Position numbers and translations under genes: made by a program
Shown here: piece by piece, positions 1-64,000 of the stretch
Layout of the letters: each line of letters opens with the position of its first letter
How positions within the stretch are numbered: the stretch's first letter is position 1
Assembly: GCA_016180435.1 (NCBI GenBank)
Contig: JACPBG010000004.1
Span: 134,151 to 198,150, forward strand
Length of the DNA: 64,000 bases
Direction: 5' to 3'
Source: Candidatus Sungiibacteriota bacterium
Lineage (GTDB): Bacteria; Patescibacteriota; Minisyncoccia; Sungbacterales; HO2-52-23
Notes under the pieces: model-generated
Database searches by the model: none
Seen by the model: the letters and a program-made list of their open reading frames with translations, nothing else
What the model was told of the DNA's origin: nothing

Positions 1-51
1 GGCCGCGGTATCGTTTTTGGGTTCCCGCAATTCTTCCTATATAACAGGACA

Positions 52-777
52 ATGCCTGCATATCAATGGGGGAGTTTTCATGTTATGAAGAAAAAAAATA
101 TAGACGCAATACTTTTGGCTGCCGGTAAAGGAGAAAGGGCCGGTGGGAATTATAAGCAGTTTGTGCACGTTCATCAAAAGCCATTAATTTTTTATTCTTT
201 GGAAAAGATTGTGAGAATATCTTGCTTACGGAATATTATAGTGGTAGTGCCTCTCCAAAAAATAAATTTTGCTAAAAAGATTATATATGAAAGATTTAAG
301 GATCCTCGGATTCATATAATTCCCGGGGGAGCCACTCGAAGGATATCTTCTTATATCGCTCTTTCATGCTCAGAAAAAAAAGGTAATACTGATTTCATAG
401 TTTTTCATGAAGCCGCGCGACCGCTTATCACCACTACGATGGTGTATTCTGTGATTAAAGAAGCAATGCGATGCGGAGCCGCCATTACTGGAATTCCGGC
501 CATTGATACGGTTGCGAAAGTTAAAGATATGTTTATAACGTCGATCCCGGATCGAAAAAAAATGTTTTATGTATATTTGCCCCAGTGTTTTAGGTTCTCG
601 TGGATTATCAAGGCGCATCGGGATAAAAAAAATAAAATTCTGGAATTGGAAAATGCTGAAAATACCGAACTGTTGGTGAATATGGGGAAAAGGATAAAAA
701 TCGTAAATTTTTATCCGAATTTTAAATTTACTTATTCACCCGACATAAAAGTTATATCCGCATTTTTTAAAAAATAA
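52..777 (+). CDS. IspD/TarI-like cytidylyltransferase (CDP-alcohol/sugar forming nucleotidyltransferase); probable true start at second Met (~85)
   Basis: N-terminal glycine-rich loop IDAILLAAGKGER typical of IspD/TarI/GT-A-like cytidylyltransferases; immediately upstream of TagF-like gene; G-rich RBS-like gggggag before second ATG. Confidence 0.55.
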   Translation: MPAYQWGSFHVMKKKNIDAILLAAGKGERAGGNYKQFVHVHQKPLIFYSLEKIVRISCLRNIIVVVPLQKINFAKKIIYERFKDPRIHIIPGGATRRISSYIALSCSEKKGNTDFIVFHEAARPLITTTMVYSVIKEAMRCGAAITGIPAIDTVAKVKDMFITSIPDRKKMFYVYLPQCFRFSWIIKAHRDKKNKILELENAENTELLVNMGKRIKIVNFYPNFKFTYSPDIKVISAFFKK

Positions 778-3042
778 ATGTTGCCCAGCGAATCTCTTAG
801 ACAAAAAAAATATGGGGAGAATCCAAATCCAAATGCAAAAGTCGGCTTCGTTATTTGTTATCCTTTTCAGTATTATGTTCAAAAAAATATCTATAAACAT
901 CTTAGGGATGAAGCGGAATTTATAATCGATGCCGGAGTTTATTTTCCCAATACTCAACCTCGGGCGTTAATTGACGATATTGTCGCGCTTCTTAGAAAAG
1001 AAAATGTATATTATCGGGTTCTTTACTATGATGATTATTTTTACAACCCAATTTTGGAAAGATTTTTTTTGAAATATAGAGTTCTGGTTTCTTTATGGGA
1101 ATGGGGATGCATGAAGTTTCGCTGCAATGATAATAAAAAAAGGATTCGCTTGGCTTATGGGGCTGGAAAAGAACTTACTCTGGTTCGTCCAACTGGAGCA
1201 AAATTTGACGTGTCCCTAGCGTATGGGAAACATGATGCGCGACTTCTTTCGCTTTTCTCTCATTGCGAAATCATTGGTAATCCAAAATTTGACGATTGGT
1301 TTAATGATAAGTGTGAAATACTACCGGACATTCAAAAAAGAGTAGATCCTAAAAAAAAGACGGTGCTTTATCTCCCGACTCATGGGGATTTATGTTCCAT
1401 TGATGAACTCCACCCGGAACTTAAAAAAATAGCCGGAACATATAATCTAATTGTTAAATTTCACTATCACACTATCCGTGACGAGCCAGAAAGAATTAAA
1501 AAAATGGAATCCGGTAGTATTATTCTTCTTAAAGATGACGTAGATTTACTGCCGCTGCTTAAACTTTCCGATGCTGTGATAAGCGACAATTCAAGCGCTA
1601 TATTTGATGCCATACTTGCTGATAAACCAATCGTGGTTACAGATTTTTTGGAAGATAAGTTTTTCACAGCAGAGCATCAAAAACTACGTTTAACAAGAAG
1701 AGGTATTACTGCTCCTCTTACTTTTCCGGGCAGTATTGAACAAGTAATAAAAAGAAAAAAACTCATACCAACGATTCAATCCCCCGGGGAATTAAAGGGA
1801 GTTATGTTGAACGCGCTTCAAGACAAGGATTTTTTCAAAAATGCGAGAAAAAAAATCAGGGAACATTTATTTGCGTATCGCGACGGTCAATGCGGTAGGC
1901 GCGGGGCAGAAGTAATCCAAAAAATTATGGATGGAAAATTATGTTTGCCTAAAAAAATTTTTTACTATATGTTGCCTCCGCCTACTCAGCTTGTAGAAAA
2001 TTTTTATAACGAATCTAAAAAAACCCGCGTACAGAATCACATTAAAATACATTTTCAATCCAAAGAAGAAGAAAAAAGGAATTTACTGCAATCCAATGTT
2101 AAAATTATAGACGGGATCATTTTTAGTATTATTTTGCCTTTATATGGTACAGCAAACCTTATACAAGCATCTATCAGATCGCTTTTGGCTCTTCGATTTC
2201 CTGCGCATAAATTTGAAATAATACTTATTAATTGTGGCGCCGGCAATATATCACTACCCGAGAATCATGCGGGAATAAAGGTAATTTTTTCCAAAGATAC
2301 AGCCGATACGATTTCTCAGGCCATAAAAATCGGTTTGTCGTATGCGACTGGAATTTATATTTGTTTGGGTCAGCCGCACTATTTTTATCATAGCGATTGG
2401 TTAAGGCATTTGTTTCGGGCCTATCAGGAGAATTTTTCTGTTGCCGGAGTGGGGGGATATGAGGCAGCTTCGAAAGAGTTGAAAAACTCATTTTCTGCGT
2501 ATTACGAAATGGAACTTAAGAGAAAAATGAACCTTCAGCGGGATCCCGTAGATTTTCCCACTAGGTTTTATCATGTAAAAAATAAACTTTTTTATCAAAA
2601 TCCGGCCGGAGTGCTTTCCAATATATCTTATCGGAGAGACATAATGTGTCAGTTTGACTTCTTAGCATTTTCTGCCACCCCGGAAGTCATGGAATTTGAA
2701 TTGAAACAAGCAGTATTAATGACCGGACGGCATCTTTATTTTAATGCGTTTCCGTGTTTTAGTTTGGAACGAATTGGTATCAAAAAATTTTTGCACAAAA
2801 ATTTTTGTGAAGGTATCGCGTTTTATACTATATTTTCAAGAGACCCATTTCTAAAACCCCATTACAAATATACTCCGTTTACTCTTTTTCGCATTTCATT
2901 AAATAATTTTTTTGACAGGCCGTTAGAGGTTAAACTTTTGGCTACAACTATTTTAGGAACTTTTGTAAGAATTTTTGGAACGTGTTATGCCGCGATTTTT
3001 TCATTTTCAGTGTTTATATTAAAGTTGCGCCGCGTGTCTTAG
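778..3042 (+). CDS. Fusion: TagF/TagB-like CDP-glycerol glycerophosphotransferase domain + C-terminal GT2-like glycosyltransferase domain
   Basis: VLYLPTHGD...KFHYH...LSDAVISDNSSAIFDAILADKPIVV matches Glyphos_transf signature (LYAPTWR / SD-ITDYSS / KPII); C-terminal FSIILPLYG...EIILINCGAGN resembles GT2 N-terminus; very AT-rich. Confidence 0.6.
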   Translation: MLPSESLRQKKYGENPNPNAKVGFVICYPFQYYVQKNIYKHLRDEAEFIIDAGVYFPNTQPRALIDDIVALLRKENVYYRVLYYDDYFYNPILERFFLKYRVLVSLWEWGCMKFRCNDNKKRIRLAYGAGKELTLVRPTGAKFDVSLAYGKHDARLLSLFSHCEIIGNPKFDDWFNDKCEILPDIQKRVDPKKKTVLYLPTHGDLCSIDELHPELKKIAGTYNLIVKFHYHTIRDEPERIKKMESGSIILLKDDVDLLPLLKLSDAVISDNSSAIFDAILADKPIVVTDFLEDKFFTAEHQKLRLTRRGITAPLTFPGSIEQVIKRKKLIPTIQSPGELKGVMLNALQDKDFFKNARKKIREHLFAYRDGQCGRRGAEVIQKIMDGKLCLPKKIFYYMLPPPTQLVENFYNESKKTRVQNHIKIHFQSKEEEKRNLLQSNVKIIDGIIFSIILPLYGTANLIQASIRSLLALRFPAHKFEIILINCGAGNISLPENHAGIKVIFSKDTADTISQAIKIGLSYATGIYICLGQPHYFYHSDWLRHLFRAYQENFSVAGVGGYEAASKELKNSFSAYYEMELKRKMNLQRDPVDFPTRFYHVKNKLFYQNPAGVLSNISYRRDIMCQFDFLAFSATPEVMEFELKQAVLMTGRHLYFNAFPCFSLERIGIKKFLHKNFCEGIAFYTIFSRDPFLKPHYKYTPFTLFRISLNNFFDRPLEVKLLATTILGTFVRIFGTCYAAIFSFSVFILKLRRVS

Positions 3043-3229
3043 TGGCTGTTTTTATAGCAGAAAGGCGTGATATTCCGGTTGTGGACAAAACCTCTTTATC
3101 TATTTTTGGTTTATTGATATAGTTGTTTTGTGGTAAAAAACACCTGACAATTAACGATTTGGCCGTAATGGTTAAAAGGGGCTTTGACGGCGTGGATAAG
3201 CGTTTTGAACAGGTTTAGGATCATAATTT

Positions 3230-3490
3230 ATGACTCTAGAAAACAAAAAACGATATTTGGGACTGCTTGCCGCCTTTTTAGGAATTGGTTTGTTAAAGTT
3301 ATATTCGCCGACTGTGGATACGCCGCTTTCTTCCGATGGCGTTTCTGCCGAAAATTGTTCATTCAAGGTTGCTGAGAACGTAAAGAATCAGAACGGATGC
3401 GATATTTTTAACCAAACCGACGTGGATATTATGATGCAGCAAGATAATGGCGGCGAAGTGCTTTTCGCCGGTTGCGGAGGATTTTTTTAG
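3230..3490 (+). CDS. Small secreted hypothetical protein (signal peptide LGLLAAFLGIGLL)
   Basis: 86-aa ORF with hydrophobic N-terminal segment after K/R n-region; followed by conserved hairpin ttgcgga-ggattttttt-agtccgcaa. Confidence 0.3.
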   Translation: MTLENKKRYLGLLAAFLGIGLLKLYSPTVDTPLSSDGVSAENCSFKVAENVKNQNGCDIFNQTDVDIMMQQDNGGEVLFAGCGGFF

Positions 3491-3582
3491 TCCGCAACGC
3501 GCATCGGATGTTCTCGAAAAGCTAAGTTTCCCATGGAAAACTTAGCTTTTTAGGTACGCGGCTGATTGGTTTTTATATTTTT

Positions 3583-3864
3583 TTGTGTTACCATGTCCGT
3601 ATGACTCCCCAGAGTTTTATAAAAAAAAGGCCATATCTGGTGTGGCATACCAGAAATTTTGACCACCTTTCTGAATCAGCAATTATAGAGGCGGTTTTAA
3701 ATTACGGCGACTTTGACGATGTTAAAAAACTGATTGCGATTTTGGGTATTAAAAAAGCCGCGGCAATTTTCCAAAAGCGCGCGTGGCAAAGAAGAAGCAA
3801 TTATCGTCCGGAAATAAGAAATTATTTTAAGCTTTACTTCAAAAAATATGCCCCGCATGCATAA
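3583..3864 (+). CDS. Hypothetical small protein overlapping start of AbiEii remnant (possible degraded AbiEi-like partner)
   Basis: 93-aa ORF whose stop overlaps the next ORF start, the arrangement typical of AbiEi-AbiEii operons; no recognisable motif. Confidence 0.2.
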   Translation: MCYHVRMTPQSFIKKRPYLVWHTRNFDHLSESAIIEAVLNYGDFDDVKKLIAILGIKKAAAIFQKRAWQRRSNYRPEIRNYFKLYFKKYAPHA

Positions 3865-4473
3865 GGAGATTTTAACTAAAGAGCAGGTTGAATTGTTGCC
3901 CTTACTCCAGAAATTTTCTAAAAATTTCTTTTTGGTGGGTGGCACGGCCATGGCTTTGCATATCGGACACAGACGGTCGGTTGATTTTGACCTTTTTTCT
4001 CACGAGGCATTTAGCATTGCCGGCATAAAAAGAAAAATTTTATAGGCGAACAGAATTGAAACAATTTTGGTAAATAAATCGGGGGAATTTACTATAACCA
4101 TCCAAGGCGTGCGAATGACCTTTTTTACTATCCGTTTCGTACTGTTACACCCAGGACTGTTTTTAACGATATTATAAAGATGCCGGATATTTTGACTTTG
4201 GCCGCCATGAAAGCGCACGCCCTGGGCCAGAGAGCCAAATGGAAGGACTATGTGGATCTTTATTTTGTGATGAAGAAATATCATGGACTGGATGAAGTTG
4301 TAAAAAGGGCGAAACGTCTTTTCGCCTCCGAATTCAATGAAAAAATATTCCGCGTTCAGCTGGCCTATTTTAAAGACATTGATTACACCGAAAAAATTAT
4401 TTATTTGAGGGGCTTTGAAACCAAAGACGAAGTTATCAAGAAGGGGCTAATTGAATTCAGTTTACATTTATAG
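3848..4473 (+). pseudogene. Frameshifted AbiEii/AbiGii-family nucleotidyltransferase toxin remnant
   Basis: ORF 3848-4045 carries LVGGTAMALHIGHRRSVDFDLFS (GGTAL + R-S-D-x-D nucleotidyltransferase motif of AbiEii); ORF 4180-4473 in a different frame carries the C-terminal KDYVDLYFVM motif; the ~130-bp gap implies at least one frameshift. Confidence 0.45.
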
Positions 4474-4699
4474 AGTACCCGATTCGCCTTGTGTCGGGCG
4501 CGAATATTTATCCAGCATTAAGAATTTAACGGGGCGAAGACGCGCTTTTTTCCGGATGCGGGGGATTTTTTTAGTCCGCAACGCACACGTAACTGTTTTT
4601 AAAGAAACCGGGTTTCCGTTGCGGAAACTCGGTTTCTGGTTGGGGCGCTTGACGAGACGCCATTTTTTTATTATCAATGAATAAAGGATCCTTTAAAAT

Positions 4700-6310
4700 T
4701 TGGGGGTAAATTTGATGAAAGGCGCAGAATTGATCGTAAAAACTCTTGAACGATATAGTGTATCGCATATTTTTGGCTTACCTGGAGATGCAACTTCTTT
4801 TTTTCGTGCGTTGACGAAAAGTCCAATTCAATTTATTACCATGAGAAATGAGCAGGGTGTGGGGTATGCAATAAATGGCTATGCGCGCGTAGCGAAGAAG
4901 CCCGGTGTTGCATATGTATCGCGTGGAGCCGGAGGAACAAATGTTTTAACCGGCATTGCTTGTGCATATTTAGAAGGAACTCCCGCTATCTTTATTACTG
5001 ATCAGGTAAGTCGCAAAGAAAGCATTTATCCTGATTCCTATATGTTCATAAATCTTGAAGATATATATAGACCCGTTTCAAAAGGCGTTGATGTGGTTTG
5101 GCGCGCTCAAGATATACCAGATATTATGTCTAGAGCTTGGGCGGATGCAAAAAGAAAAACTCCGGGTCCGCGCTGTATAATAGTACCGCAAGATGTATTC
5201 AATGAAGACACTGATCCGATTTATTTGGATCCGGTGGTATCTGAAGATGTGGAAATAGATTCCTTGGGGGCGGTGGAGCGGTTGCAGTATCATCTTGAGA
5301 AGAGCGGGTATCCGATTTTAATTTTCGGGCCTGGCATTAAAGAGTTTGTGAGGTCAGAAGAGCTGAAATCCTTTTTGGACCGTATTTCTGTGCCGTTTTT
5401 TACCACTCGTCATGCCAAGGGAATTATTTATGAAACCCACCCACTTCATTATGGCGTGGCTAGAAACGATATTCTTTCTGCTCTATCCCCTCAAATTGAT
5501 TTGGTAATCACTTTAGGGTACAACATAAGCGATAAAGACGATGAATATTCTTGGTGGTTGGATCGGACTAAAATTGAGCACATAGATATTTCAGATTCCC
5601 CCCCGATTGAGACCCTGTGTTTCCAGCCTGCGGAAAAATTTCGTGTGGATTGGAAAGATTTTTTTCAGCTTGCTCAGGAAAAACTGCCAGTTCGTTCACA
5701 TCCAACATTATTTAGGTTGTCGTCGCAGGAATGGCAAGAACGCTGCCGTAGAATGACTTTGGACAGATTTGGCGATTTTCTGCTCGGCGATGTTTTAAAC
5801 CAAAATAATTTAGGTGCTATTCTCACTTCAGACGATATAATAACGGTGGAAACGGGCCTTACCCGGCGTTATATACTCACGGTTTTTAAATCGTGCGGAC
5901 CGCACATAATTGGATCCGGAACCCTAAGTGCACTGGGATTTTCTGTCCCAGCTGCAATCGGCGCATCGATTGCCGATCCCAATGCAAGGGTTGTGGTAAT
6001 TTGCGGGGACGGGGCGCTCCTTATGAACGTTTCTGAACTTGCAACCATTCGCCGCTTAAAATTGCCGGTAAAGATTATTGTGGTAGCTGACGGATCATAT
6101 GGTTACATGAAATATCTTCAGTATGAAGCATTTGGTAGTTGTGTCGGAGTTGATTTCACTAATCCCGATTTTGAATTGCTGGCTCGTGCGTTCGGATTCG
6201 AGTATTTAGGCGTCCACCAGGAAACAGAGCTGGAATTAGTTCGTTCGCTAATCGAAGATCGGAATAATCCGGCGCTCATTGTGCTCTATCAAAAATATCA
6301 ATATAAGTAA
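4700..6310 (+). CDS. Thiamine-diphosphate-dependent enzyme, acetolactate synthase / pyruvate oxidase family (large subunit-like)
   Basis: 536 aa; N-terminal Pyr domain (GLPGDA...GYARVAKKPGVAYVSRGAGGTNVLTGIACAYLEGTPAIFITDQ) and C-terminal TPP-binding motif GDGALLMNVSELATIRRLKLPVKIIVVADGSYG (GDG-x24-N). Confidence 0.75.
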   Translation: MGVNLMKGAELIVKTLERYSVSHIFGLPGDATSFFRALTKSPIQFITMRNEQGVGYAINGYARVAKKPGVAYVSRGAGGTNVLTGIACAYLEGTPAIFITDQVSRKESIYPDSYMFINLEDIYRPVSKGVDVVWRAQDIPDIMSRAWADAKRKTPGPRCIIVPQDVFNEDTDPIYLDPVVSEDVEIDSLGAVERLQYHLEKSGYPILIFGPGIKEFVRSEELKSFLDRISVPFFTTRHAKGIIYETHPLHYGVARNDILSALSPQIDLVITLGYNISDKDDEYSWWLDRTKIEHIDISDSPPIETLCFQPAEKFRVDWKDFFQLAQEKLPVRSHPTLFRLSSQEWQERCRRMTLDRFGDFLLGDVLNQNNLGAILTSDDIITVETGLTRRYILTVFKSCGPHIIGSGTLSALGFSVPAAIGASIADPNARVVVICGDGALLMNVSELATIRRLKLPVKIIVVADGSYGYMKYLQYEAFGSCVGVDFTNPDFELLARAFGFEYLGVHQETELELVRSLIEDRNNPALIVLYQKYQYK

Positions 6311-6385
6311 TTAGAGATATTAAACAACGCACTTATTCCGGTGCGTTTTTATATTCCTTGCATAAAATGAAAAATAAATTATAAT

Positions 6386-7666
6386 ATGTATATGTCAATC
6401 AGTTTAAATTCACAGACAAAAAAGGCGTTAGTAGAAATTCTAAAATTTTCTTTAGAAAATCCTTATAGCGATTTTTATCGCCGAAAATATGCTCCACTAA
6501 AATTAAAGCATATTAACGAAGATAATATTGGAAATATTTTTGTATCTCTGCCGCTACTTACGAAGGATGATCTTTTGGCCTCACCTCCATTTGATCGCAT
6601 CTTTACAAAGATTCATTCTCCATATGTGATATCTAGCACTTCGGGTACAACCGGAAAGGGACCTGTGATCATATTTATAAATACACCAAGTGAAACAGCT
6701 GAAGGGCAATTGACTTGGGGAAAAATTAATGCCCAATGCGGATTATTTTTATTTCCACCCGGTGTGCAATGGCAATTGTTAACGACTATGATCCGCGCAT
6801 TCCCGGTTTATATCGGAAATCCGTATCAAATGAAAGAAACCGCCGAGATCGCATCACGAATAAAAATTGATACAATTGCTACAACTCCGACGGCATTGCA
6901 GCATTTTTTAATTTTTTTAGAACCAGCTTACGATATTTCAAAAATTAAGCACATTTTATTTAGGGGTGAGCCCTTGAGTAAAGCCCAGCAAACTTTTTTT
7001 AGAAATAAATTCCCCAATGCGATATTTAATTTGCTTTACGGGATGAGAGAAGCTGGACAGATTGGGGTTCAGTGCGATGTTTTGTCTATGCGTGAAGAAC
7101 CAATCTATCACCTTCGTTCAGATAAATTTTTTATAGAGATCTTGCCGGCTGAAAATGAGGAGGCGGGAGAATTAGTTCTAACCCACTTGCGAAAAGATCC
7201 TACGCTCCTGATACGCTATAGAACCGGGGATCTTGGTTGGTTTCTTCGGGATGAGAAATGTTCGTGCGAATTAAATTTTCCGCTATTTAAACTTTTTGGC
7301 AGAAATAGGCGAGAAACAATACATGCAGGCGGAGTTGTATTTGAAGCGGAAACTTTCAACGTCATTTTGAAAGACTTTTTGGAAAACATTCAAAATAATT
7401 TTGAAGCTCATTTCTATCAACGTTTAATCCAGGACAAAATTCAGTACGACATAGTTGTGCGGGTAATACCTAAGGGATCCGTTAATGAAATGTTAAAAAT
7501 CCGGCTGGAAGAATCCTTAAATAATCGTCTCCGTATATCAAATAGATTTTCTTTTTCCGAGCTTATACGTCAAGACCTATTTTCGCCAATTAAAGTTGAA
7601 TTTGCCGATCCTGATACCCAAATCTATAAAATGCCATTGTTATATAAATTGGTTTCGCATTTTTAA
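6386..7666 (+). CDS. PaaK/CapK/F390-synthetase-like adenylate-forming enzyme
   Basis: N-terminal DFYRRKYA motif, P-loop ISSTSGTTGKGPVIIF (SSGTTGKP-like), IRYRTGD motif; ~426 aa as in phenylacetate-CoA ligase family. Confidence 0.6.
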   Translation: MYMSISLNSQTKKALVEILKFSLENPYSDFYRRKYAPLKLKHINEDNIGNIFVSLPLLTKDDLLASPPFDRIFTKIHSPYVISSTSGTTGKGPVIIFINTPSETAEGQLTWGKINAQCGLFLFPPGVQWQLLTTMIRAFPVYIGNPYQMKETAEIASRIKIDTIATTPTALQHFLIFLEPAYDISKIKHILFRGEPLSKAQQTFFRNKFPNAIFNLLYGMREAGQIGVQCDVLSMREEPIYHLRSDKFFIEILPAENEEAGELVLTHLRKDPTLLIRYRTGDLGWFLRDEKCSCELNFPLFKLFGRNRRETIHAGGVVFEAETFNVILKDFLENIQNNFEAHFYQRLIQDKIQYDIVVRVIPKGSVNEMLKIRLEESLNNRLRISNRFSFSELIRQDLFSPIKVEFADPDTQIYKMPLLYKLVSHF

Positions 7667-7667
7667 G

Positions 7668-9020
7668 ATGCTTCACTCAAAAATCAAGCCTCAAGATTTT
7701 AGAAAATTGCTGCGTTTTGTTTGGCGAAGCCCCAGATCCGACTTTTACCGCAATCTGTATAAAAAGGCGGGCTTCAACCCCGTTTTAGATTTTACATCCC
7801 CGGCGGATTTGACTAAAGTCCCATTTTTAACCAGAAGCGATCTGGGATCGGTCAAGCCCAAAAAAAGGCTTTATGTCCCATTGAAAGATGTGGATTATAT
7901 AAAAGTTTCTAGCGGATTTAGTGGAGAAAAAAAAGATCTGTTGGTAACATACTGCTGTCATTATCGTTCAAAACCATTAAATAAGGATTTAGCGATTGAT
8001 TCCATTCCCCCGCATCTTAAAAAAATTTTTTATTTGCGCCGAGCGGAACACGTGCCCATATTTTTTTCGAGAGCAAGAGATCTGGGAAGACTGGCGATTT
8101 TCGGCAATCGCTCTGATCCGGAGTGGTCGGCAAAAGTTTTATCCGAGGTAGAGGCCCAAGCGCTTTTGGCCGTACCGACGGAGGCGGTTTTATTTGCCAA
8201 TTACATTAAAAAATATTACGACCCGCGAAAAATCAAATTAGTTATAGTTTACGGAGAACCCGTAACCAGAATGCAGCATCGAGAATTATTGCGTCTGTAT
8301 CCCGAAGCAAGCGTCCGCTCGCTGTACGGCATGGCGGTGTTTAACAGGCCGGTTGGGATACAATGCGATCATTTGGCAAAAATAGCGCCCAATCTTTATC
8401 ACTCGGTCCCGGGATATTTTTATGAGACAAAGGTGGTCGGAAAAAATGGTTTTTTAAGAAAGGAGCTCGTCTTAACAGATTTTGAGAAAGCCGCTACGCC
8501 ATTTATTCGTTACCGGACAGGTGATGCCGCAAAATTCATAAACAGCAATTATAAATGCCGTTGTGGAAAAATTGGGTTAATTTTTGTTTTCTTGGGCAGA
8601 GTTGTGATGGATGCCATTCAATGTACAAATCAGTTTATGATACGGGCGCGAGACGTGCAATACACACTTTCCAAAAATAAAATTCAATATAGGGGATTTC
8701 GTTTGGAAGTAGATGAAAAAAAATACGGACATAGCCCGCGTTCCATACTAAAGTTAATGCTTTTTGTAAAAATATATCCGTCACGAGTTCTTCAGATCAA
8801 TATTTATAAAATATTGAAAAAATCCCTTTATTTTAATGTGAGATATAAGCTTAGCGATGGTTCGCCGAGACTTGCAGATCTTCTACGCAGACGTGAAATT
8901 TTAAATTTTCAGATTAATTTCAAAAAAATATCGGATAAAGAAAATCCACAGTGTGAATTAGTTGACATGCGCGTTTATCACGCCCTGCCGCGCAACTTTT
9001 TGTCCAAATTGACAAAATAA
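7668..9020 (+). CDS. PaaK/CapK-like adenylate-forming enzyme paralog with degenerate phosphate-binding loop
   Basis: SDFYRNLYKKAGF N-terminal motif, IRYRTGD motif conserved, but the P-loop position reads KVSSGFSGEKKD; start placed at Met right after the upstream stop. Confidence 0.5.
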   Translation: MLHSKIKPQDFRKLLRFVWRSPRSDFYRNLYKKAGFNPVLDFTSPADLTKVPFLTRSDLGSVKPKKRLYVPLKDVDYIKVSSGFSGEKKDLLVTYCCHYRSKPLNKDLAIDSIPPHLKKIFYLRRAEHVPIFFSRARDLGRLAIFGNRSDPEWSAKVLSEVEAQALLAVPTEAVLFANYIKKYYDPRKIKLVIVYGEPVTRMQHRELLRLYPEASVRSLYGMAVFNRPVGIQCDHLAKIAPNLYHSVPGYFYETKVVGKNGFLRKELVLTDFEKAATPFIRYRTGDAAKFINSNYKCRCGKIGLIFVFLGRVVMDAIQCTNQFMIRARDVQYTLSKNKIQYRGFRLEVDEKKYGHSPRSILKLMLFVKIYPSRVLQINIYKILKKSLYFNVRYKLSDGSPRLADLLRRREILNFQINFKKISDKENPQCELVDMRVYHALPRNFLSKLTK

Positions 9021-9087
9021 ACTATTTAATATATAATGTTTAATATTGGTCTTTCCCAACCAATAAATAAAATCTTAAGGAGGTTAT

Positions 9088-9702
9088 ATGAAGGGAAAAA
9101 GCGTTTTTTGGTGGGCTGTGTTGTTAGTGTGTTTATTCGTTGGGGTCGCTTCGGCCCAGGTCGACGCGCCCCAGTATAAAGAGGGTGATGCGTGGAAGAT
9201 AAAGTATAAAAGGGGGGGGGCGATTTCGAAGTCGAACGTGCTTCTTTCCGGAATTTATGATGTGGTTTATCGCAATGGCGAGTTTGTATGGTGTCCATCG
9301 CAGGACGACAAATCGATCGATAACAAACTGTGTGCTGATCCATGGACGGGATTGCTGGCCGAAGCGCTTTTTTTCGTGGGGGATTATGGTAAAGATAATC
9401 CACCTTTTTTTAGTTTTCCGATTAAGGTTGGTGATAAGCCCAGGGGTTATGAATATTTTAACCCAAATGCCGGGCGTAGTGGCATGAATTCAAACGGCAC
9501 CATCGCCGTTACGGATGTCAGCACCAAAACAAAAGCGGGTGAGTACAACGCGTATAAACACTCATTAAGTGAGAGCGGGGGTCGCACGATCCGGACATAT
9601 TACTATGTGTCAGAGTGTAAATGTGTATTGGAGTTTTCGGCTGAACTTGGGAGCGGAACAACTTACTCCGGGGAAGTTCTAGATTTTAAAGTCGCAAAGT
9701 AA
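9088..9702 (+). CDS. Secreted hypothetical protein
   Basis: Strong RBS aaggagg 7 nt upstream; signal peptide MKGKSVFWWAVLLVCLFVGVASAQ; the overlapping minus ORF 9026-9403 is judged spurious. Confidence 0.5.
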   Translation: MKGKSVFWWAVLLVCLFVGVASAQVDAPQYKEGDAWKIKYKRGGAISKSNVLLSGIYDVVYRNGEFVWCPSQDDKSIDNKLCADPWTGLLAEALFFVGDYGKDNPPFFSFPIKVGDKPRGYEYFNPNAGRSGMNSNGTIAVTDVSTKTKAGEYNAYKHSLSESGGRTIRTYYYVSECKCVLEFSAELGSGTTYSGEVLDFKVAK

Positions 9703-9753
9703 AACCCCGAACAAACAAAAGGATGGATATCATAAGGCATCGCTCGCGGTGCC

Positions 9754-11163
9754 TTATTTTTTTGCTCCAGTATAAATTTCTTTAAATAGAGGGGGTAGTT
9801 TATTCAAATCCAAAATTTTCTCATAATTCAATTTTTTAAGCAGATCCGAATAAGTAATATAGCCAGATTTAGTGTCAAAAGTCTGTCTAAGAAGAAATTG
9901 CGGCGTTTCGGAAACGCGCCATATGGCTGGTGAAAATGTTCCAAAATAGAGCGAATAGGAGCTGCGAGCGGTTAGAAGGTAGAATGGTGACTGCGTATTT
10001 TTAATAGCGGTGGGGTAATAGATTGTAAACCAGCCGAATGCGAGAGTATTTTGGATAAGATATGGCAGTGTGGCTAATTTTTCGTTTTTTACCACCCCAT
10101 TTTTTATCAAAAATTGATTATAAAGATCGGTTAAATAGCGCAGATCGGTACAAAGATAATCATTCGTTTCAAAATGTGGCCAAACTTTGATTCCATGTTG
10201 AAGCCCGAATTTTGCTTCGAGTTGATCAGGCATGACAGAGTAGTCGCGATAGTATTTTTGATTTGTTAGCTTGGCCTTAAGCCAGAAATTTTTATATGTA
10301 AATGGCATTTTTTTAATATAGAAAGGATGTTTTATCGGTAAATTATTTTCCCGGCCAAAACATGGGGTTTCGGCCCAATACGGGCCGAATACTTTATCCT
10401 CGGGTTTAATTCCTAAAATTTCATTGGGGAGTGGTTCAAAAGGTATGTGTTCAGACAGGGATCCGATCCCTGTATTTACAGGGATCGGATCCCTGTTTTC
10501 TGTCAGACACCGGCCATAATATAAACATTGTTTGCGTTGCGCAATTTCTTCCGCTAATTTCAGGGCATTTTTTTGAATTAGCCGGAAATCATTATATACG
10601 ATTTCCGGGGTGGTGCCGGAGCCCAGAAATATGATTTTGGTTTTTGGTACTTTGGGATTTGCCCGGAAGATATTTTCCATGGCCTGAATATGCAGATCAA
10701 TCGCTTTTTTGTATGATGCGGCGGATTTTTCATGCCAATCCAGCAAAATTAAAGCACCTTCGCGCGACGGAGCATCAAGAAATTTCTTGGTAGCCACGTG
10801 AATATAAGGGAGGGTTGCCAAAAATTCATCCGGCCACAGCCGCCATTCTTCGGGAAATACATCGCGGTATTTCGGGTCTCCGTTGGGGCGAAACATACGA
10901 TCCACATAGAGAATCAAATCGTCTTGGTGTTTCATCTCGGCCACGGATTCCTGCAGGAATCCGGCATCCATAGCCGGATCGTAAAAAAGCGGATCGGACG
11001 CGGTAAGTTCGCGGAATTTTTCAAGATTTTCGTCCATGATTATAGCTGGTTTTGGATAAACCAAAGTTATCGCAACCAGCGCCCCGGCCCATATAACAAA
11101 AATCCCCGCAGTCAATTGGAGCGGCGTGGACAATATTTTTTTATGCCAGTGAAATTTTAACAT
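9754..11163 (-). CDS. Membrane-anchored hypothetical protein, paralog A of a pair (possibly glycosyltransferase-like; family unassigned)
   Basis: N-terminal TM (LTAGIFVIWAGALVAITLV); C-terminal block SLYFGTFSPAIWRVSETPQFL paralogous to SLYFLPFNRSVWRLPQSPNFL in the adjacent gene; contains an in-frame 40-bp perfect hairpin. Confidence 0.4.
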   Translation of the reverse strand: MLKFHWHKKILSTPLQLTAGIFVIWAGALVAITLVYPKPAIIMDENLEKFRELTASDPLFYDPAMDAGFLQESVAEMKHQDDLILYVDRMFRPNGDPKYRDVFPEEWRLWPDEFLATLPYIHVATKKFLDAPSREGALILLDWHEKSAASYKKAIDLHIQAMENIFRANPKVPKTKIIFLGSGTTPEIVYNDFRLIQKNALKLAEEIAQRKQCLYYGRCLTENRDPIPVNTGIGSLSEHIPFEPLPNEILGIKPEDKVFGPYWAETPCFGRENNLPIKHPFYIKKMPFTYKNFWLKAKLTNQKYYRDYSVMPDQLEAKFGLQHGIKVWPHFETNDYLCTDLRYLTDLYNQFLIKNGVVKNEKLATLPYLIQNTLAFGWFTIYYPTAIKNTQSPFYLLTARSSYSLYFGTFSPAIWRVSETPQFLLRQTFDTKSGYITYSDLLKKLNYEKILDLNKLPPLFKEIYTGAKK

Positions 11164-11171
11164 GTGTTCTG

Positions 11172-12476
11172 TCAGCGGGTTGTAATGTAATCTTTGTGGC
11201 GGAATTCTGCGCCGCGCGCTATTTCTGCAATTTCGCCTCCCGAAAGATTGTCGGCGATTTCAGCAAAATTTTTAAAATGTGAAATCGTATTAATCTTTGT
11301 GCCTAAAAAATTTGGGCTCTGCGGCAATCTCCACACACTGCGGTTGAACGGCAAAAAATATAGAGAGGGGCACCCCCGGGTGATGTAAAGATATGATAAA
11401 GGAGGAAGTTTGCTCTCCTGCGCCATATAGCGCGACATGGTTGTATATTGCCGGATTCCATCCGCGCCTGTTTCAAGAATTAAGTCCAGCATGCTGGATT
11501 TTTGATTCATCACCGAATTTTTAGGTAGGTGCGGCCTTCTCCATGTCAGATCGCATATTGTGGCCAGGTCAGCATAATAGCTAAGATCAAATGACGCGTA
11601 CCAGGCTGTGGGGGGTTGCAGCCAATAATGAATATTTCTGCGCTGAAGCGGTTGGTATGGAGTTTTATCGTAAGATGATGTTTTTTTATTCTCATCAATA
11701 TCAAGGTAATAATATTGGTCTGTTATTTTAAGGTCAAATTTTCCCGTTCTTTCGGAGTTAAGTATATAGGCGAAAAATTGATGAGTTTTGGGAGACACAT
11801 CAAAATTCGGAAGGGTATAAAAAATAGGGCCATATCGTTCTTTGATTGACCTATTTTTTTCCAGTATTTCAAGTATTTTTTTATTTCTTGCGGATGGTTC
11901 CGGGCCCGAAACTATTTGTGGAATAAAATCTTGTGCGGTCTGTAGTGAATCCGATAAATTAAAATTTCCTGCAAGGATATCGTGGCGCCTATCTATATCT
12001 TTTAACAATTCTTTTGAATTTTCTTTGAATTTGTCAAAAATATCCAATATCTCCTGAAAAGTAATGACTCGATGGAAAAATTGAAAGGAAGCGTGTGAGG
12101 AGAGTTTTTCGGCCTTTTGCGCGGTCCGCAGGGCTTCGCCACATCCTTCTAAACCGTTTATATATGCTTTTAGGGTTTTTCCATGTTGGGTTAAAAGTTT
12201 TTGGGCGTTTTCTCTCGTAGAATTTGAGGAAAATTCTTGGCGTATTTGTTCCGCCGCCACGAATTCTTTAAGAAATATAAGCGGATGGAGCGTTTGGTGA
12301 AAGGGATACCAAAATGAAAACCAGCGATAGGATGGCCGCCATACGTCTTCAAGTTTTTTTAACTCTTGTTCAAGTTCGTCAACCGCCCATCTGGCGTTAT
12401 TTACATCCATTCCCTCGGCGGCAAAAAGAGGGTCGTTTAAGGTTATTTCCAAGAATTTTTTGAGGTTATCAGGCAT
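11172..12476 (-). CDS. Hypothetical protein, paralog B of the pair (GT-like?)
   Basis: Shares DPLF N-terminal motif and the conserved C-terminal block with 9754-11163; same strand and operon. Confidence 0.4.
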   Translation of the reverse strand: MPDNLKKFLEITLNDPLFAAEGMDVNNARWAVDELEQELKKLEDVWRPSYRWFSFWYPFHQTLHPLIFLKEFVAAEQIRQEFSSNSTRENAQKLLTQHGKTLKAYINGLEGCGEALRTAQKAEKLSSHASFQFFHRVITFQEILDIFDKFKENSKELLKDIDRRHDILAGNFNLSDSLQTAQDFIPQIVSGPEPSARNKKILEILEKNRSIKERYGPIFYTLPNFDVSPKTHQFFAYILNSERTGKFDLKITDQYYYLDIDENKKTSSYDKTPYQPLQRRNIHYWLQPPTAWYASFDLSYYADLATICDLTWRRPHLPKNSVMNQKSSMLDLILETGADGIRQYTTMSRYMAQESKLPPLSYLYITRGCPSLYFLPFNRSVWRLPQSPNFLGTKINTISHFKNFAEIADNLSGGEIAEIARGAEFRHKDYITTR

Positions 12477-13311
12477 TGGTTTTTTTGATTACCCATGCTT
12501 TCCGCGCCAAAATAATTAAACGGCGGGAATCAAAGCGATACGGCGATCCGTCATAATATCCCCACACCCTTTTGATTTTTAATCCGCTTTCTTCCAGCAT
12601 ACGGCGAAATTCGGGAAGGGAAAATAATCTTATGCGCAATTGAAGATTTTTTTGTTTTCTCCGTTCTTTCCATGAATATGTGATCGTCCAATGCATGGTC
12701 AGCGGGTCTATTTCTTTTTTTATGACAAGCCGCTTTCCGTTTTTGAGCGTTTCGTTTTGAAACATTGAAACGATGTTGTTTTTTCCTGTGGAAGCGCCAT
12801 TTTGGTAAAATTGAAAAAATACTTGTGAAAGATTATTGAGATCAATTAGTAAAAATCCTTTGGGTTTCAGGGCGCGTGAAATCTTCCGAAGCACTAGGAG
12901 ATTATCGCTTTCTTCCGCGAAATATCCGAAAGAAGTATACATATTGATAATAAGATTAAAGCGCTTTTTGAATGATAGGGTGCGCATGTCTTTTTTGCTG
13001 AATTGCACTTTTTGTTTTTGTTTTTTAGACGTTTCGCGCGCAATTTTCAAAAAATATTCGGAAGTGTCAATTCCGGTTACGTTAAATTCGTGTTTGGCAA
13101 GAGCGATGGCGTGCGTGCCGTATCCGCATGCCAAATCCAAAATCTCCGCACTTTTCGTAAGGCCTATTTTTCCCGTCAGTTTAAGTAAAAAAGAAATTTC
13201 GCGTTTTGTTCGCGCCTTACTTACAAAATATGAATCGGCAGTCAGGTAATCCTTATTGAAGGCGGTTTTCCACCATTCTTTTTTCTGTTTTACCCCATTA
13301 GAGAGAAACAT
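12469..13311 (-). CDS. Class I SAM-dependent methyltransferase
   Basis: Motif I ILDLACGYGTHAIALA followed by acidic loop NVTGIDTSE. Confidence 0.7.
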   Translation of the reverse strand: MFLSNGVKQKKEWWKTAFNKDYLTADSYFVSKARTKREISFLLKLTGKIGLTKSAEILDLACGYGTHAIALAKHEFNVTGIDTSEYFLKIARETSKKQKQKVQFSKKDMRTLSFKKRFNLIINMYTSFGYFAEESDNLLVLRKISRALKPKGFLLIDLNNLSQVFFQFYQNGASTGKNNIVSMFQNETLKNGKRLVIKKEIDPLTMHWTITYSWKERRKQKNLQLRIRLFSLPEFRRMLEESGLKIKRVWGYYDGSPYRFDSRRLIILARKAWVIKKTNA

Positions 13312-13548
13312 AAGACCTTTTGCACAATAAGCTTTCGTGACGAAATTTTAGAATTTTAGGCGAAAATCGTGAAGGACGAGGAGGCCTATATGGCATATAT
13401 AAGTCGACGAGTCCTGAACGATTTGCAGCCAAAATTATGAAATTGCAGTAGAAATGTTATTGTGCAAGAGGTCTATAGATTGTTTTTGCCGTATAAGAAT
13501 ACTTGTGATATCGGCCATGGGCAATTCGATGTGTATAAATTAAGCGGA

Positions 13549-14388
13549 TTAAATTTTAAGCGACGCCTTTGGGCATAAACAGCGCGGAGAAATTTTTTCA
13601 AAATAAATATGGCTGCGGTAGCGGAGCATGGGGCAGGCCTTAAGGCGGGTGGTGGTAATTATTGAAAGCGCCGATGGCTCAATATACACATCATCCGCCG
13701 GATGGAAGATAAGATCCTTTTGGACGATTGATTCCGGGCAGGCATGCGCAATGCTTCCGATCTCCGGAATGCTCAACGTAAAATTAAGTTTTATTTTCTC
13801 CGGCCACTCCAAGTCCTCTTGGGAAAACGTATCATCAATCACGGTAACGCTTTTTAACGCAGGCAGGATTTCCAACAGTTTTTCACGAAAGGCGCGGATC
13901 GCGGCGCGGTCCATGAAAATCGTGTCAACCTCGTATTGGCGGGCCGTGGCGTAAATCACCGCCGGGTTGTGAAATTCGCCGATCAAAGGCAGGACATTTT
14001 GCTCGTAGAAATAAAGACAGCGTTCAATTGCCTCATAAACATTTTCAAAAATTACCATGGGGCGCGTCCCGTCATACGGTAGTTGTTCTTGCCGGATTTC
14101 CTCCAAGGTCCGGTGGATTAAAAAGTATTGGTCCGCTTCGTTGGAAAAGATTAGTTTATTTAAGCCCGGTTTCTCGCCGTAGCATCTTGAGTCGTACGGA
14201 GCATATGCAAGTTCTTGTTTGGTAAGTATGGGGAAGGAGTTCCAATTGGATTCGTTTAAAGTATCAAGCCGTGTTACGTCAATTCCGGCAGACGCGTATT
14301 TTTTACGGTAAAAATCCGGTTTCGCGGCCAAAACCAACCCGATAAGTTCTTTGATTTTTTGTAAAAATTCCGCGTCCATTGCCGCCAT
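13549..14388 (-). CDS. PaaK/CapK-like N-terminal domain protein lacking the P-loop (third paralog, possibly non-catalytic)
   Basis: PDFYRKKYASAGIDVTRLDTLNESNWNSFPILTKQELAY matches the PaaK N-terminal signature; no SSGTTG loop; 279 aa. Confidence 0.4.
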   Translation of the reverse strand: MAAMDAEFLQKIKELIGLVLAAKPDFYRKKYASAGIDVTRLDTLNESNWNSFPILTKQELAYAPYDSRCYGEKPGLNKLIFSNEADQYFLIHRTLEEIRQEQLPYDGTRPMVIFENVYEAIERCLYFYEQNVLPLIGEFHNPAVIYATARQYEVDTIFMDRAAIRAFREKLLEILPALKSVTVIDDTFSQEDLEWPEKIKLNFTLSIPEIGSIAHACPESIVQKDLIFHPADDVYIEPSALSIITTTRLKACPMLRYRSHIYFEKISPRCLCPKASLKI

Positions 14389-14466
14389 GATAACTTAAAT
14401 TTAGTTTTCGTTCTACACTTGATTTTTTTTAGAAAGTATGTATAATATTATATACAGTGAAGTTGC

Positions 14467-15468
14467 TTGAAATCTAAAAATTCGGGGGTGTTTATGGGTC
14501 TGGACGAACAGGATAATCAGAAGCCCGGGGTTGCGATTCTGTTGGATGTGGAAAATCTGCTGTTTACGGCCTTAAAGCGGGATGAAGCGGCACAAAAAAT
14601 GCCGATTCGGGATATACTGCAGGCCATGACCTGGATTTTGGAGGGTCGAGCGCGTAGACACGGATGGGTTGAGGATCGGATTGCCGCGATTTCTCTTCTA
14701 CCCCGGACAAGAATGAAAGAGTCGTTAAAATACCGGCTTCAAAAAAGAAAAGAGACGATGCTCATGGCTGAACTTTTGGTTGACCTTAGTTATCGGGTTG
14801 TATTGGTTTCTCACGGTAAAGATGCCGCGGATGACGGATTATTGCTTTTGGCGCGAGGAGTTAGGAATTTCAAAAACATTCGCACTCTGGTGCTTGCCAC
14901 CGGGGATGCAGGTCCTGCGTTTGCCAAGATTATAGACATGTTTGTTTCCGGACAACCCAAACGTGTCGAGGTGGTTGCATACGATTGCGCCTCGAAATTT
15001 AAGTCCTGGCGCGGAGTTTCTTTTTCGCGCATTGACCAAGGCATTCTCATGGCGGAAGATGCCAGGCAAAACGGAAAGATTCTGGGCCGGGTTAATATTC
15101 CTCCGCCTTCACCCACCGACCTTATCCGGCAAAGCGTCAGTAAATTCGCCAAAAATCCTCAAGATGGAAGCATTGATCCGCGCCATAATTCCTGGATACG
15201 CGATACTATTGCGATTTGGCGCAAGACATTCGGAGCAAATGGCATACATCCGATTAACTTTGTGAAAATCCGCGAAGCGGTTGAGGATAAATTCTCCTTC
15301 GCGTGTTCCGGTAATGGCAATGCGGATGAGTCAGTCCCAGATAATCTGATTCCGACCGGCGAGGAGATTGACGCGCTCGCCAAATACCTTTCCGACTTTA
15401 CTGATATTTTCGAGCGCCGGCCCATGCTCTTTTTCAACCCGCAAAGCCAATATAATTCAATCACATAA
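14467..15468 (+). CDS. Hypothetical protein, possible NYN/LabA-like domain; probable start at Met ~14494
   Basis: VAILLDVENLLF ... VVLVSHGKDAADD ... LVLATGDAGPAF resemble the acidic-residue strands of NYN/LabA nucleases; weak. Confidence 0.3.
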   Translation: MKSKNSGVFMGLDEQDNQKPGVAILLDVENLLFTALKRDEAAQKMPIRDILQAMTWILEGRARRHGWVEDRIAAISLLPRTRMKESLKYRLQKRKETMLMAELLVDLSYRVVLVSHGKDAADDGLLLLARGVRNFKNIRTLVLATGDAGPAFAKIIDMFVSGQPKRVEVVAYDCASKFKSWRGVSFSRIDQGILMAEDARQNGKILGRVNIPPPSPTDLIRQSVSKFAKNPQDGSIDPRHNSWIRDTIAIWRKTFGANGIHPINFVKIREAVEDKFSFACSGNGNADESVPDNLIPTGEEIDALAKYLSDFTDIFERRPMLFFNPQSQYNSIT

Positions 15469-15587
15469 GGCCCTTTTCACAGGGCTTGATTTTTTATTGG
15501 GAATGGTGTATAATTAGTATATTGTTCCCGAAAAACTGAATAAATAAACCAATAACCCAATAACCCAAAAATCCAGAAGGAGGATTT

Positions 15588-16319
15588 ATGAATATTGCGT
15601 GCATAGCGCGGGATGAAAGCGGTGGCCGGTGCCGCGACGATAAAGTGAAAAATCGTCGTTGTGCTCGGCATGAGGGCGTTGACGAGGCACCCAAGCCGAA
15701 CGATGTGCTGATTAAGTTTCAGTTGAACACGGCGCTTTTTCAAAAGGCCGGGCGGCTGGGGATTCGGATGGTTGATCGGACGGATCGCCGGCAAGCGGAG
15801 ATTGACGAATCACATCGTGCGGAGTCCGATTCTCTGGGTCGTGATCACTTTGTGTATCGCGACCGCCGCGGCGATTCCGGCACCTCGGTTTTTAACGGCA
15901 AGAAAGGCCTTGAGCGCGTAACCAGCGCCGGGCTCTTCAAAGAGCTGGAGACAGCTGGATTCCTTTTACAGGACATCCATTGTTTCCAGCGTCCCTGGGA
16001 AGATAAACCTCGAGGAACAGGATTCCTGGTAGTGGGCTTCAAGAAGAGCAAGGAGGAGATCCTTGCGCTTCCGCCAGAGAAAGAGGCGGAGATCGTGTCA
16101 TTTGTCGCCGAATGTCTCTCAAAGACATGGCGGCGTCTCACGGTTTTTGAAAACCCGGCCAAGCCCGACGGCCTGGTGCGGCATACTGTTAACCACCTGG
16201 ACATGCCGTTACCGGAGCATGTTCATCCCGATTACCGTCTCGCACTGGGAGACGGCCATTGGGAGGCCAGGGATATAGGGACTGCCGTAAGGTCGTCGCG
16301 GGTGATCATAGTCCCATGA
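15588..16319 (+). CDS. Hypothetical protein (GC-rich, Arg/Asp-rich)
   Basis: Good RBS aaggagg before ATG and a -10 tataat upstream; followed by hairpin ccgaggccggaatttattccggtctcg; no known motifs. Confidence 0.4.
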   Translation: MNIACIARDESGGRCRDDKVKNRRCARHEGVDEAPKPNDVLIKFQLNTALFQKAGRLGIRMVDRTDRRQAEIDESHRAESDSLGRDHFVYRDRRGDSGTSVFNGKKGLERVTSAGLFKELETAGFLLQDIHCFQRPWEDKPRGTGFLVVGFKKSKEEILALPPEKEAEIVSFVAECLSKTWRRLTVFENPAKPDGLVRHTVNHLDMPLPEHVHPDYRLALGDGHWEARDIGTAVRSSRVIIVP

Positions 16320-16404
16320 TCTTCCCGCAAAAACAGTCCGAGGCCGGAATTTATTCCGGTCTCGAACCATATATAAGCCATTTTTTACTATAGAGGCTAA
16401 GCCT

Positions 16405-17856
16405 CTATAGTGAATTTTGTTCTTTTCTCATTTCAAATAATTCCCTGAATCGCCCCTCTTTGAGGGGTTTTATAGTGCCGGTGCCAAGTATTTCTTTGGC
16501 GTCAATTTCATCCAAATTTATGCCTTCGGGTATGGGCTGGCCGGAGGACAGCATAAAAAGATGGGAAAGGAAAGTGGTAGCATAAGACGCTTTTTCCAGA
16601 AAAAAATCAATAAGAAATCCGCCCGGAACGATGCGCACGCCGTATAATTTGAATTTTTTCAGAACCTCTATATTTTTTTCCGGACGCTGAATATAAGGAA
16701 AATTTTTAAGCGCCTGAAAAGGCGGCGAAATTCCGTGATTTTTAAAATATGCGCCGTATATCTCTTCGGCCCAGGCCTTTTTACCCAAAGCCACCGGAAG
16801 TTCAAACGCTACGTCTTCCCCGGATTGTATAAGGCCGGACAATTTTTTATTAAAAAGATAGCTCCCATAGGCATACACCCAAAGTCGAATTTGTTCCGGA
16901 ATCTGGTTAAGAGCTCCAATGAAGTCCTTAGGATGATTTTCCAAAAAATACAGCATTTTGCGCTCGCTGCGCAAGGCGTAGGCAAGCGGCTCGGTTTTTT
17001 TAAGCAGCGCGCCCCAATCCCCCCAAAAAGGCGCGAGGGATTTACGAAATTCCTGGAAATATTTGATTTCGCGGCCCCCGGCATAAAGCAGGGAAGATTT
17101 TACCGTATCTTCAAATCGGCCCTGCAAAAGCAAAAGGCCTAATTTGTGCGAAATCAGGCGCGGTACGCCAAAGCGCTGAATATAGAAAAAATTCCAGAAG
17201 CCGTTTTCTTCAAGTTCGGCTAATTTGGTTAAAAGTTCTTGTTCGGAAATTGGCTCGCGGGTGCGGATGAATATGGTGAAGCGATTGCCCGCTAAGTCCC
17301 CAATTTGCAGAGCGCCTTTGCCGGTATAAATATTTTTTAGGAAAAAGTTGGATGCCGAGATATCGCGAAGTTTTTCCGGCTGAATTCCGCGAAAACTTAA
17401 AAGTTGGGCGGTTAGGGCGTGTTTGTCTTTGATCCCGGCAAACCCTATAAATTTTTTATCCAAAGATAACTTTTGGGAAATTTCGTTAACAATCTCAATG
17501 GTGTCCAATCCCATTTTTACCGCCTCGGCCCAGGTCGTGCGGATGTTTTCATTTAGTTCAGGTATTTTTTCGTTTTCCAGAAGCGGCGCATCTTCAACCG
17601 TGTGCAAAGTGCCGTCAGACGCTATTTCCTCTACGATAAAATCATCCGGATTTAATTTAATGTATCCCAGAGGCCGTGTTCCGAAAATATCCGGGGCAAT
17701 GCCGATTTGCTCAAGCAAGGAATCATCATCAATAAGCGGCGTGCGTAAAAAAAGTTCGGGATGTTTTTCTTTTTCCCGGGCTAAAAATTCCTGCTCCTTC
17801 TGCCATTCGCCGAAGGAAGATTTTTCGTTTTCCGGCATTTTTAAATTATACCACAA
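16405..17856 (-). CDS. truD: tRNA pseudouridine synthase TruD/Pus7 family
   Basis: N-terminal LNPDDFIVEEI (TruD PEDF-V-E motif) and catalytic-Asp motif FAGIKDKHALTAQ (GxKDxxA). Confidence 0.7.
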   Translation of the reverse strand: MWYNLKMPENEKSSFGEWQKEQEFLAREKEKHPELFLRTPLIDDDSLLEQIGIAPDIFGTRPLGYIKLNPDDFIVEEIASDGTLHTVEDAPLLENEKIPELNENIRTTWAEAVKMGLDTIEIVNEISQKLSLDKKFIGFAGIKDKHALTAQLLSFRGIQPEKLRDISASNFFLKNIYTGKGALQIGDLAGNRFTIFIRTREPISEQELLTKLAELEENGFWNFFYIQRFGVPRLISHKLGLLLLQGRFEDTVKSSLLYAGGREIKYFQEFRKSLAPFWGDWGALLKKTEPLAYALRSERKMLYFLENHPKDFIGALNQIPEQIRLWVYAYGSYLFNKKLSGLIQSGEDVAFELPVALGKKAWAEEIYGAYFKNHGISPPFQALKNFPYIQRPEKNIEVLKKFKLYGVRIVPGGFLIDFFLEKASYATTFLSHLFMLSSGQPIPEGINLDEIDAKEILGTGTIKPLKEGRFRELFEMRKEQNSL

Positions 17857-17866
17857 AATTTAAGTA

Positions 17867-17895
17867 TTGACAAGTCAACCTGATTTTGCTACAAT
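17867..17895 (+). promoter_or_regulatory. Sigma70-type promoter (-35 ttgaca, 17-bp spacer, -10 tacaat) for the Nudix gene
   Basis: ttgaca at 17867-72 and tacaat at 17890-95; RBS aaggag precedes ATG 17918. Confidence 0.5.
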
Positions 17896-17917
17896 GTCGG
17901 CAAAGGAGATCCTTAAA

Positions 17918-19120
17918 ATGGCTAAAGTACGAGTTGCCAAGAATTCCTGCGGTTCCATCATTCTTAGATTGACGCGCGGAGAAGAAAGCATGGCGCTGGT
18001 TTTCAATACCTTTAATGTTGAGTTTATGTATGTGCCGGTTAGCCAATTGCACCGCGCTGAATACAAAGACCGGGTTATTGAGATTATCGGGGACCAAGCC
18101 ATAGTTTCTTTTGATCAGAGAACGGCCCTCGGTATGCCGTTTGGCAAGCATGAGGATATAGACGGTGATCCGGAAAATCCCGGCACCTGGGCTGATACCG
18201 CGAAACGCGAAACCAAGGAAGAAACCGGCTCACCCATTGAAGATCGGATCTATCCAGACATATTTTATAAAGAACGTCCGAACCAATGGAGTGAGTATTT
18301 CACGGTTGCGTTTCTGGCTAATGGCGTGGGATTTCATTACCAAAAAGACAAAATTTGCGATCCTTTTATCCAGAAAGATTTATCCAAGTTTTATCGGCTG
18401 GATCAACTTCCGATTGGCGAACGGGTTTACGAAAAAAAAGAGGGATGGAAAAAAGACGAAGATGCGGATCGGAAAACCGGCCGAGAAAAACATCGGAGCG
18501 TTATCCGGGATGTGGGAACATATTACGCACATATCCGGCGTCTTTTCGCAATTCTTCTTCAGCTTCGCCAGCCGATCTTGACCGAGCTCGGAAGGCCGGA
18601 TTGCGAGAATGCGGATGATCTGGTTCAGATGGTTTTACGCCGGATTCACTATCGCAATCTTTTTTCGCAACGGATGATAAGAATGTTGATCAGTTTTAAC
18701 CGCCTGGATATTCTTGCTTCCCGCTTGCAAAATGACCAAGGCGGCATCAAGAGTCCGGATGTTGCCCGCCGCATTGTTGAAAATTTTGTATTATATGGAG
18801 AGGGCGATGTTCTGGAAAACTCCTTATTTGCCGTACGTTCTCGTTTGCGGGAAAATGCCTTAGGAGACAGGGCATTCTCCTGGATGGATTTTCAAAAAGG
18901 CGGAGAGCTTGTGCGCGGAAATTTTGATCAGTTTGTCGAGTCCCGCAAATTACGCAAGGAAAAAAAATATTTGCGGGTGGCGGATGAGAAAGCAGAGATG
19001 GATTATCCGGAGGAAACATTGTCTCCGGCTCCGGAGTCAGGTGAGTATGTTGAGGAGGATAACCGGCCGGACGACGAGAAGCTTTGGTTGCGCGCAACGC
19101 AAAACGTCGCCAAACTTTAG
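17918..19120 (+). CDS. Nudix hydrolase domain protein with long C-terminal extension
   Basis: Nudix box GKHEDIDGDPENPGTWADTAKRETKEETG (G-x5-E-x7-REUXEEXGU); start chosen at ATG with RBS downstream of the promoter; the ORF-track start at 17867 overlaps the promoter. Confidence 0.6.
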   Translation: MAKVRVAKNSCGSIILRLTRGEESMALVFNTFNVEFMYVPVSQLHRAEYKDRVIEIIGDQAIVSFDQRTALGMPFGKHEDIDGDPENPGTWADTAKRETKEETGSPIEDRIYPDIFYKERPNQWSEYFTVAFLANGVGFHYQKDKICDPFIQKDLSKFYRLDQLPIGERVYEKKEGWKKDEDADRKTGREKHRSVIRDVGTYYAHIRRLFAILLQLRQPILTELGRPDCENADDLVQMVLRRIHYRNLFSQRMIRMLISFNRLDILASRLQNDQGGIKSPDVARRIVENFVLYGEGDVLENSLFAVRSRLRENALGDRAFSWMDFQKGGELVRGNFDQFVESRKLRKEKKYLRVADEKAEMDYPEETLSPAPESGEYVEEDNRPDDEKLWLRATQNVAKL

Positions 19121-19138
19121 ATCAAAGTAATTTTAAAA

Positions 19139-19176
19139 GGGTGAAACCACCAACGGTGGAATCACCCTTTTTTTAT
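19139..19176 (+). terminator. Rho-independent terminator
   Basis: gggtgaaaccaccaacggtggaatcaccc hairpin followed by tttttttatttt. Confidence 0.6.
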
Positions 19177-19235
19177 TTTACTATTTCTGTAGGAAACCGA
19201 GTTTCTTATCGTTGGAAACTCGGTTTCTCCTGCAG

Positions 19236-20687
19236 TCAGAGAAGCCGGATGCATCTGTCTTCCGGTCTGTCCTGCCGGAATGTGTGGAATTCAGGCAGTT
19301 GCGCCTGAACCCAGTCCAGAGCCGGCGTTGATCCATGGCACAGACCCACAAATGGCTTTTGGGAGCGCGAGTTCCGTAAAATCTCGCCTATCCTTCTGAC
19401 TAAGGATTTGCGTAGAGAATGTCCGGTGGCGCGGTATTGCTCACAGCGCGCATTCACCCGGACCTCTTCAAATTTTTTATCCGTAACTTCCAGTAGAATA
19501 GTTGAGCCGCGTTCAGCCCGCAGGGCTTTATAACCATTGGTTCCGGGTGCCAGATACCCGGAAGCCCCGTACATTGCATTCTCGCGCGGCAGAAGTTCAC
19601 GCATGTATTGCGCCACCGGTCCATGCCCCATACCCGAAGGAGCCACTATCGCTCCAACTTTGCGATTAGAATCAAGCGCGCTTCCCACCGCATTTAAAAT
19701 TTCAATTTCTTCACTGTTGGCATTTACCGAGCGATCCCCCATACACCAGAAGCCGTCCTCTGACTCCATGATGTCCCAGAGTTTACGGGCCGATGGTCCG
19801 TCCAGATACACTCGAAGTCCGAGATCAGCCAATTTTCTGGCAAAAGTAGGCGCGCGATCCAAAGCAAAGGCCGAAGTCAGAAACCATCCGCCGGCTTTAT
19901 TGGTATTGTGCGCATCATCCGCCATGCGGATAATTTCTCTTTTCCAGAAGGTTTTTTCGTCCGTTCCTTTGGCAACATCTTCTGCGCAATTGGTGCAATC
20001 AATCGATAAAAGGTGGCTTATGCGTATGTCGTCTGGCGGAAGAGGCGCGCCGTCGGTGGTCAATTGCGCATGCGTGGCATAATCCCCGGAAAACATGAAT
20101 GTATGCTCGGTTTTTCCGGATTTGATAATGAATATAACCGAACAACTTCCCCGGATATGGCCGTTGCGCCATAAAAGCACGCTAATTTTGCCCGGAACCA
20201 GCTCTAAAATCTCTGGACGTTTTACAGCGTGTACGCGATCCAGGGTTTCTTCAATGTCGTCCTTATCATACGGCAGATTTTCCTTGCGCCGGTTAGAAAC
20301 ATTGAATTGATCGTAAAGCACGCGCGGAAGAAATGCGGCTGTGGGGCGAGTGCAGATAATTCGGCTGTCATGCGTAAGATGCCGTCTGATTTTTTTGAGC
20401 GCCACAGCTGCGGCGTGATCACGGTGCGCATGGGTCAAGAAGACGTGATCGATCTTTTTTACGCCGACGGAGTCCAGGATTGTTTGAAGTTTTTCCAAGT
20501 CCTGCGGAGCGAGCCAGGAAACTGCCGATACGGCGCCATCACTGTCTGTGCTCTCCATTCCGGCATCAATCAAATAAGCATGAATCTCTTTACCCAGCCG
20601 GACTACAAATAAGTAACAACTGGCTCCTAAGTTTGTAAGGGCGCGTACTCCAGTAGCGCCACCAAGTATATACAGCCATGCTTCCAT
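19236..20687 (-). CDS. Metallo-beta-lactamase-fold hydrolase, likely beta-CASP/RNA-processing nuclease family
   Basis: HVFLTHAHRDH (HxHxDH) motif, 483 aa with downstream His/Asp-rich motifs. Confidence 0.55.
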   Translation of the reverse strand: MEAWLYILGGATGVRALTNLGASCYLFVVRLGKEIHAYLIDAGMESTDSDGAVSAVSWLAPQDLEKLQTILDSVGVKKIDHVFLTHAHRDHAAAVALKKIRRHLTHDSRIICTRPTAAFLPRVLYDQFNVSNRRKENLPYDKDDIEETLDRVHAVKRPEILELVPGKISVLLWRNGHIRGSCSVIFIIKSGKTEHTFMFSGDYATHAQLTTDGAPLPPDDIRISHLLSIDCTNCAEDVAKGTDEKTFWKREIIRMADDAHNTNKAGGWFLTSAFALDRAPTFARKLADLGLRVYLDGPSARKLWDIMESEDGFWCMGDRSVNANSEEIEILNAVGSALDSNRKVGAIVAPSGMGHGPVAQYMRELLPRENAMYGASGYLAPGTNGYKALRAERGSTILLEVTDKKFEEVRVNARCEQYRATGHSLRKSLVRRIGEILRNSRSQKPFVGLCHGSTPALDWVQAQLPEFHTFRQDRPEDRCIRLL

Positions 20688-20846
20688 TTGCTTTCTCCTT
20701 TTGTTTTGTAATTTTACTGCCTTTAGGTAAAGCTGTGTTTTTAAAACATTATTTCCCGAGCCTAGTCGAGGGATTACCTTAAACGGCCTTACTTAAAGGC
20801 AGTATTTTTCAAAGTTCGGGTTATTGTTACAAGTATACCTCATCTA

Positions 20847-20875
20847 TTGACAAAAATCAAGTATTGGAATATAAT
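20847..20875 (+). promoter_or_regulatory. Sigma70-type promoter (-35 ttgaca / -10 tataat) preceding a ~230-nt structured leader
   Basis: ttgaca 20847-52, 17-bp spacer, tataat 20870-75. Confidence 0.45.
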
Positions 20876-21104
20876 GTGAGCAACTACTACCCACATTTGA
20901 TGAATCGCATTTTTATCAGCGATTCGCGTAAATCGGCTAAAATTCGCAGAAATTCGTTCGGGTAGGTGGGCGATCTTTAACACCACGTTTGGGATCCCGC
21001 AAGGTGCGGGAATAAAATTTTGGACGGCAATGGTTGTTTTACGGGCATGTTACTTCCGGCCCAATCGGAAAACGGAAGCAAAAACCGAAACCTTAGGGGG
21101 GTTT

Positions 21105-22235
21105 ATGAAAAAGGAATTGTCAAAAAAGTTGTTTGGTCACACGGATCGGTCGCAGTTAAGTGCACAGCTTCAGGAGCGGTTAGATTCAATTCTAACCAAT
21201 ACTGTAGCTCCGATCATCTTCGATTTCGTGGACGTCGTGCTCCCACAGTTCGCGGAGCAGGGCGTCATCTTAGAGTCAGGCACGCCCGAACACATTACTG
21301 AAGTGCTTGGCGCAGAATTCTGCGCCAAAGTTACTGACTTGGGAAATAGAGTGTCCGAAGCGGTTCGGGGCGTGGAGGATAAACTCCGAGCTAGTCGGGA
21401 GACCGCGGACATGAGCAAACGGGTGCGTGGCTTTTTGGATGGATGGGCCAAGGACATCGCCAACCGATGTTACGGCCCCGCCAACGAAGAGTTCTTCTCC
21501 AAATATGGGGATCAGACCGACAACTTCATGTGTCTGGTGTTTCCCGGACAGGAAGTAAAACACTCGGCAATAAAGTTGGTCTTGGAGTGGGTGGGGCAGG
21601 AGAAGAGCCTACGGAACGACATTACTTCGGAGTCCCGGAAGGCGATTGCGCCGTTCCTACCGCAGGCCGCGAAAATTCTGGACGAGGAATTTGATAATCT
21701 TGACCAGAAAAGAGCGGCAAAACCCAAACGTGCTGCCCATAAGACCACAACCGAGTGGTTGTCGGCGCTTGATCGGCATGAATCCGATTGCAAACTGGAT
21801 CAGCTGGGTTTGAAGGAGGTGGGCCGTGCCATACGGTACCTTGAGAAGTGGGTGGAGGGAAAACCGCGCCGGGTTCACCAGGATGGAAACCGGGGAAGTC
21901 CGGAGAAATTCAATCCGGTCCCGGTTTTGGAAACCCAGCCCGCCGGAGAAGACGGCACCGCCGAGGAATCGTTAGTCGCTTCGCCCAAAAAACTTCTGTC
22001 GGCCCTGAAAAGGGTTCACAAAAAGTCCTTGGGTAAGGATGGGGCGGATGAGGAGTTAGTGGTCATACTCTGTAACGCGGTGGTGATCGCGGAAAAGCTG
22101 GTTCCATTGGCGCGAGCCAAAGGAGAAGATATTTCCGGATTACTGGCGGAAGTGGTTAGAACCGCTAAGGCCAGTGATAAGGAAGGCCTTGACGCCAATG
22201 TTTCCGCCATGCAGGTTATGGCGGAGAGCATGTAG
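21105..22235 (+). CDS. Hypothetical protein (GC-rich)
   Basis: ATG preceded by RBS aggggggt; 376 aa; followed by hairpin terminator. Confidence 0.45.
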   Translation: MKKELSKKLFGHTDRSQLSAQLQERLDSILTNTVAPIIFDFVDVVLPQFAEQGVILESGTPEHITEVLGAEFCAKVTDLGNRVSEAVRGVEDKLRASRETADMSKRVRGFLDGWAKDIANRCYGPANEEFFSKYGDQTDNFMCLVFPGQEVKHSAIKLVLEWVGQEKSLRNDITSESRKAIAPFLPQAAKILDEEFDNLDQKRAAKPKRAAHKTTTEWLSALDRHESDCKLDQLGLKEVGRAIRYLEKWVEGKPRRVHQDGNRGSPEKFNPVPVLETQPAGEDGTAEESLVASPKKLLSALKRVHKKSLGKDGADEELVVILCNAVVIAEKLVPLARAKGEDISGLLAEVVRTAKASDKEGLDANVSAMQVMAESM

Positions 22236-22270
22236 TCGCCACTGTTACAACGCCACGAAAGGAGGCATTT

Positions 22271-22305
22271 AAAAGCCCAGTACGGAAATCCGTACTGGGT
22301 TATTA
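22271..22305 (+). terminator. Hairpin terminator
   Basis: cccagtacggaaatccgtactggg followed by T-rich tract. Confidence 0.45.
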
Positions 22306-22377
22306 TAATTTAGGCGTTATCCCATTTGTCCGGAGATATATCTGCTTGTTTTATAATTTCTGCGATTAAGTTTTTAT

Positions 22378-22614
22378 CTATATCACGGCCGTGGGGATTA
22401 TACCGATATGCAAACCCGGAATAGAATCGCCATCTCTTAGTTTTAATAGTAGCCAATCTTCAAGAGCGGATTGCAATTCTTTCCGACAATCTTCTAAATT
22501 TTTGGCGTGGGCCCATACTCCTTGCAATCCCGGAATTTCACCCAAATAACTCTTATTTTTTAGAAGCTTATATCTGGCTTCTCTTAGTTTTTTTTCCACA
22601 AATTCAGAAATCAT
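22378..22614 (-). CDS. HicB-like (UPF0150) antitoxin-family protein, orphan
   Basis: YLGEIPGLQGVWAHAKNLEDCRKELQSALEDWLLLKL matches HicB/UPF0150 core (G-IP-LPG-...-TLEE-...-L-E-L); no HicA ORF found adjacent. Confidence 0.5.
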   Translation of the reverse strand: MISEFVEKKLREARYKLLKNKSYLGEIPGLQGVWAHAKNLEDCRKELQSALEDWLLLKLRDGDSIPGLHIGIIPTAVI

Positions 22615-22742
22615 ATTTTTATGTTACATATCTGATATGGTTGTGTAAATCTTTACTTTTTATTCAAAATAGTGTATAATATAAGATATGGATTTGCAGT
22701 AGTTAATTCTAAGGTTTAAGTTTAAATTATAGCTCAATTTTT

Positions 22743-24638
22743 ATGGTAACTGATAAAAATATGCGAAGAGAAGGGGCCCCGCCATCAAATCAAAATAATA
22801 CAGATGCGCCGATCGAGAAATCGGCCGTAAGCGGAAGCGGACAAAAACCGCAGGATATTTTGGATTTGGAAAAACAAATTGCCGAATCAAGAGATAAGAT
22901 TACGGGCGGATTGCGGGGAGAGGAATTAAAAGCGGAAAGCGAACGGCTCGTGGCACTGGTACGTGCCAAAAAAGAAAAAGAATCAAGCGGAGTACCTGCT
23001 AAAGAAAATATCCAGTCGTCCGCAGAAATAGGAGAGAAAGATAAGGGCCAAACTCCGGCATCCAAAAAGACGCGGAAGAAAAAGAAGGCAACTGCGGATG
23101 CCGAAACAGTGGAATCCGAAAAGACGCCTAAAGTCCCGGCTAACGAATTGGTAGAGAATGCGGCTCAAGAAACCGCCTCTAAAGTTAAAATTAAATTAGG
23201 CGAAAACGATTTGGCTAAAAAAGAAGTGGAAAAAAGGCAAGAACAATTTGCCGAAAATTTAAAAGAATTTTTGCGTAAAAATCCACGCGAACGGGATAAG
23301 GCCGAAGTTTATGAAGGATTAGCCAAGTCGTTCAATTATGATGCGGAGAAAATATTAGCAGCCACAGACGCCTTTGATGAAACGGGGGGTGTGATGGCCA
23401 AACGAAGAAAAGGCGCATATAAAGATGTGTTCACGATGCTGGGTGGAACATCCAAAGATAAAAATGCAGGAGTGGAAAAATCCGCAAAAGATAAAATTTC
23501 CGCGGATGAAAAAGAGCAACAGCCGGCTGATTTGGCCGAAGCGGTAAAAATCGATCCGGAGAAGCTTGAAAAGGAAATTGCTGAACTGAAACAGAAAATT
23601 ATCAGCGGGAAATATGCGGGCGAAGAATTAAAAACATTAAGTCAGGATCTCAAAAAACTTGTTAAGATGAGGCCGGCTGCGTCCAAACGGATTGCAGGAA
23701 AAAAAGCAGGTAAAGACACCGAAGATGCCGATGGAAAATTCAAAATATCTATGGGGGCCGGAAAATCGAAGTCGCCGCTACCGAAGGACGTGAAGACGAC
23801 GCCCGGACCGGGCGAACAGACGCCAACTCCGGCGGATACGGATACCGGAAAAATTGAAAGCATACGCACGGGTATTTTGGAAAAATATGCCGAGGGCAAG
23901 AAAGCGGAACTTACGGCGCGTAAAAAAGAGCTTGAGAAAAAAGATGCGCGAAACGCCGCGGAAAATGCGGAATATGAGGAATTGATTCGCGCCGAGCGCC
24001 TGGAGCATGTTATAAAATCACTCGCCATAATCGAGATCGGGGGAAAGCCCACCCCAGAATTCATGCAGCAATTCAGTCGTGATTTGATGAAAGCGGAAAA
24101 AGAAACGCTGGAATGGTACGAACTTCGCGGGAAAAACGAGACCCATCCGCCGGCAGAATTTTTCAGCGCCCTGATTGACCGGCTTCCCCAAGAAAGATAT
24201 CCGAAACTTCACGAATTGAAAGAAAAAAGCGGCAAGAAATTTAAGGATGTTGTGGAGAAACTGACCGATGCCCTGCATGAGCCGGATGACGAAAAATTCG
24301 AGGGGAAATTCGCCGACCTGGAGGGCAGTCAGCCGGTTTTGAAAGAGTTGCTGGGCGAGGAGGGATTGAAGCAGTTATTCAAAACGCTTCGCGGGATGGA
24401 ACATCTGCGTGTGGAGCGGGAATCCGGTGTTTTAACTCCGGAACAGGCCGAACAGCGAAGAGAAGAACTCAATCAAGCGCAAGGCCAGTTAGGATCAGCC
24501 ATGGAAAAGGCGTGGTCCATTGCCGGCCTCGTGGGTATTATGCTTTTGCTCGGATTGATTTTTATGATAATCGTGGAATTGGAAGCGATTGACTTTATGC
24601 TTAAAAAAACCAAAGGAGGGAAAGGAGGCATATTTTAA
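22743..24638 (+). CDS. Lys/Glu-rich coiled-coil protein with C-terminal transmembrane anchor
   Basis: 631 aa, extreme K/E content and heptad-like repeats, single C-terminal TM WSIAGLVGIMLLLGLIFMIIV; stop overlaps next start (ttttaaATG). Confidence 0.5.
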   Translation: MVTDKNMRREGAPPSNQNNTDAPIEKSAVSGSGQKPQDILDLEKQIAESRDKITGGLRGEELKAESERLVALVRAKKEKESSGVPAKENIQSSAEIGEKDKGQTPASKKTRKKKKATADAETVESEKTPKVPANELVENAAQETASKVKIKLGENDLAKKEVEKRQEQFAENLKEFLRKNPRERDKAEVYEGLAKSFNYDAEKILAATDAFDETGGVMAKRRKGAYKDVFTMLGGTSKDKNAGVEKSAKDKISADEKEQQPADLAEAVKIDPEKLEKEIAELKQKIISGKYAGEELKTLSQDLKKLVKMRPAASKRIAGKKAGKDTEDADGKFKISMGAGKSKSPLPKDVKTTPGPGEQTPTPADTDTGKIESIRTGILEKYAEGKKAELTARKKELEKKDARNAAENAEYEELIRAERLEHVIKSLAIIEIGGKPTPEFMQQFSRDLMKAEKETLEWYELRGKNETHPPAEFFSALIDRLPQERYPKLHELKEKSGKKFKDVVEKLTDALHEPDDEKFEGKFADLEGSQPVLKELLGEEGLKQLFKTLRGMEHLRVERESGVLTPEQAEQRREELNQAQGQLGSAMEKAWSIAGLVGIMLLLGLIFMIIVELEAIDFMLKKTKGGKGGIF

Positions 24639-25112
24639 ATGAATAAAGAATTTTTAAGAAAAGAAACGCCGGCAATATCTGCGGAAAAATCTCCTGAATC
24701 CGCGGGAGGGAGATTTGAAAAGATGGAAAATATGGTGCGATCGGATTTGGAGGCGGTGAATTTACGGACGCCCGAGGGAGGTGAAAAGGAGCAAAGGATA
24801 CTTCGCGGGTTAAGGGATAATTTTAATCCGGCGCCGCGTCTGCAAAAAGCGCTGATGGGAGCGGGGATCTTATTTTTCCTCGGCGGATGCGGTTTTCCGC
24901 TAATTGATGTGGATATCAAGGGCGGATTGAAGTTTGAGCCGTATCGGCCGCCACCCGAGCGATATGAATATAATATACAGCCGCGTTCGCGCGGCCGCGG
25001 CTGGGTGGATAGTGGCGGAGGCACCGGAATATGGCATGGATATGGAAAGCGTGACGGAAAGGTCAAACCGATTTGGGAGGAAACAGGCCCACGTCCGCGT
25101 AAGAAGAAATGA
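24639..25112 (+). CDS. Small membrane protein, translationally coupled to upstream gene
   Basis: TM segment LMGAGILFFLGGCGF; TAA/ATG overlap. Confidence 0.4.
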   Translation: MNKEFLRKETPAISAEKSPESAGGRFEKMENMVRSDLEAVNLRTPEGGEKEQRILRGLRDNFNPAPRLQKALMGAGILFFLGGCGFPLIDVDIKGGLKFEPYRPPPERYEYNIQPRSRGRGWVDSGGGTGIWHGYGKRDGKVKPIWEETGPRPRKKK

Positions 25113-25313
25113 AACAGAGGCCGTTGAATTATTCTTCGAGCGGAGCAAAGCGGAGTCGAGAAGCTTCTTTTTAAGGTAGTTTATCCTGAGTTTGTCGAAG
25201 GAAAGGATAACTTTTGGCTTATGTATCCTCTCGATAAGCTCGGGGAATAATTCAACGGTATCAAACATTAAGTGAGTGTTGCAAAAGTATAATTATGGTT
25301 TATTATTATCTAT

Positions 25314-28208
25314 ATGAGTGAAGAAGGACCAAAAAAAGAAACGCCAAAACCTCTTACTAAAGAAGAGATTGACGCATTTCTTAACGGATTTCCGAATGAT
25401 GCCCCGGCTCCAGCATCGGCTGAAGCGTCTCCTGTTGTGAATGAAAGTGAAGACGAAGAATTTGCGCGACTCGCGGAAGGTCGCCGGAATTGGAATTTAA
25501 GCAAGGATGAAACAGAACGTTTGGAAGAGTTAGAGCGGCAGAGAGCCAAAAAATCCACGGGAGCTGAAGTTACTCCAACGCCGCCGTTGATTATAAAACA
25601 AGCAATTCCTGTTTCGAAGAGTGCGGCACATCCGGATTCAATATTTTCAGGAATTTCTTCGCCTAAAAAAGACACAGAAGCGGCAGTTTCTCCGGCGCTG
25701 GCGGCTGCTACAGGACCAGAAGTTCCTCCGAAAGGATTAGAGGGGCAGAGCGTTGTACCTGATATGGGAGTGCCGACTGAACCCGGTGCGCCGCGACCTG
25801 CTCCAGAACAAGAACCCACGGAAATCGGACCGGAGAGCCGCGAAACATCACGCCTTTCCGACAAAGAACGGCTATTTGCGTATCGTATGTGGAGCGGGGA
25901 CTGGAAAGCCGCCGAAGTTCCGAAAGAAAAAGATAAACAAACTCCGGAAGCAATTGAGGCCAATGCCCAAGAGGTTTTTAAACTCCGCGGTGATGAGCTG
26001 GATGCATATGAAAAAGTATGCCGTACCCGATCGGCCCTGAAGAAACTGGAGAAAATCCGCGGAGGCGAAAAGGATTCGGGCGCCAAGGCGCGGGAAAAAA
26101 TTGAGAAAGAAAAGGAATTATTAGATGCCGAAAATAAATATCATACTGCAAAAGACGCGTATGAAAAGCGGCTGGATCGTTTCAAACTGGATTTACTTAA
26201 TGATTTTATAAAGAGCAACGAAGAAAAATTACCGGGCCTGACCAAAAAACAGCTGGCGGATGCGGCGCTTAAATGGCAGCATCAATCTTTGCTTGAAACC
26301 ATCCAAAATTTGGACGGTAATACGCGGCTGTTGGAACAGGAACGCGAAAGAAACGCGCGTGAAATTGGAATGTTGCGTAATATGTGGGAAAAATTCAATC
26401 AACTGCCGCAATGGCAAAAAGTTGCCATTGGAGTTGGAGCCGCGGGTTTGATTGGAGTAGGAACAGCCGGGTTGGGCGGAATGGTGCTGCCTTTGCTCGG
26501 ATTTTCCGCGCCAAGCAGTGTGGCGGCTTTGAGTGTAGGAGGGGTATATATGCAACGAAGGGCGATTGGCGGAACCCTGGGGGCCGGTTTGCAGGCCGTA
26601 GTGGATAAATTATTTATAAGCCGGCAATACGGTAAGGAGCGTGAAAAAGTCAGTAAAGAAGAGAAGCAGAAAACCTCCGAGAATTTAAACCAAGAGTTAA
26701 AAGATTATTTGGGAAATTGGGTGGAAGATGAGGAGAAAAAACTAAAAATGATGGAAATCGTAGATAAAGACGCCAAAGAATATCGTGCGCGCCTGGATGA
26801 TATAACGCGGCGCGAAGGCAAGACGCGCGGATGGTCGGCGCTTGCTACTGGTCTTATTGGCGGAGGATCGGTGCTCGCGTACGAGAACTGGGATAATATT
26901 GTTAATTTGTTCCAGGGAGCGCCTAAAGGAAGCGTTTTGGGCAGTGTGAATCATGATGACTTTTACGAAGCGTATCACCCTGATAAGTATAATCCGCATC
27001 CGGCCGTGCCTGCGGAGGGTGCGGCGGCCATTGAACCATCATCAGTAGAAACCGCGCAAGAAATGGGATATATTCCTTCGGAACCCTCATCCGTAGAAAC
27101 TGCCCAGGATATGCAAAATATCGGCGCTGCCATTGAGCCCTCTTCGGTAGAAACAGCGAAAGAGATGGGCACAGCGGCGCCCACCACAGAAGCTTCGGCA
27201 GCGGGCTATGACCCGCGTTTACTCGTTGACTTGGAGGGCGCGGCAACCGAGGACGCTTCTTTGGCAGATAAAGTATTTACCGTACAGGAGGGCGATTCTA
27301 TGTGGAAAATCACGCGCCAGATGGTGAAAAACGGACTAATTACCGAGGAGCAGTGGAAAGACGGTTGGCAAAATTCCATGGTGGAGATGGCCAATGGCAA
27401 AAAAGTTCCTATCCACGAATTGGGTCTGATTCATGCCGGAGATCAAGTGCGAATTTTAGAGGACACATCGGGCGGAATAGTTTTTTCCGTTGAAGATTAT
27501 CCGCATGACACGCTTAAACTTGCGGATAATGCGGGATATGCCGAATATCTGGATAAGGCCGGAAAACCCCAGCCCCAATGGCTGCAGGACGCGCTGGCCA
27601 TGAAATCAGGAGCAAAATCCGCGCTTGCAGAGCAGGGCGCGGAACTGCATGAATTGGTGCTTGCCTCGGCGTCCGATAACGCCAATGAAGTTATCCGTGG
27701 AACGCCGACATTTTTTAACGAGGCGATACGCGCGGAACTTGCCGAACAATTCGGCAATGCTACGCTTGCGCATCAGGAAGAGATGCTCGGAGAAATTGCG
27801 CTGGATCGCGCCAATATCGGGGATTTGGCAAGCGATGCCTGGGAAGACCCGGGACGCGCGCGGGATCTTGCCCGCAGTTTCAGTGAAGCATTTGGTTTTG
27901 AAAACGGATTGCGGACATCCGAGGCGTATCTTGCTAATCTGGAGGCGTTTAATACGCTTTTGCGCGATAATGAAATTTTTCCATCATATTTTAATAGGGT
28001 GAAAGATGTGCGCGTTGGAGAATTTATCGCATTGGCGAAAGGAGAAGCATCATTTGTTAATTCGCCATTCGGATATCTGCAAAATCAATTCCGGCTTTAT
28101 CCGGACAAATGGCAAAAGATCGCATCTTTTCTTGAACAATCTAAGCCCGGTCGACCGGAAAAGATGCTAACTTTGGGGAAATTTATTAAAGGCCTTGTAG
28201 GAGGATAA
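25314..28208 (+). CDS. Large multi-TM envelope protein with charged N-terminal region, 3x ~23-aa tandem repeats, LysM domain and C-terminal globular domain
   Basis: TM cluster VAIGVGAAGLIGVGTAGLGGMVLPLLGF; repeats EPSSVETAQEMG x3 (DNA 27030-27170); LysM-like FTVQEGDSMWKITRQMV...IHAGDQVRI. Confidence 0.5.
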   Translation: MSEEGPKKETPKPLTKEEIDAFLNGFPNDAPAPASAEASPVVNESEDEEFARLAEGRRNWNLSKDETERLEELERQRAKKSTGAEVTPTPPLIIKQAIPVSKSAAHPDSIFSGISSPKKDTEAAVSPALAAATGPEVPPKGLEGQSVVPDMGVPTEPGAPRPAPEQEPTEIGPESRETSRLSDKERLFAYRMWSGDWKAAEVPKEKDKQTPEAIEANAQEVFKLRGDELDAYEKVCRTRSALKKLEKIRGGEKDSGAKAREKIEKEKELLDAENKYHTAKDAYEKRLDRFKLDLLNDFIKSNEEKLPGLTKKQLADAALKWQHQSLLETIQNLDGNTRLLEQERERNAREIGMLRNMWEKFNQLPQWQKVAIGVGAAGLIGVGTAGLGGMVLPLLGFSAPSSVAALSVGGVYMQRRAIGGTLGAGLQAVVDKLFISRQYGKEREKVSKEEKQKTSENLNQELKDYLGNWVEDEEKKLKMMEIVDKDAKEYRARLDDITRREGKTRGWSALATGLIGGGSVLAYENWDNIVNLFQGAPKGSVLGSVNHDDFYEAYHPDKYNPHPAVPAEGAAAIEPSSVETAQEMGYIPSEPSSVETAQDMQNIGAAIEPSSVETAKEMGTAAPTTEASAAGYDPRLLVDLEGAATEDASLADKVFTVQEGDSMWKITRQMVKNGLITEEQWKDGWQNSMVEMANGKKVPIHELGLIHAGDQVRILEDTSGGIVFSVEDYPHDTLKLADNAGYAEYLDKAGKPQPQWLQDALAMKSGAKSALAEQGAELHELVLASASDNANEVIRGTPTFFNEAIRAELAEQFGNATLAHQEEMLGEIALDRANIGDLASDAWEDPGRARDLARSFSEAFGFENGLRTSEAYLANLEAFNTLLRDNEIFPSYFNRVKDVRVGEFIALAKGEASFVNSPFGYLQNQFRLYPDKWQKIASFLEQSKPGRPEKMLTLGKFIKGLVGG

Positions 28209-28259
28209 AATTATAACTAATAACTACAAACTACAAACTAAAAACTATTAACTAATTTT

Positions 28260-28589
28260 ATGCCAATCAAACAAATTCCAGTGGATGTTAAAAAATATTT
28301 AAAAGCCGACCTTTTTGCGGAACTCGGCATGAATAATTTAAATCCCGAGGAGCGAGTTTCGATGCTCGAAGCCATTGCGGGCGTGGTGCATCAGCGGGTC
28401 GCGCTGCGTCTTATGTCCGAACTCTCCTCGGATCAAAAAGACCAGCTGGAGACATTAGTTACGCGTCATCCGGATGATTCTGTTGCTATGGGATTATTTC
28501 TTAAATCCGAGGTTCCGAATATTGCGGATATTGTGAATGAGGAGGCGGCGGCGTATAAAAAAACGCTGATTGAGCGGATGAAGGCGTAA
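28260..28589 (+). CDS. Hypothetical small protein
   Basis: 109-aa ORF downstream of the large LysM protein; preceded by simple repeat aactacaaactacaaactaaaaacta. Confidence 0.35.
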   Translation: MPIKQIPVDVKKYLKADLFAELGMNNLNPEERVSMLEAIAGVVHQRVALRLMSELSSDQKDQLETLVTRHPDDSVAMGLFLKSEVPNIADIVNEEAAAYKKTLIERMKA

Positions 28590-28768
28590 GTAAAAAAACG
28601 TCCGAAAACTCTCCAAATATCACTTTTTGTCATTCTGAGGCATCAGCCGAAGAATCCCTATGAGATCCTTCGCTATCGCCCAGGATGACGACCAAAGAGA
28701 ATCATTTGTGAATTTTAAAGGAGGAGCCAGGGGGCTCCTCTTTTTGTTTGCCGTTGCACGGCGTCGCG

Positions 28769-29662
28769 TTATGGCGTTTTGGTTTTGGTCGCCGGTGTGG
28801 GAACTGCAACAGGCGACGTAGCTGGTGCCGGAGTTGCAACTGAAGCTACGACGGGGGCGGGAACGCACGTTAGATAGACGAGCGCCGATCGGTTCATGTC
28901 TTGCTCGCCGAATTTCGCTGTGGCTCCATGGCCCTCAAACGGCAAGCTCTTATTTAATGCCTTGCCGAGATACTCCGCAACGGCTTTCGCACGGTTTTGC
29001 GCAAGTTCGGGATTCAGATCTTTTTTGTTTCCGTCCAAGTAAGGCACCGTATCCGCGAATCCAGCAGCTGACGCAACCGTACATCTGCCTTTTTTTTCGA
29101 GCTCCGCGATCTCGTCCAGCCGTTTTTTCATCGTACCAGTGGGGTTAGATGATTTCGTCGCAAATCCGGAAACACGCAGAAGCCGGTTTTTATGGTCAAT
29201 ACCGCCAGTATCCTCCAATACGCCAAGTCGTCCTTCGGTCATCCGACGGACGCCGACAACCCTTTTTTCAAGAGCCGCGAGACGTGTGTTGGTCTCTTCG
29301 ACCGACCGGTCAAGTCGGCTCACCTTAGAGTTCGTTGTCGCGATCTCTCGCTCGGCTCGATCAATGCGACCCTTTTGCACGGTGATTGCCTGACCATGTG
29401 TGGCAATGGAATCCCCGGTCGCTTTCAGGCGATCCTCATGCCTGTATATCGTCTCGGCATGCTCGGAAAGCGCCCCCCGGTGTTTCTCAACGTCTTGCCG
29501 CAAAAGTTCAGTTCCCCGCTGAACTATTCGTGACCCCACTGTAAGGCGATCAACATCGCCCCGCAGAGCCGCAACCTCCTCCTTGGTTGCGAGAACCGAG
29601 CAGCCCGAGCCCGCCGCCATTACTACCGTTAAAAACGCCAATAAAAAAGAACCATTCTTCAT
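28769..29662 (-). CDS. OmpA/MotB-like peptidoglycan-binding lipoprotein with coiled-coil region and Pro/Thr-rich tail
   Basis: Lipoprotein signal AAGSGC; C-terminal AAGFADTVPY...GNKKDLNPELAQNRAKAVAEYL matches the OmpA_C-like motif (GHTD-x-G...N-x-LS-x-RA-x-AV); GC-rich. Confidence 0.55.
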   Translation of the reverse strand: MKNGSFLLAFLTVVMAAGSGCSVLATKEEVAALRGDVDRLTVGSRIVQRGTELLRQDVEKHRGALSEHAETIYRHEDRLKATGDSIATHGQAITVQKGRIDRAEREIATTNSKVSRLDRSVEETNTRLAALEKRVVGVRRMTEGRLGVLEDTGGIDHKNRLLRVSGFATKSSNPTGTMKKRLDEIAELEKKGRCTVASAAGFADTVPYLDGNKKDLNPELAQNRAKAVAEYLGKALNKSLPFEGHGATAKFGEQDMNRSALVYLTCVPAPVVASVATPAPATSPVAVPTPATKTKTP

Positions 29663-29819
29663 AGCCCCTCCTTGCTGGTTTTGATTTTTCCCTATTCGGG
29701 AAGACCAGCTATATGCGATATATTATACACTATATTCAATAAAATGGCAAGCTTTGGAAATTTGTCATAAAGACCCTATTTTGTTATGCTGTTTTTAGCT
29801 TATTTTTTAGAGGCGTACC

Positions 29820-30881
29820 TTGAAAACTATTATCATCGGATTTGTAATCGTGGCATTGTTGGTTTTGGTTGGATCAACCGCGGCTTTAGCGCAGTCAGCT
29901 TTACTGGATTTTAATTTTACGGAACCGCCAATGCATGCAAAATCGTATTCACAGCCGCCTCCAGCAGAAAATCTTCAAACCATTAGGGTGGAAGTTGACC
30001 ATTGCAATTCAGGTGTCGCTCCTTTTTGTTTTGAGTACGTCGTGCAAAATAATGATACCGTGTGGGGTATTGCGAGATTTTTACGCGCCCCCGGGGAGCG
30101 AACCGTTGATATGAAAAACCGAATCGTGGCGATTGAACGCAATCGAGCGCAATTTGAAAAGGTCTCACCGCGATTGAAGAAAATTTCAAACGAACCCGGA
30201 CATTGGATTTTTCCAGGACAGAAAATTATGATTCCGGTCGTGTCGTTGGTGGAAAAACAGGCCGTTGAGGCGGCCGCGAAAAAAGCAGCGAAAGAAGCCG
30301 CTGAAAAACTTGCCGTAGATGCTCGCGCTCGAGAAGCCGAATTTGCATTGAATGCGTTGAAGATTTCTATCACAGTTGTCGTTTTTGCCGTTGTTTTCAT
30401 GTTGATAGCGATTCACCGTAAAGCAAAAAGATATTCGGCGCCGCGCACGCCGGAGGAACGGGCAGCAATGATCAATGATCCGAATTGGAAAATGGGTGAA
30501 CCGAGTGAACCGAAAGATCCGGATAGGAATAAGATAAAACCGTCCACTTGGGATGATTGGATGCCCAAAATGCTGCTCATCGGATTCACATTTTTTGCGT
30601 CCGCGTCCGATGTTCACGCCGGAGAAATCACCAACTTGAATGATCCCGAAAATCCGTTGTTGATCGTCCTTATTATTTTAGTTGCTGTTCGATATCTGTT
30701 TCCATTACTTTTATTCCCATCACTTAATTTTCTCTCGCGCGTTTTATCTTCGAAGACCGAAAACCATGATAAAGAATTATCCCGGAACTCCCGTCCTATC
30801 CGTACGATCAATGACTCAATAACGCATCGTCCCAAAGCTAAGGTCATTCCACTGTTTCAAAATGAGCCGCGGCATAAATAA
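29820..30881 (+). CDS. LysM-domain membrane protein
   Basis: Signal peptide, LysM-like YVVQNNDTVWGIARFL...IFPGQKIMIP, then TM ITVVVFAVVFMLIAI and further hydrophobic segments. Confidence 0.5.
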   Translation: MKTIIIGFVIVALLVLVGSTAALAQSALLDFNFTEPPMHAKSYSQPPPAENLQTIRVEVDHCNSGVAPFCFEYVVQNNDTVWGIARFLRAPGERTVDMKNRIVAIERNRAQFEKVSPRLKKISNEPGHWIFPGQKIMIPVVSLVEKQAVEAAAKKAAKEAAEKLAVDARAREAEFALNALKISITVVVFAVVFMLIAIHRKAKRYSAPRTPEERAAMINDPNWKMGEPSEPKDPDRNKIKPSTWDDWMPKMLLIGFTFFASASDVHAGEITNLNDPENPLLIVLIILVAVRYLFPLLLFPSLNFLSRVLSSKTENHDKELSRNSRPIRTINDSITHRPKAKVIPLFQNEPRHK

Positions 30882-30968
30882 CAAAAGGCAGTCCCCTCCT
30901 TCGACAAGCTCAGGATAAACTACACTCAATGTGCAACACTTAGTGTTTAACATTATTTATCATCAAAA

Positions 30969-30996
30969 AAACGCGACATCCGAGGATGTCGCGTTA
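30969..30996 (+). terminator. Hairpin terminator (aacgcgacatccgaggatgtcgcgtt)
   Basis: Perfect 11-bp stem directly after the 29820-30881 stop; weak T tract. Confidence 0.4.
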
Positions 30997-31088
30997 CTCG
31001 TTATTAGGATATTATCGAAGTCCGACTTCAATAGCGCACTATTGAAGTCGGACTTCGGAGTATTGAGTTAGGCCTCCAAAAACTTTAA

Positions 31089-31120
31089 ATAAACCAAGTT
31101 TCCAACCGGAAACTCGGTTT
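31089..31120 (-). terminator. Rho-independent terminator of the S1 gene (member of the gaaactcggttt hairpin family)
   Basis: Minus-strand aaaccgagtttccggttggaaacttggttt followed by atttaaagttttt. Confidence 0.5.
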
Positions 31121-31121
31121 A

Positions 31122-32474
31122 TTACTCTGCGGGTTTGGTTTCGTCTTGAGACGTTTTTTCTTCTGGTTTCTCGAGGCGTATCATACCTAGTGAAATCTTG
31201 TGCTCTTTTGGGTCGGTGAAAAGTATTTTAAATTGATAATTTTTTCCGAGTTCCAGGGTTTTACGCATATTCGTTTCTGTTCCGAATTCGGAAATGTGTA
31301 CGAGTCCTTGAATGCCTTCGTTAAGTTCGGCAAACGCCCCGAACGGATTGAATTTGGTTATTTTGGCATCCACGGTATCTCCCTTTTTGTATTTTTCCGC
31401 GGTTTCAGCCCACGGATCGGGTTTGAGCGCTTTTAGCGAAAGAGAAATTTTCCCCCCCTGCATATCAATGATTTTGGCTGATGCCCGATCGCCGGGTTTC
31501 AAAACTGAACGCGGGTCCTCGATCAGGGTCCAGCCGATTTCGGAAATGTGTATAAGTCCCTCCAGACCGGTTTCGTCGAATTTCATGAAAGCCCCGAAAT
31601 CTACCACGCCGGTTATTTCTCCTTCAACCGCGTCCCCCACTTTGTATTTGGCAAGAGCAGTGCGATGCGCTTCTTCCTCCTGTCCCCGTTCGGAGAAAAT
31701 CAGTTTATTTTCTTTGGAGTCAACGTCTATTATTTTTACTTTAAGTACAGTGCCGACTAATTTTTGCAGTTCCTGCAAAATTTTTTCTTTTTCTCCGCCT
31801 TCTACGCGCGGATAGTGCGCCGTCGCGAGCTGGGAGGTGGGCAGAAATCCTTTAACGCCCTGCAGTTCCAAAATCACTCCTCCGCGGTTGGCCTCCTGCA
31901 CCGGAACATCCAGCAGGGCCCCCTCATGCATTAGGCGTAATAATTCCAGCCATTTGCGGTCCTCCCCGGCTTCGCGCAGCGAAAGTTCACGATAACCTTC
32001 TTCGTTATCAAGCGATGTGATCTTTACGCTTACCGTGTCTCCGGCTTTTAGCGCTCGCGCTGTTTCCCCGGCTGCATAAAATTCCCGTCCGTAAATTACT
32101 CCGTTCCCGAAGGATTCTAAGTCCACGAAAATCCGAGGCCCTTTTCGTTCCAAAACAAGGCCGTCAACAATGTCTCCGATTTTGGGGAGCGCTGATGACA
32201 AAGCGGAGCCGTTTTTAAGCACCTGCTCCATGGGATGATAGGGCTTTAATTTGGGCGGAGCGTTTTCTTCAATAGTATCTTCTGTCGGGGCGTTTTTTGG
32301 TTTGACAATCATGTTATTCACAATTTTCATATCATATAGGGTATAAACGCATTTGGCAAGCGGGGGAAAGCATGATATGCTAAATAAATAAATTGTTCTA
32401 ATTAACCTAATTATTCTAATCAATGGCGAATGACTGAATTTCCGATTACTAAAGGATTTTTTAAATTTTGCCAT
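31122..32474 (-). CDS. rpsA: 30S ribosomal protein S1-like (four S1 domains)
   Basis: Repeated S1 OB-fold signatures (GDIVDGLV...; GEITGVVDFGAFMKF; GLVHISEFG); 450 aa; acidic C-terminus. Confidence 0.7.
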   Translation of the reverse strand: MAKFKKSFSNRKFSHSPLIRIIRLIRTIYLFSISCFPPLAKCVYTLYDMKIVNNMIVKPKNAPTEDTIEENAPPKLKPYHPMEQVLKNGSALSSALPKIGDIVDGLVLERKGPRIFVDLESFGNGVIYGREFYAAGETARALKAGDTVSVKITSLDNEEGYRELSLREAGEDRKWLELLRLMHEGALLDVPVQEANRGGVILELQGVKGFLPTSQLATAHYPRVEGGEKEKILQELQKLVGTVLKVKIIDVDSKENKLIFSERGQEEEAHRTALAKYKVGDAVEGEITGVVDFGAFMKFDETGLEGLIHISEIGWTLIEDPRSVLKPGDRASAKIIDMQGGKISLSLKALKPDPWAETAEKYKKGDTVDAKITKFNPFGAFAELNEGIQGLVHISEFGTETNMRKTLELGKNYQFKILFTDPKEHKISLGMIRLEKPEEKTSQDETKPAE

Positions 32475-32530
32475 TAAGAAATTGGGATTTGATTAGGTCA
32501 ATTAGAATAATTAGAAATTAGAATAATTTA
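32392..32530. repeat. AT-rich palindromic element (ttagaa/ttctaa family, related to repeat family A)
   Basis: Inverted arms ttctaattaacctaattattctaat ... attagaataattagaaattagaataatt. Confidence 0.45.
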
Positions 32531-32536
32531 AACCAT

Positions 32537-33181
32537 ATGGTTATAAATTGGCTCGGCCAGGCATGTTTCAAAATTCAATCCGGGGAATTCGTAATGGTGA
32601 TTGATCCGTTTTCCAAAGAGATCGGATTCGTTCCGCCCCGCTTTCGCGCGGATGCGGTTTTGGTTACCCATGCGCATTTTGACCATTCAAACTCCGACAG
32701 TTTGACCGGTGATCCGTTTATTATTTCCGGACCAGGAGAATACGAGGTGAAAGGAATTTATGTTGAGGGGATCGAAACGTTTCATGACGCATCCCGTGGT
32801 AAAGAGCGCGGCATGAATACGGTTTATCGTATTGAATTGGAGGGATTGCGTTTAGCGCATTTGGGGGATTTTGGCGAGAGTGCCATGCGGGATGAGACGG
32901 TAGAGGCGTTGGGAGATATTGATATTTTAATGCTGCCGGTGGGCGGGCGTTTTACAGTTGATGCCGATGCCGCAGCTAAAGTGGTGAAACAAATTGAACC
33001 GCGTTATGTAATTCCCATGCATTTTAAAATTCCGGGGCTTAAAATTAATCTTGATTCCGCAGATGCGTTTTTGAAAGAGATGGGCGCGGCCAAGATAGAG
33101 GCGCAGGAAAAATTCGTCATTAAGAAAAAAGACATCGGGGAGGAAGAAAAGACGGAAGTGGTGCTGTTGAAACCGTCGTAG
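32537..33181 (+). CDS. MBL-fold metal-dependent hydrolase (UPF0173/YtkL-like)
   Basis: MVINWLGQACFKIQ...VLVTHAHFDHSN typical of small MBL hydrolases. Confidence 0.7.
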   Translation: MVINWLGQACFKIQSGEFVMVIDPFSKEIGFVPPRFRADAVLVTHAHFDHSNSDSLTGDPFIISGPGEYEVKGIYVEGIETFHDASRGKERGMNTVYRIELEGLRLAHLGDFGESAMRDETVEALGDIDILMLPVGGRFTVDADAAAKVVKQIEPRYVIPMHFKIPGLKINLDSADAFLKEMGAAKIEAQEKFVIKKKDIGEEEKTEVVLLKPS

Positions 33182-33393
33182 GGTTTCACAAACACTAATA
33201 GCTCAAACAGTAACGAACCGCCCTGACACCTGAATTGTTTATGGGTTTGGGTTGTAGATGCCCATATGGTTAAAAGGTTTAGTTTAAAGGCAACCAAAAC
33301 TTTTAACCTAAAACCAGACCGGCTTCTAAAACCTACACCCTATAACGGTTTTATTCGCGCTTTTCATGATTTTTTTCATAATCAAACAAACAT

Positions 33394-33876
33394 ATGAAAT
33401 TCATTGTGCGAGTTATTGAAGTAGTCCGGGATTTGCCCGAAGAAGCCCGCCGGCTGATCGCCGGGATAATTTTGGTGATTGCCGCGATATTCATGTTTTT
33501 TTCTTGGGGCGCGTCCACTTCCTCGCGGCTTGCGGATTTGTCAGGCGGAGAAGTTTCACCGGTGTTTGATGTTGGCGGCGGCGTTCGGCCAATCTCTCCG
33601 GAAATCATGGCCGAGCTGCCTTCGGGGGCGCGCGAAGCAGTGGGGCCGCTTGCCGGAATTGCGGAGTCCGTGAAATCCTCCGCAGAATTTTTGTCCAGCC
33701 GCCTTCGTTACGGGCCGCCGCAGGAAAATGGTATCGGTGCCGGCTGGAATTTCGGGCGCATAAAAAATGCCGGACGCGCAATTAAAAATGCGGCCTCGAT
33801 TGTCGCCGGCGAATTTTCCGAGAGAACATATAATTTATTAAAACCGTTTTTGTCCGGAGAAGGAGGAGCTTTTTAA
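33394..33876 (+). CDS. Hypothetical membrane protein
   Basis: TM LIAGIILVIAAIFMFF; Gly/Ala-rich. Confidence 0.35.
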   Translation: MKFIVRVIEVVRDLPEEARRLIAGIILVIAAIFMFFSWGASTSSRLADLSGGEVSPVFDVGGGVRPISPEIMAELPSGAREAVGPLAGIAESVKSSAEFLSSRLRYGPPQENGIGAGWNFGRIKNAGRAIKNAASIVAGEFSERTYNLLKPFLSGEGGAF

Positions 33877-33995
33877 AGATAAATTTCTAATTGCCTAATT
33901 GTCTAATTTCTAATAAAATGCCCAATAAAGAAATTAGGAATTTAGGCCTTAGAAATTTTATTAGGTGAATTAGAAATTAGGTGAATTTTGAATTT
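33877..33995. repeat. Repeat family A copy 1 (~118-bp palindromic MITE/REP-like element)
   Basis: agataaatttctaattgcctaattgtctaatttctaataaaatgcccaataaagaaattaggaatttaggccttagaaattttattaggtgaattagaaattaggtgaattttgaattt; near-identical to copies at 38643 and 45821. Confidence 0.8.
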
Positions 33996-34001
33996 TTATT
34001 C

Positions 34002-36479
34002 ATGTCAGATATCGGTAAAGTCCAACAAAGAGAAATAGTGGAAGAAATGAGAGAATCGTATCTCGATTATGCGATGTCGGTTATTGTGGCGCGCGCTCTT
34101 CCGGATGTGCGGGACGGCTTAAAACCCGTGCACCGCCGAATTTTGTATTCCATGCACGATATGGGCCTTACCCATGCGGTTAAATTCCGCAAATCCGCGG
34201 CGATTGTCGGCGACTGCCTCGGCAAATATCATCCGCACGGTGATATTGCGGTATATGATACTCTAGTGCGGCTTGCGCAGGATTTTTCGCTCCGTTATCC
34301 GCTGATTGACGGCCAGGGGAATTTCGGGTCAATTGACGGCGATTCCGCGGCAGCGATGCGTTACACGGAGGCAAGAATGACACGTATTGGCGAGGAGCTT
34401 TTGCGCGATATTGAAAAAGAAACGGTTGATTTTCGGCCCAATTACGATGGCACGCGCGAGGAGCCGATAGTGCTGCCTGCTTCAATTCCTAATCTTATTT
34501 TAAACGGCACGATCGGAATTGCAGTCGGCATGGCGACCAACATTCCCCCGCATAATATGACGGAGGTGGTGGATGCGCTTATCCATCTTATTAACCATCC
34601 CAGAGCCACGAACGACGACTTGATGGAATTTGTAAAAGGACCGGATTTTCCGACCGGTGGAATTATTTTTGACGAGAAAGAAATCCGCACTACTTATGCC
34701 TCGGGAAAAGGCGCGATTTTAAACCGCGGAGTTGCCGAAATTACGGAGGATGCCAAAGGACGAGCGCAAATAGTTGTTACCGAAATACCGTATCAGGTCA
34801 ACAAAGCCGAGCTTATTGAAACTATTGCCAACATGGCGACCGAGAAACGGCTGGAGGGCATTCGCGATATCCGGGATGAATCGGACAAAGACGGACTGCG
34901 TATTGTGATTGAATTGAAACAGGACGCCCACCCGCAAAAAGTGCTTAACAATCTTTATCAGCACACCGATCTGGAAAAAAGTTTTCACTTAAATATGCTC
35001 GCCCTGGTTGACGGGATTCAGCCGCAAGTGATGTCTCTGAAGGGTGTTTTGGAAGAATTTGCGAAGCATCGGGTGGATGTGGTAACGCGCCGCACCAAGT
35101 TCGATTTGGCACGCGCCAAAGAGCGCATCCATATTCTGGAAGGGCTTAAAAAAGCGCTGGATCAGATTGACCGCGTGATTGAGACCATCAAAAAATCCGC
35201 GGATAAAGACGAGGCCCGGGTGAATTTGATGAAAAAATTCGGACTCTCCGAAATCCAGGCCGGGGCGATTTTAGAAATGCGTTTGCAAAGTTTAGCGGGT
35301 CTTGAGCGCCAGAAAATCGAGTCCGAGCTTAAAGATAAGCTTGCCCTGGCGCGATCGTTGGAAGCGTTATTAAAGGATCCGGCCAAAGTGCGTGCGGAAA
35401 TTATAAAAGAACTCGGAGAAATAAAACAAAAATTCGGGGATGAGCGCCGTACGAAAGTCATTAAATCCTCCCCCAGGGAATTTTCCGAAGAGGATTTGAT
35501 TGCGGATGAAGAAGTGGTAGTCATGCTTACGCGCGGCGGATACATAAAGCGCATCAAGCCCGAAAATTACCGGATGCAAAAGCGCGGCGGCAAGGGGCTG
35601 ATCGGCATTGAAACCAAAGAAGAAGACGCCGTGGAGCGATTGCTTACTTGTAATACCCATTCTTCCCTGCTTTTCTTTACCGATTCCGGGAAAATTTACG
35701 AAGTCCGGGCTTATGAGGTTCCGGAGGGATCCAGAACCTCCAAGGGTAAAACGATTTTTAATTTTCTATCAATTGCGCAGGGCGAACGCGTGACCTCAAT
35801 TCTGGCTGTTCCCAAAAAGGATAAGAAGCGCGAGGCATCATCGGGTTTTATCGTAATGGTGACCCAGAATGGTATAATAAAGAAAGTGGAATCATCTGTT
35901 TTTGAGAATGTGCGCCGATCCGGACTTATTGCTATAAACTTGAAAAAAGGCGATGCGCTTGATTTTGCGGAACTTACTGCCGGTTCTGACGAATTAATGC
36001 TTGTTACCAAGCACGGACAAGCCATTCATTTCAAGGAGAAAGATGTGCGTCCCATGGGCCGGCAGGCGGCCGGGGTGCGGGCTATGCGTCTCAAGAAAAA
36101 TGATATGGTCGTGGGCATGAGCGTAGTCAATAACAGGCCTGCCCTGAGTCGAGTCGAAGGGTTACATACAGCGAGTAATCAGAAATTGCTGGTAGTTATG
36201 GATCAAGGATATGGGAAGCATACGCCGGTTAAGCAGTACAAAATTCAGCGCCGCGGCGGCTCGGGCATAAAAACCGCCAAAGTGACGCAAAAAACCGGAT
36301 CGGTTGTCGGAGCATATATTATCGGCGCGCAGGACTCCGAGCTTATCGCGATTTCCCGCAAAGGCCAGGTCATACGCACGGAGTTGTCTTCCATTCCGAC
36401 CCTGGGCCGCGCCACGCAGGGAGTAAGGATTATGAAATTAAATCCCGGAGACGCGGTGGCGTCAATTACCACATTATGA
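34002..36479 (+). CDS. gyrA: DNA gyrase subunit A
   Basis: [26 protein letters not shown] active-site region, full-length ~825 aa; start at ATG MSDIGKV. Confidence 0.9.
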
Positions 36480-36627
36480 TGCCAATCTACAAATCTTATG
36501 CCAATCTACAAATTGCGAATCGGCTTGCGCCGGTATGATGCTAATCTACGAATGATATGCCAATCTACTAATTGCGAATGAACTTAATATTTATTTGGCA
36601 TTAAATTCGCATAGGATTGGCATCACA
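36477..36627. repeat. Repeat family B copy 1 (tgccaatct/agattggca palindromic element, extended and inverted copy)
   Basis: tgatgccaatctacaaatcttatgccaatctacaaattgcgaat...ttggcattaaattcgcataggattggcatcaca; right arm is the reverse complement of the left arm of copy 2. Confidence 0.75.
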
Positions 36628-36630
36628 TCA

Positions 36631-37185
36631 ATGGATGGATTCATAAAAGGCACTGGTTTTCTTTCTCCCGAACAGGTGGTTCGGCAATTCGGGCTGGAAA
36701 AAGGCGATCATGTTGCTGATTTTGGCTCGGGGCACGGGTATTTAACCATTCCTATGGCGCGGATCGTGGGCGGCGACGGAAAAATTTTCGCGCTGGATAT
36801 CCAAAAAAACTCGCTGGACATAATACGTTCCAAGGCGCGGCTGGAGCATCTTTTGAATATTGAGACGGTCCGGGCCGATTTGGAGGAGCCGCGCGGCTCG
36901 CATATCAAGGCCGGATACATAAATTTCGCGGTTATTTCAAATATTTTATTTCAGGTGGAAAATAAAATTGCGCTTTTTGAGGAGGCCTATAGGATTCTTC
37001 ATCGGGGAGGAAAATTGGCGGTGATTGAATGGGAAGGATCTCTGCAAAGCTCGCTCGGTCCGCCGCTTGAATTGAGAATTGCAAAAGACGAAGCATCGCG
37101 CTTGGCCTCTGAAGCCGGATTTAAATTGATAAGCGAATTTGACGGAGGAACACACCACTACGGATTACTTTTTATAAAAAAATAA
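36631..37185 (+). CDS. Class I SAM-dependent methyltransferase
   Basis: Motif I VADFGSGHGYLTIPMAR, motif II KIFALDI; gene bracketed by inverted family-B repeat arms. Confidence 0.6.
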   Translation: MDGFIKGTGFLSPEQVVRQFGLEKGDHVADFGSGHGYLTIPMARIVGGDGKIFALDIQKNSLDIIRSKARLEHLLNIETVRADLEEPRGSHIKAGYINFAVISNILFQVENKIALFEEAYRILHRGGKLAVIEWEGSLQSSLGPPLELRIAKDEASRLASEAGFKLISEFDGGTHHYGLLFIKK

Positions 37186-37190
37186 AACAG

Positions 37191-37292
37191 TGATGCCAAT
37201 CCTATGCAAATTTAATGCCAATTTAGCGAATTGCGAATATTCACATAATTAGCAATTTGTAGATTGGCATAAGATTTGTAGATTTGCATCAT
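37191..37292. repeat. Repeat family B copy 2
   Basis: tgatgccaatcctatgcaaatttaatgccaatttagcgaattgcgaat...caatttgtagattggcataag. Confidence 0.75.
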
Positions 37293-37309
37293 AATGTGCG
37301 AAGCACGAA

Positions 37310-38617
37310 ATGTCTGATCAAAAAACTTTAGTTTACGGCGTATTGGGAGTTGTAGGACTTATCGTAATCCTTCTGGTTTTCGGATTTTTATTCGGCCGGG
37401 AGTCAGGCGGACCTCCGGCGGCTGACCTTCAATTTTGGGGTTTCGGGGATGATTCTGACGTCTGGCGCGATATAATTTCCGGTTACGCCGAAAAATACAG
37501 CGGCTCTTCCGTAACCTATACGCGCCTGAATGATCAAATCTACGAAGATACGATTATAAATCGTCTGGCGGCAGGCGAGGGCCCGGATATTTTCATGCTT
37601 AAAAATACCGCGGTGGTAAAGCACGCGGATAAAATTGTTCCTTTGCCGCAGGATTATTTCCAATTTTTCATAAAGGATTTTAAGCGCACATTCGCGGACA
37701 TAGCGGCCGATGATCTGATTTCCGGTCCGCAAAACGCTTTTTTGCGGTCAGAAAGCGAGCAGATTGTCGGAATCCCCCTTTACGTAGATGCTCTTGTTAT
37801 GTTTTATCATAAAGATCTTTTTAACAGTTCGGGTATTGCAACGCCTCCGGCAACTTGGGATGACGTGATTGAGGCGTCAAAACGCGTGACAAAATTATCG
37901 TTGGGTGGCGGAATTGAACGCTCCGGCGCCACGCTCGGCACATATGCCAATGTGGAGCGGGCATTTGATCTGTTAAGTTCTCTTTTTATGCAGCAGGGTG
38001 TCTCGGTGGTCAATCGCAAAACCAAAGCCGTGGAGTTTGGAGGCGGAGCATCCGGAGTCATGCAGTTTTATACTTCTTTTGCCAACCCGGCCAAGCAGAA
38101 TTATTCCTGGTCCGGCCGTATGCCCAATTCCTTTGAAGCCCTGGCGCGCGGAGAGGCGTCCATGGCTTTTGGCACGGCCAGCGACTGGCAGAGAGTTCTG
38201 GCTAAAAATCCGCATCTGCGCCTGGGGGTTGCGCTTCTCCCCCAGCGCAAGGGCTCCGCGGTTCCGGTGACCCAGGGAGAATATGCGGTTTTGGCGGTAT
38301 CGCGTCTTTCCCGGAATCCGGAGGCCGCCTGGAATTTTATACGCTACGCGACCGAAGCCGGGCAGTCGGAAAAATATCTTGCCAAAACCCAACGCGCTCC
38401 GGCGCGGCGCGATCTGATCGCCAAAGGAACATCTTCCGAGGAACTTGACGTATTTTATCGTTCAGCCCTTATAGCCAAAAGCTGGCCGGTGCCGGACGAA
38501 AAGAGGACTAAACTTATTTTTCAGGACGCGGTAGAATCCATATTGAGTGGCGCATCCGACCCGTCCCACGCCGCGCAAAACCTATCCCAACAATTGCAGT
38601 TGCTGATATCGAAATAG
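37310..38617 (+). CDS. ABC transporter substrate-binding protein (sugar-type, family 1), N-terminal TM anchor; orphan (no adjacent permease/ATPase)
   Basis: LYVDALVMFYHKDLF and overall MalE-like pattern; TM LVYGVLGVVGLIVILLVFGFLF. Confidence 0.6.
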   Translation: MSDQKTLVYGVLGVVGLIVILLVFGFLFGRESGGPPAADLQFWGFGDDSDVWRDIISGYAEKYSGSSVTYTRLNDQIYEDTIINRLAAGEGPDIFMLKNTAVVKHADKIVPLPQDYFQFFIKDFKRTFADIAADDLISGPQNAFLRSESEQIVGIPLYVDALVMFYHKDLFNSSGIATPPATWDDVIEASKRVTKLSLGGGIERSGATLGTYANVERAFDLLSSLFMQQGVSVVNRKTKAVEFGGGASGVMQFYTSFANPAKQNYSWSGRMPNSFEALARGEASMAFGTASDWQRVLAKNPHLRLGVALLPQRKGSAVPVTQGEYAVLAVSRLSRNPEAAWNFIRYATEAGQSEKYLAKTQRAPARRDLIAKGTSSEELDVFYRSALIAKSWPVPDEKRTKLIFQDAVESILSGASDPSHAAQNLSQQLQLLISK

Positions 38618-38642
38618 GTTAAAAAACGCACAAAATCCATTA

Positions 38643-38762
38643 AGATAAATTTCTAATTGCCTAATTGTCTAATTTCTAATAAAATGCCCAATAAAGAAAT
38701 TAGGAATTTAGGCCTTAGAAATTTTATTAGGTGAATTAGGAATTAGGTGAATTTTGAATTTT
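38643..38762. repeat. Repeat family A copy 2
   Basis: Near-identical to 33877-33995. Confidence 0.8.
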
Positions 38763-39812
38763 AGAGAATCTATGTTTCTCAAAACATTTTTTGTCATATT
38801 CGCCCTGATTTTATTGGTATTCTTGCCTATTTTTGCGGATGCCGCTTTAGTCCCGGAATGTACTGGGATTAAAAAAGGCGGGGCTACTGATGGCTCGGAT
38901 GATGTTCAGGTCTCTGGATATTGCACTATTTGCGATCTTTTTGTCCTTATCCAAAATATCCTGAAATTTATCTGGATTTATATTGCTTTTCCCTTGGCTG
39001 CTCTAATGTTGGTCTACGGCGGATTTATGATGCTGGTTCCGGGCGTTTCGGGCGAAAAGGGCGCGGCCTCTTTTTCCAAAGGCCGAAAGATAATTTTTAA
39101 CACTCTTATCGGGATTACCATAGTGTTTCTGGCGTGGCTCGGCATAGATACAATTATGAAAACCGTATCTTATAATAGCGGCGGCGAGTTCGGATGGTGG
39201 AATGAAATTAAATGCATTTCCGCGCCGATTACGTTTGGAGGCGGCGGAGGCGGCGGAGGCGGAGGAGGCGGAGGAGGTGGAGGCGGAGGAGGTGGAGGAG
39301 GAGGGGGCGGAGGAGGCGGAGGGGGTGGAGGACTTGGCGGTGGTCAAACCTGCAGTGGATGCGTTAAAACCGGAAATTTTCTTTTGGGTCCAAAGCCCTG
39401 TGAGGGAGCTGCATCTGGACAAATTTGTCAAGTTAATAGTGCTCTTAATGATAAGTTGGCTACTTTAAATAATTCTATTTTTGGTGAGAAGGGTTCTGGA
39501 TTTATGGTGGTTACGGAAACATGGCCGCCCGTTGGCTATTCCCCAACTAAACCCAACGGGATTCATGCGGATTCTTGTCATGGAGCGGCAACCTGTGTAG
39601 ATATGAGATGCGGATCGGGAAGTGCCGCGGATGTAAACTATTGCATTCAAAAAACACAAACAGCCGGACTTAACCCATGTTATGAAGTAAAACCGGGCGA
39701 TAAAAAGAAATTTGTTGATGCGGGCGTGCCATCTAATAGAGTAGCGGAGGTTTCGAGAATTACCGGCCCGCATTTTTCCGTATACCTTGATTCTGCGCAC
39801 GGATGTCCATAA
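38754..39812 (+). CDS. VirB2/TrbC-like pilin-type protein fused to a ~37-residue polyglycine linker and a C-terminal Cys-rich domain
   Basis: Signal peptide + two hydrophobic helices (IWIYIAFPLAALMLVYGGFMMLV ; LIGITIVFLAWLGIDTIM) as in T4SS pilins; GGN repeat DNA 39235-39345; C-terminal domain with ~12 Cys. Confidence 0.45.
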   Translation: MNFRESMFLKTFFVIFALILLVFLPIFADAALVPECTGIKKGGATDGSDDVQVSGYCTICDLFVLIQNILKFIWIYIAFPLAALMLVYGGFMMLVPGVSGEKGAASFSKGRKIIFNTLIGITIVFLAWLGIDTIMKTVSYNSGGEFGWWNEIKCISAPITFGGGGGGGGGGGGGGGGGGGGGGGGGGGGGGGGLGGGQTCSGCVKTGNFLLGPKPCEGAASGQICQVNSALNDKLATLNNSIFGEKGSGFMVVTETWPPVGYSPTKPNGIHADSCHGAATCVDMRCGSGSAADVNYCIQKTQTAGLNPCYEVKPGDKKKFVDAGVPSNRVAEVSRITGPHFSVYLDSAHGCP

Positions 39813-39986
39813 TTTCTGTTCGAAGTCCGACTTTAAACACCCCCGTCTATCTTGTTGAAAAGTCCATTTGTTCTAAATATCTCGGCATTATATCATTGAA
39901 CCATGGACTACATAACCTCCGCATTCGTCATATATGTGATGTGTTTTTACATAGTGACGGATGAATTGACGTTGCTGGATTAAGCA

Positions 39987-40087
39987 GTGATGCCAATCCT
40001 ATGCGAATTTAATGCCAATCTGGCGAATTGCGAATAAATATTAAGTTCATTCGCAATTAGTAGATTGGCATATCATTCGTAGATTAG
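39987..40087. repeat. Repeat family B copy 3
   Basis: cagtgatgccaatcctatgcgaatttaatgccaatctggcgaattgcgaat...attcgcaattagtagattggcat. Confidence 0.75.
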
Positions 40088-40121
40088 TTCGGCTATACTT
40101 CTGGTATCAGCTCCTTTTGTC

Positions 40122-40409
40122 TTGGCCAATTGCCATTCGGGCGGTTTTATCCCCAATCCCATAGCATATTGTGATTTTCCCTCGCTTTTACTGGCTATTA
40201 CCACAGCTGTACGGAATATCGGGATGGTTTTTGCGGTTCTGGCCATTGTGATTATCGGGTTTAAGTTTATCCAGGCATCGGCCGCCGGGAATGAAGGAGG
40301 AATAAAAGAGGCGCGTAAATATTTCTGGTGGGTAGTTATCGGTACTGCGATAGTGGTAGGCGCGTCGGTGATCGCCGAGGCAGTGATCAATTTTGTAAAA
40401 GGGATTTAA
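40122..40409 (+). CDS. Small VirB2/TrbC-like pilin paralog (start uncertain)
   Basis: Two hydrophobic helices MVFAVLAIVIIGF / WVVIGTAIVVGASVIA separated by a short polar loop; no clean signal peptide from the listed start. Confidence 0.35.
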   Translation: MANCHSGGFIPNPIAYCDFPSLLLAITTAVRNIGMVFAVLAIVIIGFKFIQASAAGNEGGIKEARKYFWWVVIGTAIVVGASVIAEAVINFVKGI

Positions 40410-40412
40410 ATA

Positions 40413-40515
40413 TGATGCCAATCCTATGCGAATTTAATGCCAATCTACCAATTGCGAATATTCGCATAATTCGCAATTTGCCAAATTAGCATTTCATTTG
40501 TAGATTGGCATCATT
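40413..40515. repeat. Repeat family B copy 4
   Basis: atgatgccaatcctatgcgaatttaatgccaatctaccaattgcgaat...atttgtagattggcatcattgc. Confidence 0.75.
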
Positions 40516-40560
40516 GCTTAAAAAGGTCGAATCTGAACAAATTTAATATTTCATATTAAT

Positions 40561-40902
40561 ATGTCAAAACTTATTAAATTATCAATAGCCGCATCGGTTC
40601 TTTTGCCGTTTATGGCTTCAGCAGCGGAGGTGGATACTATTATTACCACTGTAAAGAATACCGCCAATCTTATTATCGGGGTTTTGTTTATTTTTGCCAC
40701 CCTTGTATTTTTGTGGGGATTGGTGAAGTTTATTGCCAAAGCCGATGATCCTGGAGAGCGCGCCAAAGCCCGCGGTCTTATGATGTGGGGCATAGTCGGA
40801 CTTGCGGTTATGGCCGCGGCTTGGGGAATTACCCAGCTTTTGATTCAATATTTCGGGATAGGAAATGCTCCGCCAACCTTTGTGAAGCCCCCGTCTCCCT
40901 AG
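40561..40902 (+). CDS. VirB2/TrbC-like (T4SS-type) pilin paralog
   Basis: Signal peptide ...PFMASAAEV; conserved block TANLIIGVLFIFATLVFLWGLVKFIAKADDP...MWGIVGLAVMAAAWG shared with the two downstream paralogs. Confidence 0.5.
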   Translation: MSKLIKLSIAASVLLPFMASAAEVDTIITTVKNTANLIIGVLFIFATLVFLWGLVKFIAKADDPGERAKARGLMMWGIVGLAVMAAAWGITQLLIQYFGIGNAPPTFVKPPSP

Positions 40903-40993
40903 TTATTTTGTTCGCAAGACAATAGATCAATTTGTCATTTTTGGCATTTTGGGGAAGTATTATACTTCCCCAAAATGCTATCAGATCAAATTT

Positions 40994-41311
40994 ATGCGAT
41001 ATAAGCGAATTTTTGCCATTTTATTGTTGGCAGTGGCTCCGATTCTTGTTGCGGAGGCCAAAACTATCAATGACATCGTTACTTCCGTGCAAACCGGCAT
41101 AGTGAACCCGGCGATTAATTTTTTGCTTGCCGCCGCGTCCGTGGTATTTTTGTACGGCATAATCCAATATGTAATCGGGTCCCAGGGCGATCAAACCAAA
41201 TTAAATAAAGGCAAACAGATCATGTTCTGGGGAATTATCGGGATGTTCATTATGGTTTCGGCCTGGGGAATCGTGAAAATTTTATGCAATTTTTTCGAAA
41301 CATGCAGTTAA
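40994..41311 (+). CDS. VirB2/TrbC-like pilin paralog
   Basis: MRYKRIFAILLLAVAPILVAEA signal peptide; two TM helices; MFWGIIGMFIMVSAWG block. Confidence 0.45.
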   Translation: MRYKRIFAILLLAVAPILVAEAKTINDIVTSVQTGIVNPAINFLLAAASVVFLYGIIQYVIGSQGDQTKLNKGKQIMFWGIIGMFIMVSAWGIVKILCNFFETCS

Positions 41312-41449
41312 AATGTAAACCCCGTTACTTGACCGCGAGGCACTAAACCCATTGGCAAGTACGAACATCCATTACGGTAAACCTTGCGGCAGGACCGCAG
41401 GGCATTCAAGTAACGGGGTAAATCCCATTAAAATTTAGGTCGATAATCT

Positions 41450-41851
41450 ATGGGATTAGTTAATCGTATGCTTATCTTTATGGCCCATATTTATAATAAG
41501 AATTATATCCGGAGTTTTATATTTGCCGCGATTTCGCTTTTTTTGCCGCTGGCAGCGTATGCGCAGAACGTAGATGCGATAATAGGTAGTATTCGAACAA
41601 CAGCCAATCTTATCATTGCCCTGCTTTTTATTCTGGCAACATTGGTATTTTTGTTTGGATTGGTGAAATTCATTGCGAGCGCCGATGATCCTGCGGCGCG
41701 TTCCAAGTCCCACGGTCTTATGCTGTGGGGGATTGTCGGCATGGCGGTAATGGCCGCGGCTTGGGGACTCGCGTATCTTCTGGTAACCTATGTTTTTGGA
41801 GCAGGCGGGGGCCAGACGCCCACATTTGTCTCGCCACCCGCCATTAATTAA
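41450..41851 (+). CDS. VirB2/TrbC-like pilin paralog (likely start at Met 41468 or 41480)
   Basis: TANLIIALLFILATLVFLFGLVKFIASADDP...MLWGIVGMAVMAAAWG, ~75% identical to the 40561 paralog. Confidence 0.5.
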   Translation: MGLVNRMLIFMAHIYNKNYIRSFIFAAISLFLPLAAYAQNVDAIIGSIRTTANLIIALLFILATLVFLFGLVKFIASADDPAARSKSHGLMLWGIVGMAVMAAAWGLAYLLVTYVFGAGGGQTPTFVSPPAIN

Positions 41852-41855
41852 CTTT

Positions 41856-42218
41856 ATGATGCGTATTTTCCTTAAGGTTTTGGGGGTTGTTTTGTTTCTG
41901 CCTTATTTTGCATACGCCCAGACCTTTAGCCAAATTTTTAGTCGCATGGTAAACACCGCCAACCTGATTGTTGGCGCGCTTTTTATAATATCCACGGTGG
42001 TATTTTTTTGGGGAATCGTGAAATTCATAGCATCCTCGGATAATCCCCAGGAGCGCCAAAAAGCCAAAGCCATTTTGTGGTGGGGAATTATCGGAATGGC
42101 AGTCATGGCATCGGCCTGGGGACTGGCCTTTATTTTGAAAGAATATTTTCAGATCGGAAACCAACAGCCGCAATTTCTCTCTCCGCCGGCCTTAACACCC
42201 ATACCTCTGCCCGGTTAG
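41856..42218 (+). CDS. VirB2/TrbC-like pilin paralog
   Basis: MMRIFLKVLGVVLFLPYFAYAQ signal; TANLIVGALFIISTVVFFWGIVKFIASSDNP...WWGIIGMAVMASAWG. Confidence 0.5.
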   Translation: MMRIFLKVLGVVLFLPYFAYAQTFSQIFSRMVNTANLIVGALFIISTVVFFWGIVKFIASSDNPQERQKAKAILWWGIIGMAVMASAWGLAFILKEYFQIGNQQPQFLSPPALTPIPLPG

Positions 42219-42349
42219 CGGTCTTATAGAGGCTAAACCTCGGCAGTTGCTATTGAGGTTTAGCCTCGGAAAGTAAAATAGGATCTTTATTCCAGGCTAA
42301 GCCTTGACGGAGGAAGGCTTAGCCTGCAGATTCATTTTTTTTCAATTTT

Positions 42350-42396
42350 AAAACCACGGGTAGAGAATCAAAGATTCTTCGGTCCCGTGGTTTTTT
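42350..42396. terminator. Bidirectional hairpin terminator between pilin array (+) and lipoprotein gene (-)
   Basis: aaaaccacgggtagagaatcaaagattcttcggtcccgtggtttttt, flanked by A/T runs on both sides. Confidence 0.5.
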
Positions 42397-42406
42397 AACT
42401 GCCGCG

Positions 42407-42853
42407 CTACGGCCAAAAGTATCCGCGGCGGCTGCGGTTGCGAATCCCTTCAAGGTAGTAGTGGCGGCCTGGACTGTAGCCGCTCCTATATCCGTTTTCG
42501 CAGGATTCCCGAAGGGGCAGTGATGAGTAAGATCTGCAGTAGCTCCTGTGGTCATCCCGGAACCCGTTGATTCCTCGTTGATACCCATGCTCGCGCGCAT
42601 TGTGATACACGGTACCCATGTAGTCACTCTCGCGCCGCCGTCTTCCCTCATCGCATACCGTTCGCTCCTCGCTTCCCAACGGGAAGTTGGAACAGTTTAA
42701 GATGCGATATGGATAGCCAGAACCGTATCCGTAGTTCGGGTAGCCGCCACTGTCTACTCCGAAGTCAAAAGTTCCGCGGATACACCCAGAAGTCAAACTA
42801 AGCAGTAGGGCCGCCCCCACTCTAAACAAAATAGCTCGCCAATCAACATTCAT
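42407..42853 (-). CDS. Small Gly/Tyr/Arg-rich lipoprotein
   Basis: Signal + lipobox LSLTSGC; low-complexity GYGYGSGYPYR. Confidence 0.4.
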   Translation of the reverse strand: MNVDWRAILFRVGAALLLSLTSGCIRGTFDFGVDSGGYPNYGYGSGYPYRILNCSNFPLGSEERTVCDEGRRRRESDYMGTVYHNAREHGYQRGINGFRDDHRSYCRSYSSLPLRESCENGYRSGYSPGRHYYLEGIRNRSRRGYFWP

Positions 42854-43276
42854 TTCACCATCCTCCTTTTTGTGTAAGATCTATACTATATCCCAATTAT
42901 ACCATATTCCCATAAAAAATCAACCTTAGTTGCACCAAACCGGGTTTGGGGTCAAGACCTTTAATTTTTCATACATTTCTGTTATTCTTGCAAATATAGT
43001 GATGGGGACTATTGCCGAATGTGCTTTCGTAGCGAAAATGATGAATTTAGAGACAAAATCGCTGAACAAACTTGGCGGCCTATCTGAAAGATAAGCCAAG
43101 AAGTTTTGAAGCGATTTTGGCCGAAATTCATCATTTGCAGCAGAAATGGCATTCGGCAATAGTCCATATATAATAGGGCAGGTGGTGAAATGGCATACAC
43201 GCAGGGTTTACCCCGTCACTAAAATTTGCACAATTTAAGTAGATTCTCCGCATAACTAAGAAATATAAGTATTGGT

Positions 43277-43357
43277 GCGGGGATGGCGGAATGGCAGACG
43301 CGCTGGGTTTAGGACCCAGTGGGGAAACCCATGAGAGTTCAAATCTCTCTCCCCGCA
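43277..43357 (+). tRNA. tRNA-Leu (anticodon TAG), type II with long variable arm
   Basis: Acceptor gcgggga/tccccgc, anticodon stem ctggg-TTTAGGA-cccag, T-arm gagag-ttcaaat-ctctc; no encoded CCA. Confidence 0.7.
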
Positions 43358-43389
43358 TTGGAATCGCAAAATTATATAGTGCGCTTCAT

Positions 43390-43660
43390 ACGGTGCAAAT
43401 TTAGTGCGGGGTTTAGGACCCTGTGCCGCAAGGGCTGAAGCCAATTGCTTGGCTTCAGCGGGCAAAATGGTTGATAATCATTTTGCGGGATCACTTCCAT
43501 TAACTCGTTTATATACGAACGCATAGATAAAAGTGATCCCTGGGCTTTTGCGATAAGCAAAAGATTTAGCGAACCGGTGAAACCGTGTGAGCGTTAAAAA
43601 TTTCCCAGGGTTTCACTGACGAAAGCGAAACGAGAGTTCAAATCCCTCCCTGCCCAGAGC
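43390..43660 (+). pseudogene. Disrupted duplicate of tRNA-Leu(TAG) (anticodon arm and T-arm/acceptor-like 3' end separated by ~200 bp)
   Basis: gtgcggggtttaggaccc repeats the anticodon hairpin of the upstream tRNA without D-arm; 3' end cgagagttcaaatccctccctgccca is T-arm-like but has no matching 5' acceptor strand. Confidence 0.3.
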
Positions 43661-43667
43661 AAAAGTC

Positions 43668-43683
43668 GCCGATGTAGCTCAGC
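43668..43683 (+). other. 5' tRNA fragment (gccgatgtagctcagc) immediately upstream of tRNA-Thr
   Basis: Matches acceptor+D-arm start of a tRNA (GCCGATGTAGCTCAG) but breaks off after 16 nt. Confidence 0.3.
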
Positions 43684-43699
43684 TTGCCCTCCCACCCTT

Positions 43700-43772
43700 G
43701 CCAACGTAGCTCAGTCGGCAGAGCAACTCCATGGTAAGGAGTAGGTCGTCGGTTCGATTCCGACCGTTGGCT
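43700..43772 (+). tRNA. tRNA-Thr (anticodon GGT), CCA encoded
   Basis: gccaacg/cgttggc acceptor, D-arm tagctcagtcggcagagc, anticodon loop ATGGTAA, T-arm gtcgg-ttcgatt-ccgac, followed by cca. Confidence 0.8.
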
Positions 43773-43777
43773 CCAGT

Positions 43778-43870
43778 AGCAACTAAGATTTTTAGAATTT
43801 AGATTTTAGAACTTAGAACTTTAGACGAATTTTTTTCTCTAAGTTCTTAGTTCTATGTTCTAAGTTCTTA
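43778..43870. repeat. AT-rich palindromic element (ttagaa family) between tRNA-Thr and rpmG; likely terminator-like
   Basis: aactaagatttttagaatttagattttagaacttagaactttagacgaatttttttctctaagttcttagttctatgttctaagttctta. Confidence 0.45.
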
Positions 43871-43878
43871 TATGGGGC

Positions 43879-44040
43879 ATGCCTCAACCTAATTTAATTC
43901 GTATGCAGTGTACCTCCTGCAAGCGTTACAATTACTGGACGCGGAAAAACATCCGTAAAGTCGAGCGCAAACTGCAGTATAAAAAATATTGCAAGTGGTG
44001 CAGAAAACATACGGCTCATAAAGAGGCTAAAAAAACATAG
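43879..44040 (+). CDS. rpmG: 50S ribosomal protein L33 (not in the ORF track because <60 aa)
   Basis: MPQPNLIRMQCTSCKRYNYWTRKNIRKVERKLQYKKYCKWCRKHTAHKEAKKT: CxxC...CxxC zinc ribbon and NY-T-KN / KYC motif of L33; located between tRNAs with tRNA-Trp downstream as in many bacteria. Confidence 0.75.
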   Translation: MPQPNLIRMQCTSCKRYNYWTRKNIRKVERKLQYKKYCKWCRKHTAHKEAKKT

Positions 44041-44051
44041 GCCTTCTTGTG

Positions 44052-44190
44052 GGAAATTCTAAATTCGAAATCCTAATTTCTAAACAAATTCAAATCTCAA
44101 AATTTGAAATTCAAAAACGCGTTTAGAATTTAGAACATTCGAATTTTGAGATTGTTTAGGATTTAGAGCTTAGAATTTAGGATTTTATAT
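44052..44190. repeat. AT-rich palindromic element (ttagaa family)
   Basis: ttctaaattcgaaatcctaatttctaaacaaattcaaatctcaaaatttgaaattcaaaaacgcgtttagaatttagaacattcgaattttgagattgtttaggatttagagcttagaatttaggatttta. Confidence 0.45.
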
Positions 44191-44195
44191 TTTTG

Positions 44196-44267
44196 GGGGG
44201 TGTAAGCTCAACGGTAAACTGTCGGTCTCCAAAACCGATCTTCTCCGTTCGAATCGGAGCACCCCCG
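44196..44267 (+). tRNA. tRNA-Trp (anticodon CCA)
   Basis: gggggtg/caccccc acceptor, anticodon stem tcggt-CTCCAAA-accga, T-arm ctccg-ttcgaat-cggag. Confidence 0.8.
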
Positions 44268-44274
44268 TTTTTAT

Positions 44275-45261
44275 ATGGCGGCTTTTCTATATTACGCCAA
44301 ATTCGGCGGAGCTAAATTCATACTTGGGTTTTTGGTGGCGCTGGCGTGCTATTTTTTTTGGAAATCCGCTTTACTTTTGTACGAGCGCTGGTCCGGCGAG
44401 AAAAAAAACTCTCCGGCTGATATTCTATTTCCGCTTCGCTCCCTGTTTCTGATCTGTTTTATGGTTCTTGTGCCGATTGTGGCTATGGGCTTGGTGATAG
44501 AGCAGCTTACAGTTGGCGGATTTTCGCCGCAGAATGTTTCGGACGTAAGCGATGCTTTGTTCCGTATGGATCAGGCGGTGTTTCGGAGTGCGATCCCCTT
44601 TTGGTTTCAGGAGAGCGGAAGTTTTCAAAAGCCCATGTTTGATTTTGCCGCTCCGTTGATCATCACGGCCTATTTTTATCTTTCGTTTATAATCGCCGTG
44701 TTTTTTTTGGTTTCGCTGGTTTGGGACGGAAAGATATTTTCCCGTTTTCTGGCGTCATTTTTTATCTGCATGCTTTTAAGCGCGCCGTTTTGGTATTCAT
44801 GGCCCGCGCTTTCGCCGCATGACGCATATTTTGATAATGCCCTTAAAATGCCGCGTCCGGCTGCGGTGGAGGAGGCCCTGGTTTCATATGAGCCGAATTC
44901 GGAACTCCGCTCGTTTTTTGCCAAGATCCGCATATTGCCGGAAAATGCCGAGCGCCTATTTTTGCCGATTACCACATTCCCGAGCATGCATATTGCTTGG
45001 GCAACTGTGATTTTATATTTTGGGATTTTGCTTTCGCGGCGGATTGCGTTTTTTCTTGTTCCGTATTATGCGCTGAACCTTGTCGGATCGTTTTATACGC
45101 TCCAGCATTATGTTGTTGACGGCGTAGCCGGAGCAATTGTCGGTTTCATCGCGATCGCAATCGCGTCATATTTTATAGGCGAGTCGCCTCCGTATATTGA
45201 GCGCATTCGCGCGTTGATCCTCGGAGACATACGGCGGTTTATTTTTTTGATATCCAAATGA
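44275..45261 (+). CDS. PAP2-superfamily-like integral membrane protein
   Basis: Multi-TM; FPSMHIAW (PSGH-like) and TLQHYVVDGVAG (SR-x5-H-x3-D-like) motifs. Confidence 0.45.
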   Translation: MAAFLYYAKFGGAKFILGFLVALACYFFWKSALLLYERWSGEKKNSPADILFPLRSLFLICFMVLVPIVAMGLVIEQLTVGGFSPQNVSDVSDALFRMDQAVFRSAIPFWFQESGSFQKPMFDFAAPLIITAYFYLSFIIAVFFLVSLVWDGKIFSRFLASFFICMLLSAPFWYSWPALSPHDAYFDNALKMPRPAAVEEALVSYEPNSELRSFFAKIRILPENAERLFLPITTFPSMHIAWATVILYFGILLSRRIAFFLVPYYALNLVGSFYTLQHYVVDGVAGAIVGFIAIAIASYFIGESPPYIERIRALILGDIRRFIFLISK

Positions 45262-45818
45262 TTTATATCTATTTGTTTTTAATTGTCATACTGGTTATCG
45301 GCGCAGCCATATTTTTATGGTTTTTGATCTGGACCGTGATTATTGGAGATTTGCGCGGCGCTCCGTTTGTGGCTTCCCGCAGGAATAAAATACGCCTTAT
45401 GTGCGATTTGGCGCAGATAAGGCCGGGGATGGCGGTCGCAGATTTAGGATCCGGGGACGGCTCAATTTTGCTGGAGGCGGCGCGCCGCGGCGCTAAAGCC
45501 ATCGGCCTTGAAATAAACCCGTTTTTAGTGTGGTTTTCTCGTCTACGTGCGAAACGCAGGGGATTGCATGAGAAAATAACTGTTTTGCGGCGGGATTTTT
45601 ACACGTATCCTTTGGATAAGATAGATGTTATTTTTGTGTATCTTTGGCCGGAAACAATGAAAAAATTGCGCGAGAAATTTTTGAGCGAATGCCGCCCCGG
45701 AACCCGCATAGTATCAAATGCCTTTCCCATAAAAGGCTGGAGGGCTATAATGGAGAAAGAGGGAGTGTATGTATATGAAATTAAAAACGCACAAAACCCA
45801 GACACGCATAAAACCTAA
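45258..45818 (+). CDS. Class I SAM-dependent methyltransferase with N-terminal TM helix
   Basis: VADLGSGDGSILLEAARRGAKAIGLEINP motif I/II; 4-bp overlap with upstream gene. Confidence 0.6.
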   Translation: MIYIYLFLIVILVIGAAIFLWFLIWTVIIGDLRGAPFVASRRNKIRLMCDLAQIRPGMAVADLGSGDGSILLEAARRGAKAIGLEINPFLVWFSRLRAKRRGLHEKITVLRRDFYTYPLDKIDVIFVYLWPETMKKLREKFLSECRPGTRIVSNAFPIKGWRAIMEKEGVYVYEIKNAQNPDTHKT

Positions 45819-45820
45819 TA

Positions 45821-45940
45821 AGATAAATTTCTAATTACCTAATTGTCTAATTTCTAATAAAATGCCAAATAAATAAATTAGGAATTTTGGCTTTGAAATT
45901 TTATTAGGTGAATTAGAAATTAGGTGAATTTGGGATTTTA
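45821..45940. repeat. Repeat family A copy 3
   Basis: agataaatttctaattacctaattgtctaatttctaataaaatgccaaataaataaattaggaattttggctttgaaattttattaggtgaattagaaattaggtgaatttgggatttt. Confidence 0.8.
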
Positions 45941-45945
45941 GAGTT

Positions 45946-47406
45946 ATGAATGACAACCTTTCTTCAATTATAGAAAAATATCTTCACGAAAAGGGATTGT
46001 CACGCGACATCGCCGTTACTTTTGAGGACGTTTTTATCATAGATCAAAATTCCGACATACCTTCGCGAAGTTCCATTAAAAATACCCGGTTGCGTATGGC
46101 GCGGGATTTTTTTCTAAACATTCCGGCAGTGTCGGCAAATATGGATACAGTCACGGAATCGCGGATGGCGGTGGCACTCGCGCGTCTGGGCGGAATCGGG
46201 TTTATCCACCAATTTTTGCCGATTGAACGCAGAGTGCGTGAGGTGGAAAAGGTAAAGCGCGCGGATAGCGGCATAATCGAGCATCCTTTCGTAATTCGGC
46301 CGGACGCGACTATCCGTGAGGCGCGCGATATGATGAAAAATTTGCAGGTATCGGGCCTTTTGGTTGTTGATCAGGGCATGGGAAAACTTGTTGGAATTAT
46401 CACCTCGCGCGATATTCGTTTTGAAGATGCGAATGAAAAGAAAGTTGCGGAAATCATGACCGAGATGCCGCTTGTGACTGCGCCGCCGGGGACCGGATTG
46501 GAGCAGGCGCGAGTTATTTTACGAAAAAATAAAGTGGAAAAATTGCCGTTAGTTGATGAAGAAGGGCGTGTGGCAGGACTAATTACCGCTAAAGATATTT
46601 TAAAAATAGAGCAATATCCGTTGGCGCTTCGCGATCAAAAAGGGCGTCTGGCGGTGGGTGCCACGGTCGGGGTGTCCGGGGACTTCGCGGAAGATGCCGC
46701 GGCTCTTGCCAATGCCGGGGCAGATATAATTTTGATTGATACGGCGCGGGGATTTTCCACGCGGCTTAAGGATGCGATAAGGCGTTTGAAATCGGAGCTG
46801 GGTGAAGATTTTCCGGTTGTGGCCGGAAACGTGGATACGCCGGAGGGCGCGTTAATGCTTATTGATGCGGGTGCGGATGCGGTGAAAGTCGGAATTGGTC
46901 CCGGCGCGGTTTGTAAAACCAGAGAGGGTCCGGGCGTAGGTACGCCGCAATTAACTGCTGTGGCAGAATGTGCGGCTGTGGCAAAAGAGCGTGGAATTCC
47001 GGTTATGGCGGATGGCGGTATTCGCGGGGGATCGGATTTCTGCAAGGCCCTTGCCGCGGGCGCGTCTTCGGTCATGATGGGATATATTTTTGCAGGATGT
47101 GAGGAAACCCCGGGCGAGCCGTTTTATGAAGACGGAGAAAAATGGAAAATATATCGCGGTTCGGCTTCGCTTGAATTCCAAATTTCGCGGGTGGATCGGG
47201 ATGAATCGGAAAAATTGCGCGCGCCCGAGGGCGTGCCGCGCCGCGTTAGGTACCGTGGGGAAACCAAAGGCGCGGTGGATGAGCTTATGGGCGCATTGCG
47301 CTCTTCCATGAGTTATGTAGGCGCCTGGACTCTTGAAGAATACCGAGCCAAAGCAAAATTTCGCAGGCAGACCGTATCTGGCTTTGAGGAGGGTCGGCCA
47401 ATATAG
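45946..47406 (+). CDS. guaB: Inosine-5'-monophosphate dehydrogenase
   Basis: IMPDH barrel with inserted CBS pair; catalytic loop GIGPGAVCKTREGPGVGTPQLTAV; 486 aa. Confidence 0.9.
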   Translation: MNDNLSSIIEKYLHEKGLSRDIAVTFEDVFIIDQNSDIPSRSSIKNTRLRMARDFFLNIPAVSANMDTVTESRMAVALARLGGIGFIHQFLPIERRVREVEKVKRADSGIIEHPFVIRPDATIREARDMMKNLQVSGLLVVDQGMGKLVGIITSRDIRFEDANEKKVAEIMTEMPLVTAPPGTGLEQARVILRKNKVEKLPLVDEEGRVAGLITAKDILKIEQYPLALRDQKGRLAVGATVGVSGDFAEDAAALANAGADIILIDTARGFSTRLKDAIRRLKSELGEDFPVVAGNVDTPEGALMLIDAGADAVKVGIGPGAVCKTREGPGVGTPQLTAVAECAAVAKERGIPVMADGGIRGGSDFCKALAAGASSVMMGYIFAGCEETPGEPFYEDGEKWKIYRGSASLEFQISRVDRDESEKLRAPEGVPRRVRYRGETKGAVDELMGALRSSMSYVGAWTLEEYRAKAKFRRQTVSGFEEGRPI

Positions 47407-47620
47407 CGCATGCCATGTCGGTTTTTGTTTCAAATGGTCATTGTTAACAATATGCCACGATCGTATATTGTTGTTAACAATGCTAATTTTGCATAATTTC
47501 CCTAAATTTTGAATTAAAATAACGACCCGGAAGGATCGTTTTTATGATTTGTCTCGCGTCCTTCTCTTGTGTCAAGTCCCGAAATATATTATGATCCGTA
47601 TAGTTTTTTGGTAACGCAAG

Positions 47621-48148
47621 GTGGGTAAAATGTCCCCTAAAAGATTTTTTCTGCTACCCTTGTTTTTCTTTATTGTTTGGTTTTGGATGGCCGGATGTTC
47701 AGTAACGCCAAAACTTTATTTCGGCCAGCCACTGGCGGCTTATAACTCCAAAACCGTTGAACGACTTTTACCTGTCATCCAAAGTAATTTTCCGGGATGG
47801 CATATTGAAAATCCTAACCAGCCCAAGCATGATGAGGGCGTAAAGCGCTGGCAGGCCAAAACCGGAAACGCGATGGATTATTATTTTCAGGAAATTCTTC
47901 CCACCATGTCCGGGGGTATTTTCCTTCCTTTTCCGGATGGTGCCTGGAGCGCAGGCGCTTACGGAGAAGCAGTACGCCTTGAAGAATTGGGGATGCCTCT
48001 CTTAAAAGTTACGCCAAACGGCGCGATAGAGCAAACCACCACGGAAAAAATGCGTCTATGGGATGGCGGAGTGTTGAGTGTCCGACAAACCAGAGAGAGA
48101 AATAAAATGCCGTATGATGAATGGCTACGGATGCATCAAAATCGTTAA
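47621..48148 (+). CDS. Hypothetical lipoprotein
   Basis: Signal/lipobox FWMAGCSV. Confidence 0.4.
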   Translation: MGKMSPKRFFLLPLFFFIVWFWMAGCSVTPKLYFGQPLAAYNSKTVERLLPVIQSNFPGWHIENPNQPKHDEGVKRWQAKTGNAMDYYFQEILPTMSGGIFLPFPDGAWSAGAYGEAVRLEELGMPLLKVTPNGAIEQTTTEKMRLWDGGVLSVRQTRERNKMPYDEWLRMHQNR

Positions 48149-48208
48149 TCTTGCGGAGATGTAATTAAAAATCGGTCAACAGACCGATTATTATTTTTCT
48201 CAAAAAAT

Positions 48209-49546
48209 TTACTTTTGCGCAATGACAACAGTTGCGAGAGCAGACGTTTTTCCTTCAGCCGCATCCATGCGCGCATCCAGCCATTTTTCAATGCGCTGGG
48301 ATATATCTTTTCCGAAAAGCGATCCAAGACATCCGACCAGGATTGCAATCGGAACAATGTCCGGGATTCTGGGGTTTAATGCAAAATACCCCATTTTGCA
48401 AAAATCCACCAAACCCTTGGGTATGCAGGCGCTTACATGGTACCCGGTGTGGTTTCTGTTTCCGGCGCGACTCGTGGCAGTGTGTAAAAACGAATCCAGA
48501 AAGAAAATTATGGCCGCGATAAGCATAATAACCATGCGCGGCAGATCATCCATGCCCGGGATCGGAAGAGGAAACGCAAGCGATTGTACATTGACTCCCA
48601 AGTAATTAAGAATAGATTCATTCGCTAGAATCCATGTTGCGGACAGAGCCGCAAAAATCGTATATGGAAGTTTGGATTGTTTAACCTGGGCCTTCTTTTC
48701 AAGATGGCGGTCGGGTGCTATGTCGGCTTTGCGTTCGATGATCATGGAGAAAAATGCCCCCAGGGTTGACCCGAGTACGGTTGATAATATATAGGGCAGA
48801 GAAAGCTCGATCGGCAAATGTACCGAAAAAAGATAGACCGCGTTTACATAGAAGATAGTTCCTCCGAGTAACTCTATGGCAACGATGTAATTATTGTTGC
48901 CGCGGTTTTGTGCCCGGGCCTTCATAGAAGTAAAAAGGTTTTGCAGAATGCTAAGCCCTACAATTACCATGAGGCCGTTTTTCAATGCAACGTCAAAATA
49001 GATCAGGCCATATAGGGTGTAGCCGATGAGTGCTGAAAAAAGCACCCAAAATGTCGGCTCTCTCGCAATATATCGCAGGCGTTTTCCCGGTGCGAGTTTA
49101 TCGTCTCGCGTGGCATCGGCTTTCAAGTCAAATCTTTTGACTACGTATTGCGCCCACAAAACCCCGATGGTACGGCCTGCGGCTACGCCGGCAATAAACG
49201 GGAACAAATAAATCCAATTGGCTCTGGCGTCGTCAAATAGATGCATGGTGGCATACCACGTTCCATTGGAAGCAACAGCCGCGACCGCATGCCAGAAAAA
49301 TGATCCGCGCTGGCGCAAATTGCTCACAAAAACAAAAGAAATAAATTGCGCGATGGCGGCTGAAAAGAAAATTATCGCCTTGCCGTAATCCGGCAGAAGA
49401 TATGCCAGCCCCACTCCGATTATAATGCTTGCCAGCGGTGTTAAACGGCTTCCGATGGTTACCTTGAATTTCAGGCGATGGTGCAGAAACCATCCGGACA
49501 AGCTCGCCAAGATCATCGCCAGTATCAGAATTTCGGTTTGATACAC
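48209..49546 (-). CDS. Polytopic integral membrane protein, function unknown
   Basis: ~12 predicted hydrophobic helices over 445 aa. Confidence 0.4.
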   Translation of the reverse strand: MYQTEILILAMILASLSGWFLHHRLKFKVTIGSRLTPLASIIIGVGLAYLLPDYGKAIIFFSAAIAQFISFVFVSNLRQRGSFFWHAVAAVASNGTWYATMHLFDDARANWIYLFPFIAGVAAGRTIGVLWAQYVVKRFDLKADATRDDKLAPGKRLRYIAREPTFWVLFSALIGYTLYGLIYFDVALKNGLMVIVGLSILQNLFTSMKARAQNRGNNNYIVAIELLGGTIFYVNAVYLFSVHLPIELSLPYILSTVLGSTLGAFFSMIIERKADIAPDRHLEKKAQVKQSKLPYTIFAALSATWILANESILNYLGVNVQSLAFPLPIPGMDDLPRMVIMLIAAIIFFLDSFLHTATSRAGNRNHTGYHVSACIPKGLVDFCKMGYFALNPRIPDIVPIAILVGCLGSLFGKDISQRIEKWLDARMDAAEGKTSALATVVIAQK

Positions 49547-50085
49547 AAAAAGCCCCTTTGGTAATGTGCTGTTGGTAGTAAAGCATAAACCCCATTTTTA
49601 TCTAATCAAAGTTTTCCACAGCCCCGAAGTTACAATAAAATCGGCGCGTAGCGCTACATTCAATATGCCCTCATACACTCTGAACAAAATTTAGTGGACA
49701 ACGAGAAAACTGTTAAGCGAGCCAATCACTTTCTTAATTCAATTAATGGAGGACTGATTTCTGTTATAAGTGAGGCATCCTGGGTTTTTCGGCAATGGGA
49801 GGGCGAACAGCTTGGCCCGAGCATTCCAAATTATTTGAGTGCTCGGTGTTCGCCCGACCCTGCAGGCCGCCGCAGGAGCGGCCGAAGCCTTGCCGAAAAA
49901 TACAGGATGCCGAGCGAAAATTTTGTCCAAACCGAAGTTCTTGAATTAAAAAGTGGTTGGCGAGCTGTATATTAAACCACAATTTTAAATTTTGTGAAGT
50001 TCCCAAACGCTTTTCCACAGGCATAATGAAAGCAGATGTTCTCTGACAATAACATAACGGCATCTATAGGCATGGAGGATCGGAA

Positions 50086-53000
50086 ATGAAAAAAAGATCA
50101 ACTTATTGGCTTGAAGATAACGAAAGAAGATTAAACCTATTGCGTGAACACCGACTTGACCCATGGGAAGAACTTGAGAAATTGTTTCCGGAAAAAACCA
50201 GACGTGCCATTAAACATACAATGTCCGGGTATAGAATTCGGAGGGATCGTGATAAAGTGCCTGATGCGAACGTTGGCCCACAAAAGTGGACTCAAGAACT
50301 TATTGAAGATCTCCGTGAAAATCGAAATAAGCCCTGGCCATTTCTTACAAAAAGATTCGGCTGTCGTAAACGTCAGCTGGAGAGTATTATGGGCGAAAAT
50401 GACATCCGGCGCGACCGTCTTGAAAATATCATCTGGGACGAGAATCACGAGCGGATTCTAATTGAAGCTGCGCTTGAATCTCATTCTTATAGTCCGTATA
50501 TTTCGGCGGGAAGAAAAAAACTTAGGGACATTATCATAGCAACACGCGCGAAATTAAAAGAATTAGGATTCAGGGGAAGTACAACTCATAATGCATTAAA
50601 GATGCATATACACAATTTAACGCCGGAACGAGTTGCCGCGCTTGGCTTCAAAGAGATCCTAATACCGATTATCTGGGGAAAATCCGAAAAGGGTAAAGTT
50701 GAAGAAGTAACGGTCAGGTGGTGGGAAGAACTTGAAAAATCCGACTCGGAACGGTATCAGAAGTTCAAGGATGAATTTTTGAACCGCTGGCGTTCTGATT
50801 ACCGTGTTGCCGGAAATACCAATGAGGACCTGCTTAAAGAATGGCAGGAAGCGGTAAGCGTAGACGGTTTAAAGGCCGCCGCAAGATTTTTGGGAGAAAC
50901 GCGAACTCGAATTGAAATCGTACGCGAATATAAAAGCGTGGAGGAACTAGATAAGAAGATTGACCGCCGCATGACCGAGCTTATTTACGAAAATATACTT
51001 AAGGAGGCGGGTGCTGAAGGTTTGCGGCAGCGCATTTTAATTGAATTTGCCGATGAAATTGCTAAGATCAAATTCAATTTGACTCCTGAGTATTTCGGAA
51101 AGAAGCTTGGCCGAATTTTGTGGGTTGACGAAAAGGGCGGCGCGCTTGCTACTCTGAGGGAGTTTATCGAAAAAGGAATCGTGGATAAATTTACCGAGTA
51201 CCATCGTCATATCCCTTTGGAAATGATTCAGTCCAAAGAACGGGAAGAAAGGGGTCTTACGACCGTTAAGCATCCTGCGCCCTTTGCTTCTAATTTCGTT
51301 CACGGCATCGGTCGCATTATAGGAGACGGAGATAAAGATATTCCGGAGGAAGAAATCCGCAATTTCAAACTGCCGGAAATATCTTTTGATAAGCCCCTGG
51401 AGATAGCGTTTCGGGACCCAAGAAATTTTAAGTTTGGAATCATGAGCGGTCCGCAGCTTGGTCTATTGCATACTCCTCGTATGGAGCAAAATCCAATTCG
51501 TCGCAGTTTCGCCTATGCCGAAAGAAATAAATGGGAAGCGTTTCTCCTAACAGGAATTTTTGATCTTGATATGACCAAGGCCGCGGGTCCGGTCAAGGGC
51601 CTGCGTTCTCTTTATAGCGGCAGAAATACCAACGTCAATGTGCTTGATCCCGGATATCAAGAAGTGGCGCTTGGCGTCATAAACGCGATTAAAGCCAACG
51701 AATTTACCAGCGAGATTATTTATGAAACCGCCAAAGAGGCAGCCAAAAATCTGTTGTGCGGATGGTGGAATGTTTTTATCCGTCCCGATAAGACCCCTGA
51801 ATTTTCGGGAAAAGTGTTGATTGTATTCGGTCCCAAGGAATTTGAAACCGTGATGGCCGCGGCGCATGCGGAAATCGTATTCATAACAGGACGCAAACAA
51901 GGAGAGCTTCGTGCTCTGGCAGCTGCAGCAGCACGCGCCATGAGGCGTGATGAGAAAGAAATTCGCGCGATTGATAAAAAACTTGCGGATCTGGAGCGCG
52001 ACCTTACTCGAGAAGAAGATCCGGCGGTTAAAGAAAAATTGCAAAAGACATATGAAGATCTGCGCAACACTTTAACCGAGGATAAGAAAGAAATTGAAGA
52101 ACTAAAAGCCGAATTCCGCCGACTTAAGGAACAGGAGTCGCGCACCCGCATGACTAACGTTACACCCGAAGATTGGCAGCGGTTCCATAAATTGGCACTG
52201 GCATTGATTTCTCTTCTCGTTCAACGCGCCATTCCAGGATCGCAAGTGATATCTTTGGGCGATACATTCATAAAAGTCGGACCGGAGCCAAAGGATAAAG
52301 TTCATATTGTTATCCCGGGGCATTTGCAAGTGACCGATGCGCTTCTCTCCAAATTTTGTGATTCTTATGCGTCCCTGGCGCTTTCAATGAAGATGGCGGA
52401 AACAGTTGTAATCTGCCATCCGCACGCGATTTCCTATGCCGTGACAGCGCGTGAAGTTGATGCCAAAGGAAAACGTGAATACTCCCCGCGAGTGTATGTG
52501 GCGCCAATTCTAGTGGATGGGAAATTCATGCGAGAGAAAACGAGCCAAATTGTTCGGGGCGGAGGGCATCCGATTAGGAGCGTGGTTAATCATCCCATGT
52601 TTCAGGGTGGACTCCTGGAAATTACCGCTACCAACGGTATGGTAAATGCATCTCCGGTTACGATTGAGGCACTGGGTTTTTACGAAACAATCGCGAGGCG
52701 TAAATCGCCGACTAAATATCCTACCGGTAAATACATCTGGATTATGGCTGCCACTGACCAGCATTGGGGAGGGCGCGCCAAGGAATTTTTGCGTAACCCT
52801 AGGGTTGGTAAAAGCTTGGGTATGGCCGAGGCGGTATTTTATCTTATGCATATGTCTGGTTACGGAGACGGCGACAAATTACCGCCATTCCATATGTTCG
52901 TGGTGAATGACGACCCGACTCAAGGACACCATTTTCCTGCAGAAAAAGAGCCACATCGGCACGAAATGCAGCACTATCGTTTCGAAAAAGAACTGCATGA

Positions 53001-53883
53001 ACTTCGCGGGCAAATCAAAGCAGAGAAAAATCCGCGAATACGCGAAACCCTAATTGACAAGATGGAGGCTTTCTCCAGTCGTCAAGTACGCGTGCGCGGA
53101 ACAGATTCTTATACCCGTCAGATCGACGCATTTGTGAAATGTCATATTAAGCCAAACATCGATATCTTTAGCGGAATGCTTTTGCGAAGCATTAAAGCAG
53201 GACTTAGGTTGCGTCCGGTTAGCGAATTTGAGGATTATCTTGAGGTTCCTTACGACACGTGTGATCTCGGGTTTGACAATAATGGCACGGGTAACCACGG
53301 CATAAAGACAACCGACGGGAATTTATCCGAAGGATGGTTATTCGCGGAATTCAAGAAATCGTACTTACTGGCGCGTCCGCAATGGGCCGGCCAAGAGGAA
53401 CTTCTGGATAAATATGTAAAGGGACCGGTCTTTGGAAATAAATTCATAGCTTTTGGGACAGTACAGGCATCCGGCGGCTATGAATACGCGTTTGATCTTC
53501 GCAATACCCCGGCGGCCAATGCGGTAGATTGGGGTAACACCGTTCGTCAGGGAGCAAGAATTGCGTTGCGACGAGCGAATTACTCACGCATTTTTGATGA
53601 AAAGTTTATTGTTCGGATGTCGGGCGATAAGCACTTTCTCGGGGCCTTGCTTGCCTCGTTTTTCCTGGAGTTCATGGCGCCCGCCGGAACACATACGGAT
53701 GCGTTTGGCGAGCTTGGTTTTCCGCCGAATAATACCGGAATCGTGTTTCTGGGCCTTCCCGCCGAAGGACCAAGATCCGGACCAATTCTTATCAGGCCAC
53801 TGCTCGTTCATCATTTACGCGATTATATCGAGGAACATCCTCGCTCGTTCGATTGGGAGGCATTTTTACCCAATCCATTATGA
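50086..53883 (+). CDS. Large (1265-aa) orphan protein: N-terminal tandem Myb/SANT-like Trp repeats, central coiled coil, C-terminal region with DxH / GDGD / GHH metal-site-like motifs
   Basis: W-x18-W spacing twice in first 110 aa (YWLEDNERRLNLLREHRLDPWEEL...; QKWTQELIEDLRENRNKPWPFL...); coiled coil ~aa 620-700; WIMAATDQHWGG...GYGDGDK...VVNDDPTQGHH; no Walker A. Confidence 0.5.
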   Translation: MKKRSTYWLEDNERRLNLLREHRLDPWEELEKLFPEKTRRAIKHTMSGYRIRRDRDKVPDANVGPQKWTQELIEDLRENRNKPWPFLTKRFGCRKRQLESIMGENDIRRDRLENIIWDENHERILIEAALESHSYSPYISAGRKKLRDIIIATRAKLKELGFRGSTTHNALKMHIHNLTPERVAALGFKEILIPIIWGKSEKGKVEEVTVRWWEELEKSDSERYQKFKDEFLNRWRSDYRVAGNTNEDLLKEWQEAVSVDGLKAAARFLGETRTRIEIVREYKSVEELDKKIDRRMTELIYENILKEAGAEGLRQRILIEFADEIAKIKFNLTPEYFGKKLGRILWVDEKGGALATLREFIEKGIVDKFTEYHRHIPLEMIQSKEREERGLTTVKHPAPFASNFVHGIGRIIGDGDKDIPEEEIRNFKLPEISFDKPLEIAFRDPRNFKFGIMSGPQLGLLHTPRMEQNPIRRSFAYAERNKWEAFLLTGIFDLDMTKAAGPVKGLRSLYSGRNTNVNVLDPGYQEVALGVINAIKANEFTSEIIYETAKEAAKNLLCGWWNVFIRPDKTPEFSGKVLIVFGPKEFETVMAAAHAEIVFITGRKQGELRALAAAAARAMRRDEKEIRAIDKKLADLERDLTREEDPAVKEKLQKTYEDLRNTLTEDKKEIEELKAEFRRLKEQESRTRMTNVTPEDWQRFHKLALALISLLVQRAIPGSQVISLGDTFIKVGPEPKDKVHIVIPGHLQVTDALLSKFCDSYASLALSMKMAETVVICHPHAISYAVTAREVDAKGKREYSPRVYVAPILVDGKFMREKTSQIVRGGGHPIRSVVNHPMFQGGLLEITATNGMVNASPVTIEALGFYETIARRKSPTKYPTGKYIWIMAATDQHWGGRAKEFLRNPRVGKSLGMAEAVFYLMHMSGYGDGDKLPPFHMFVVNDDPTQGHHFPAEKEPHRHEMQHYRFEKELHELRGQIKAEKNPRIRETLIDKMEAFSSRQVRVRGTDSYTRQIDAFVKCHIKPNIDIFSGMLLRSIKAGLRLRPVSEFEDYLEVPYDTCDLGFDNNGTGNHGIKTTDGNLSEGWLFAEFKKSYLLARPQWAGQEELLDKYVKGPVFGNKFIAFGTVQASGGYEYAFDLRNTPAANAVDWGNTVRQGARIALRRANYSRIFDEKFIVRMSGDKHFLGALLASFFLEFMAPAGTHTDAFGELGFPPNNTGIVFLGLPAEGPRSGPILIRPLLVHHLRDYIEEHPRSFDWEAFLPNPL

Positions 53884-54057
53884 ATTAGAGTACCCGAGAT
53901 TCATTTCTCGGGATTTTATTTATTTATTATCTATCAAAAAAAAGAGTAACGCTGTTGGACCAGGATTTTCACCCCGTTAGATAAATTTTAAGCAAACCTG
54001 CGGGACCTGGATTTTTACCCCGTTAGATACAAAATATTTAACCCGCTTCCGGGTAGG

Positions 54058-54132
54058 GCTGCCGGGCTTGGACTCGAACCAAGATAACATGCTTCAGAGG
54101 CATGCATCCTACCGTTAGATGACCCGGCAGCT
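54058..54132 (-). tRNA. tRNA-Gln-like (anticodon CTG), slightly irregular acceptor/T junction
   Basis: Minus strand gctgccgggtcatctaacggtaggatgcatgcCTCTGAAgcatgttatcttggttcgagtccaagcccggcagc: anticodon stem catgc/gcatg, loop CTCTGAA, T-arm cttgg-ttcgagt-ccaag. Confidence 0.5.
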
Positions 54133-54185
54133 CTACCAATAAACAGGCAGATTTTAAATAATTAACACGGTGAATTCTTAAGTAT

Positions 54186-54250
54186 CTAACGGGGCGGGCC
54201 AGGATAACATGCTCCAGAGGCATGTGTCCTACCGTTAGACGATCCCGCAA
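54186..54250 (-). pseudogene. Truncated duplicate of the tRNA-Gln-like gene (acceptor/D/anticodon arms, no T-arm)
   Basis: Minus strand gcgggatcgtctaacggtaggacacatgcctctggagcatgttatcctggcccgccccgttag parallels the 5' two-thirds of the adjacent tRNA. Confidence 0.35.
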
Positions 54251-54312
54251 AAATTGAAAAATCGTTCCGTTATCGGAACGATTTTAAATATAGCATAAAA
54301 GGCGCAAAAAAT

Positions 54313-55215
54313 CTATATATCCAGGTACTTTCGCACCGCGAGGAAACTGGAAAATACGCCGATTAAAATTCCGGTGCCGAATAAAATTGCGGAAAATTCT
54401 AATAAATTCATGAGGAAATATTGGAACAGATCAAAACTCGGCATAAGAAGAATCAGGCGCGGGGAAATAAGCCAGACCAGCGGAAAAAATATCAAAACCG
54501 TTAAAATCGCGGCCGATGCTCCGTAAAGCACGCCGGAAACCAGAAACGGCCCGCGGATAAACCAGCGCGCAGCGCCCACCAGACGCATAATGCCGATTTC
54601 TTCCCGCATGGTATAAATTGCCATACGAATTGTATTTACTGAGACCAAAATAGCGATGATGGAAAGCACCAAAACAAGCACCGAACCCCCGCCGCGCACC
54701 GAATTCAAAATAGTGGACAGGCGCTCAATCACCAGCTTGTTTTCAAAATAATTTATTTTATCAATCACCGGATATTTTTTGCCGGATAAAAATTCGCTGA
54801 TAGCCGCATATTGCGCTGGATTTTTGGCGCGAATATTCAAACTTGCCTGCAGGGGATTTTCTCCCAATTCTTCCAGCGCTTGTCCGATAAGTTCCTCGTC
54901 TTTATGGCGCGCGCGGAAAACTTGCAGTGCTTCGTCCCGCGAAACATATTGGACTTGAGCCACATCCGGATGCGATTCCAAATCCTTTTTTACCGCGAAA
55001 ATGTTTTCCTCCGGGGCATCGGAGGCAAAATATACGGATACGTCAATTTTGGACCCGAACTCCGCCAAAATGGTGGATGCAAAAGCCGAAAGGAAAATCA
55101 AATTCCCCAAAACAAAAAGCGAGAGCACCATGACCATCACAGTCGCGGCCGAAAGCCAGCCGTTGCGTTTGAAATTCAAAAATCCGGTTTTTAGAATTCG
55201 TTTTAGTGTTGTCAT
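54313..55215 (-). CDS. ftsX: Cell division ABC transporter permease FtsX
   Basis: N-terminal LKRILKTGFLNFKRNGWLSAATVMVMVLSLFVLG signature, 4 TM with large periplasmic loop. Confidence 0.8.
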   Translation of the reverse strand: MTTLKRILKTGFLNFKRNGWLSAATVMVMVLSLFVLGNLIFLSAFASTILAEFGSKIDVSVYFASDAPEENIFAVKKDLESHPDVAQVQYVSRDEALQVFRARHKDEELIGQALEELGENPLQASLNIRAKNPAQYAAISEFLSGKKYPVIDKINYFENKLVIERLSTILNSVRGGGSVLVLVLSIIAILVSVNTIRMAIYTMREEIGIMRLVGAARWFIRGPFLVSGVLYGASAAILTVLIFFPLVWLISPRLILLMPSFDLFQYFLMNLLEFSAILFGTGILIGVFSSFLAVRKYLDI

Positions 55216-55320
55216 AATTATAGAAGCAAAGTTAAACGCAAACTATAACGCAAAATCAAACGCAATACAATTTTTTATTATCAATCCCTCCTCCTCGGAA
55301 AATGAAAATTAACTGCACAT

Positions 55321-56001
55321 CTACACCAAATACTTTCCATTTTCCTTATCACTCACCACCATTCCCTTATCCAGCACCACTACCCGCTTGCCTATCATAT
55401 TGATCACCTCTTTATCATGGGACGCCAGAACCACCGTGGTTCCGAGCTCATTGATTTTTTGCAGTAACTTTATTATCTCCCATGTATTTATGGGGTCAAG
55501 GTTGCCGGTCGGCTCATCCGCCAAAATAACATCCGGCCGGTTCACGATCGCGCGCGCAATCGCCACCCGCTGTTTTTCTCCGCCGGACAACTGATGCGGG
55601 AAATTGTGCATTTTATCCTTAAGCCCCACGATCTCAAGCGATTGCGGGACATCCTCGTCTATCTCCTCATCCGATTTGCCGGATGCCTCCATGGCAAACG
55701 CCACATTCTCATACGCGGTCTTGGAAGAAAGAAGCTTATAATCCTGAAAAATGGTGCCGATGCGGCGCCGGAGCAGATGCAGGCGTCTTCGATCAAGCTC
55801 GCCGACCTCCGCGCCGTCAAAAATTATCTTGCCGCGGGACGGCTCCTCCTCCCGTATCAATAATTTCAAAAACGTGGTTTTCCCCGCGCCCGAAGAACCC
55901 ACCACGGAAACAAATTCCTTGGGATTAATTTTAAGAGTCACGTCTTTTAACGCGACGGAATTGTGGTTATAAAATTTTGAGACGTTATCAAAAAAAATCA
56001 T
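55321..56001 (-). CDS. ftsE: Cell division ATP-binding protein FtsE
   Basis: Walker [11 protein letters not shown]-loop, ABC signature [14 protein letters not shown], Walker [12 protein letters not shown]; start set at MIFFDNV. Confidence 0.85.
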
Positions 56002-56213
56002 TGCTCGCTTTTTAATTTCAGCAACATGGTTTTGAAACCCGCTCGTCTCGCCAGCGCGAGACTCGCTAAGCATCCAGCGCGGCGCCGCGCACTCAATACT
56101 TTGAGTGCTCGGACCATGCCGCCGCGCCTCCTGATTGTTTCAAAACCATATTACTGAAATTATTTGACTCGCTTTCTACATTTGCTTAATGTAGCACCTA
56201 TCGGTGCAATCAC

Positions 56214-56585
56214 TTAACTATTTTTTATATTTGATTGTAATTCGTCCCATTTCCGTTTAACTTTCTCGCTTGAAACCGGGCTTATATCTAAATCTATTCT
56301 GCCGTTCTCAACCCACAAAATGAGGCGAGATGTACCGCCGTCTCCCAAAGAAATATTAAGACTTGAGAATCCTTCTCCGGCGTCATGAATAAACCTATCA
56401 ATATCCCGCAAAAATTGTTTGGTACTGACTCCGTCTTGAAAATCTCCGCTATTGCCGCCGGTCAAAATATGATTAATTTCACTAAGCGCCGCATACAATT
56501 TTTGCTTATCTTGCGATGTTATTGCTTCAGTAATCTCTTTTGCCAATGTTGATTTTTTAGATTCTTTTTTCGGATCACCTTCCAT
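56214..56585 (-). CDS. Hypothetical protein downstream of prfB
   Basis: ORF; start placed at Met just after prfB stop. Confidence 0.3.
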   Translation of the reverse strand: MEGDPKKESKKSTLAKEITEAITSQDKQKLYAALSEINHILTGGNSGDFQDGVSTKQFLRDIDRFIHDAGEGFSSLNISLGDGGTSRLILWVENGRIDLDISPVSSEKVKRKWDELQSNIKNS

Positions 56586-56589
56586 AATT

Positions 56590-57700
56590 TTACATTTTAA
56601 TCTCGGCTTCGATAAATTCATCCAAATCCCCATCAAGCACCTTATCAATTTGCGAGGTTTCAATGTCTGTCCGGTGGTCCTTTACCATTTGATACGGGTG
56701 CATAACGTAGGAACGGATTTGACTTCCCCATTCTATGGAGACCTTTTCATTGCGGACTCCGCTACGTTCCTGTTCCTGTTTTTCAAGAGCGGCGCGGTAA
56801 AGTTTGGAACGCAAAAGATCCATGGCTATCTCCCGATTCCGTTCCTGCGAACGCTCGGCTTGGGATGCCACCTGAATGCCGGTCGGAGTATGAATAATGC
56901 GTACAGCTGTTTCGCGCTTATTCACATTTTGCCCGCCCGGGCCGGATGAGCGGAAAAATTCCACCTTAATATCGTCTGATTTTAATTCAACCTCGTCCGG
57001 CGCCACAAACTCCGGCATAACATCCACTAGCACAAAAGAGGTGTGGCGCAATTTCTGCGCGGAAAACGGGGAAATTCTTACTAAACGGTGTACCCCCGAT
57101 TCTTTTTTCAAATATCCGTATGCCGCCGGACCCTGAATAGCGATTGTGGCGTTTTTCATGCCCAATCCGCCCGGACCGGAATATTCCCCCCAATGTTCAT
57201 GGAGGATTTTTGCCATCCATTTGCGGCGTTCGGCATATCTTTGAAACATGCGCAGGAGAATGGCGGCCCAATCCTCCGCATCTTTTCCTCCGGCTCCGGC
57301 ATAAACCGATAATACCGCACTGCCTTTGTCGTATTTACCGGAAAAATAAAGTTCGTTCTCCCGGCGATGAACCGCCTGCGAAACATTATCCGCCTTCCCG
57401 GCTAATTCTTTCAAAAAATTATCATCGGATGATTCGGTCGCCGCCAATTCCGCCAAATCCTTTAATTCTTTATCCAATGCCTCCCAGTCCTCAACCGAAC
57501 GTTTCAAAACAGCCAATTCCTGCGATGATTTTGCGGCGCTCTCGCGCATATCCCAAAAATTAGGGTGCTGCATGTCTTTTTCTATTTTCAAAATTTCTTC
57601 GCGTTTTCCGGCTATGTCAAAGACGGTCCGCGAGACCGCGGATCTTAATACCCAATAAATTCAGCTTTTCGCCAAGATAATCCATAACTTTCTTAATCAT
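56590..57700 (-). CDS. prfB: Peptide chain release factor 2 with programmed +1 frameshift (CUU UGA C at 57622-57616)
   Basis: GGQ motif SGPGGQNVNK and RF2-specific SPF; upstream frame-0 ORF ATG 57700 MIKKVMDYLGEKLNLLGIKIRGLADRL-stop ends in CTT TGA C, the +1 frame continues DIAGKREEILKIEKDMQ into the main ORF. Confidence 0.85.
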
Positions 57701-57978
57701 ACCATGATAATATAAAAAATAAAGGGGACTGTTATGAATTTGGTGAATAATGAGATTTTAAGCCAATTTTATTCTTCGAGCCTGTCGAGAAGTACATTAT
57801 GGATTAAGGTAATTTCTCGACGCGCCGCCGCTGCGGCTTGCTCGAAAAAATAACTTATTTAGGCATTACTCACCAAATTTTGTTATACACCCCTATAATA
57901 ATTTGGGGGGGGTAATTTAAATCAAACTTTGATCGTAAAAACCGTACGGGCTTTCAGAAATTTTTCAAGACAGCGTTC

Positions 57979-58725
57979 TTATATTTCTACACTTATTGGT
58001 AAATGATCAGAACCATACGAATTTAAAAATCTTCGTTTTGAAATAATTTTTGTTATATTGGGAAGTAAAATATAGTCAAGTTGCATAGGAAATTTAAGAA
58101 ATGTTAGTAAGCCCCTAAAGGGATTTTGAAGTTTATTAAGGTCAAAGGTGGCTCTCAAAATCGTTTTTTCGTTAATAAAAAATTCTCTAATTTTGAATCC
58201 AAAATATTTCCACACAAATATATTTATTACCGGATGCCCGAAAGTATTAAGATCCCCACAAACAATATTTTCACGCTGGGGGTTAAAATTCTCAAGAACT
58301 TCACGGAATTGAGACAAACGATGATATGGTCCAGCCACGCACCTAAAATGTACATTGAAAATTCGTAATTTACGTTCGCCTATGTCAATATCAGCATACA
58401 TTGAATCAGCTCTAAAATCCTGATATCTGTCATCTTGTTTTGTGATATCTTCATAGTAATTTTTATGCTTGATAACACCCTTATTTTGAATAGGGGTATT
58501 TGAGATTATTACTGTATACATTCTGTCTGGTTTCTTGCGTGAATTATTGTATACAAGAAATTCTTCTTCAAAATATAAATGCGCTGTCAATAAGTTTAGT
58601 TTCTTTAAGTCTTGAATCGGAAACTCCTGTAGGCAGATAACGTCAAATTTTCCGTTTTTCAAAAACTCAACAGCATCTGGCATTCTTTTATTATCCTTAT
58701 AAATATTCCACGATAAAATTTTCAT
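57979..58725 (-). CDS. Endonuclease/exonuclease/phosphatase (EEP) family protein
   Basis: MKILSWNIYK...FDVICLQEF N-terminal signature and C-terminal SDHLP. Confidence 0.7.
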   Translation of the reverse strand: MKILSWNIYKDNKRMPDAVEFLKNGKFDVICLQEFPIQDLKKLNLLTAHLYFEEEFLVYNNSRKKPDRMYTVIISNTPIQNKGVIKHKNYYEDITKQDDRYQDFRADSMYADIDIGERKLRIFNVHFRCVAGPYHRLSQFREVLENFNPQRENIVCGDLNTFGHPVINIFVWKYFGFKIREFFINEKTILRATFDLNKLQNPFRGLLTFLKFPMQLDYILLPNITKIISKRRFLNSYGSDHLPISVEI

Positions 58726-58737
58726 TTTGTGAGTAGT

Positions 58738-59280
58738 TTAAAATTTTTCCGATTTAATGCCTAAAAAATGGCCGAGAAGATTTACTAAAGGGTGCAAGAT
58801 AGCAAAAAACAGCAGTCCGATAATATATATATCAGGATTAAAAATCATGTAGGTGGAGGTTAAAATAAATGCTCCCAATATCCAGTCTGTTTGATCAAAA
58901 AACCACCATGAATTTCGGGGCGGAATATCCATCTGTCTTTTGAAAAAACTTTTTACACAATCCCCGGCAAGCGCACCGAATCCAAGCAAGAATCCAAGCA
59001 GGATGAAATTTATAGACGCATAATCCAATAGGGCGTAAAAACCTATTTGATGTGCGAAGGTTTTTTCTAAATATACAACTGCGATCGAGGCAATTATTCC
59101 AAAGAAAAAACCCCGCACAGTTTTATGAGAACCAAATATTCTTTTCCCTCTAAAGTTTTTTCCTCCATCTGCAGGAAAATTTAAAAAATTAGTCTTTCGA
59201 ACAAAAACTGGTGTCATATTTGCAACACCCGCAGGAAGAAATAATAAAAATATTCCAACGATCTCATTCAAATAATACAT
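58738..59280 (-). CDS. CarS-like (CDP-archaeol synthase family, DUF46) membrane protein
   Basis: PADGGKNFRGKRIFGSHKTVRGFFFG resembles the CarS D-x-G...GKRI-G-x-KT-RG motif; 5 hydrophobic helices in 180 aa. Confidence 0.45.
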   Translation of the reverse strand: MYYLNEIVGIFLLFLPAGVANMTPVFVRKTNFLNFPADGGKNFRGKRIFGSHKTVRGFFFGIIASIAVVYLEKTFAHQIGFYALLDYASINFILLGFLLGFGALAGDCVKSFFKRQMDIPPRNSWWFFDQTDWILGAFILTSTYMIFNPDIYIIGLLFFAILHPLVNLLGHFLGIKSEKF

Positions 59281-59285
59281 AAATA

Positions 59286-59963
59286 TTATTTTTGACTTTT
59301 AAGTATACTAAAAATTTTTACGCCCCCCGCAACTAATGAAATCGAGGTGAACAATATAAATATAGCGGTGGTCACATTAAAAATATTTATACCACTTAAT
59401 GCCCACAGCATATAAAGCGCGTAAAACAGATATTTACTTCGAAAAACAATGCTCGGTGGAACACCTAATGAATTTTGATATAAGATAAAAACTATAAGTA
59501 GTGAGTAGGTATATACATAAGTCAATCCTAATAAGGAATCGAGCATTGAATAATGAATGACTGTGGCGACAACAATGACCATTCCGGTATGATCGTTAAG
59601 CATGTCGAGGAAGCTACCAGCACGACTTGATTTTCCTGTCGCTCTGGCAAGAGGTCCGTCAACACCATCAAGTAACACATGAGCAAAAAGAAAAATAATT
59701 GAAAACCATGGATTATCAATGAAAAAATAGAAAAAACCACCCAAACTAATAAAACTAACAAAAGTAAGCATATTAGGGCTTATGTGAAGCCAAATAAGCG
59801 GTTTAAGAAAAACCCGCAGTATTTTATCCCGCATCAATCGAAATCGCTCCTGATGTTTTTCTTCTTTCGAAGAAAAGTAATGAAAATTGCCAGTCATATA
59901 ATGATTGTAACATTTTTCCGACTTTAATGACGTTCCGCGCTGCAGAGCAGTGCGGGACGTCAT
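59286..59963 (-). CDS. CDP-alcohol phosphatidyltransferase
   Basis: DGVDGPLARATGKSSRAGSFLDMLNDH matches D-x2-DG-x2-AR-x8-G-x3-D-x3-D. Confidence 0.75.
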   Translation of the reverse strand: MTSRTALQRGTSLKSEKCYNHYMTGNFHYFSSKEEKHQERFRLMRDKILRVFLKPLIWLHISPNMLTFVSFISLGGFFYFFIDNPWFSIIFLFAHVLLDGVDGPLARATGKSSRAGSFLDMLNDHTGMVIVVATVIHYSMLDSLLGLTYVYTYSLLIVFILYQNSLGVPPSIVFRSKYLFYALYMLWALSGINIFNVTTAIFILFTSISLVAGGVKIFSILKSQK

Positions 59964-60090
59964 TAAATTTTATCAATTTTCACGCAGGATTTAAACAATT
60001 AATCAGATCCATTGGCTTATCGTGAAGCGGGTTGACGTATGAGAGTAGAATCACCTTCGCAGGCCTGTGGAAAATTTTTACCCCAAGTTT

Positions 60091-60348
60091 TTAATCGTAA
60101 ATGCTGTGATCGCCTATTGAGTGAAACCAAACAATATCTTTTTCCGTAAATTCAAAAATAATACGATATTTTTGATCCGTACTAAATGCCCAGAATTCTT
60201 TAAGGCGGCCATTTAATTTATGCGTATCAAGACGCGAGTCAAAAGGATTATTTCTAAAAATCTTCTCTTTTTCTTCCGCTAAATCTTTAATGTGCCGAGG
60301 AAGTTTCTTATATTCCCGCTCAAATTTTGAGGAATAGTAAATCTGCAT
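60091..60348 (-). CDS. RelE/ParE-family type II toxin
   Basis: 85 aa, C-terminal ...RIIFEFTEKDIVWFHSIGDH typical of RelE/YoeB fold. Confidence 0.55.
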   Translation of the reverse strand: MQIYYSSKFEREYKKLPRHIKDLAEEKEKIFRNNPFDSRLDTHKLNGRLKEFWAFSTDQKYRIIFEFTEKDIVWFHSIGDHSIYD

Positions 60349-60363
60349 AGCAGAGGCACGCTA

Positions 60364-60579
60364 CTATCTTAAATCCTTTAGCGACCTCAACATCTTTCCC
60401 CCGCCTCTCTGTAATTCTTCTCTGGATTCTTCCAGTTCCGTCGCAAATTTTCCCGCCATCCATAACCGTAAAAGCATACGAAAAAATTCACTTTTAGTGG
60501 AAAAATGTTCTTTCTTTACACTTTTCTCAACTATCCGCGCCATTTTTTCGGGTAATGAAATATTGATAATATTACGCAT
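60364..60579 (-). CDS. Ribbon-helix-helix antitoxin partner
   Basis: MRNIINISLPEKMARIVEKSVKKEHFSTKSEFFRMLLR: RHH (CopG/ParD-like) N-terminus; 15-bp gap to toxin gene. Confidence 0.5.
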   Translation of the reverse strand: MRNIINISLPEKMARIVEKSVKKEHFSTKSEFFRMLLRLWMAGKFATELEESREELQRGGGKMLRSLKDLR

Positions 60580-60799
60580 AATTGGTAAAAAGGTTAGCTG
60601 TAACAACTTATATTACAATATTATTCCTCTGAACATGGCGCTGTCAAGCTCGAGTTTTGGACAAAAAAAGCCGGAGGGGAGAATCCCGCCACCAGAATTT
60701 CGACTGTTGCTTTAGTGACCATTCGGTTCGAAATCCCTTTTTCCCGTATATAAACTTTATCTCGCCAGCTTATTCGAGGCAACCCGAAAAAGTCGAAAT

Positions 60800-60891
60800 T
60801 CGGTGCGGGACAAGTCGAACTCCCGACCTACGTTTATCCCGTTAGAGCCGCCTCGGAGATTTGAACTCCGGACCTACGTTTATCCCGTTAG
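60800..60891. repeat. Tandem duplications (~46-bp unit, ~2 copies) of the 3' half of tRNA-Thr(CGT)
   Basis: gccgcctcggagatttgaactccggacctacgtttatcccgttaga repeated, plus degenerate gtcgaactcccgacctacgtttatcccgttaga. Confidence 0.7.
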
Positions 60892-60964
<73 letters not shown>

Positions 60965-61027
60965 TCTAACGGGACGAACTTTAGATGCTTCACCAAGCTC
61001 AGCATGACTTTCTTAAACAGTAACTAA

Positions 61028-61477
61028 TTGATACAATATCATCTTTTATTCAATTTTCCAAATTATATGCATGCATATATAATAGAAGGTATGGGGTTAA
61101 CCATACTCATAAGCGAATATATCGCCTGGCATTATGGCCGGGCGCCAACCGAAATTTTAGAACTCGGAAGAAATTTTTTGTGGTTTGGTTGGAACGTGTT
61201 TTCCGTAGAATTACTTTCCAAAACCCTGTTCGCGCCCTTTTACCGGATACAAGAAGGATATAAAAATTGGACGGATTTTGAAGCGCTGGGGGAAACAATC
61301 GTAGCCAATACCGTTTCACGCGCGGTGGGATTTTTATTGCGCATTTTTATTATTGCCGCGGGATTCCTATTTGAAACGATAATCTGCATAGCGATGGTTA
61401 TGGCGCTCACGGCCTGGATTTTATTCCCGATATTTATTCCCTTTTTAATTTTTAGCGGAATATATCTTTTATTCTGA
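61028..61477 (+). CDS. Hypothetical membrane protein
   Basis: Several hydrophobic helices. Confidence 0.35.
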   Translation: MIQYHLLFNFPNYMHAYIIEGMGLTILISEYIAWHYGRAPTEILELGRNFLWFGWNVFSVELLSKTLFAPFYRIQEGYKNWTDFEALGETIVANTVSRAVGFLLRIFIIAAGFLFETIICIAMVMALTAWILFPIFIPFLIFSGIYLLF

Positions 61478-61481
61478 TAAA

Positions 61482-61664
61482 ATGAATAAATTTGAAATCT
61501 CAAAAAATAAGTTCAGCGGAGCGATTGCGTTAAACTCCTTATTTCCTTCATCGGTCCGCGCCCGTTCACTGGCCATCTGCGGCGCCGCAACTATAATTTT
61601 CCTGGCGCTAGCCGCCATACGCGCCGGGTTTGCATTTGCGGCCAAAGGATTGCCGTCCGCGGTA
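61482..61664 (+). CDS. Small 60-aa ORF with one TM helix, in the same frame as the downstream Clp ATPase and separated from it by a TAA
   Basis: MNKFEISKNKFSGAIALNSLFPSSVRARSLAICGAATIIFLALAAI...; stop TAA 61662-64. Confidence 0.25.
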
Positions 61665-61724
61665 ATTTCAAAAATTCCTGCTGCGGATTTTTTGCCGGAT
61701 TATACGTTTTTTATCGGCGCGGCC

Positions 61725-64000
61725 ATGATTTTTTCAGCCCCTCTTTTGGTTCTCCTTGCGCTGGAGGGGTTTGCCAATTCCAAAACCGGAGAAAAAGGCG
61801 GGCCGCCAGGGGCGAGCCTCGCCAAAGGCGGGCCGCCAGGGGCGAGCCTCGCCAAAGGCGGGCCGCCAGGGGCGAGCCTCGCCAAAGGCGGGGATAGCGC
61901 AGGTGCGAATACGGCATCGCGCCTTAATTTTTATGCTTCGGAATTATGGATGGCCGGTCCGGGATTTTCCCGAAATTCCGATACTGATTCGTTTTTTGAC
62001 GCGCTTCCGCAAACCGAAATCGGAAACTCATTCCTGATGCGTCTGGGCATTGTCCCCGAAATATATCAGGAATTCCGGCAAGCGCAGAAAAAACAATCGG
62101 AAGCCGTACCGCTTATCAATCTTGCTGAAGAATTAACGCCGCAAACCCAAAGCGGAAATGGCGAAGAAATTACTTTTACCGATTTGCTTTCCGCGCTTTT
62201 CGGACAAAACGGACCTAAAATTTTTTTTGATACAAGAAGCGTTCCGGCGCAGACCATACGCCGCACCGCCGAATGGCTCGAGCATGAATTCATGAAGCAG
62301 GACCGCAAACGCAGATGGTGGCTTCGAGAAAATTTGGCGCGCGTACCGGGATTTGGCAAGGACTGGGCATATGGCTCAACCCCTCTTTTGCAAAAATTCG
62401 CCTATGACTTATCGGATGAAGCCGTCCGCATGGAAGGAGCAAAACTCATAGGCAAACAGCGCGAAATCGAAATTCTGGAATCCGCGCTTCTTAAACAATC
62501 GGGCGCCAATGTAATAATTGTCGGGGAGGCGGGGGCCGGAAAATACACCACGCTTTTGGGACTCGTGCGCATGATCGCCTGGGGGCAAATTTTTCCGCAA
62601 CTTGAACATAAACGTGTTTTCAAACTGCAAGGATCGGCGCTAATAGCCTCCGGTAAAACCAAGGGGGAAATCGAAGAACTCTTGATACGCCTCATGAATG
62701 AAGCGGTAGGCGCCGGAAACATTATTCTGGCAATCGACGAATTTCCGGAATTCGTCGACTCGCTTGCCAAAACCGGCACTAATGCCGTAGAAATTTTATC
62801 GCCGTATCTTTCGGGTTCGGGCGTGCATATTATTGCGCTCGGAGATGCTTTAAGCTTTCGGCGCATCATAGAAAATAACGCGGGACTTATGAAATATTTT
62901 GCGCGGATCGACATTACGGAACCCGAGGGAGAACGGCTTTTGGAAATTCTGGAGGAGCACGTGCCAAATGTTGAATACGCCTACGGAGCACGCGCAGTAT
63001 TCACCTATCCTGCGCTTGAAAAAATCGCGCAAAGCTCCACGGAAAATCTTGTACAGGGCGCGTTGCCCAAGCGCGCGATTGATCTTATGGAAGAAGTTAT
63101 GAAAGAAGCGATTTCGCGGGGCATGTTTTATGTAACGCCGGAACTTGTAATGGAGATCATAACCCGAAAAACCGGCATACCGCTTGGTGAAGTTTCCGGA
63201 GAGGAGCAAAAAAAACTGCTGGGACTCGAAGAATTTTTAGCCAAACGCGTCATCGGACAAAATGAGGCCGTACGCGCCGTATCGGATGCCATACGCCGCG
63301 CTCGCTCCGGCATCCAAAACCCCAAACGTCCCATCGGCACATTTCTATTTTTAGGACCCACGGGCGTTGGAAAAACCGAAACCGCGAAAGCGCTCGCCGA
63401 AACATATTTCGGGAACGAAGAGAGTATGGCGCGCTTTGACATGACCGAGTATCAAAGCGAAGAGGGGTTTGAAAAATTAGTCGGATCGTTCGAAAAAAAC
63501 GAGCCCGGGCTTTTAACCAGCCGCATGCACTTCTCGCCATACGCCCTGGTGCTTTTGGATGAATTTGAAAAATGCAGTGCGGGAGTGAAAAATTTATTTT
63601 TGCAGGTGCTGGACGAAGGGTTTTTCACGGATCATCTGGGACGAAAAGTAAACATGCGAAATACCATAATAATCGCGACTTCCAACGCCGGATCCAAACT
63701 TATTTGGGAACTGGTGCAAAAAGGAACCGATCCGGCATCCGTAAAAAATGAGCTTTTTTCCTATATTCAAAAAGAGGGAATTTACAGTCCGGAACTTTTG
63801 AACCGCTTTGACGCAGTGGTCATATTCAGCCCCTTAAAACCGGAAACATTATCACAGATTGCGCGCCTTGGCCTTGAAAAACTTAGATCGCGCCTGAAAA
63901 AATCCAAGAATATAAAACTTGTAATCACCGAGCCCCTGATCAATGCGGTTGCCAGCGGAGGATATGACCCGGTATTTGGCGCCCGCCCCATGCAAAGGTT
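61725..64000 (+). CDS. Clp/Hsp100-family AAA+ ATPase (ClpA/ClpC-like, no long M-domain), 3' end beyond window; start uncertain
   Basis: D1 Walker A VIIVGEAGAGKYT, Walker B ILAIDEFPEF; D2 RVIGQNEAV...FLFLGPTGVGKTETAKALA, sensor FLNRFDAVVIFSPL; N-region carries GGPPGASLAK x3 (DNA 61793-61890); not in ORF track because no stop in window. Confidence 0.8.
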   Translation, partial: MIFSAPLLVLLALEGFANSKTGEKGGPPGASLAKGGPPGASLAKGGPPGASLAKGGDSAGANTASRLNFYASELWMAGPGFSRNSDTDSFFDALPQTEIGNSFLMRLGIVPEIYQEFRQAQKKQSEAVPLINLAEELTPQTQSGNGEEITFTDLLSALFGQNGPKIFFDTRSVPAQTIRRTAEWLEHEFMKQDRKRRWWLRENLARVPGFGKDWAYGSTPLLQKFAYDLSDEAVRMEGAKLIGKQREIEILESALLKQSGANVIIVGEAGAGKYTTLLGLVRMIAWGQIFPQLEHKRVFKLQGSALIASGKTKGEIEELLIRLMNEAVGAGNIILAIDEFPEFVDSLAKTGTNAVEILSPYLSGSGVHIIALGDALSFRRIIENNAGLMKYFARIDITEPEGERLLEILEEHVPNVEYAYGARAVFTYPALEKIAQSSTENLVQGALPKRAIDLMEEVMKEAISRGMFYVTPELVMEIITRKTGIPLGEVSGEEQKKLLGLEEFLAKRVIGQNEAVRAVSDAIRRARSGIQNPKRPIGTFLFLGPTGVGKTETAKALAETYFGNEESMARFDMTEYQSEEGFEKLVGSFEKNEPGLLTSRMHFSPYALVLLDEFEKCSAGVKNLFLQVLDEGFFTDHLGRKVNMRNTIIIATSNAGSKLIWELVQKGTDPASVKNELFSYIQKEGIYSPELLNRFDAVVIFSPLKPETLSQIARLGLEKLRSRLKKSKNIKLVITEPLINAVASGGYDPVFGARPMQR

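Follow-up and report, generated by a model that had tools for sequence, protein, structure and literature searches.

Three PaaK-like proteins in an AT-rich envelope gene island of a Candidatus Sungbacteria genome belong to a conserved Patescibacteria gene set centred on a small secreted peptide

Results

Layout and composition of the region

Here, we present an analysis of a region (positions 52 to 14388) within a 64,000-nucleotide stretch of DNA (the window) from a Candidatus Sungbacteria genome. The region is a genuine AT-rich envelope gene island. Its computed GC content is 39.9% compared with 46.0% in the remainder of the window and is the minimum among all 14.3-kb windows; the figure of "about 35%" in the initial annotation was not confirmed. 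The 279-aa and 204-aa genes have a GC content at the genome level (46%). The initial annotation was partly confirmed, and most of its gene calls stand. However, its description of two convergent operons was oversimplified: a break in the plus-strand series at 3043–4699 contains the small peptide gene together with hairpins and the remains of an AbiEii toxin–antitoxin cassette, a terminator lies 3' of the ThDP enzyme gene, and a perfect promoter consensus precedes the gene at 9088. The region is best explained as two joined units. Unit 1 begins upstream of the window and ends at 3042; unit 2 covers 3230–14388 and represents one example of a hitherto undescribed module that is widespread in Patescibacteria.

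Unit 1 and its predicted product

On contig L001, at least another 1.9 kb of the locus precedes the window start; it carries genes for an SDR and a sulfatase-family protein. The features of unit 1 are:

Outside the window, upstream of the SDR gene: sulfatase-family gene (>392 aa on L001)
1..88, plus strand: 3' end of the SDR gene, cut by the window start (L001 1226–2005, 259 aa, adh_short)
52..777, plus strand: IspD/TarI-family cytidylyltransferase (Pfam IspD, 4e-34; gene caller start at 85)
778..3042, plus strand: TagF-like phosphotransferase–GT2 fusion (Glyphos_transf and Glycos_transf_2) with a hydrophobic helix at the C-terminus

Consistent with the earlier call of a cytidylyltransferase, the protein encoded at 52–777 belongs to the IspD family by Pfam. 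Its best solved relatives are the ribitol-5-P cytidylyltransferases (TarI) 4jis (1.3e-23) and 6xhp; it scores 124 bits against the NCBIfam ribitol-5-P cytidylyltransferase subfamily, which is under the cut-off of 166. That the enzyme is of the TarI/IspD type and encoded downstream of an SDR gene points to a CDP-alditol such as CDP-ribitol, rather than CDP-glycerol, as the product. Both domains of the previously noted TagF–GT2 fusion were found, i.e., PF04464 at aa 165–375 (48.1 bits, cut-off 22.1) and PF00535 at aa 450–574 (34.4 bits). In Uhrbacteria, the TagF and GT2 parts are separate adjoining genes, and the orthologs of the sulfatase-like gene have T-A-P-S-F at the nucleophile site, i.e., Thr rather than Cys/Ser. 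Acting together, the products of unit 1 would supply a CDP-alditol and carry out the transfer of sugar and alditol-phosphate units. No TagO, TagA, TagB, TagGH or LCP genes were found within the 64-kb window, and the window has no detected carrier protein or MBOAT. The predicted CDP-alditol and the lack of these Tag and LCP genes weaken the case for the decoration of a glycerol-phosphate polymer that had been proposed.

Unit 2: the small peptide and the interrupted stretch

3230..3490, plus strand: candidate precursor peptide of 86 aa ending in …EVLFAGCGGFF-stop, called as a gene in Logan contigs
3515..3553, plus strand: terminator-like hairpin and T-run 3' of the peptide gene (RNA fold −22.6 kcal/mol, z = −2.9)
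3583..4473, plus strand: decayed toxin–antitoxin cassette with a small antitoxin-like ORF and AbiEii-type toxin fragments
4530..4574, plus strand: relic 3' end of a second peptide gene (…EDALFSGCGGFF-stop; six-frame regex scan)

The small peptide ORF had been overlooked previously. The 86-aa peptide has a basic and hydrophobic signal-like N-terminus, a polar linker and the conserved C-terminus. The family shares the signal-like N-terminus and the C-terminus Φ-Φ-x-x-C-x-G-Φ-Φ-(E)-stop, which can be summarized as an invariant Cys-x-Gly-Phe-Phe tail. Two lines of evidence support that the gene is coding: its conserved residues are encoded by differing synonymous codons, and pN/pS is 0.28 compared with the L011 ortholog. 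The relic at 4530–4574 repeats, in direct orientation, the 3' end of the gene at 3230–3490. In the cassette between them, the ORFs are fragmented, with a weak precomputed AbiEii match and a weak DUF6922 match.

Unit 2: PaaK-like proteins and the X family

6386..7666, plus strand: PaaKA, PaaK-like adenylate-forming enzyme, catalytically intact by motif state (AMP-binding, 4.7e-10; PDB PaaK, 7e-12)
7668..9020, plus strand: PaaKB, full-length, partly degenerate paralog (PDB 4r1l, 3e-11)
9754..11163, minus strand: X469, 469 aa, membrane anchored and probably extracytoplasmic (DPLFYDP type, four conserved Cys)
11172..12476, minus strand: X434, cytoplasmic X member (DPLFAAEG type) lacking a TM helix and conserved Cys
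13549..14388, minus strand: tPaaK, pseudo-enzyme with the PaaK large domain only, lacking the P-loop, the A7 Asp and the C-terminal domain

The three PaaK-like proteins and their division into catalytic and non-catalytic members were correctly recognized in the initial annotation, and the two plus-strand proteins match PaaK structures. PaaKA has the motifs TSGTTGK, YGMRE, YRTGD and GR… as well as the C-terminal Lys. PaaKB (25% identity to PaaKA, E 8e-25) has the string SSGFSGEKK in place of an intact P-loop region and has lost the A5 Glu (YGMAVF) but retains YRTGD, in line with the earlier description. The third protein, tPaaK, has the PaaK fold based on its AF2 model, which matches the PaaK large domain (Foldseek top matches are PaaK structures, E 2e-6, prob 1.0), and is strongly constrained: the mean column identity in its family is 66%, and an invariant HRTLEEI replaces the P-loop. 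The tPaaK gene is usually convergent with, and abuts, the X469-type gene. Against NCBIfam, the PaaK-like proteins score 48–54 bits compared with equivalog cut-offs of 646–700.

X469 and X434 had been described as two paralogous, membrane-anchored, GT-like proteins. They are paralogs (25% identity, E 7e-15), but only X469 is anchored. A GT assignment was rejected: there is no GT signature, neither protein has a match in Pfam or NCBIfam, and the X469 AF2 model (pLDDT 88.6) gave no match in a PDB fold search. We conclude that X is a new protein family with two subtypes, the traits of which (TM anchor and four Cys, or neither) are conserved among orthologs. A profile search yielded 428 cluster representatives; the TM anchor and the four Cys co-occur in 116 of 162 X members. 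The invariant residues are mostly aromatic, with no recognizable catalytic site among them.

Unit 2: additional genes

4700..6310, plus strand: ALS-family ThDP enzyme with TPP_enzyme_N, M and C domains, forming its own clade
9009..9037, plus strand: sigma-70-type promoter consensus before the 204-aa gene (12/12 matches, a consensus match only)
9088..9702, plus strand: secreted 204-aa protein with a signal-peptide-like N-terminus, conserved in ThDP-type loci
9732..9757, no strand assigned: terminator-like hairpin (11-bp stem and T-run) where the strands converge
12469..13311, minus strand: class I SAM-dependent methyltransferase (Methyltransf_25, 3e-19), with an 8-nt overlap with X434

Detection of all three ThDP domains and the class I Pfam assignment support the earlier calls of an ALS-family ThDP enzyme and a methyltransferase. 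The best NCBIfam match of the ThDP enzyme is 280 bits, under the cut-off of 509, and PDB ALS structures match at ~1e-47. Orthologs with 46–53% identity are present in the same module of L007/L011 and L009; the catalytic Glu is present, and all orthologs have GDG…AD instead of GDG…NN. The 204-aa protein had no match in a Pfam search; it has homologs in L021/L022 (46% identity), and L007 has an apparent 215-aa counterpart by eye, although BLASTP did not cluster the two. An ortholog of the methyltransferase (66% identity) adjoins the truncated PaaK-like gene in L011.

Conservation of the gene set in Patescibacteria

Loci retrieved with X-family and PaaK-like homologs were compared with the window proteins by tblastn, an approach that measures co-occurrence from the X and PaaK-like sides only; X and PaaK-like genes are adjacent in every lineage. 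In 15 independent Patescibacteria loci, PaaK-like genes (one intact, one or two degenerate) and X genes adjoin a small ORF. Besides the lineage of the window, at least 13 others have the X and PaaK-like genes, and most of these lack TagF or the cytidylyltransferase within 10 kb; these two genes join the PaaK/X/peptide core in only two lineages. In every related locus, the intact enzyme has the A3, A5, A7, A8 and A10 motifs and is accompanied by degenerate paralogs. A small ORF with the conserved C-terminus is present in all 15 lineages that have sequence beside the intact PaaK-like gene on the contig, usually 0–18 nt from this gene. This prediction held in the four loci fetched after the pattern had been defined (L026, L027, L031 and L032). 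As background, the window's other 49 kb contains a single match (≥40 aa) attributable to chance.

The genes around the core vary and include the ThDP enzyme, an SSF symporter, solute-binding proteins, methyltransferases, an FAD monooxygenase, an arylsulfotransferase, sulfatase-like, Asn-synthase-like and rSAM-SPASM genes; roughly half of the lineages have GT2, WecG, Wzy_C or TagF genes on the flanks of the module. The peptides have co-diversified with the enzymes: …DCTGFFE peptides pair with one PaaK clade and the SSF symporter, and …GC[GS]GFF peptides with the PaaKA clade and the ThDP enzyme. We directly observed the peptide family, the conserved co-occurrence, the gene identities and the motif states, and these place the three PaaK-like proteins in an undescribed, widely conserved Patescibacteria gene set centred on a small secreted peptide.

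Discussion

The constant core of the module comprises a small secreted or signal-anchored peptide, the intact PaaKA, one or two degenerate PaaK-fold paralogs (PaaKB and tPaaK) and X434 with X469. We think it rather probable that unit 2 is an ATP-dependent, RiPP-like peptide maturation module, for which we infer the substrate, chemistry, topology and role of X as follows. In the cytoplasm, PaaKA would adenylate a carboxylate using ATP, with the pseudo-enzymes PaaKB and tPaaK and X434 acting as scaffold or substrate-recognition partners. The carboxylate would most likely be the peptide's own C-terminus because its aromatic last residues resemble the arylacetate substrates of PaaK. The invariant Cys, which lies four to five residues further upstream, may then capture the activated acyl group to give a thiolactone; alternatively, another nucleophile may do so. 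After export via the signal-like N-terminus, the membrane-anchored X469 may bind, process or transfer the peptide extracellularly. Lineage-specific tailoring or supply could be the task of the ThDP enzyme, the 204-aa secreted protein and the methyltransferase, and possibly of unit 1 as well. Several points fit the proposed maturation module less well. The C-terminal Glu of the …CTGFFE type would alter the ring size of a thiolactone. The X family has no recognizable catalytic site, its invariant residues being mostly aromatic. We know of no ANL-superfamily adenylate-forming enzymes that act on ribosomal peptides. In the part of the published work consulted, C-terminal activation in known RiPPs uses ThiF-like enzymes.

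The carboxylate uptake genes (SSF, TctC and DctP) and the ThDP enzyme fit activation of a small acid better than activation of the peptide C-terminus. Specifically, the intact PaaK-like enzyme could adenylate a small carboxylic acid, imported by the SSF symporter or TctC/DctP binding proteins or synthesized with help of the ThDP enzyme, and load it as a thioester on the invariant Cys or on another peptide residue, much like a LuxE acyl-protein synthetase or an acyl carrier. The carboxylate sources are mutually exclusive in our sample, with SSF in seven loci, the ThDP enzyme in the window, L007/L011 and L009, TctC (twice) and DctP in L003, and solute-binding proteins in L009, L011 and L032. Moreover, the L032 PaaK-like protein has a faint LuxE Pfam match, and the spacing between the Cys and the C-terminus differs by one residue among the peptides, a difference of less consequence for S-acylation. 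However, a candidate acid is lacking, as are a thioesterase and a downstream acyl acceptor, this reading does not account for the conserved aromatic pair or for the Gly that follows the Cys, and SSF transporters also move many non-carboxylate solutes. We therefore consider small-acid acylation possible but unlikely.

The flanking GT2, WecG, TagF and Wzy_C genes make a glycopolymer role possible and weigh against a peptide-only reading. In a model built on the initial annotation, the three PaaK-like proteins and the ThDP enzyme would add an acyl, aminoacyl or ketol-type group to an alditol-phosphate polymer of the teichoic-acid type that the cytidylyltransferase and TagF–GT2 assemble, in a manner comparable to Dlt D-alanylation. 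The domain assignments of that annotation were right, and TagF, GT2, nucleotidyltransferase, sulfatase-like, ThDP, PaaK-like, X and methyltransferase genes occur together in Sungbacteria and Uhrbacteria; furthermore, WecG and multi-GT2 genes flank the module in L006, L014, L015 and L019, as do Wzy_C, Bac_transf and WecG in L026. Nevertheless, most PaaK/X-core loci lack TagF and a cytidylyltransferase within 10 kb, the two nucleotidyltransferases are from different families (IspD vs PF00483), the window lacks the carrier, MBOAT, Tag and LCP functions named above, the paralogs are not GT-like, and the ever-present peptide is left unexplained, making this role distinctly unlikely. That the exported peptide is itself the acceptor of GT2/TagF, as in S-/O-glycosylated glycocins, or the protein anchor of a surface polymer, with the PaaK/X core preparing or attaching it, seems highly improbable: GT2-containing genes adjoin the module in the window, L007/8, L006, L014, L015 and L019, the linker is Ser/Thr/Asp-rich and the teichoic-acid pathway in the window is incomplete, but L003, L005, L010, L018, L031 and L032 have no nearby glycosyltransferase and, to our knowledge, the likeness to SunS/GccA glycocin systems lies only in the GT2 fold.

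Comparison with known systems

PaaKA and PaaKB share the fold and domain order of PaaK, LuxE, F390 synthetase and CapK in the ANL superfamily, and the best sequence and fold matches of the PaaK-like proteins are PaaK structures. In contrast to PaaK, identity is only ~25%, there is no paa catabolic context, the proteins come in sets of one intact enzyme and one or two pseudo-enzyme paralogs, one truncated at the hinge, and they invariably occur together with the new X family and a small peptide. Unit 1 resembles the CDP-alditol modules of wall teichoic acid and capsule loci (TarI/TarJ, Bcs1, TagF/TarL) in having an IspD/TarI-type cytidylyltransferase after a reductase and a PF04464 phosphotransferase; however, its TagF part forms a fusion with GT2, an SDR takes the place of a TarJ-type dehydrogenase as the reductase, and linkage-unit, export and ligation genes are absent in 64 kb. 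In Dlt D-alanylation, too, an ANL adenylating enzyme is paired with an extracytoplasmic partner anchored in the membrane, beside teichoic-type genes, but DltB (MBOAT), DltC and DltX are absent here and X469 is unrelated to DltD.

Among peptide systems, mycofactocin MftA (…IDGMCGVY) is a short peptide with G-x-C-G-Φ-aromatic at its extreme C-terminus and a GT2 enzyme in its pathway; however, the radical SAM MftC, MftB and MftE are absent here, and our peptides have signal-like N-termini. As far as the consulted part of the literature on ThiF-like RiPP clusters (MccB and thiolactone-forming ThiF-like enzymes) describes them, these clusters also place a precursor-like ORF with a conserved C-terminal core beside an ATP-dependent carboxylate activator and, like the module, surround a fixed core with variable tailoring genes. 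Here, however, the activator has a PaaK fold rather than an E1/ThiF-like fold, no RRE domain was detected in the module, and the peptide N-terminus is Sec signal- or anchor-like rather than a typical leader. Finally, although the AgrB-like peptidase is absent, the …CTGFFE type has an extra residue and closure of the ring at a free C-terminus would be driven by ATP instead of being coupled to proteolysis, the AgrD/AgrB thiolactones share with our peptides a Cys four residues from the end of the ring segment, bulky hydrophobic last residues and export as a small peptide.

Gene content and composition of the locus

The ORFs that the initial annotation listed for positions 1–14388 stand, and Logan contigs of the same organism add 1.9 kb upstream of the window.

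Features of the locus and its upstream flank
Immediately 5' of the cytidylyltransferase gene: short-chain dehydrogenase gene and sulfatase-family gene (Logan contigs)
52–777 (+): IspD-family cytidylyltransferase (Pfam, NCBIfam, PDB); best solved relatives are ribitol-5-phosphate cytidylyltransferases
778–3042 (+): TagF (PF04464) fused to GT2 (Pfam)
3230–3490 (+): 86-aa ORF, candidate precursor peptide
4700–6310 (+): ALS-family ThDP enzyme with all three domains (Pfam, NCBIfam, PDB)
6386–7666 (+): PaaKA, PaaK-like protein of 426 aa (Pfam, NCBIfam and PDB sequence searches)
7668–9020 (+): PaaKB, PaaK-like protein, 25% identical to PaaKA (same searches)
9754–11163 (-): X469, family X
11172–12476 (-): X434, family X
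12469–13311 (-): class I SAM methyltransferase (Pfam)
13549–14388 (-): tPaaK, truncated PaaK-fold protein

Every public contig of the organism (L001, L029 and L030, position 1) stops at the same base within the sulfatase-like gene; this shared end, 1.9 kb 5' of the window start, may mark a repeat or a junction that varies between strains.

The cytidylyltransferase, which is of the IspD/TarI family by sequence, is probably a CDP-glycerol or CDP-ribitol cytidylyltransferase of the kind expected in a wall teichoic acid locus. Its best PDB matches are TarI, and it scores 124 against the NCBIfam ribitol-5-phosphate cytidylyltransferase subfamily, under the cut-off of 166. On the profile match, the fusion protein belongs to the TagF/TarL family (48.1 bits for PF04464; gathering score, 22.1). 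A Pfam scan of the 64-kb window, covering ORFs of 150 aa or longer, detected no TagO, TagA, TagB, TagGH exporter or LCP ligase. The ThDP enzyme does not qualify as an acetolactate synthase equivalog (best NCBIfam score 280; cut-off, 509); all four orthologs have GDG…AD instead of GDG…NN, and an ilv context is absent.

The plus strand had been read as a single operon. This reading does not hold, because 3043–4699 contains hairpins as well as a small ORF and the fragments of an AbiEii-type toxin–antitoxin cassette, a terminator-like hairpin follows the ThDP gene, and a perfect sigma-70 consensus precedes 9088. This consensus (12 of 12 positions; TTGACA, 17 nt, TATAAT; 9009–9037, +) overlaps the end of the PaaKB gene and lies 5' of a gene for a 204-aa secreted protein. 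The locus is AT-rich, as described, and has the lowest GC content among all 14.3-kb windows; the value is 39.9% (52–14388) vs 46.0% in the rest of the window, not the estimated ~35%. Individual genes range from 36% (cytidylyltransferase, TagF–GT2 and PaaKA) to 46% (tPaaK and the 204-aa protein).

A second low-GC patch (31–36% GC) lies at 57979–59963 (-), with genes for an Exo_endo_phos protein, a CarS-like protein of the CDP-archaeol synthase family (PF01864, 7.6e-25) and a CDP-alcohol phosphatidyltransferase; these are lipid head-group genes, and their composition within this CPR genome is island-like. Long ORFs without any Pfam match (401, 631, 964, 297, 353, 445 and 1265 aa) lie at 21030–30881 and 48209–53883.

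PaaK-like proteins and the X family

PaaKA and PaaKB match PaaK in Pfam, NCBIfam and PDB, supporting their initial assignment to the adenylate-forming enzymes. Neither is a PaaK (phenylacetate-CoA ligase) equivalog: against TIGR02155/NF041878, with cut-offs of 646–700, PaaKA scores 48–54 bits and PaaKB 38–49 bits, and there are no paa catabolic genes in the window or the related loci. In NCBIfam, weak matches to the DVU_1553 ligase and DVU_1556 methyltransferase families lie far under the respective cut-offs. PaaKA has a complete motif set (TSGTTGK, YGMRE, YRTGD, GR hinge and C-terminal Lys, i.e., A3, A5 Glu, A7 Asp, A8 and A10 Lys) and is, in predicted fold and in catalytic motifs, a PaaK-type/ANL adenylate-forming enzyme. 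In PaaKB, the P-loop is degenerate (SSGFSGE, altered A3) and YRTGD is intact, both as originally noted; A5 Glu is lost, and A7, A8 and A10 are kept.

The sequence match of tPaaK to PaaK is confined to the N-terminal DFYRKKY…LTK segment. The top Foldseek matches of its AF2 model (pLDDT 77.8) are PaaK structures (E 2e-6, probability 1.0). The protein lacks A3, A7 Asp, the hinge and the C-terminal domain, bearing out the claim that it is truncated and without a P-loop, and the model indicates that it is the PaaK large domain minus the P-loop, A7 Asp and C-terminal domain. Among 11 homologs, mean column identity is 66%, and HRTLEEI is invariant at the P-loop position; this conservation argues that tPaaK is not a decaying gene.

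X469 and X434 are indeed paralogous (25% identity, E 7e-15). Their designation as GT-like has to be withdrawn, since we found neither a GT profile match nor a GT-A, GT-B or GT-C fold, and only X469 is membrane-anchored, by an N-terminal membrane helix that X434 lacks. Neither paralog has an NCBIfam match, the 29 aligned family members (both paralogs and 27 homologs) have no Pfam match, and the X469 AF2 model (pLDDT 88.6, pTM 0.85) has no PDB fold match under E = 1. Homologs of X469 form a small family found only in metagenomes and, in every case in which the source names the organism, in Patescibacteria. Searching 1.84 billion cluster representatives with a profile gave 428 X members. Of 162 diverse members, 116 have both the membrane anchor and the four conserved Cys; 19 have neither and represent a cytoplasmic DPLFAAEG subtype.

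A conserved core in related loci

Related loci were fetched via X-family and PaaK-like proteins and then searched with all window proteins; scans for X relatives gave only 2 loci in the genome collection and 15 in metagenomes. An Uhrbacteria locus (L007/L008/L012/L013, extended by L011) holds nearly all window genes in a different order.

Genes of the Uhrbacteria locus (identity to the window protein)
ThDP enzyme (46%)
X434-type protein (36%) and two X469-type proteins (63% and 47%)
Two PaaK-like proteins, tPaaK (84%) and methyltransferase (66%)
Probable relative of the 204-aa secreted protein, judged by eye only
Two sulfatase-like proteins and a nucleotidyltransferase of a different family (PF00483)
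TagF (37%) with a separate GT2 piece, and a second toxin–antitoxin cassette

The peptide, tPaaK and methyltransferase of L011 (25–4335) are 78%, 84% and 66% identical to those of the window (3230–3490, 12469–14388), whereas the ThDP enzyme, X434 and TagF are merely 36–46% identical between the Sungbacteria window and Uhrbacteria. On these sequence comparisons, the difference between 66–84% and 36–46% suggests that part of the module was exchanged recently between the two lineages.

In most of the other lineages (L003, L005, L006, L010, L014, L015, L016, L018, L019, L027, L031 and L032), only PaaK-like and X genes recur, and neither TagF nor a cytidylyltransferase is present within 10 kb. The X469-type gene is recurrently convergent with and touches the tPaaK gene, the X434-type gene is followed by a full-length PaaK-like gene, and a third PaaK-like protein of ~330 aa without a P-loop is often encoded. 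The X subtype pair is therefore a conserved feature of the related loci. So is the combination of catalytic and non-catalytic PaaK-like proteins that the initial annotation had singled out: one catalytic and one or two non-catalytic proteins recur. L003 and L004, which hold the nearest PaaKA homologs, are not unrelated contexts, because the same peptide and PaaK-like genes are present there, with X genes also in L003.

A candidate precursor peptide

A ~70-aa ORF ending in …FLFVDCTGFFE is common to five loci, and the 86-aa window ORF ends in …EVLFAGCGGFF. A six-frame scan for ORFs ending in C-x-G-Φ-Φ-(x)-stop (Φ, hydrophobic residue) found one in every informative locus. Using this pattern as a prior prediction for loci fetched later, including two distant X-family members, we found that the ORF adjoins a PaaK-like gene in 4 of 4 informative loci. 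The background across the other 49 kb of the window is a single chance match among ORFs of 40 aa or more.

C-termini of further peptide ORFs
Window 4530–4574, relic: …DALFSGCGGFF
L009: …LFSGCGGFF
L007: …YVAGCSGFF and …FVECVGLF
L003: …FVACVGFF and …FVTCGGFLE
L004: …YIGCGGLY
L005: …YSDCTGFFE
L026, prediction test: …FLFSDCTGFYE
L027, prediction test: …CYFTGCGGFF
L031, prediction test: …MYVVGCSGIL
L032, prediction test: …MLVGCGALF

The N-termini have basic residues followed by a hydrophobic stretch of 14–18 residues, resembling a signal peptide or signal anchor; this pattern excludes the short relics (window 4530–4574 and L007 11728–11826) and one short L003 ORF. The L031 peptide has an AQA|A cleavage-type site. 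NCBIfam searches with five peptides gave no meaningful match.

Synonymous codons for Phe, Cys, Gly, Thr and Asp of the tail motif vary between loci, and pN/pS is 0.28 for the window ORF vs its L011 ortholog. The possibility that …CGGFF-stop is a translated intrinsic terminator (GC hairpin and T-run) is ruled out by the varied synonymous codons at conserved residues and contradicted by motifs with TTC codons and with a following Glu codon.

The peptide gene usually lies 0–18 nt from the intact PaaK-like gene; in the window, only a decayed toxin–antitoxin insert and the second-copy relic separate it from the ThDP–PaaKA genes. Toxin–antitoxin cassettes adjoin peptide genes or relics in two lineages (window 3583–4473, decayed AbiEii; Uhrbacteria L007 11796–12776, HepT/MNT), and in the window the 3' end of the peptide gene occurs as a direct repeat on either side of the insert (about 3478–3500 and 4560–4582). 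Altogether, the arrangement expected for a RiPP, in which a modifying enzyme is accompanied by a small precursor ORF whose core is conserved, was found across lineages, in 15 of 15 informative lineages and in 4 of 4 prospective tests.

Variable companion genes

Loci with the …DCTGF[FY]E tail have a sodium:solute symporter-family gene (PF00474) in seven lineages; it is absent in L005 and L026 despite the tail. The …GC[GS]GFF tail occurs with the ThDP enzyme in the window, L007/L011 and L009, and without it in L027. L003 encodes two TctC and one DctP binding proteins, and L009, L011 and L032 encode other solute-binding proteins. Further neighbours are methyltransferases, an FAD monooxygenase, an arylsulfotransferase, an Asn-synthase-like protein, rSAM-SPASM genes and sulfatase-like genes; in the Uhrbacteria orthologs of the latter, Thr occupies the nucleophile position. 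Glycan genes stand beside the module in roughly half of the lineages: TagF–GT2 (window and Uhrbacteria), multi-GT2 and WecG (L006/14/15/19), or Wzy_C, Bac_transf and WecG (L026).

In a Kaiserbacteria locus (L031 11709–16135), genes for an arylsulfotransferase and an Lnt-like apolipoprotein N-acyltransferase (LNT_N and CN_hydrolase) flank the genes for X, the PaaK-like protein and the peptide. In L032, a 101-aa ORF (10870–11175) with a Cys/Gly-rich tail (…GGCGCGGSCGGGGSCGSSCAGGCSCDGGCACAG…) lies near rSAM-SPASM and Asn-synthase-like genes and near the X, PaaK-like and peptide genes, and may represent a second type of precursor.

Discussion

Patescibacteria (Candidate Phyla Radiation) are abundant, mostly uncultured episymbionts and, to our knowledge, their surface and signalling molecules are almost unknown. 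Here, we define a gene set comprising a family of peptides whose C-terminal motif is sharply conserved, sets of PaaK-fold enzymes and pseudo-enzymes, and the X family, with about 430 cluster representatives and neither a Pfam model nor a detected structural relative. By the names in the sources, it spans Sungbacteria, Uhrbacteria, Kaiserbacteria, the Parcubacteria group, Microgenomates and a Saccharibacteria-labelled MAG. Because the peptide, one intact PaaK-like enzyme, PaaK-fold pseudo-enzymes and a pair of X proteins, one predicted to be cytoplasmic and one extracytoplasmic, form a constant core that is combined with changing tailoring and supply genes, the gene set has the organisation of a ribosomal-peptide maturation cluster. 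It is a candidate for a new peptide modification that is concrete enough to be tested, and it gives hundreds of "hypothetical" proteins a context.

We infer that PaaKA adenylates a carboxylate, with the peptide as target. In one possible chemistry, the aromatic C-terminus of the peptide itself would be activated, and the invariant Cys would capture it as a thiolactone. Two points speak for this chemistry: Cys, Gly and the aromatic residue keep a fixed spacing at the very end of the peptide, and a C-terminal Phe resembles arylacetates. A second chemistry, in which a small acid would be loaded onto the peptide Cys, also fits, and the uptake genes and the ThDP enzyme speak for it. The initial proposal, decoration of a polymer, keeps some weight because glycan genes recur as neighbours; however, it leaves the peptide and the many loci without TagF unexplained. 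Caution is warranted before PaaK/CapK-like genes next to TagF are taken for polymer-decorating enzymes.

Extending the thiolactone chemistry, we speculate that the PaaK-fold complex makes the thiolactone of the Cys-x-Gly-Phe-Phe tail in the cell, that the peptide is exported, and that the membrane-anchored, disulfide-containing X469-type protein uses the thioester outside, either ligating the peptide to a surface glycopolymer, peptidoglycan or host cell or releasing a cyclic signal. Energy from ATP would thereby be kept in the thiolactone bond, which would outlast export and could be used outside, where ATP is absent. We regard this scenario in its entirety as improbable; if true, the chemistry would form a new class among ribosomal peptides, and the ultrasmall episymbiotic Patescibacteria would have a system of their own for surface attachment or signalling.

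In the searchable literature on PaaK-like enzymes in RiPPs, CPR RiPPs and the tail motif, we found no earlier account of this system. PADLOC gave no match for eight locus proteins, arguing that it is not a known defence system. It differs from AgrBD-type thiolactone systems in that no AgrB-family membrane peptidase was found by Pfam, either in the window locus or in the genes called for the related loci. It also differs from mycofactocin, whose radical SAM maturase MftC with MftB was not found beside the precursor: the window locus has no Radical_SAM domain, and this domain is present only in L032, where it belongs to a neighbour of the module.

Follow-up and report, generated by a model that had tools for sequence, protein, structure and literature searches.

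In the window, by which we mean the whole 64,000-nucleotide stretch of DNA analysed, we found that the genes for a 964-residue protein (C964) and a 109-residue protein (D109) form a two-gene module that is conserved across several CPR lineages. The window comes from a housekeeping part of a Candidatus Sungbacteria (CPR/Patescibacteria) genome, and C964 is its founding member of an unannotated CPR family. D109 belongs, by profile comparison, to Pfam family DUF5663 (PF18908), and the fixed pairing of DUF5663 with a family of large membrane proteins is new information. We read the region as this conserved pair amid lineage-specific envelope genes, with C964 working together with the DUF5663 protein as a wall-to-cytoplasm tether or sensor, a reading in which we place about even confidence.

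All six open reading frames that the initial annotation described here were present in the ORF list, with the coordinates given for them (Table 1). The genes are contiguous: A631, B157, C964 and D109 lie on one strand with short gaps between genes, and the OmpA-like E297 is on the minus strand. In NCBI, the 631- and 964-aa products are labelled as hypothetical proteins of a Candidatus Sungbacteria MAG. A terminator-like hairpin ends the unit upstream of A631, and a promoter-like site, identified by consensus match only, is a candidate start of an A-B-C-D transcription unit; A631 and B157 may share a transcript with the C964-D109 pair. The neighbours are housekeeping genes (S1, MBL, GyrA and a beta-CASP nuclease, with FtsH in two loci), and neither PHROGs nor PADLOC gave a defence or phage signal at the locus. 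The statement that none of the six proteins matches a named system held in Pfam, NCBIfam, PHROGs and PADLOC, except that the 109-aa protein corresponds to DUF5663.

Table 1. Positions of the six genes and of the features within and around them (window coordinates; aa, amino acid positions in the protein)
Feature	Coordinates	Strand	Details
Terminator-like hairpin	22274-22301		upstream of A631
Promoter-like site	22652..22680	+	TTTACT-17-TATAAT; consensus match only; AT-rich gap 5′ of A631
A631	22743..24638	+	631 aa
A631 C-terminal anchor	24519-24575	+	aa 593-611
B157	24639..25112	+	157 aa
C964	25314..28208	+	964 aa
C964 charged variable N-terminus			aa 1-185
C964 N module			aa 186-365
C964 TM module			aa 366-545
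C964 N and TM modules together	25869..26948	+	aa 186-545; AF2, hydropathy
C964 Gly-rich hydrophobic hairpin	26418-26549	+	aa 369-412; hydropathy
C964 third TM segment	26832-26888	+	aa 507-525; sequence reading and AF2 helix
C964 linker			aa 546-650
C964 three EPSSVETA[QK][ED]M repeats	27033..27170	+	aa 574, 590, 608; in the linker, 3′ of the last TM
C964 L module	27264..27638	+	aa 651-775; alignment, AF2, hhalign
C964 C module	27651..28205	+	aa 780-964; helical, ends PGRxE...T..FLK
D109	28260..28589	+	109 aa
E297	28769..29662	-	297 aa
F353	29820..30881	+	353 aa; TTG start

The D109 protein aligned to 78 of the 84 positions of the DUF5663 profile (E = 9.2e-4), scoring 20.2 bits against a cut-off of 23.7 bits, and the precomputed PF18908 match stands unmarked on the identical protein and likewise on all syntenic homologues of D109. 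No function is described for DUF5663, and the family was not found in the searchable literature. We counted a pair wherever no more than one gene came between a DUF5663 gene and the gene for a protein with the TM module of the C964 family. By this measure, DUF5663 was found beside a C964-family gene in 12/12 distinct informative loci, taking both search directions together, although these loci are few and were reached via homology to the window, so that the pairing frequency may be overestimated. The loci come from Parcubacteria-group, Saccharibacteria and Sungbacteria-type MAGs and from untyped metagenome contigs; one further locus (L009), whose contig ends at the gene, was left out of the count. 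The DUF5663 gene lies immediately 3′ of the family gene in the window and at six other loci (L001, L004, L005, L006, L008 and the P0003 locus), and one small gene separates the two at L007 and L010. The reverse search, for DUF5663 in GTDB genomes, gave four loci with a family gene directly upstream in each; three of these are new, the fourth (L011) being of the same lineage as L001. Across loci the DUF5663 proteins are 49-84% identical, with 49-60% in one of the comparisons, as against 25-33% for their large partners at the same loci. This pairing, the sole robust association at the locus, had escaped the initial annotation.

The small partner is a soluble protein without signal peptide or TM segment; we take it to be cytoplasmic and, following Pfam's description of the family, helical. 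Only one module, the TM module together with the cytoplasmic helices that flank it, is common to all DUF5663-linked members of the C964 family. Since D109 itself has neither signal nor TM segment, this points to an interaction in the cytoplasm or on the membrane side, and the conserved adjacency of the two genes suggests that C964 and DUF5663 proteins are in contact.

To delimit the family, we searched with a profile built from C964 and its 70%-identical orthologue, which gave 85 representatives at 50% clustering (E < 1e-3), 15 of them at E < 1e-30. Local jackhmmer searches divided the family into N, TM, L and C modules, of which TM and L form the commonest core. The L module is the best-conserved element of the family's ectodomain (GLxHxGDQV, WL), while being missing from some members, and a scan of 86 family sequences found the C module in about 39, in some of them partially. 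The charged N-region, the Gly/Ala-rich hydrophobic cluster and the C-terminal domain previously ascribed to C964 were all borne out, the last as a conserved domain. The tandem repeats were described correctly in number; they are not exact units of ~23 aa, however, but share an 11-aa core at a period of 16-18 aa. The copies differ at synonymous sites and form no repeat at the DNA level. They are present in the 70%-identical orthologue and not in the wider family.

From the N-terminus, the long cytoplasmic helices of C964 run into the Gly-rich hairpin, which is followed by a charged helical hairpin and then by the third TM segment, whose hydropathy score was below the cut-off. AF2 modelling of the N and TM modules gave a confident all-helical structure with six long helices (pLDDT 81.3, pTM 0.71), poor over the second half of the Gly-rich hairpin (pLDDT below 50). 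In the family consensus, basic residues sit beside the cytoplasmic ends: PRWKR before the hairpin, GxRxxR past it and KEGRxR ahead of the third TM segment, with an acidic or neutral stretch after that segment. Under the positive-inside rule, the basic clusters set against this last stretch argue for an N-in, C-out topology, which we infer for C964 from hydropathy and charge rules. The Gly-rich hairpin carries repeated small-residue (GxxxG-like) motifs, and the best Foldseek matches were TM domains of ABC exporters, for example McjD (non-significant; E = 0.46, prob 0.93, TM-score 0.37). These observations would fit a hairpin that oligomerises to a pore or conduit, making C964 a wall-anchored channel or export component. 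We regard this as very improbable, given that the matches are non-significant and long helices generic, that the conserved neighbourhood holds no ATPase or other energising partner, and that Pfam gave no glycine-zipper or transporter family.

The ectodomain was also modelled with confidence (pLDDT 87 overall, about 90 for the L module and above 90 for the C module). In the L module, a strand (15-17), two helices (24-33 and 39-48) and further strands were predicted with high confidence, a layout that reads as a beta-alpha-alpha-beta LysM-like unit into which strands are inserted, with two helices after it. Foldseek returned no significant fold match for either C964 model in PDB or BFVD, none for the C module in either database, and no LysM structure at E < 1 among the PDB matches of the ectodomain. 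The LysM motif previously ascribed to C964 stood as a LysM-like module, with all matches falling below Pfam's curated thresholds. Full-length C964 had no Pfam LysM match at E <= 1; the excised L module matched profile positions 2-15 only (E = 0.13, 12.7 bits against a cut-off of 20.9), and 2 of 20 family L modules had a match at E <= 1. Comparison by hhalign with a small, hand-made LysM alignment gave 83.6%, of which only the first 15 columns aligned confidently, and NCBIfam matches of C964 to the LysM proteins YneA, SafA and Kbp were weak. C964 is reasonably read as a polytopic membrane protein with a probably extracellular LysM-like module.

Bacillus YneA and Kbp/YgaU (PF01476) resemble the layout proposed for C964, a membrane-anchored protein with a small beta-alpha-alpha-beta module outside the cell, and the motif with which LysM begins (T-V-x-x-G-D-S/T-x-W) is common to the C964 module and the LysM family. 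The C964 module differs in scoring below threshold and in having strands inserted and helices added. The YneA type is small and bitopic and has no DUF5663 partner, whereas C964 has 964 residues, three TM segments, a large cytoplasmic helical bundle and such a partner.

Taken together, C964 would begin in the cytoplasm with a disordered charged N-terminus and a bundle of long helices, enter the membrane as a Gly-rich two-helix hairpin, come back into the cytoplasm with a charged helical hairpin and cross with its third TM segment. Outside, a Pro/Ala/Glu-rich linker would lead to the divergent LysM-like module and the helical C-terminal domain. We propose that the outer module grips cell wall glycan and that the cytoplasmic bundle, with DUF5663, forms a platform for cytoplasmic partners; wall grip and platform combined would let the module work as a tether or sensor between wall and cytoplasm. 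The N-terminus, which is variable, may serve as an exchangeable output or docking end, with a PP2C phosphatase in that place in two relatives. C964 has no characterised homologue.

A more specific proposal is that C964 is primarily a transmembrane signalling receptor whose LysM-like module senses wall fragments or wall state and signals through the long helices to an N-terminal output, with DUF5663 as cytoplasmic adaptor or target. The model for this is wall sensing in monoderm bacteria by Ser/Thr signalling pairs of a PASTA kinase (PrkC/StkP) and a PP2C phosphatase (PrpC/PhpP), in which, as proposed for C964, an outer wall-binding domain is joined across the membrane to a cytoplasmic effector. 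The likeness to PrpC/PhpP comes from the PP2C domain, which occupies the N-terminal position in 2/46 family members scanned; the long continuous helices linking the membrane to the cytoplasmic part and the conserved small partner gene likewise speak for a receptor. However, Pfam gave no catalytic or DNA-binding domain in C964 or most of the family, where the N-terminus is disordered and charged, Pfam and NCBIfam gave no kinase or phosphatase domain in C964, and no conserved kinase or regulator lies nearby. C964 further differs from the PASTA kinases in having an outer module that is LysM-like rather than PASTA and a membrane part of three helices with a long-helix bundle in place of a single span. 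A role primarily as a receptor seems to us unlikely, if worth keeping in mind, and we retain the broader reading of C964 as a tether or sensor.

The remaining four proteins probably serve this lineage as further envelope proteins. A631 is rich in Lys and Glu (K 90, E 83), as had been noted, and its single C-terminal anchor was recovered as one hydrophobic segment 20 residues from the C-terminus. By hydropathy, A631 is a tail-anchored protein, its only TM segment falling in the last ~40 residues and no signal showing at the N-terminus; the basic tail KKTKGGKGG leaves the orientation ambiguous. The coiled coil assigned to A631 was not recovered: a crude 28-residue heptad scan placed 0 windows over threshold, compared with 25 for E297 and an average of about 0.1-0.6 in shuffled controls. 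In the comparison with its homologue, the last 46 aa of A631 are virtually identical, the aligned C-terminal half is 43% identical overall and the rest of this half is far more diverged. B157 is indeed coupled to A631, starting on the base after the A631 stop codon. Its only hydrophobic segment ends in LGGC, which may be a lipobox but lies 70 residues after the annotated start, and its C-terminal part is basic and rich in Gly, Arg and Pro. In L001 the C-terminal 118 aa show 91% identity, and the orthologue is split differently in related assemblies.

For F353, described earlier as a second LysM membrane protein, profile comparison gave 96.9% by hhalign over all 43 LysM columns with a 24-aa insertion, and the Pfam match fell below the curated threshold (E = 0.002; 18.5 bits, cut-off 20.9; N-terminal 14 positions only). 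Weak NCBIfam matches to YneA, SafA and Kbp were found, the SafA match covering the C-terminal 11 positions (aa 129-139). On these comparisons F353 is a probable LysM protein, with a signal peptide, the LysM with its insertion at about aa 72-140, and then two or three TM segments. Its orthologue in L001, at the same position, is 39% identical.

The portrayal of E297 as an OmpA-C-like lipoprotein held for its signal-like N-terminus with Cys21, its strong heptad stretch (aa 21-144) and its Pro/Thr/Ala tail, the OmpA match being below the Pfam threshold. That match, to the OmpA_C-like profile (PF00691), marks a weak domain at aa 167-250 and spans positions 2-66 of 98 (E = 0.0016; 19.1 bits, cut-off 27.2), and NCBIfam matches to YiaD, TssL, PdsO and MotB were weak. 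By inspection, the Asp (FADTVP) and Arg (NRAKAV) of the peptidoglycan-binding site appear to stand at the expected motif positions. The hydrophobic N-terminus is followed by GSGC, in which Gly at -3 is non-canonical relative to [LVI][ASTVI][GAS]C. E297 is the only protein of the six that resembles peptidoglycan anchors of the OmpA_C/MotB/Pal type, with its lipoprotein-like N-terminus, a partial profile alignment and, as we read the sequence, the Asp and Arg; it differs in the 120-residue heptad coiled coil between anchor and domain and in its sub-threshold score, and its gene is not conserved together with the other genes here. Its host is a CPR bacterium, not known to have an outer membrane.

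To the initial annotation, the combination looked like an envelope-spanning scaffold serving cell-surface attachment, division or episymbiotic contact. Spelled out, this would be one assembly of all six proteins, seated on the membrane through tail-anchored A631 and C964 and fastened to the wall by the LysM and OmpA-like proteins. The contiguity of the genes, the common strand and short gaps of A-B-C-D, membrane or export signals in five of the six proteins, the probable LysM protein F353 and the weak OmpA_C-like region of E297 speak for it, as does the recurrence of the order A-B-C-D-F in the sister lineage. That recurrence has a narrow range: only the GWA2_45_30-like lineage keeps A-B-C-D-F, with E absent, and distant loci keep C-D only. 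Homologues of the 631-, 157- and 353-aa proteins were found nowhere but in this nearest lineage, where their order is kept (L001, L011, L015-L017), and E297, besides lying on the opposite strand, is absent from the sister genome (L001, L011). None of A631, B157, F353 and E297 stands beside the clear C964 homologue in L004, L005 or L012-L014, and a metagenome scan with the A631 tail gave no homologue outside the same narrow lineage. No gene at the locus is tied to host contact or division, and the neighbours are housekeeping. An envelope location is a reasonable reading of the individual proteins. The single six-gene apparatus mostly fails the check on synteny that the initial annotation had itself proposed, and we think the scaffold quite improbable.

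CPR/Patescibacteria account for much of bacterial diversity. Their reduced genomes are reported to be without canonical morphogenesis, division or wall-sensing systems. It is conceivable, though on balance doubtful, that the pair is a Patescibacteria-specific core envelope organiser, a wall-anchored transmembrane hub that replaces such systems and is essential in cultivable Saccharibacteria. The C964-D109 pair comprises a large membrane-spanning protein, with its wall-binding-like module, and a soluble partner that is small and well conserved, and it recurs in Parcubacteria-group, Saccharibacteria and Sungbacteria-type genomes amid housekeeping genes. This recurrence in several CPR lineages, together with the housekeeping context, makes the pair a candidate for a lineage-specific coupling between wall and cytoplasm, an idea that the Saccharibacteria homologue (L013) may open to testing if genetically tractable strains carry the pair. 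For the orphan Pfam family DUF5663, the pairing provides a functional context for the first time.

A gene of about 105 codons encoding DUF5663 (PF18908), a Pfam family without assigned function, adjoins a relative of the 964-aa membrane protein C964 in every judgeable locus. It lies directly downstream in the window (as D109, 109 aa), in the sister contig L001, in L004, L005, L006 and L008, and at the locus of the family member P0003; in L007 and L010 it is one small gene away. A reverse search from the DUF5663 alignment recovered four GTDB genomes (two Parcubacteria-group MAGs, one Saccharibacteria and one Sungiibacteriota), and in 4/4 of these loci a C964-family gene was immediately upstream. 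Because L011 represents the same lineage as L001, this leaves 12 distinct informative loci. The small partner is 49-60% identical across loci, versus 25-33% for the large protein, and has neither a signal peptide nor a TM segment; the TM module of the large protein, with its cytoplasmic helices, is the sole module common to all DUF5663 partners. The finding is a CPR-wide two-gene module of the C964 family and DUF5663, narrower than and different from the six-gene envelope-spanning scaffold proposed in the initial annotation. DUF5663 and PF18908 were unmentioned in the searchable literature, and LysM or DUF proteins were absent from the text of a Saccharibacteria Tn-seq paper (PMC10633639). A summed match of DUF5663 to protein A repeats in the PDB sequence search was dismissed as a repeat-summation artefact. 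In the window the two genes are 51 nt apart, a gap taken up by a short AT-rich tandem repeat (ATAACTA-like, ~6 copies); alignment of these spacers across loci revealed no conserved element, the sister contig spacer being similar and those of distant loci unlike.

Positions of features in the window and in compared contigs, with protein identity to the L001 orthologue unless marked
Feature	Window position	Strand	Position in compared contigs	Identity to L001
beta-CASP/MBL nuclease gene	19236-20687	-	L001 3408-4874; L004 4183-5592; start of L014	
401-aa soluble protein	21030-22235	+		23%
Terminator-like hairpin	22274-22301			
HicB/UPF0150-like antitoxin gene	22378-22614	-		
HicA toxin gene			L001 6604-6816	
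Stretch shortened in the window	22254-22686		L001 6546-7141	
Promoter-like site	22652-22680			
A631	22743-24638	+		43% (C-terminal half only)
A631 TM tail and B157	24501-25116		L001 9324-9936	90% (DNA)
B157	24639-25112	+	split orthologues: L001 9462-9932; L011 2654-3125; L016 and L017 8802-9273	91%
C964	25314-28208	+		70%
C964 variable N-terminus	aa 1-185			
C964 N module	aa 186-365			
C964 segment resembling B157	26337-26498 (aa 342-395)			
C964 TM module	aa 366-545			
C964 variable linker	between TM and L modules			
C964 L module	aa 651-775			
C964 C module	aa 780-964			
AT-rich tandem repeat	28213-28256			
D109	28260-28589	+		84%
E297	28769-29662	-		
F353	29820-30881	+		39%
352-aa protein	38754-39812	+		
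Giant ORF (1265 aa)	50086-53883	+		
Charged genes upstream of family members			L004 7176-9193; L013 1-3647	

All six open reading frames of the proposed scaffold were recovered with the boundaries first assigned to them, the strand of the OmpA-like gene (E297, 297 aa) being corrected to minus. The closest relative found was L001, which corresponds to loci L011, L016 and L017 of Parcubacteria GW2011_GWA2_45_30 and carries the order beta-CASP, 401-aa-like gene, HicA/HicB, A631 (631 aa, C-terminally anchored), B157 (157 aa), C964, DUF5663, F353 (353-aa probable LysM membrane protein), S1 and MBL; E297 is missing from that lineage's locus. Divergence from L001 is very uneven across the proteins. 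Scanning metagenomes with the A631 tail recovered only the GWA2_45_30-like lineage, and no homologues of A631, B157, E297 or F353 were present near the clear C964 homologues in L004, L005, L012, L013 and L014. Judged by the gene-order criterion that the initial annotation set for it, the six-gene apparatus therefore lacks support outside a narrow clade, and a scaffold built of all six proteins appears improbable. Directly upstream of the family members in L004 and L013 are genes for proteins of very high charge (37-40% K/R/D/E), in which no similarity to A631 was detected; this recurrent composition may or may not be meaningful.

The best-conserved stretch between the window and L001 comprises the A631 TM tail and B157, at 90% DNA identity versus 72-78% for C964 and D109. 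In A631 the final 46 residues are virtually unchanged, against 43% identity over the aligned C-terminal half, and the tail thus seems far more constrained than the rest of the protein. Recent transfer of the region was rejected, since its DNA is 90% identical and not 100%, the A631 tail being virtually identical and B157 91% identical as protein. The B157 orthologue is split into two ORFs at differing points across related assemblies (33+118 aa, 89+66 aa), and only the C-terminal ~118 aa, with an LGGC motif, is consistently intact; B157 may therefore start further inside its annotated frame in the window, and could be a small basic lipoprotein. The B157 segment before and into its hydrophobic helix (LRGLRDNFNPAPRLQKALMGAGILFFLG) resembles a C964 segment before the first TM helix (LRNMWEKFNQLPQWQKVAIGVGAAGLIG), with 35% identity over 54 aa by BLASTP and a phmmer E value of 2e-5 against the L001 orthologue. 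The two segments could share a motif for insertion or contact, or could have arisen by partial duplication. Given their shared strand, the promoter-like site and the abutting frames, A631 and B157 may be co-transcribed with C964 and D109, and they could be lineage-specific accessories to the pair.

C964 and A631 are identical or nearly identical to the hypothetical proteins HYT98_04430 and HYT98_04420 of a Candidatus Sungbacteria MAG (CPR/Patescibacteria). The window is ordinary chromosome, with ribosomal protein S1, an MBL hydrolase, GyrA, a beta-CASP nuclease, TruD, IMPDH, a solute-binding protein and tRNAs, and coiled-coil noise on E297 aside, PHROGs and PADLOC gave no phage or defence signal in it. 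The pair seems to be located in a semi-conserved housekeeping neighbourhood. In several loci the family gene is preceded, at a distance of a few genes, by the beta-CASP/MBL nuclease gene; S1, MBL and GyrA are beside it in the window, as are S1 and MBL in L001, where the locus ends. In L005 S1, MBL and GyrA directly flank the pair, and FtsH adjoins it in L004 and L008. The HicB-like gene (Pfam E = 2e-26) stands in the window without a HicA partner, which L001 has beside HicB; DNA alignment shows the window to lack ~160 nt at this point, which suggests loss of the toxin gene by deletion. The 401-aa protein, which has no family match and occupies the same position in the sister lineage, ends at a strong terminator-like hairpin. 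Farther downstream, the giant ORF matches nothing in Pfam and shows no similarity to C964-family members, and the 352-aa protein has a weak T4SS-pilin match (E = 5e-4).

Several descriptions of the individual proteins needed adjustment. Hydropathy bore out the C-terminal anchor of A631, the Gly/Ala-rich cluster of C964 and the signal-like N-termini of E297 and F353. Of the coiled coils proposed, a crude heptad scan returned a strong pattern in E297 (aa 21-144) and none in A631. The LysM and OmpA assignments all fell below curated thresholds; profile-profile comparison supported a true LysM for F353, interrupted by a 24-residue insertion (96.9%), and only a LysM-like module for C964 (83.6%, confident over the first strand and helix alone). 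E297 resembles OmpA/MotB/Pal anchors only weakly, and its likeness to the phage gp26 coiled coil in the PDB sequence search was dismissed as a coiled-coil artefact. F353 and E297 are plausible as wall-binding envelope proteins. The C964 tandem repeats, described as exact units of ~23 aa, do number three, with an 11-residue core, EPSSVETA[QK][ED]M, at aa 574, 590 and 608; at the DNA level the copies differ at synonymous positions, so they are kept as peptide and are not a fresh duplication.

The C964 family was exposed solely by exhaustive HMMER profile search, which gave 85 representatives of 357-1461 residues, mostly 600-1460. Word-index homology searches with C964, A631 and a 15-sequence family profile returned almost no matches; their candidate lists were probably swamped by charged low-complexity words. 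Iterative local searches defined the module map, in which the core most often seen combines TM and L, and the outer part is replaced in some members. A PDB sequence match of C964 to designed 'Pizza' repeats was dismissed as a repeat-summation artefact. AlphaFold2 with family alignments produced two confident models: aa 186-545, of long helices (pLDDT 81, pTM 0.71) and poorly defined over the latter half of the hydrophobic, Gly-rich hairpin, and aa 640-964 (pLDDT 87), in which a beta-alpha-alpha-beta unit with added strands is followed by two helices, a flexible break and a helical domain at the C-terminus. Conserved clusters of basic residues lie on both sides of the hairpin and ahead of the third TM segment, after which comes an acidic or neutral stretch. 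By the positive-inside rule, the placement of these clusters would give C964 an inside N-terminus, three membrane helices and an outside C-terminus, so that the LysM-like module would lie outside the cell. Foldseek found no significant relative of either model in PDB or BFVD; the best matches were ABC-exporter TM domains (E = 0.46, non-significant), and that C964 forms a pore is very unlikely.

C964 is probably a link between cell wall and cytoplasm: three helices would connect its outer glycan-binding-like module with a rigid bundle in the cytoplasm that works with DUF5663, and the variable N-terminus, which is disordered in C964 and in a few relatives is a PP2C phosphatase, would be an exchangeable docking or output end. 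We consider it about an even prospect that the pair is a general tether/sensor of this kind, acting as a mechanical tether or scaffold or as a sensor. A pure signalling receptor is a less probable reading; an N-terminal PP2C phosphatase was found in 2/46 family members scanned against Pfam, and no other Pfam domain was recognised among them. C964 shares the logic of PASTA-kinase/PP2C wall sensing but has no catalytic domain and a different membrane part; its architecture is similar to that of LysM-anchored membrane proteins, although it fails the sequence test for the LysM family. On the strength of these comparisons we place the C964/DUF5663 pair among wall-binding transmembrane proteins, of which it would be a variant.

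Follow-up and report, generated by a model that had tools for sequence, protein, structure and literature searches.

Positions 38754–42218 of the DNA analysed carry, in our reading, an array of VirB2-like pilin genes of the Patescibacterial kind, headed by a gene in whose product 32 glycines tether the pilin module to an extracytoplasmic LAS zinc peptidase; we put the probability that the locus is of this kind and works as proposed below at about 0.7. Arrays of this sort are a known system of ultra-small Patescibacteria, and the fusion family is an undescribed addition to it. Behind the fusion gene (g1) lie four intact short pilin genes and one clipped paralogue. The window, that is, the whole 64-kb stretch analysed, belongs to a contig of 198,682 bp. 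The source genome is a Candidatus Sungbacteria MAG.

Organization of the locus

The six ORFs, all on the plus strand, were found at the coordinates given by an earlier note, which had described a six-gene VirB2/TrbC-like array. The features of the locus are as follows.

38772–39812, plus strand: g1, fusion of pilin module, poly-Gly and LAS peptidase, 346 aa from ATG 38772 (gene call on a Logan contig)
38772–38843, plus strand: predicted Sec signal peptide of g1, MFLKTFFVIFALILLVFLPIFADA, likely cut after A-D-A (sequence and hydropathy profile)
38940–39140, plus strand: VirB2-like hairpin of g1, two hydrophobic helices and a K/R-containing loop (PF18895 match, aa 63–129; hydropathy)
39237–39332, plus strand: uninterrupted 32-Gly linker, followed by LGGG (codons GGA 18, GGC 9, GGT 3, GGG 2)
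39351–39809, plus strand: predicted zinc peptidase domain of LAS/Hedgehog-DD-peptidase fold, aa 200–352 (fold match, conserved residues)
39903–39983, plus strand: small hydrophobic ORF, 26 aa, MDYITSAFVIYVMCFYIVTDELTLLD, conserved (orthologue in locus L025)
39977–40100, no strand assigned: palindromic element of ~125 nt, copy 1, covering the position of the g2 start codon (dG -42.6 kcal/mol, z -5.0)
40122–40409, plus strand: g2, VirB2-like pilin paralogue with both ends clipped off (PF18895 33.2 bits, TrbC 19.1 bits)
40402–40525, no strand assigned: palindromic element, copy 2, source of the last codons and stop codon of g2
40561–40902, plus strand: g3, VirB2-like pilin, 113 aa (PF18895 53.0 bits)
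40994–41311, plus strand: g4, VirB2-like pilin, 105 aa from ATG 40994 (PF18895 31.3 bits; gene call)
41319–41419, plus strand: long stem-loop in the g4–g5 spacer, its outer arms pairing perfectly over 14 bp (dG -41.5 kcal/mol, z -3.7)
41450–41851, plus strand: g5, VirB2-like pilin, 133 aa (PF18895 31.5 bits; gene call)
41856–42218, plus strand: g6, VirB2-like pilin, 120 aa from ATG 41856 (PF18895 42.6 bits; gene call)
42229–42330, plus strand: two strong hairpins 3' of g6 (dG -53.3 kcal/mol, z -6.1)

An alternative start of g1, TTG 38754, gives 352 aa, and its residues are numbered throughout in this 352-aa form; the Logan contig, present in six runs, has a gene call for precisely the 346-aa product, and the exact g3 protein occurs on four Logan contigs. 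Longer ORF forms exist for g4 (40949–41311) and g6 (41790–42218), but g5 and g6 do not overlap, because gene callers on independent contigs start g6 at ATG 41856 or 41859 (120 or 119 aa). The 26-aa ORF differs from its L025 orthologue (2518–2598) by 11 synonymous and 3 non-synonymous codons. The hairpins at 42229–42330 probably mark the end of the transcription unit; a simple scan for terminators detected none with a T-tract there. The ABC substrate-binding protein (SBP) upstream of g1, previously regarded as an orphan, is a member of a conserved housekeeping block (MBL – gyrA – methyltransferase – SBP) that in locus L008 lies on the opposite side of the fusion gene.

The pilin genes

Profile matches assign the array genes to the T4SS (VirB2-like) pilin family and not to the type IV pilins, as the earlier note had proposed. 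The gathering score of Pfam PF18895 (T4SS_pilin), 26.6 bits, is passed by five of the six genes (g2 33.2, g3 53.0, g4 31.3, g5 31.5 and g6 42.6 bits), g1 giving a sub-threshold match (20.4 bits, E 5e-4, aa 63–129). The TrbC match of g2 (19.1 bits, E 0.0015) is below the PF04956 gathering score, and matches to NF045849 (pilin-like conjugal-transfer) are weak. An HMM of the N-terminal modules of the g1 family matches g2–g6 at E 1e-14 to 1e-18, and the g1 module and g2–g6 are therefore homologous. In sequence searches, solved VirB2 chains were unmatched by the short-pilin profile, and the fusion profile matched one only at E 0.65.

The layout attributed to all six products, a signal peptide and two hydrophobic helices, holds generally by sequence and hydropathy profile, except in g2, which in this genome lacks the signal peptide. 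The block said to be common to g3, g5 and g6 was recovered as 183-nt direct repeats (76 % and 66 % identity) with 47–64 % amino-acid identity; across the array, paralogue amino-acid identity is 22–64 %.

The start codon and signal-peptide n-region of g2, and its last codons, have been replaced by the two ~125-nt palindromic elements, and an in-frame stop lies upstream; the gene is possibly a pseudogene. Its intact orthologue in L025 has 122 aa and is 84 % identical (g3 is 82 % identical to its orthologue there). A third copy of the element lies at 37190–37300. The suggested interleaving of genes and palindromic repeats is limited to g2, the only gene of the array that the element adjoins; the other intergenic hairpins are unrelated sequences. 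The further suggestion that recombination at these repeats drove paralogue expansion is not supported: the paralogues are old, as their low identity indicates, and in a relative sharing the order SBP – fusion – g2 – g3 (62–84 % protein identity) the site is occupied by another palindromic element. In the window, the elements have clipped g2, not created it.

The fusion protein and its family

The hairpin of g1 is flanked on its outer sides by Cys36, Cys57-x-x-Cys60 and Cys154, and the CxxC and PWN-x-I-x-C motifs are found again in its homologues. The glycine run had been given as ~33 residues at 39235–39345; it is indeed uninterrupted, with the length and position listed above, and is unique within the family, the next-longest Gly run among 165 members being 7. 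The domain beyond it has 153 aa and 10 of the 14 Cys of g1, against the ~150 aa and ~12 Cys previously estimated. Fusion of a pilin module to a distinct domain by a flexible linker, also proposed earlier, is a family trait: at least 195 representative clusters of homologues were found (E<1e-3), mostly of 280–350 aa with the peptidase domain C-terminal, nearly all having the pilin, linker and peptidase architecture, and every taxon-labelled cluster is from Patescibacteria. PF18895 is present in 98 of 107 homologues (~92 %) and TrbC in 23, no Pfam model matches the peptidase domain in any of them, and in long members PF18895 stands immediately ahead of that domain.

The AF2 model of the g1 domain (pLDDT 90.7) matched Hedgehog, MepA, VanXY, LdcB and phage M15 lysins in Foldseek searches of PDB and BFVD. 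It contains E255, H271, C275, H276, C281, D283, Y310-E311 and H340-F-S-x-Y; a profile alignment equates TE255, H271, H276 and D283 with Shh TEGW, H135, H141 and D148, and TE255, H271, H276, D283, E311 and H340 are conserved at 93–100 % in more than 100 divergent sequences. Neither Pfam M15 nor HH_signal matches the domain, and the strict DD-peptidase H-x-H is reduced to x-x-H. Model and alignment together place the domain in the Hedgehog/DD-peptidase (LAS) zinc-peptidase fold, with metal and catalytic residues conserved. Most likely it cuts the bacterial cell wall, its substrate presumably being peptidoglycan.

Linkage to a T4SS

Pfam scans of large ORFs, and BLAST with Patescibacterial T4SS cluster proteins, found VirB4, VirB6, VirD4, VirB3 and TrsD absent from the window, in agreement with the earlier note as to VirB4, VirB6 and VirD4. 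A T4SS linkage in this genome is suggested by orthology only. Of 22 related loci, eight (L004, L005, L009, L015, L022, L023, L028 and L029) have the fusion at a distance of two or three genes 3' of virB4, and in 14 it is away from virB4. The order in the eight is PrgI – TraC-like – VirB4 – one or two unnamed genes – fusion, adjoining yidC/rnpA/dnaA, and in L005 a second pilin-module fusion, bearing a 3D (MltA-type) wall-hydrolase domain, adjoins the first.

Proposed function and alternatives

Our current working hypothesis is that every product would be exported by Sec and inserted into the membrane as a hairpin of two helices, its N- and C-termini both on the outer side. The short pilins would form a membrane pool from which the monoderm-type T4SS of the phylum builds a VirB2-like filament, and the fusion, in the same membrane or co-assembled with the pilins, would carry, on a flexible tether reaching at most ~10 nm, a peptidase for the peptide stems or cross-links of peptidoglycan. 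The peptidase would open the cell wall locally for the T4SS or pilus, filling the role of the VirB1-type hydrolase that is seemingly missing in most VirB2-bearing Patescibacteria (VirB1 is missing from most VirB2-bearing genomes; PMC12102498), and may have the host wall as a further target where the two cells meet.

A possible, though rather unlikely, alternative is that the fusion is polymerised as part of the VirB2-like filament, or forms its cap, so that the peptidase reaches the host bacterium and digests its wall where the two are attached; the fusion would then serve for attack or feeding and not as an assembly factor. Such a use would suit the full pilin module kept in ~92 % of members, the long, flexible, lineage-variable tethers (median ~43 aa from second helix to domain) and the nearest viral structural matches, which are phage M15 lysins and tail-associated hydrolases; moreover, it is specifically the epibiotic growth of Southlakia epibionticum that requires the T4SS, the pilin array and a neighbouring Hedgehog/DD-peptidase protein (Wang et al., 2023; PMC10633639). 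However, it is hypothetical that a helical filament of VirB2 type could accommodate pilins bearing a globular C-terminal domain of 150 aa, the extra Cys motifs of the fusions are absent from the short pilins, which suggests a distinct, non-polymerising role, and the conserved place of the fusion, directly after virB4, is the one at which monoderm T4SSs keep their own wall hydrolases (PMC12102498).

The earlier note had taken the Cys-rich domain for a non-enzymatic tip adhesin or receptor-binding module on a flexible linker. Although the domain would be extracytoplasmic, tethered and Cys-stabilised, we consider this improbable: conservation at 93–100 % of the Shh/M15 zinc-ligand, general-base and H135 equivalents leads one to expect catalysis, not a binding surface, and the structural neighbours other than Hedgehog are all peptidoglycan peptidases. 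An enzyme is the better reading because structure prediction gave not an adhesin-type but a Hedgehog/DD-peptidase fold, in which zinc ligands and catalytic residues are conserved.

More doubtful still is that the locus has no relation to a T4SS, g1 being a housekeeping membrane-anchored DD/LD-carboxypeptidase for maturation of the cell's own wall with a merely pilin-like two-helix anchor, and the small genes generic small membrane proteins. The lack of a T4SS ATPase in the window, the 14 loci with the fusion away from virB4, and the fact that PF18895 is not known to have been linked to an observed filament would agree with it; against it are the PF18895 scores above the gathering score, TrbC in 23 homologues, the conserved fusion slot inside the PrgI – TrsD – VirB4 cluster of eight loci from several classes, and the essential pilin array inside the S. 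epibionticum T4SS locus (PMC10633639). Finally, the poly-Gly run, and with it the fusion, could be an artefact in which the assembly joined two separate genes across low-complexity sequence, a point on which the earlier note had made its reading depend. Homopolymeric GGN tracts do pose difficulties for assembly, and short-read contigs here break at nearby repeats. Yet an artefact is scarcely credible: the tract is only 96 nt long with mixed codons, independently assembled Logan contigs from six runs give the same 1276 bp (window 38734–40009, every base, whole tract included), a GGTP-repeat linker takes this position in the closest relative, and more than 100 homologues join the two domains in the same architecture by other linkers.

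Comparison with known systems

Our preferred reading, a pilin array headed by a wall-cutting fusion, can be set beside the arrays of 2–11 VirB2 genes reported in 383 Patescibacteria assemblies (Quinonero-Coronel et al., 2025; PMC12102498) and the essential array SEML1_0014–0019 within the T4SS locus of S. epibionticum (PMC10633639). The resemblance lies in phylum, in tandem PF18895 genes of ~100–135 aa, in chromosomal location with relaxase absent nearby, and in low paralogue identity (22–64 % here; average 25 % and maximum 54 % in the published arrays). Here, in contrast, virB4 is absent within 25 kb on one side and within 38 kb on the opposite side, palindromic elements have clipped one member, and a pilin–peptidase fusion, absent from the main text of both reports, stands at the head.

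TrbC/VirB2 pilins of diderm T4SSs (PF04956; T-pilin, RP4 TrbC, pKM101 TraM) share the long signal peptide, two hydrophobic helices and short basic loop, and weak matches link them to g2 (E 0.0015) and to 23 fusion homologues (best 5.8e-6); the array genes differ in scoring under the PF04956 gathering score, in matching no solved VirB2 chain by sequence, and in having a monoderm host.

The domain itself resembles the Shh N-domain, VanX/VanY/VanXY (M15), MepA (M74), LdcB, the Streptomyces albus DD-peptidase and the phage L-Ala-D-Glu peptidases Ply500 and T5. It has the H-x6-D zinc motif of LAS peptidases and, like Shh, a His on the C-terminal strand (HFSV in g1, HCSV in Shh) and a Glu on the preceding strand (VYEV and VYYES). 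Differences from LAS peptidases are the low identity (9–22 %, with no Pfam M15/HH_signal match), Gly/Ala in place of the first His of H-x-H, an insertion of ~22 residues that separates the Glu strand from the final His strand, the conserved Cys pair C275/C281 together with CxxC...C...C at the domain start, and the junction to a pilin hairpin.

SEML1_0007 of S. epibionticum, an essential protein of 1113 aa adjoining VirB4 (PMC10633639 supplements), has the ECOD class 'Hedgehog/DD-peptidase' at residues 951–1105 (PMC10633639, Table S2), and so resembles g1 in phylum and C-terminal fold class, the comparison being one of ECOD class and position. Its place directly downstream of virB4 is that of the orthologous fusions in L022, L023, L028 and L029, and its size and layout are comparable to those of the long members of the family, for example P0068 (1044 aa), whereas g1 has only 346 aa and a pilin hairpin near the N-terminus, a pilin module not being reported for SEML1_0007. 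The VirB1-type hydrolases of monoderm T4SSs (PrgK, TraG of pIP501, TcpG, TrsG/CD419), which have SLT and CHAP domains, are likewise membrane-anchored extracytoplasmic wall hydrolases encoded inside a T4SS cluster, and for the fusion, as for them, the proposed task is to make way for the channel through the peptidoglycan. The two are non-homologous, the fusion being a predicted LAS metallopeptidase and not a lytic transglycosylase/CHAP protein, and its anchor, unlike theirs, is a VirB2-like hairpin.

A six-gene array of VirB2-like pilins

The earlier note had described an array of six pilin-like genes, and with small corrections this observation was confirmed: six forward-strand ORFs lie within 38754–42218, the first of which (g1) joins a pilin module to a second domain, while the remaining five (g2–g6) encode short pilins.

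38754/38772–39812, +: g1, pilin module, 32-Gly linker and peptidase domain; PF18895 at residues 63–129, 20.4 bits
40122–40409, +: g2, short pilin; PF18895 T4SS_pilin, 33.2 bits
40561–40902, +: g3, short pilin; PF18895, 53.0 bits
40949–41311, +: g4, short pilin; PF18895, 31.3 bits
41450–41851, +: g5, short pilin; PF18895, 31.5 bits
41790–42218, +: g6, short pilin; PF18895, 42.6 bits

The PF18895 model describes the VirB2-like pilins of Patescibacteria and of Mollicutes integrative and conjugative elements (ICEs). All of g2–g6 score above its gathering score of 26.6 bits, and the VirB2-type reading, for which a Pfam check had been proposed, is therefore right. Weak matches to NCBIfam NF045849 (pilin-like conjugal-transfer protein) were also obtained with g2–g6. 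No member of the array reached the gathering score of PF04956 TrbC/VirB2 (27.9 bits), the best being g2 (19.1 bits, E 0.0015); a profile of the short pilins found no VirB2 match in the PDB, and a profile of the fusion matched VirB2 chain 8cue at E 0.65 only. In the searched literature we found no report of an extracellular filament formed by any PF18895 protein.

By hydropathy and inspection, g3–g6 have a signal-peptide-like N-terminus with a small-x-small end, followed by two hydrophobic helices around a short charged loop; signal peptides are predicted by inspection to end at ASA/AE (g3), AEA/KT (g4), AYA/QN (g5) and AYA/QT (g6), and in g1 at ADA/AL. The g2 gene of the source genome has no signal peptide. 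Independent gene calls on Logan contigs, which are separate assemblies from sequencing runs, start g4 at 40994 and g6 at 41856/41859. The paralogues are 22–64% identical, and a sequence block quoted in the earlier note is common to g3, g5 and g6. Arrays of this kind have been published before: VirB2-like pilin arrays of Patescibacteria comprise 2–11 genes in 383 assemblies, with a mean identity between members of about 25% (PMC12102498), and epibiotic growth of Southlakia epibionticum requires its array of six genes (PMC10633639).

The PF18895 match of g1 is below the gathering score. An HMM of the N-terminal modules taken from g1 homologues matches g2–g6 at E 1e-14 to 1e-18, and because it recovers them the module of g1 is the same as that of the short pilins. 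The second helix is followed by 32 Gly without interruption (nt 39237–39332; codons GGA 18, GGC 9, GGT 3, GGG 2) and then by a domain of 153 residues that holds 10 of the 14 Cys of the protein. The possibility that the Gly tract is an accident of assembly, raised in the earlier note, is ruled out by a Logan contig from six sequencing runs, which is identical to the window over 38734–40009, and by the recurrence of the two-domain layout, with different linkers, in more than 100 homologues. The 32-Gly run itself is unique, the longest other Gly run among 165 family members being 7. Upstream of g1, at 38645–38757, are an AT-rich imperfect palindrome and tandem 'ATTAGGTGAATTAGGA' 16-mers, which may be a promoter/operator region or another repeat; an independent contig starts in this region.

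The C-terminal domain of g1 has a Hedgehog/DD-peptidase fold

Pfam gave no match to the C-terminal domain of g1 at E<=0.01, M15 families and HH_signal included, and neither M15 nor HH_signal was among the 25 most frequent families when 108 family members were searched at E<=0.1. A word-indexed homologue search with the domain alone returned nothing, phmmer against PDB sequences returned a chance SDR match only, and a single-sequence AF2 model (pLDDT 34.8) was of no use; to find homologues, HMMER had to be run exhaustively against 1.84 billion representatives. The resulting family profile matches the N-terminal domain of Sonic hedgehog (Shh) in the PDB at E 0.004 (hhalign E 8.9e-5), the family pattern in the alignment being W-x-V-T-E-A-W-P-P...H...C-H-x-x-G-T-C-V-D. 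The domain has the fold of the LAS zinc peptidases known from Shh-N, VanX and MepA, in which an antiparallel sheet forms the centre and the helices pack against one side of it. Its structural neighbours (scores in brackets) are Shh (9.9 and 9.7), Drosophila Hh (9.5), VanX (8.4), MepA (8.2), VanYB (8.0), LdcB (7.8), VanXYg (7.8), VanXYc (7.6), the Streptomyces albus DD-peptidase (7.3), Ply500 (6.7), LysB4 (6.7) and the T5 L-Ala-D-Glu peptidase (5.8). Foldseek returned the same set from the PDB, and phage M15 peptidases from a viral library.

Residues E255, P258, P259, H271, C275, H276, C281, D283, Y310, E311, H340, F341, S342 and Y344 (numbered on the 352-aa form of g1) are 90–100% conserved in the family. 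An H-x6-D zinc motif is present as H276-GAATCV-D283, its His conserved in 93% and its Asp in 99–100% of members, and by profile alignment H276 and D283 are equivalent to the Shh zinc ligands H141 and D148, H271 to H135 and E255 to E127 (Shh numbering from PMC6027127). H340, on the last predicted strand, is invariant in H-F-S-x-Y, and its motif suggests that H340-F-S-V corresponds to Shh H183-C-S-V, which would make it the third zinc ligand. E311 is invariant in V-Y-E-V, on a strand that aligns with Shh W-V-Y-Y-E, but the hhalign alignment ends one residue short; by motif, V-Y-E311-V would match V-Y-Y-E177 of Shh, in which the Glu is the catalytic general base.

A strict H-x-H is not kept, the residue two before H340 being Gly, Ala or Thr, and among the Ca2+ ligands of Shh only the equivalent of E127 is conserved, with Pro-Pro in place of D130 and D132. 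The domain does not belong to the strict Hh/DD-peptidase family, which has H-x6-D, H-x-H and Ca2+ sites (Roelink 2018). Since there is neither a strict H-x-H nor an M15 or HH_signal match in Pfam, we therefore place it in the LAS superfamily outside the named M15 families, as a divergent, unmodelled family that adds a bacterial branch to the Hedgehog/DD-peptidase fold. SLT, lysozyme-like and CHAP domains, sought in g1 with Pfam, were not found; the fold is LAS, not that of a VirB1-type hydrolase.

Distribution and genomic context of the family

In the HMMER search 195 proteins matched at E<1e-3, and 52 matched at E<1e-10; most of the proteins are 280–350 aa long and match at the C-terminus, and the family comprises at least 195 clusters at 50% identity. 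PF18895 was detected in 98 of 107 aligned homologues and TrbC/VirB2 in 23 of the 107, and in none of the 107 does an annotated family cover the C-terminal domain; in longer members, up to 1044 aa, PF18895 still stands directly before the peptidase domain. The g1 gene product belongs to a large family of LAS peptidases anchored by a pilin module; the family is unannotated, and NCBI names its members 'hypothetical protein' or 'pilin'. Related loci were found with an alignment of seven sequences, and those recovered did not include the window's own genome. All 17 loci from GTDB species genomes are from Patescibacteria, and the taxa include Zambryskibacteria, Nomurabacteria, Paceibacterota, Parcubacteria and 'Saccharibacteria'; two records carry the label Gammaproteobacteria, which we take to be an error.

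Linkage of g1 orthologues to virB4 is recurrent. At 8 of 22 related loci the fusion gene lies in a conserved cluster adjoining yidC/rnpA/dnaA, in the order several unnamed genes, PrgI (VirB3), TraC-like (TrsD), VirB4, one or two unnamed genes and the fusion, after which comes an unnamed gene of about 420–450 aa. Quinonero-Coronel et al. (PMC12102498) have described this cluster: it is the chromosomal type IV secretion system (T4SS) of Patescibacteria. VirB4, PrgI, TrsD and VirB6 were not found in the 64-kb window: Pfam detected no T4SS ATPase among its large ORFs, and the T4SS cluster proteins of the related loci have no homologue in it, in agreement with the earlier note, which had seen no VirB4, VirB6 or VirD4 genes. 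Arrays distant from virB4 are common, as a pilin gene near virB4 was present in only 1135 of 1948 assemblies surveyed (PMC12102498).

In the closest relative (L025), which comes from a different metagenome, a sugar-type ABC substrate-binding protein (SBP) gene is likewise followed by the fusion and three pilins, with identities of 62% for g1, 84% for g2, 82% for g3 and 78% for the SBP; its linker consists of GGTP repeats. The SBP (MBI2122349.1; the window also encodes IMP dehydrogenase, MBI2122360.1) was considered as part of the pilin system and rejected, as it moves with the gyrA block.

The same pilin module is found with other C-terminal domains at three related loci (L005, 8532–9470; L007, 1786–3006; L010, 8109–9224). 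At L005 this second pilin-module protein adjoins the fusion in the VirB4 cluster, and its C-terminal domain is a 3D domain (PF06725), a wall-hydrolase domain of the MltA type; the C-terminal parts of the other two gave no Pfam match. Because one module is joined to various C-terminal domains, pilin-module fusions appear to be a general theme. In GCA_040384005.1 (L021, 6001–9774) the fusion gene stands directly behind genes for a Prim-Pol/AAA_25 protein and a large serine recombinase, which suggests that it is carried on an integrated mobile element.

Intergenic elements and other genes of the window

37190–37300, 39977–40100 and 40402–40525: near-perfect palindromic intergenic elements of about 125 nt, folding dG -38 to -46 kcal/mol
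39903–39983, +: 26-aa hydrophobic ORF (MDYITSAFVIYVMCFYIVTDELTLLD) between g1 and g2
41319–41419: long stem-loop between g4 and g5, with 14-bp perfect outer arms
42229–42330: two strong hairpins after g6
42407–42853, -: convergent 148-aa gene, lipobox-like motif LTSGC, mature part rich in Arg/Gly/Tyr/Ser, no Pfam match
22743–24638, +: 631-aa ORF, Lys/Glu-rich with a C-terminal hydrophobic anchor, no Pfam match
25314–28208, +: 964-aa ORF, no Pfam match
50086–53883: 1265-aa ORF, no Pfam match
58738–59963, -: CDP-archaeol-synthase-like (CarS-like, PF01864) gene adjoining a CDP-alcohol phosphatidyltransferase gene

Two of the three palindromic elements flank g2 and clip both its ends, the third being the copy at 37190–37300. 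Comparison with L025 indicates that they replace the start codon and signal peptide n-region of g2 as well as its last codons, so that g2 may be a pseudogene. Short-read contigs break exactly inside these elements. A different, unrelated palindrome occupies the same site in L025, and the elements seem to have been inserted independently rather than to have driven duplication; recombination at palindromes, put forward in the earlier note as the source of the paralogues, was rejected on this comparison and on the paralogue identities. Neither hairpin region shows any sequence relationship with the palindromic element, and neither is matched by Rfam. Over the whole window Rfam found tRNAs only, and a simple promoter and terminator scan gave background levels.

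The 26-aa ORF is conserved in L025 (2518–2598). Of the codons that differ between the two copies, 11 are synonymous and 3 non-synonymous, so that this ORF, listed in no annotation, is probably a genuine gene for a micro-protein. The convergent 148-aa gene is conserved beside the array on Logan contigs. The stretch with the 631- and 964-aa ORFs has a strong purine skew (GC skew about 0.18, AT skew 0.15–0.22). The CarS-like gene belongs to an archaeal-type lipid enzyme family and is here found in a bacterial genome.

Discussion

A large part of bacterial diversity falls within the Patescibacteria, which live in attachment to other microbes, and in the one genetically tractable species their T4SS and its pilin array are essential for the attached lifestyle. 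We propose that the signal peptide of g1 is cleaved and the hairpin inserted with its K/R-containing loop inside, as the positive-inside rule would predict; with the loop inside, the tether and the peptidase would lie outside the cell membrane. By analogy the enzyme would cut peptidoglycan peptide stems or cross-links, as do, to our knowledge, all LAS-fold enzymes so far characterised from bacteria and phages, and the wall would thereby be opened for the T4SS or for a filament of which the short pilins would be the subunits. Divergence of the short pilins may serve host range, as suggested previously (PMC12102498).

Alternatively, or in addition, the enzyme may be carried on the filament and attack the host wall. 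One elaboration of this idea, a 'drilling pilus', we consider unlikely: here fusions of the pilin module with wall enzymes (the LAS peptidase and, in some genomes, the neighbouring pilin-3D, MltA-like fusion) would co-polymerise with the short pilins or cap them, and the filament would deliver hydrolases to the host wall. If so, the essential T4SS, which lacks a relaxase, would gain a path for the uptake or injection of material, and how far the enzyme reaches would be set by the tether, which varies between lineages and here consists of 32 Gly. The earlier note had seen the Cys-rich domain behind its linker as a candidate adhesin or receptor-binding module, and it may be a binding module, but the pattern of conservation speaks against binding as its sole role and the LAS fold lends the adhesin reading no support. 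A Cys-rich zinc finger, the JGI name of one homologue, was rejected given the LAS fold and predicted extracytoplasmic position of the domain.

Most VirB2-bearing genomes have no recognisable VirB1 wall hydrolase, and other hydrolases may fill its role (PMC12102498); the pilin-LAS family, often encoded two or three genes after virB4, supplies a candidate, and it is plausible that it is the missing wall hydrolase of the Patescibacterial T4SS. Because PF18895 detects the N-terminus of this family, many counts of 'VirB2 near virB4' probably include the pilin-LAS enzyme instead of a structural pilin. The residues H276, D283, E311 and H340 offer a concrete mutable target for the question of how these cells breach their own or the host wall.

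A Hedgehog/DD-peptidase domain has already been seen in a Patescibacterial T4SS, since residues 951–1105 of SEML1_0007, a 1113-aa protein encoded adjacent to VirB4 (SEML1_0008) and scored essential, are ECOD 'Hedgehog/DD-peptidase' in a structure-based annotation, in which the neighbouring SEML1_0006 is lysozyme-like plus Cys proteinase (Wang et al., PMC10633639 supplement). In the searched literature we found no description of the fusion to a pilin module, of the breadth of the family or of its confusion with plain pilins. We suggest that the pilin-LAS enzymes would be the functional counterpart of the VirB1-type hydrolases in monoderm T4SSs, which they would resemble in function and position only.
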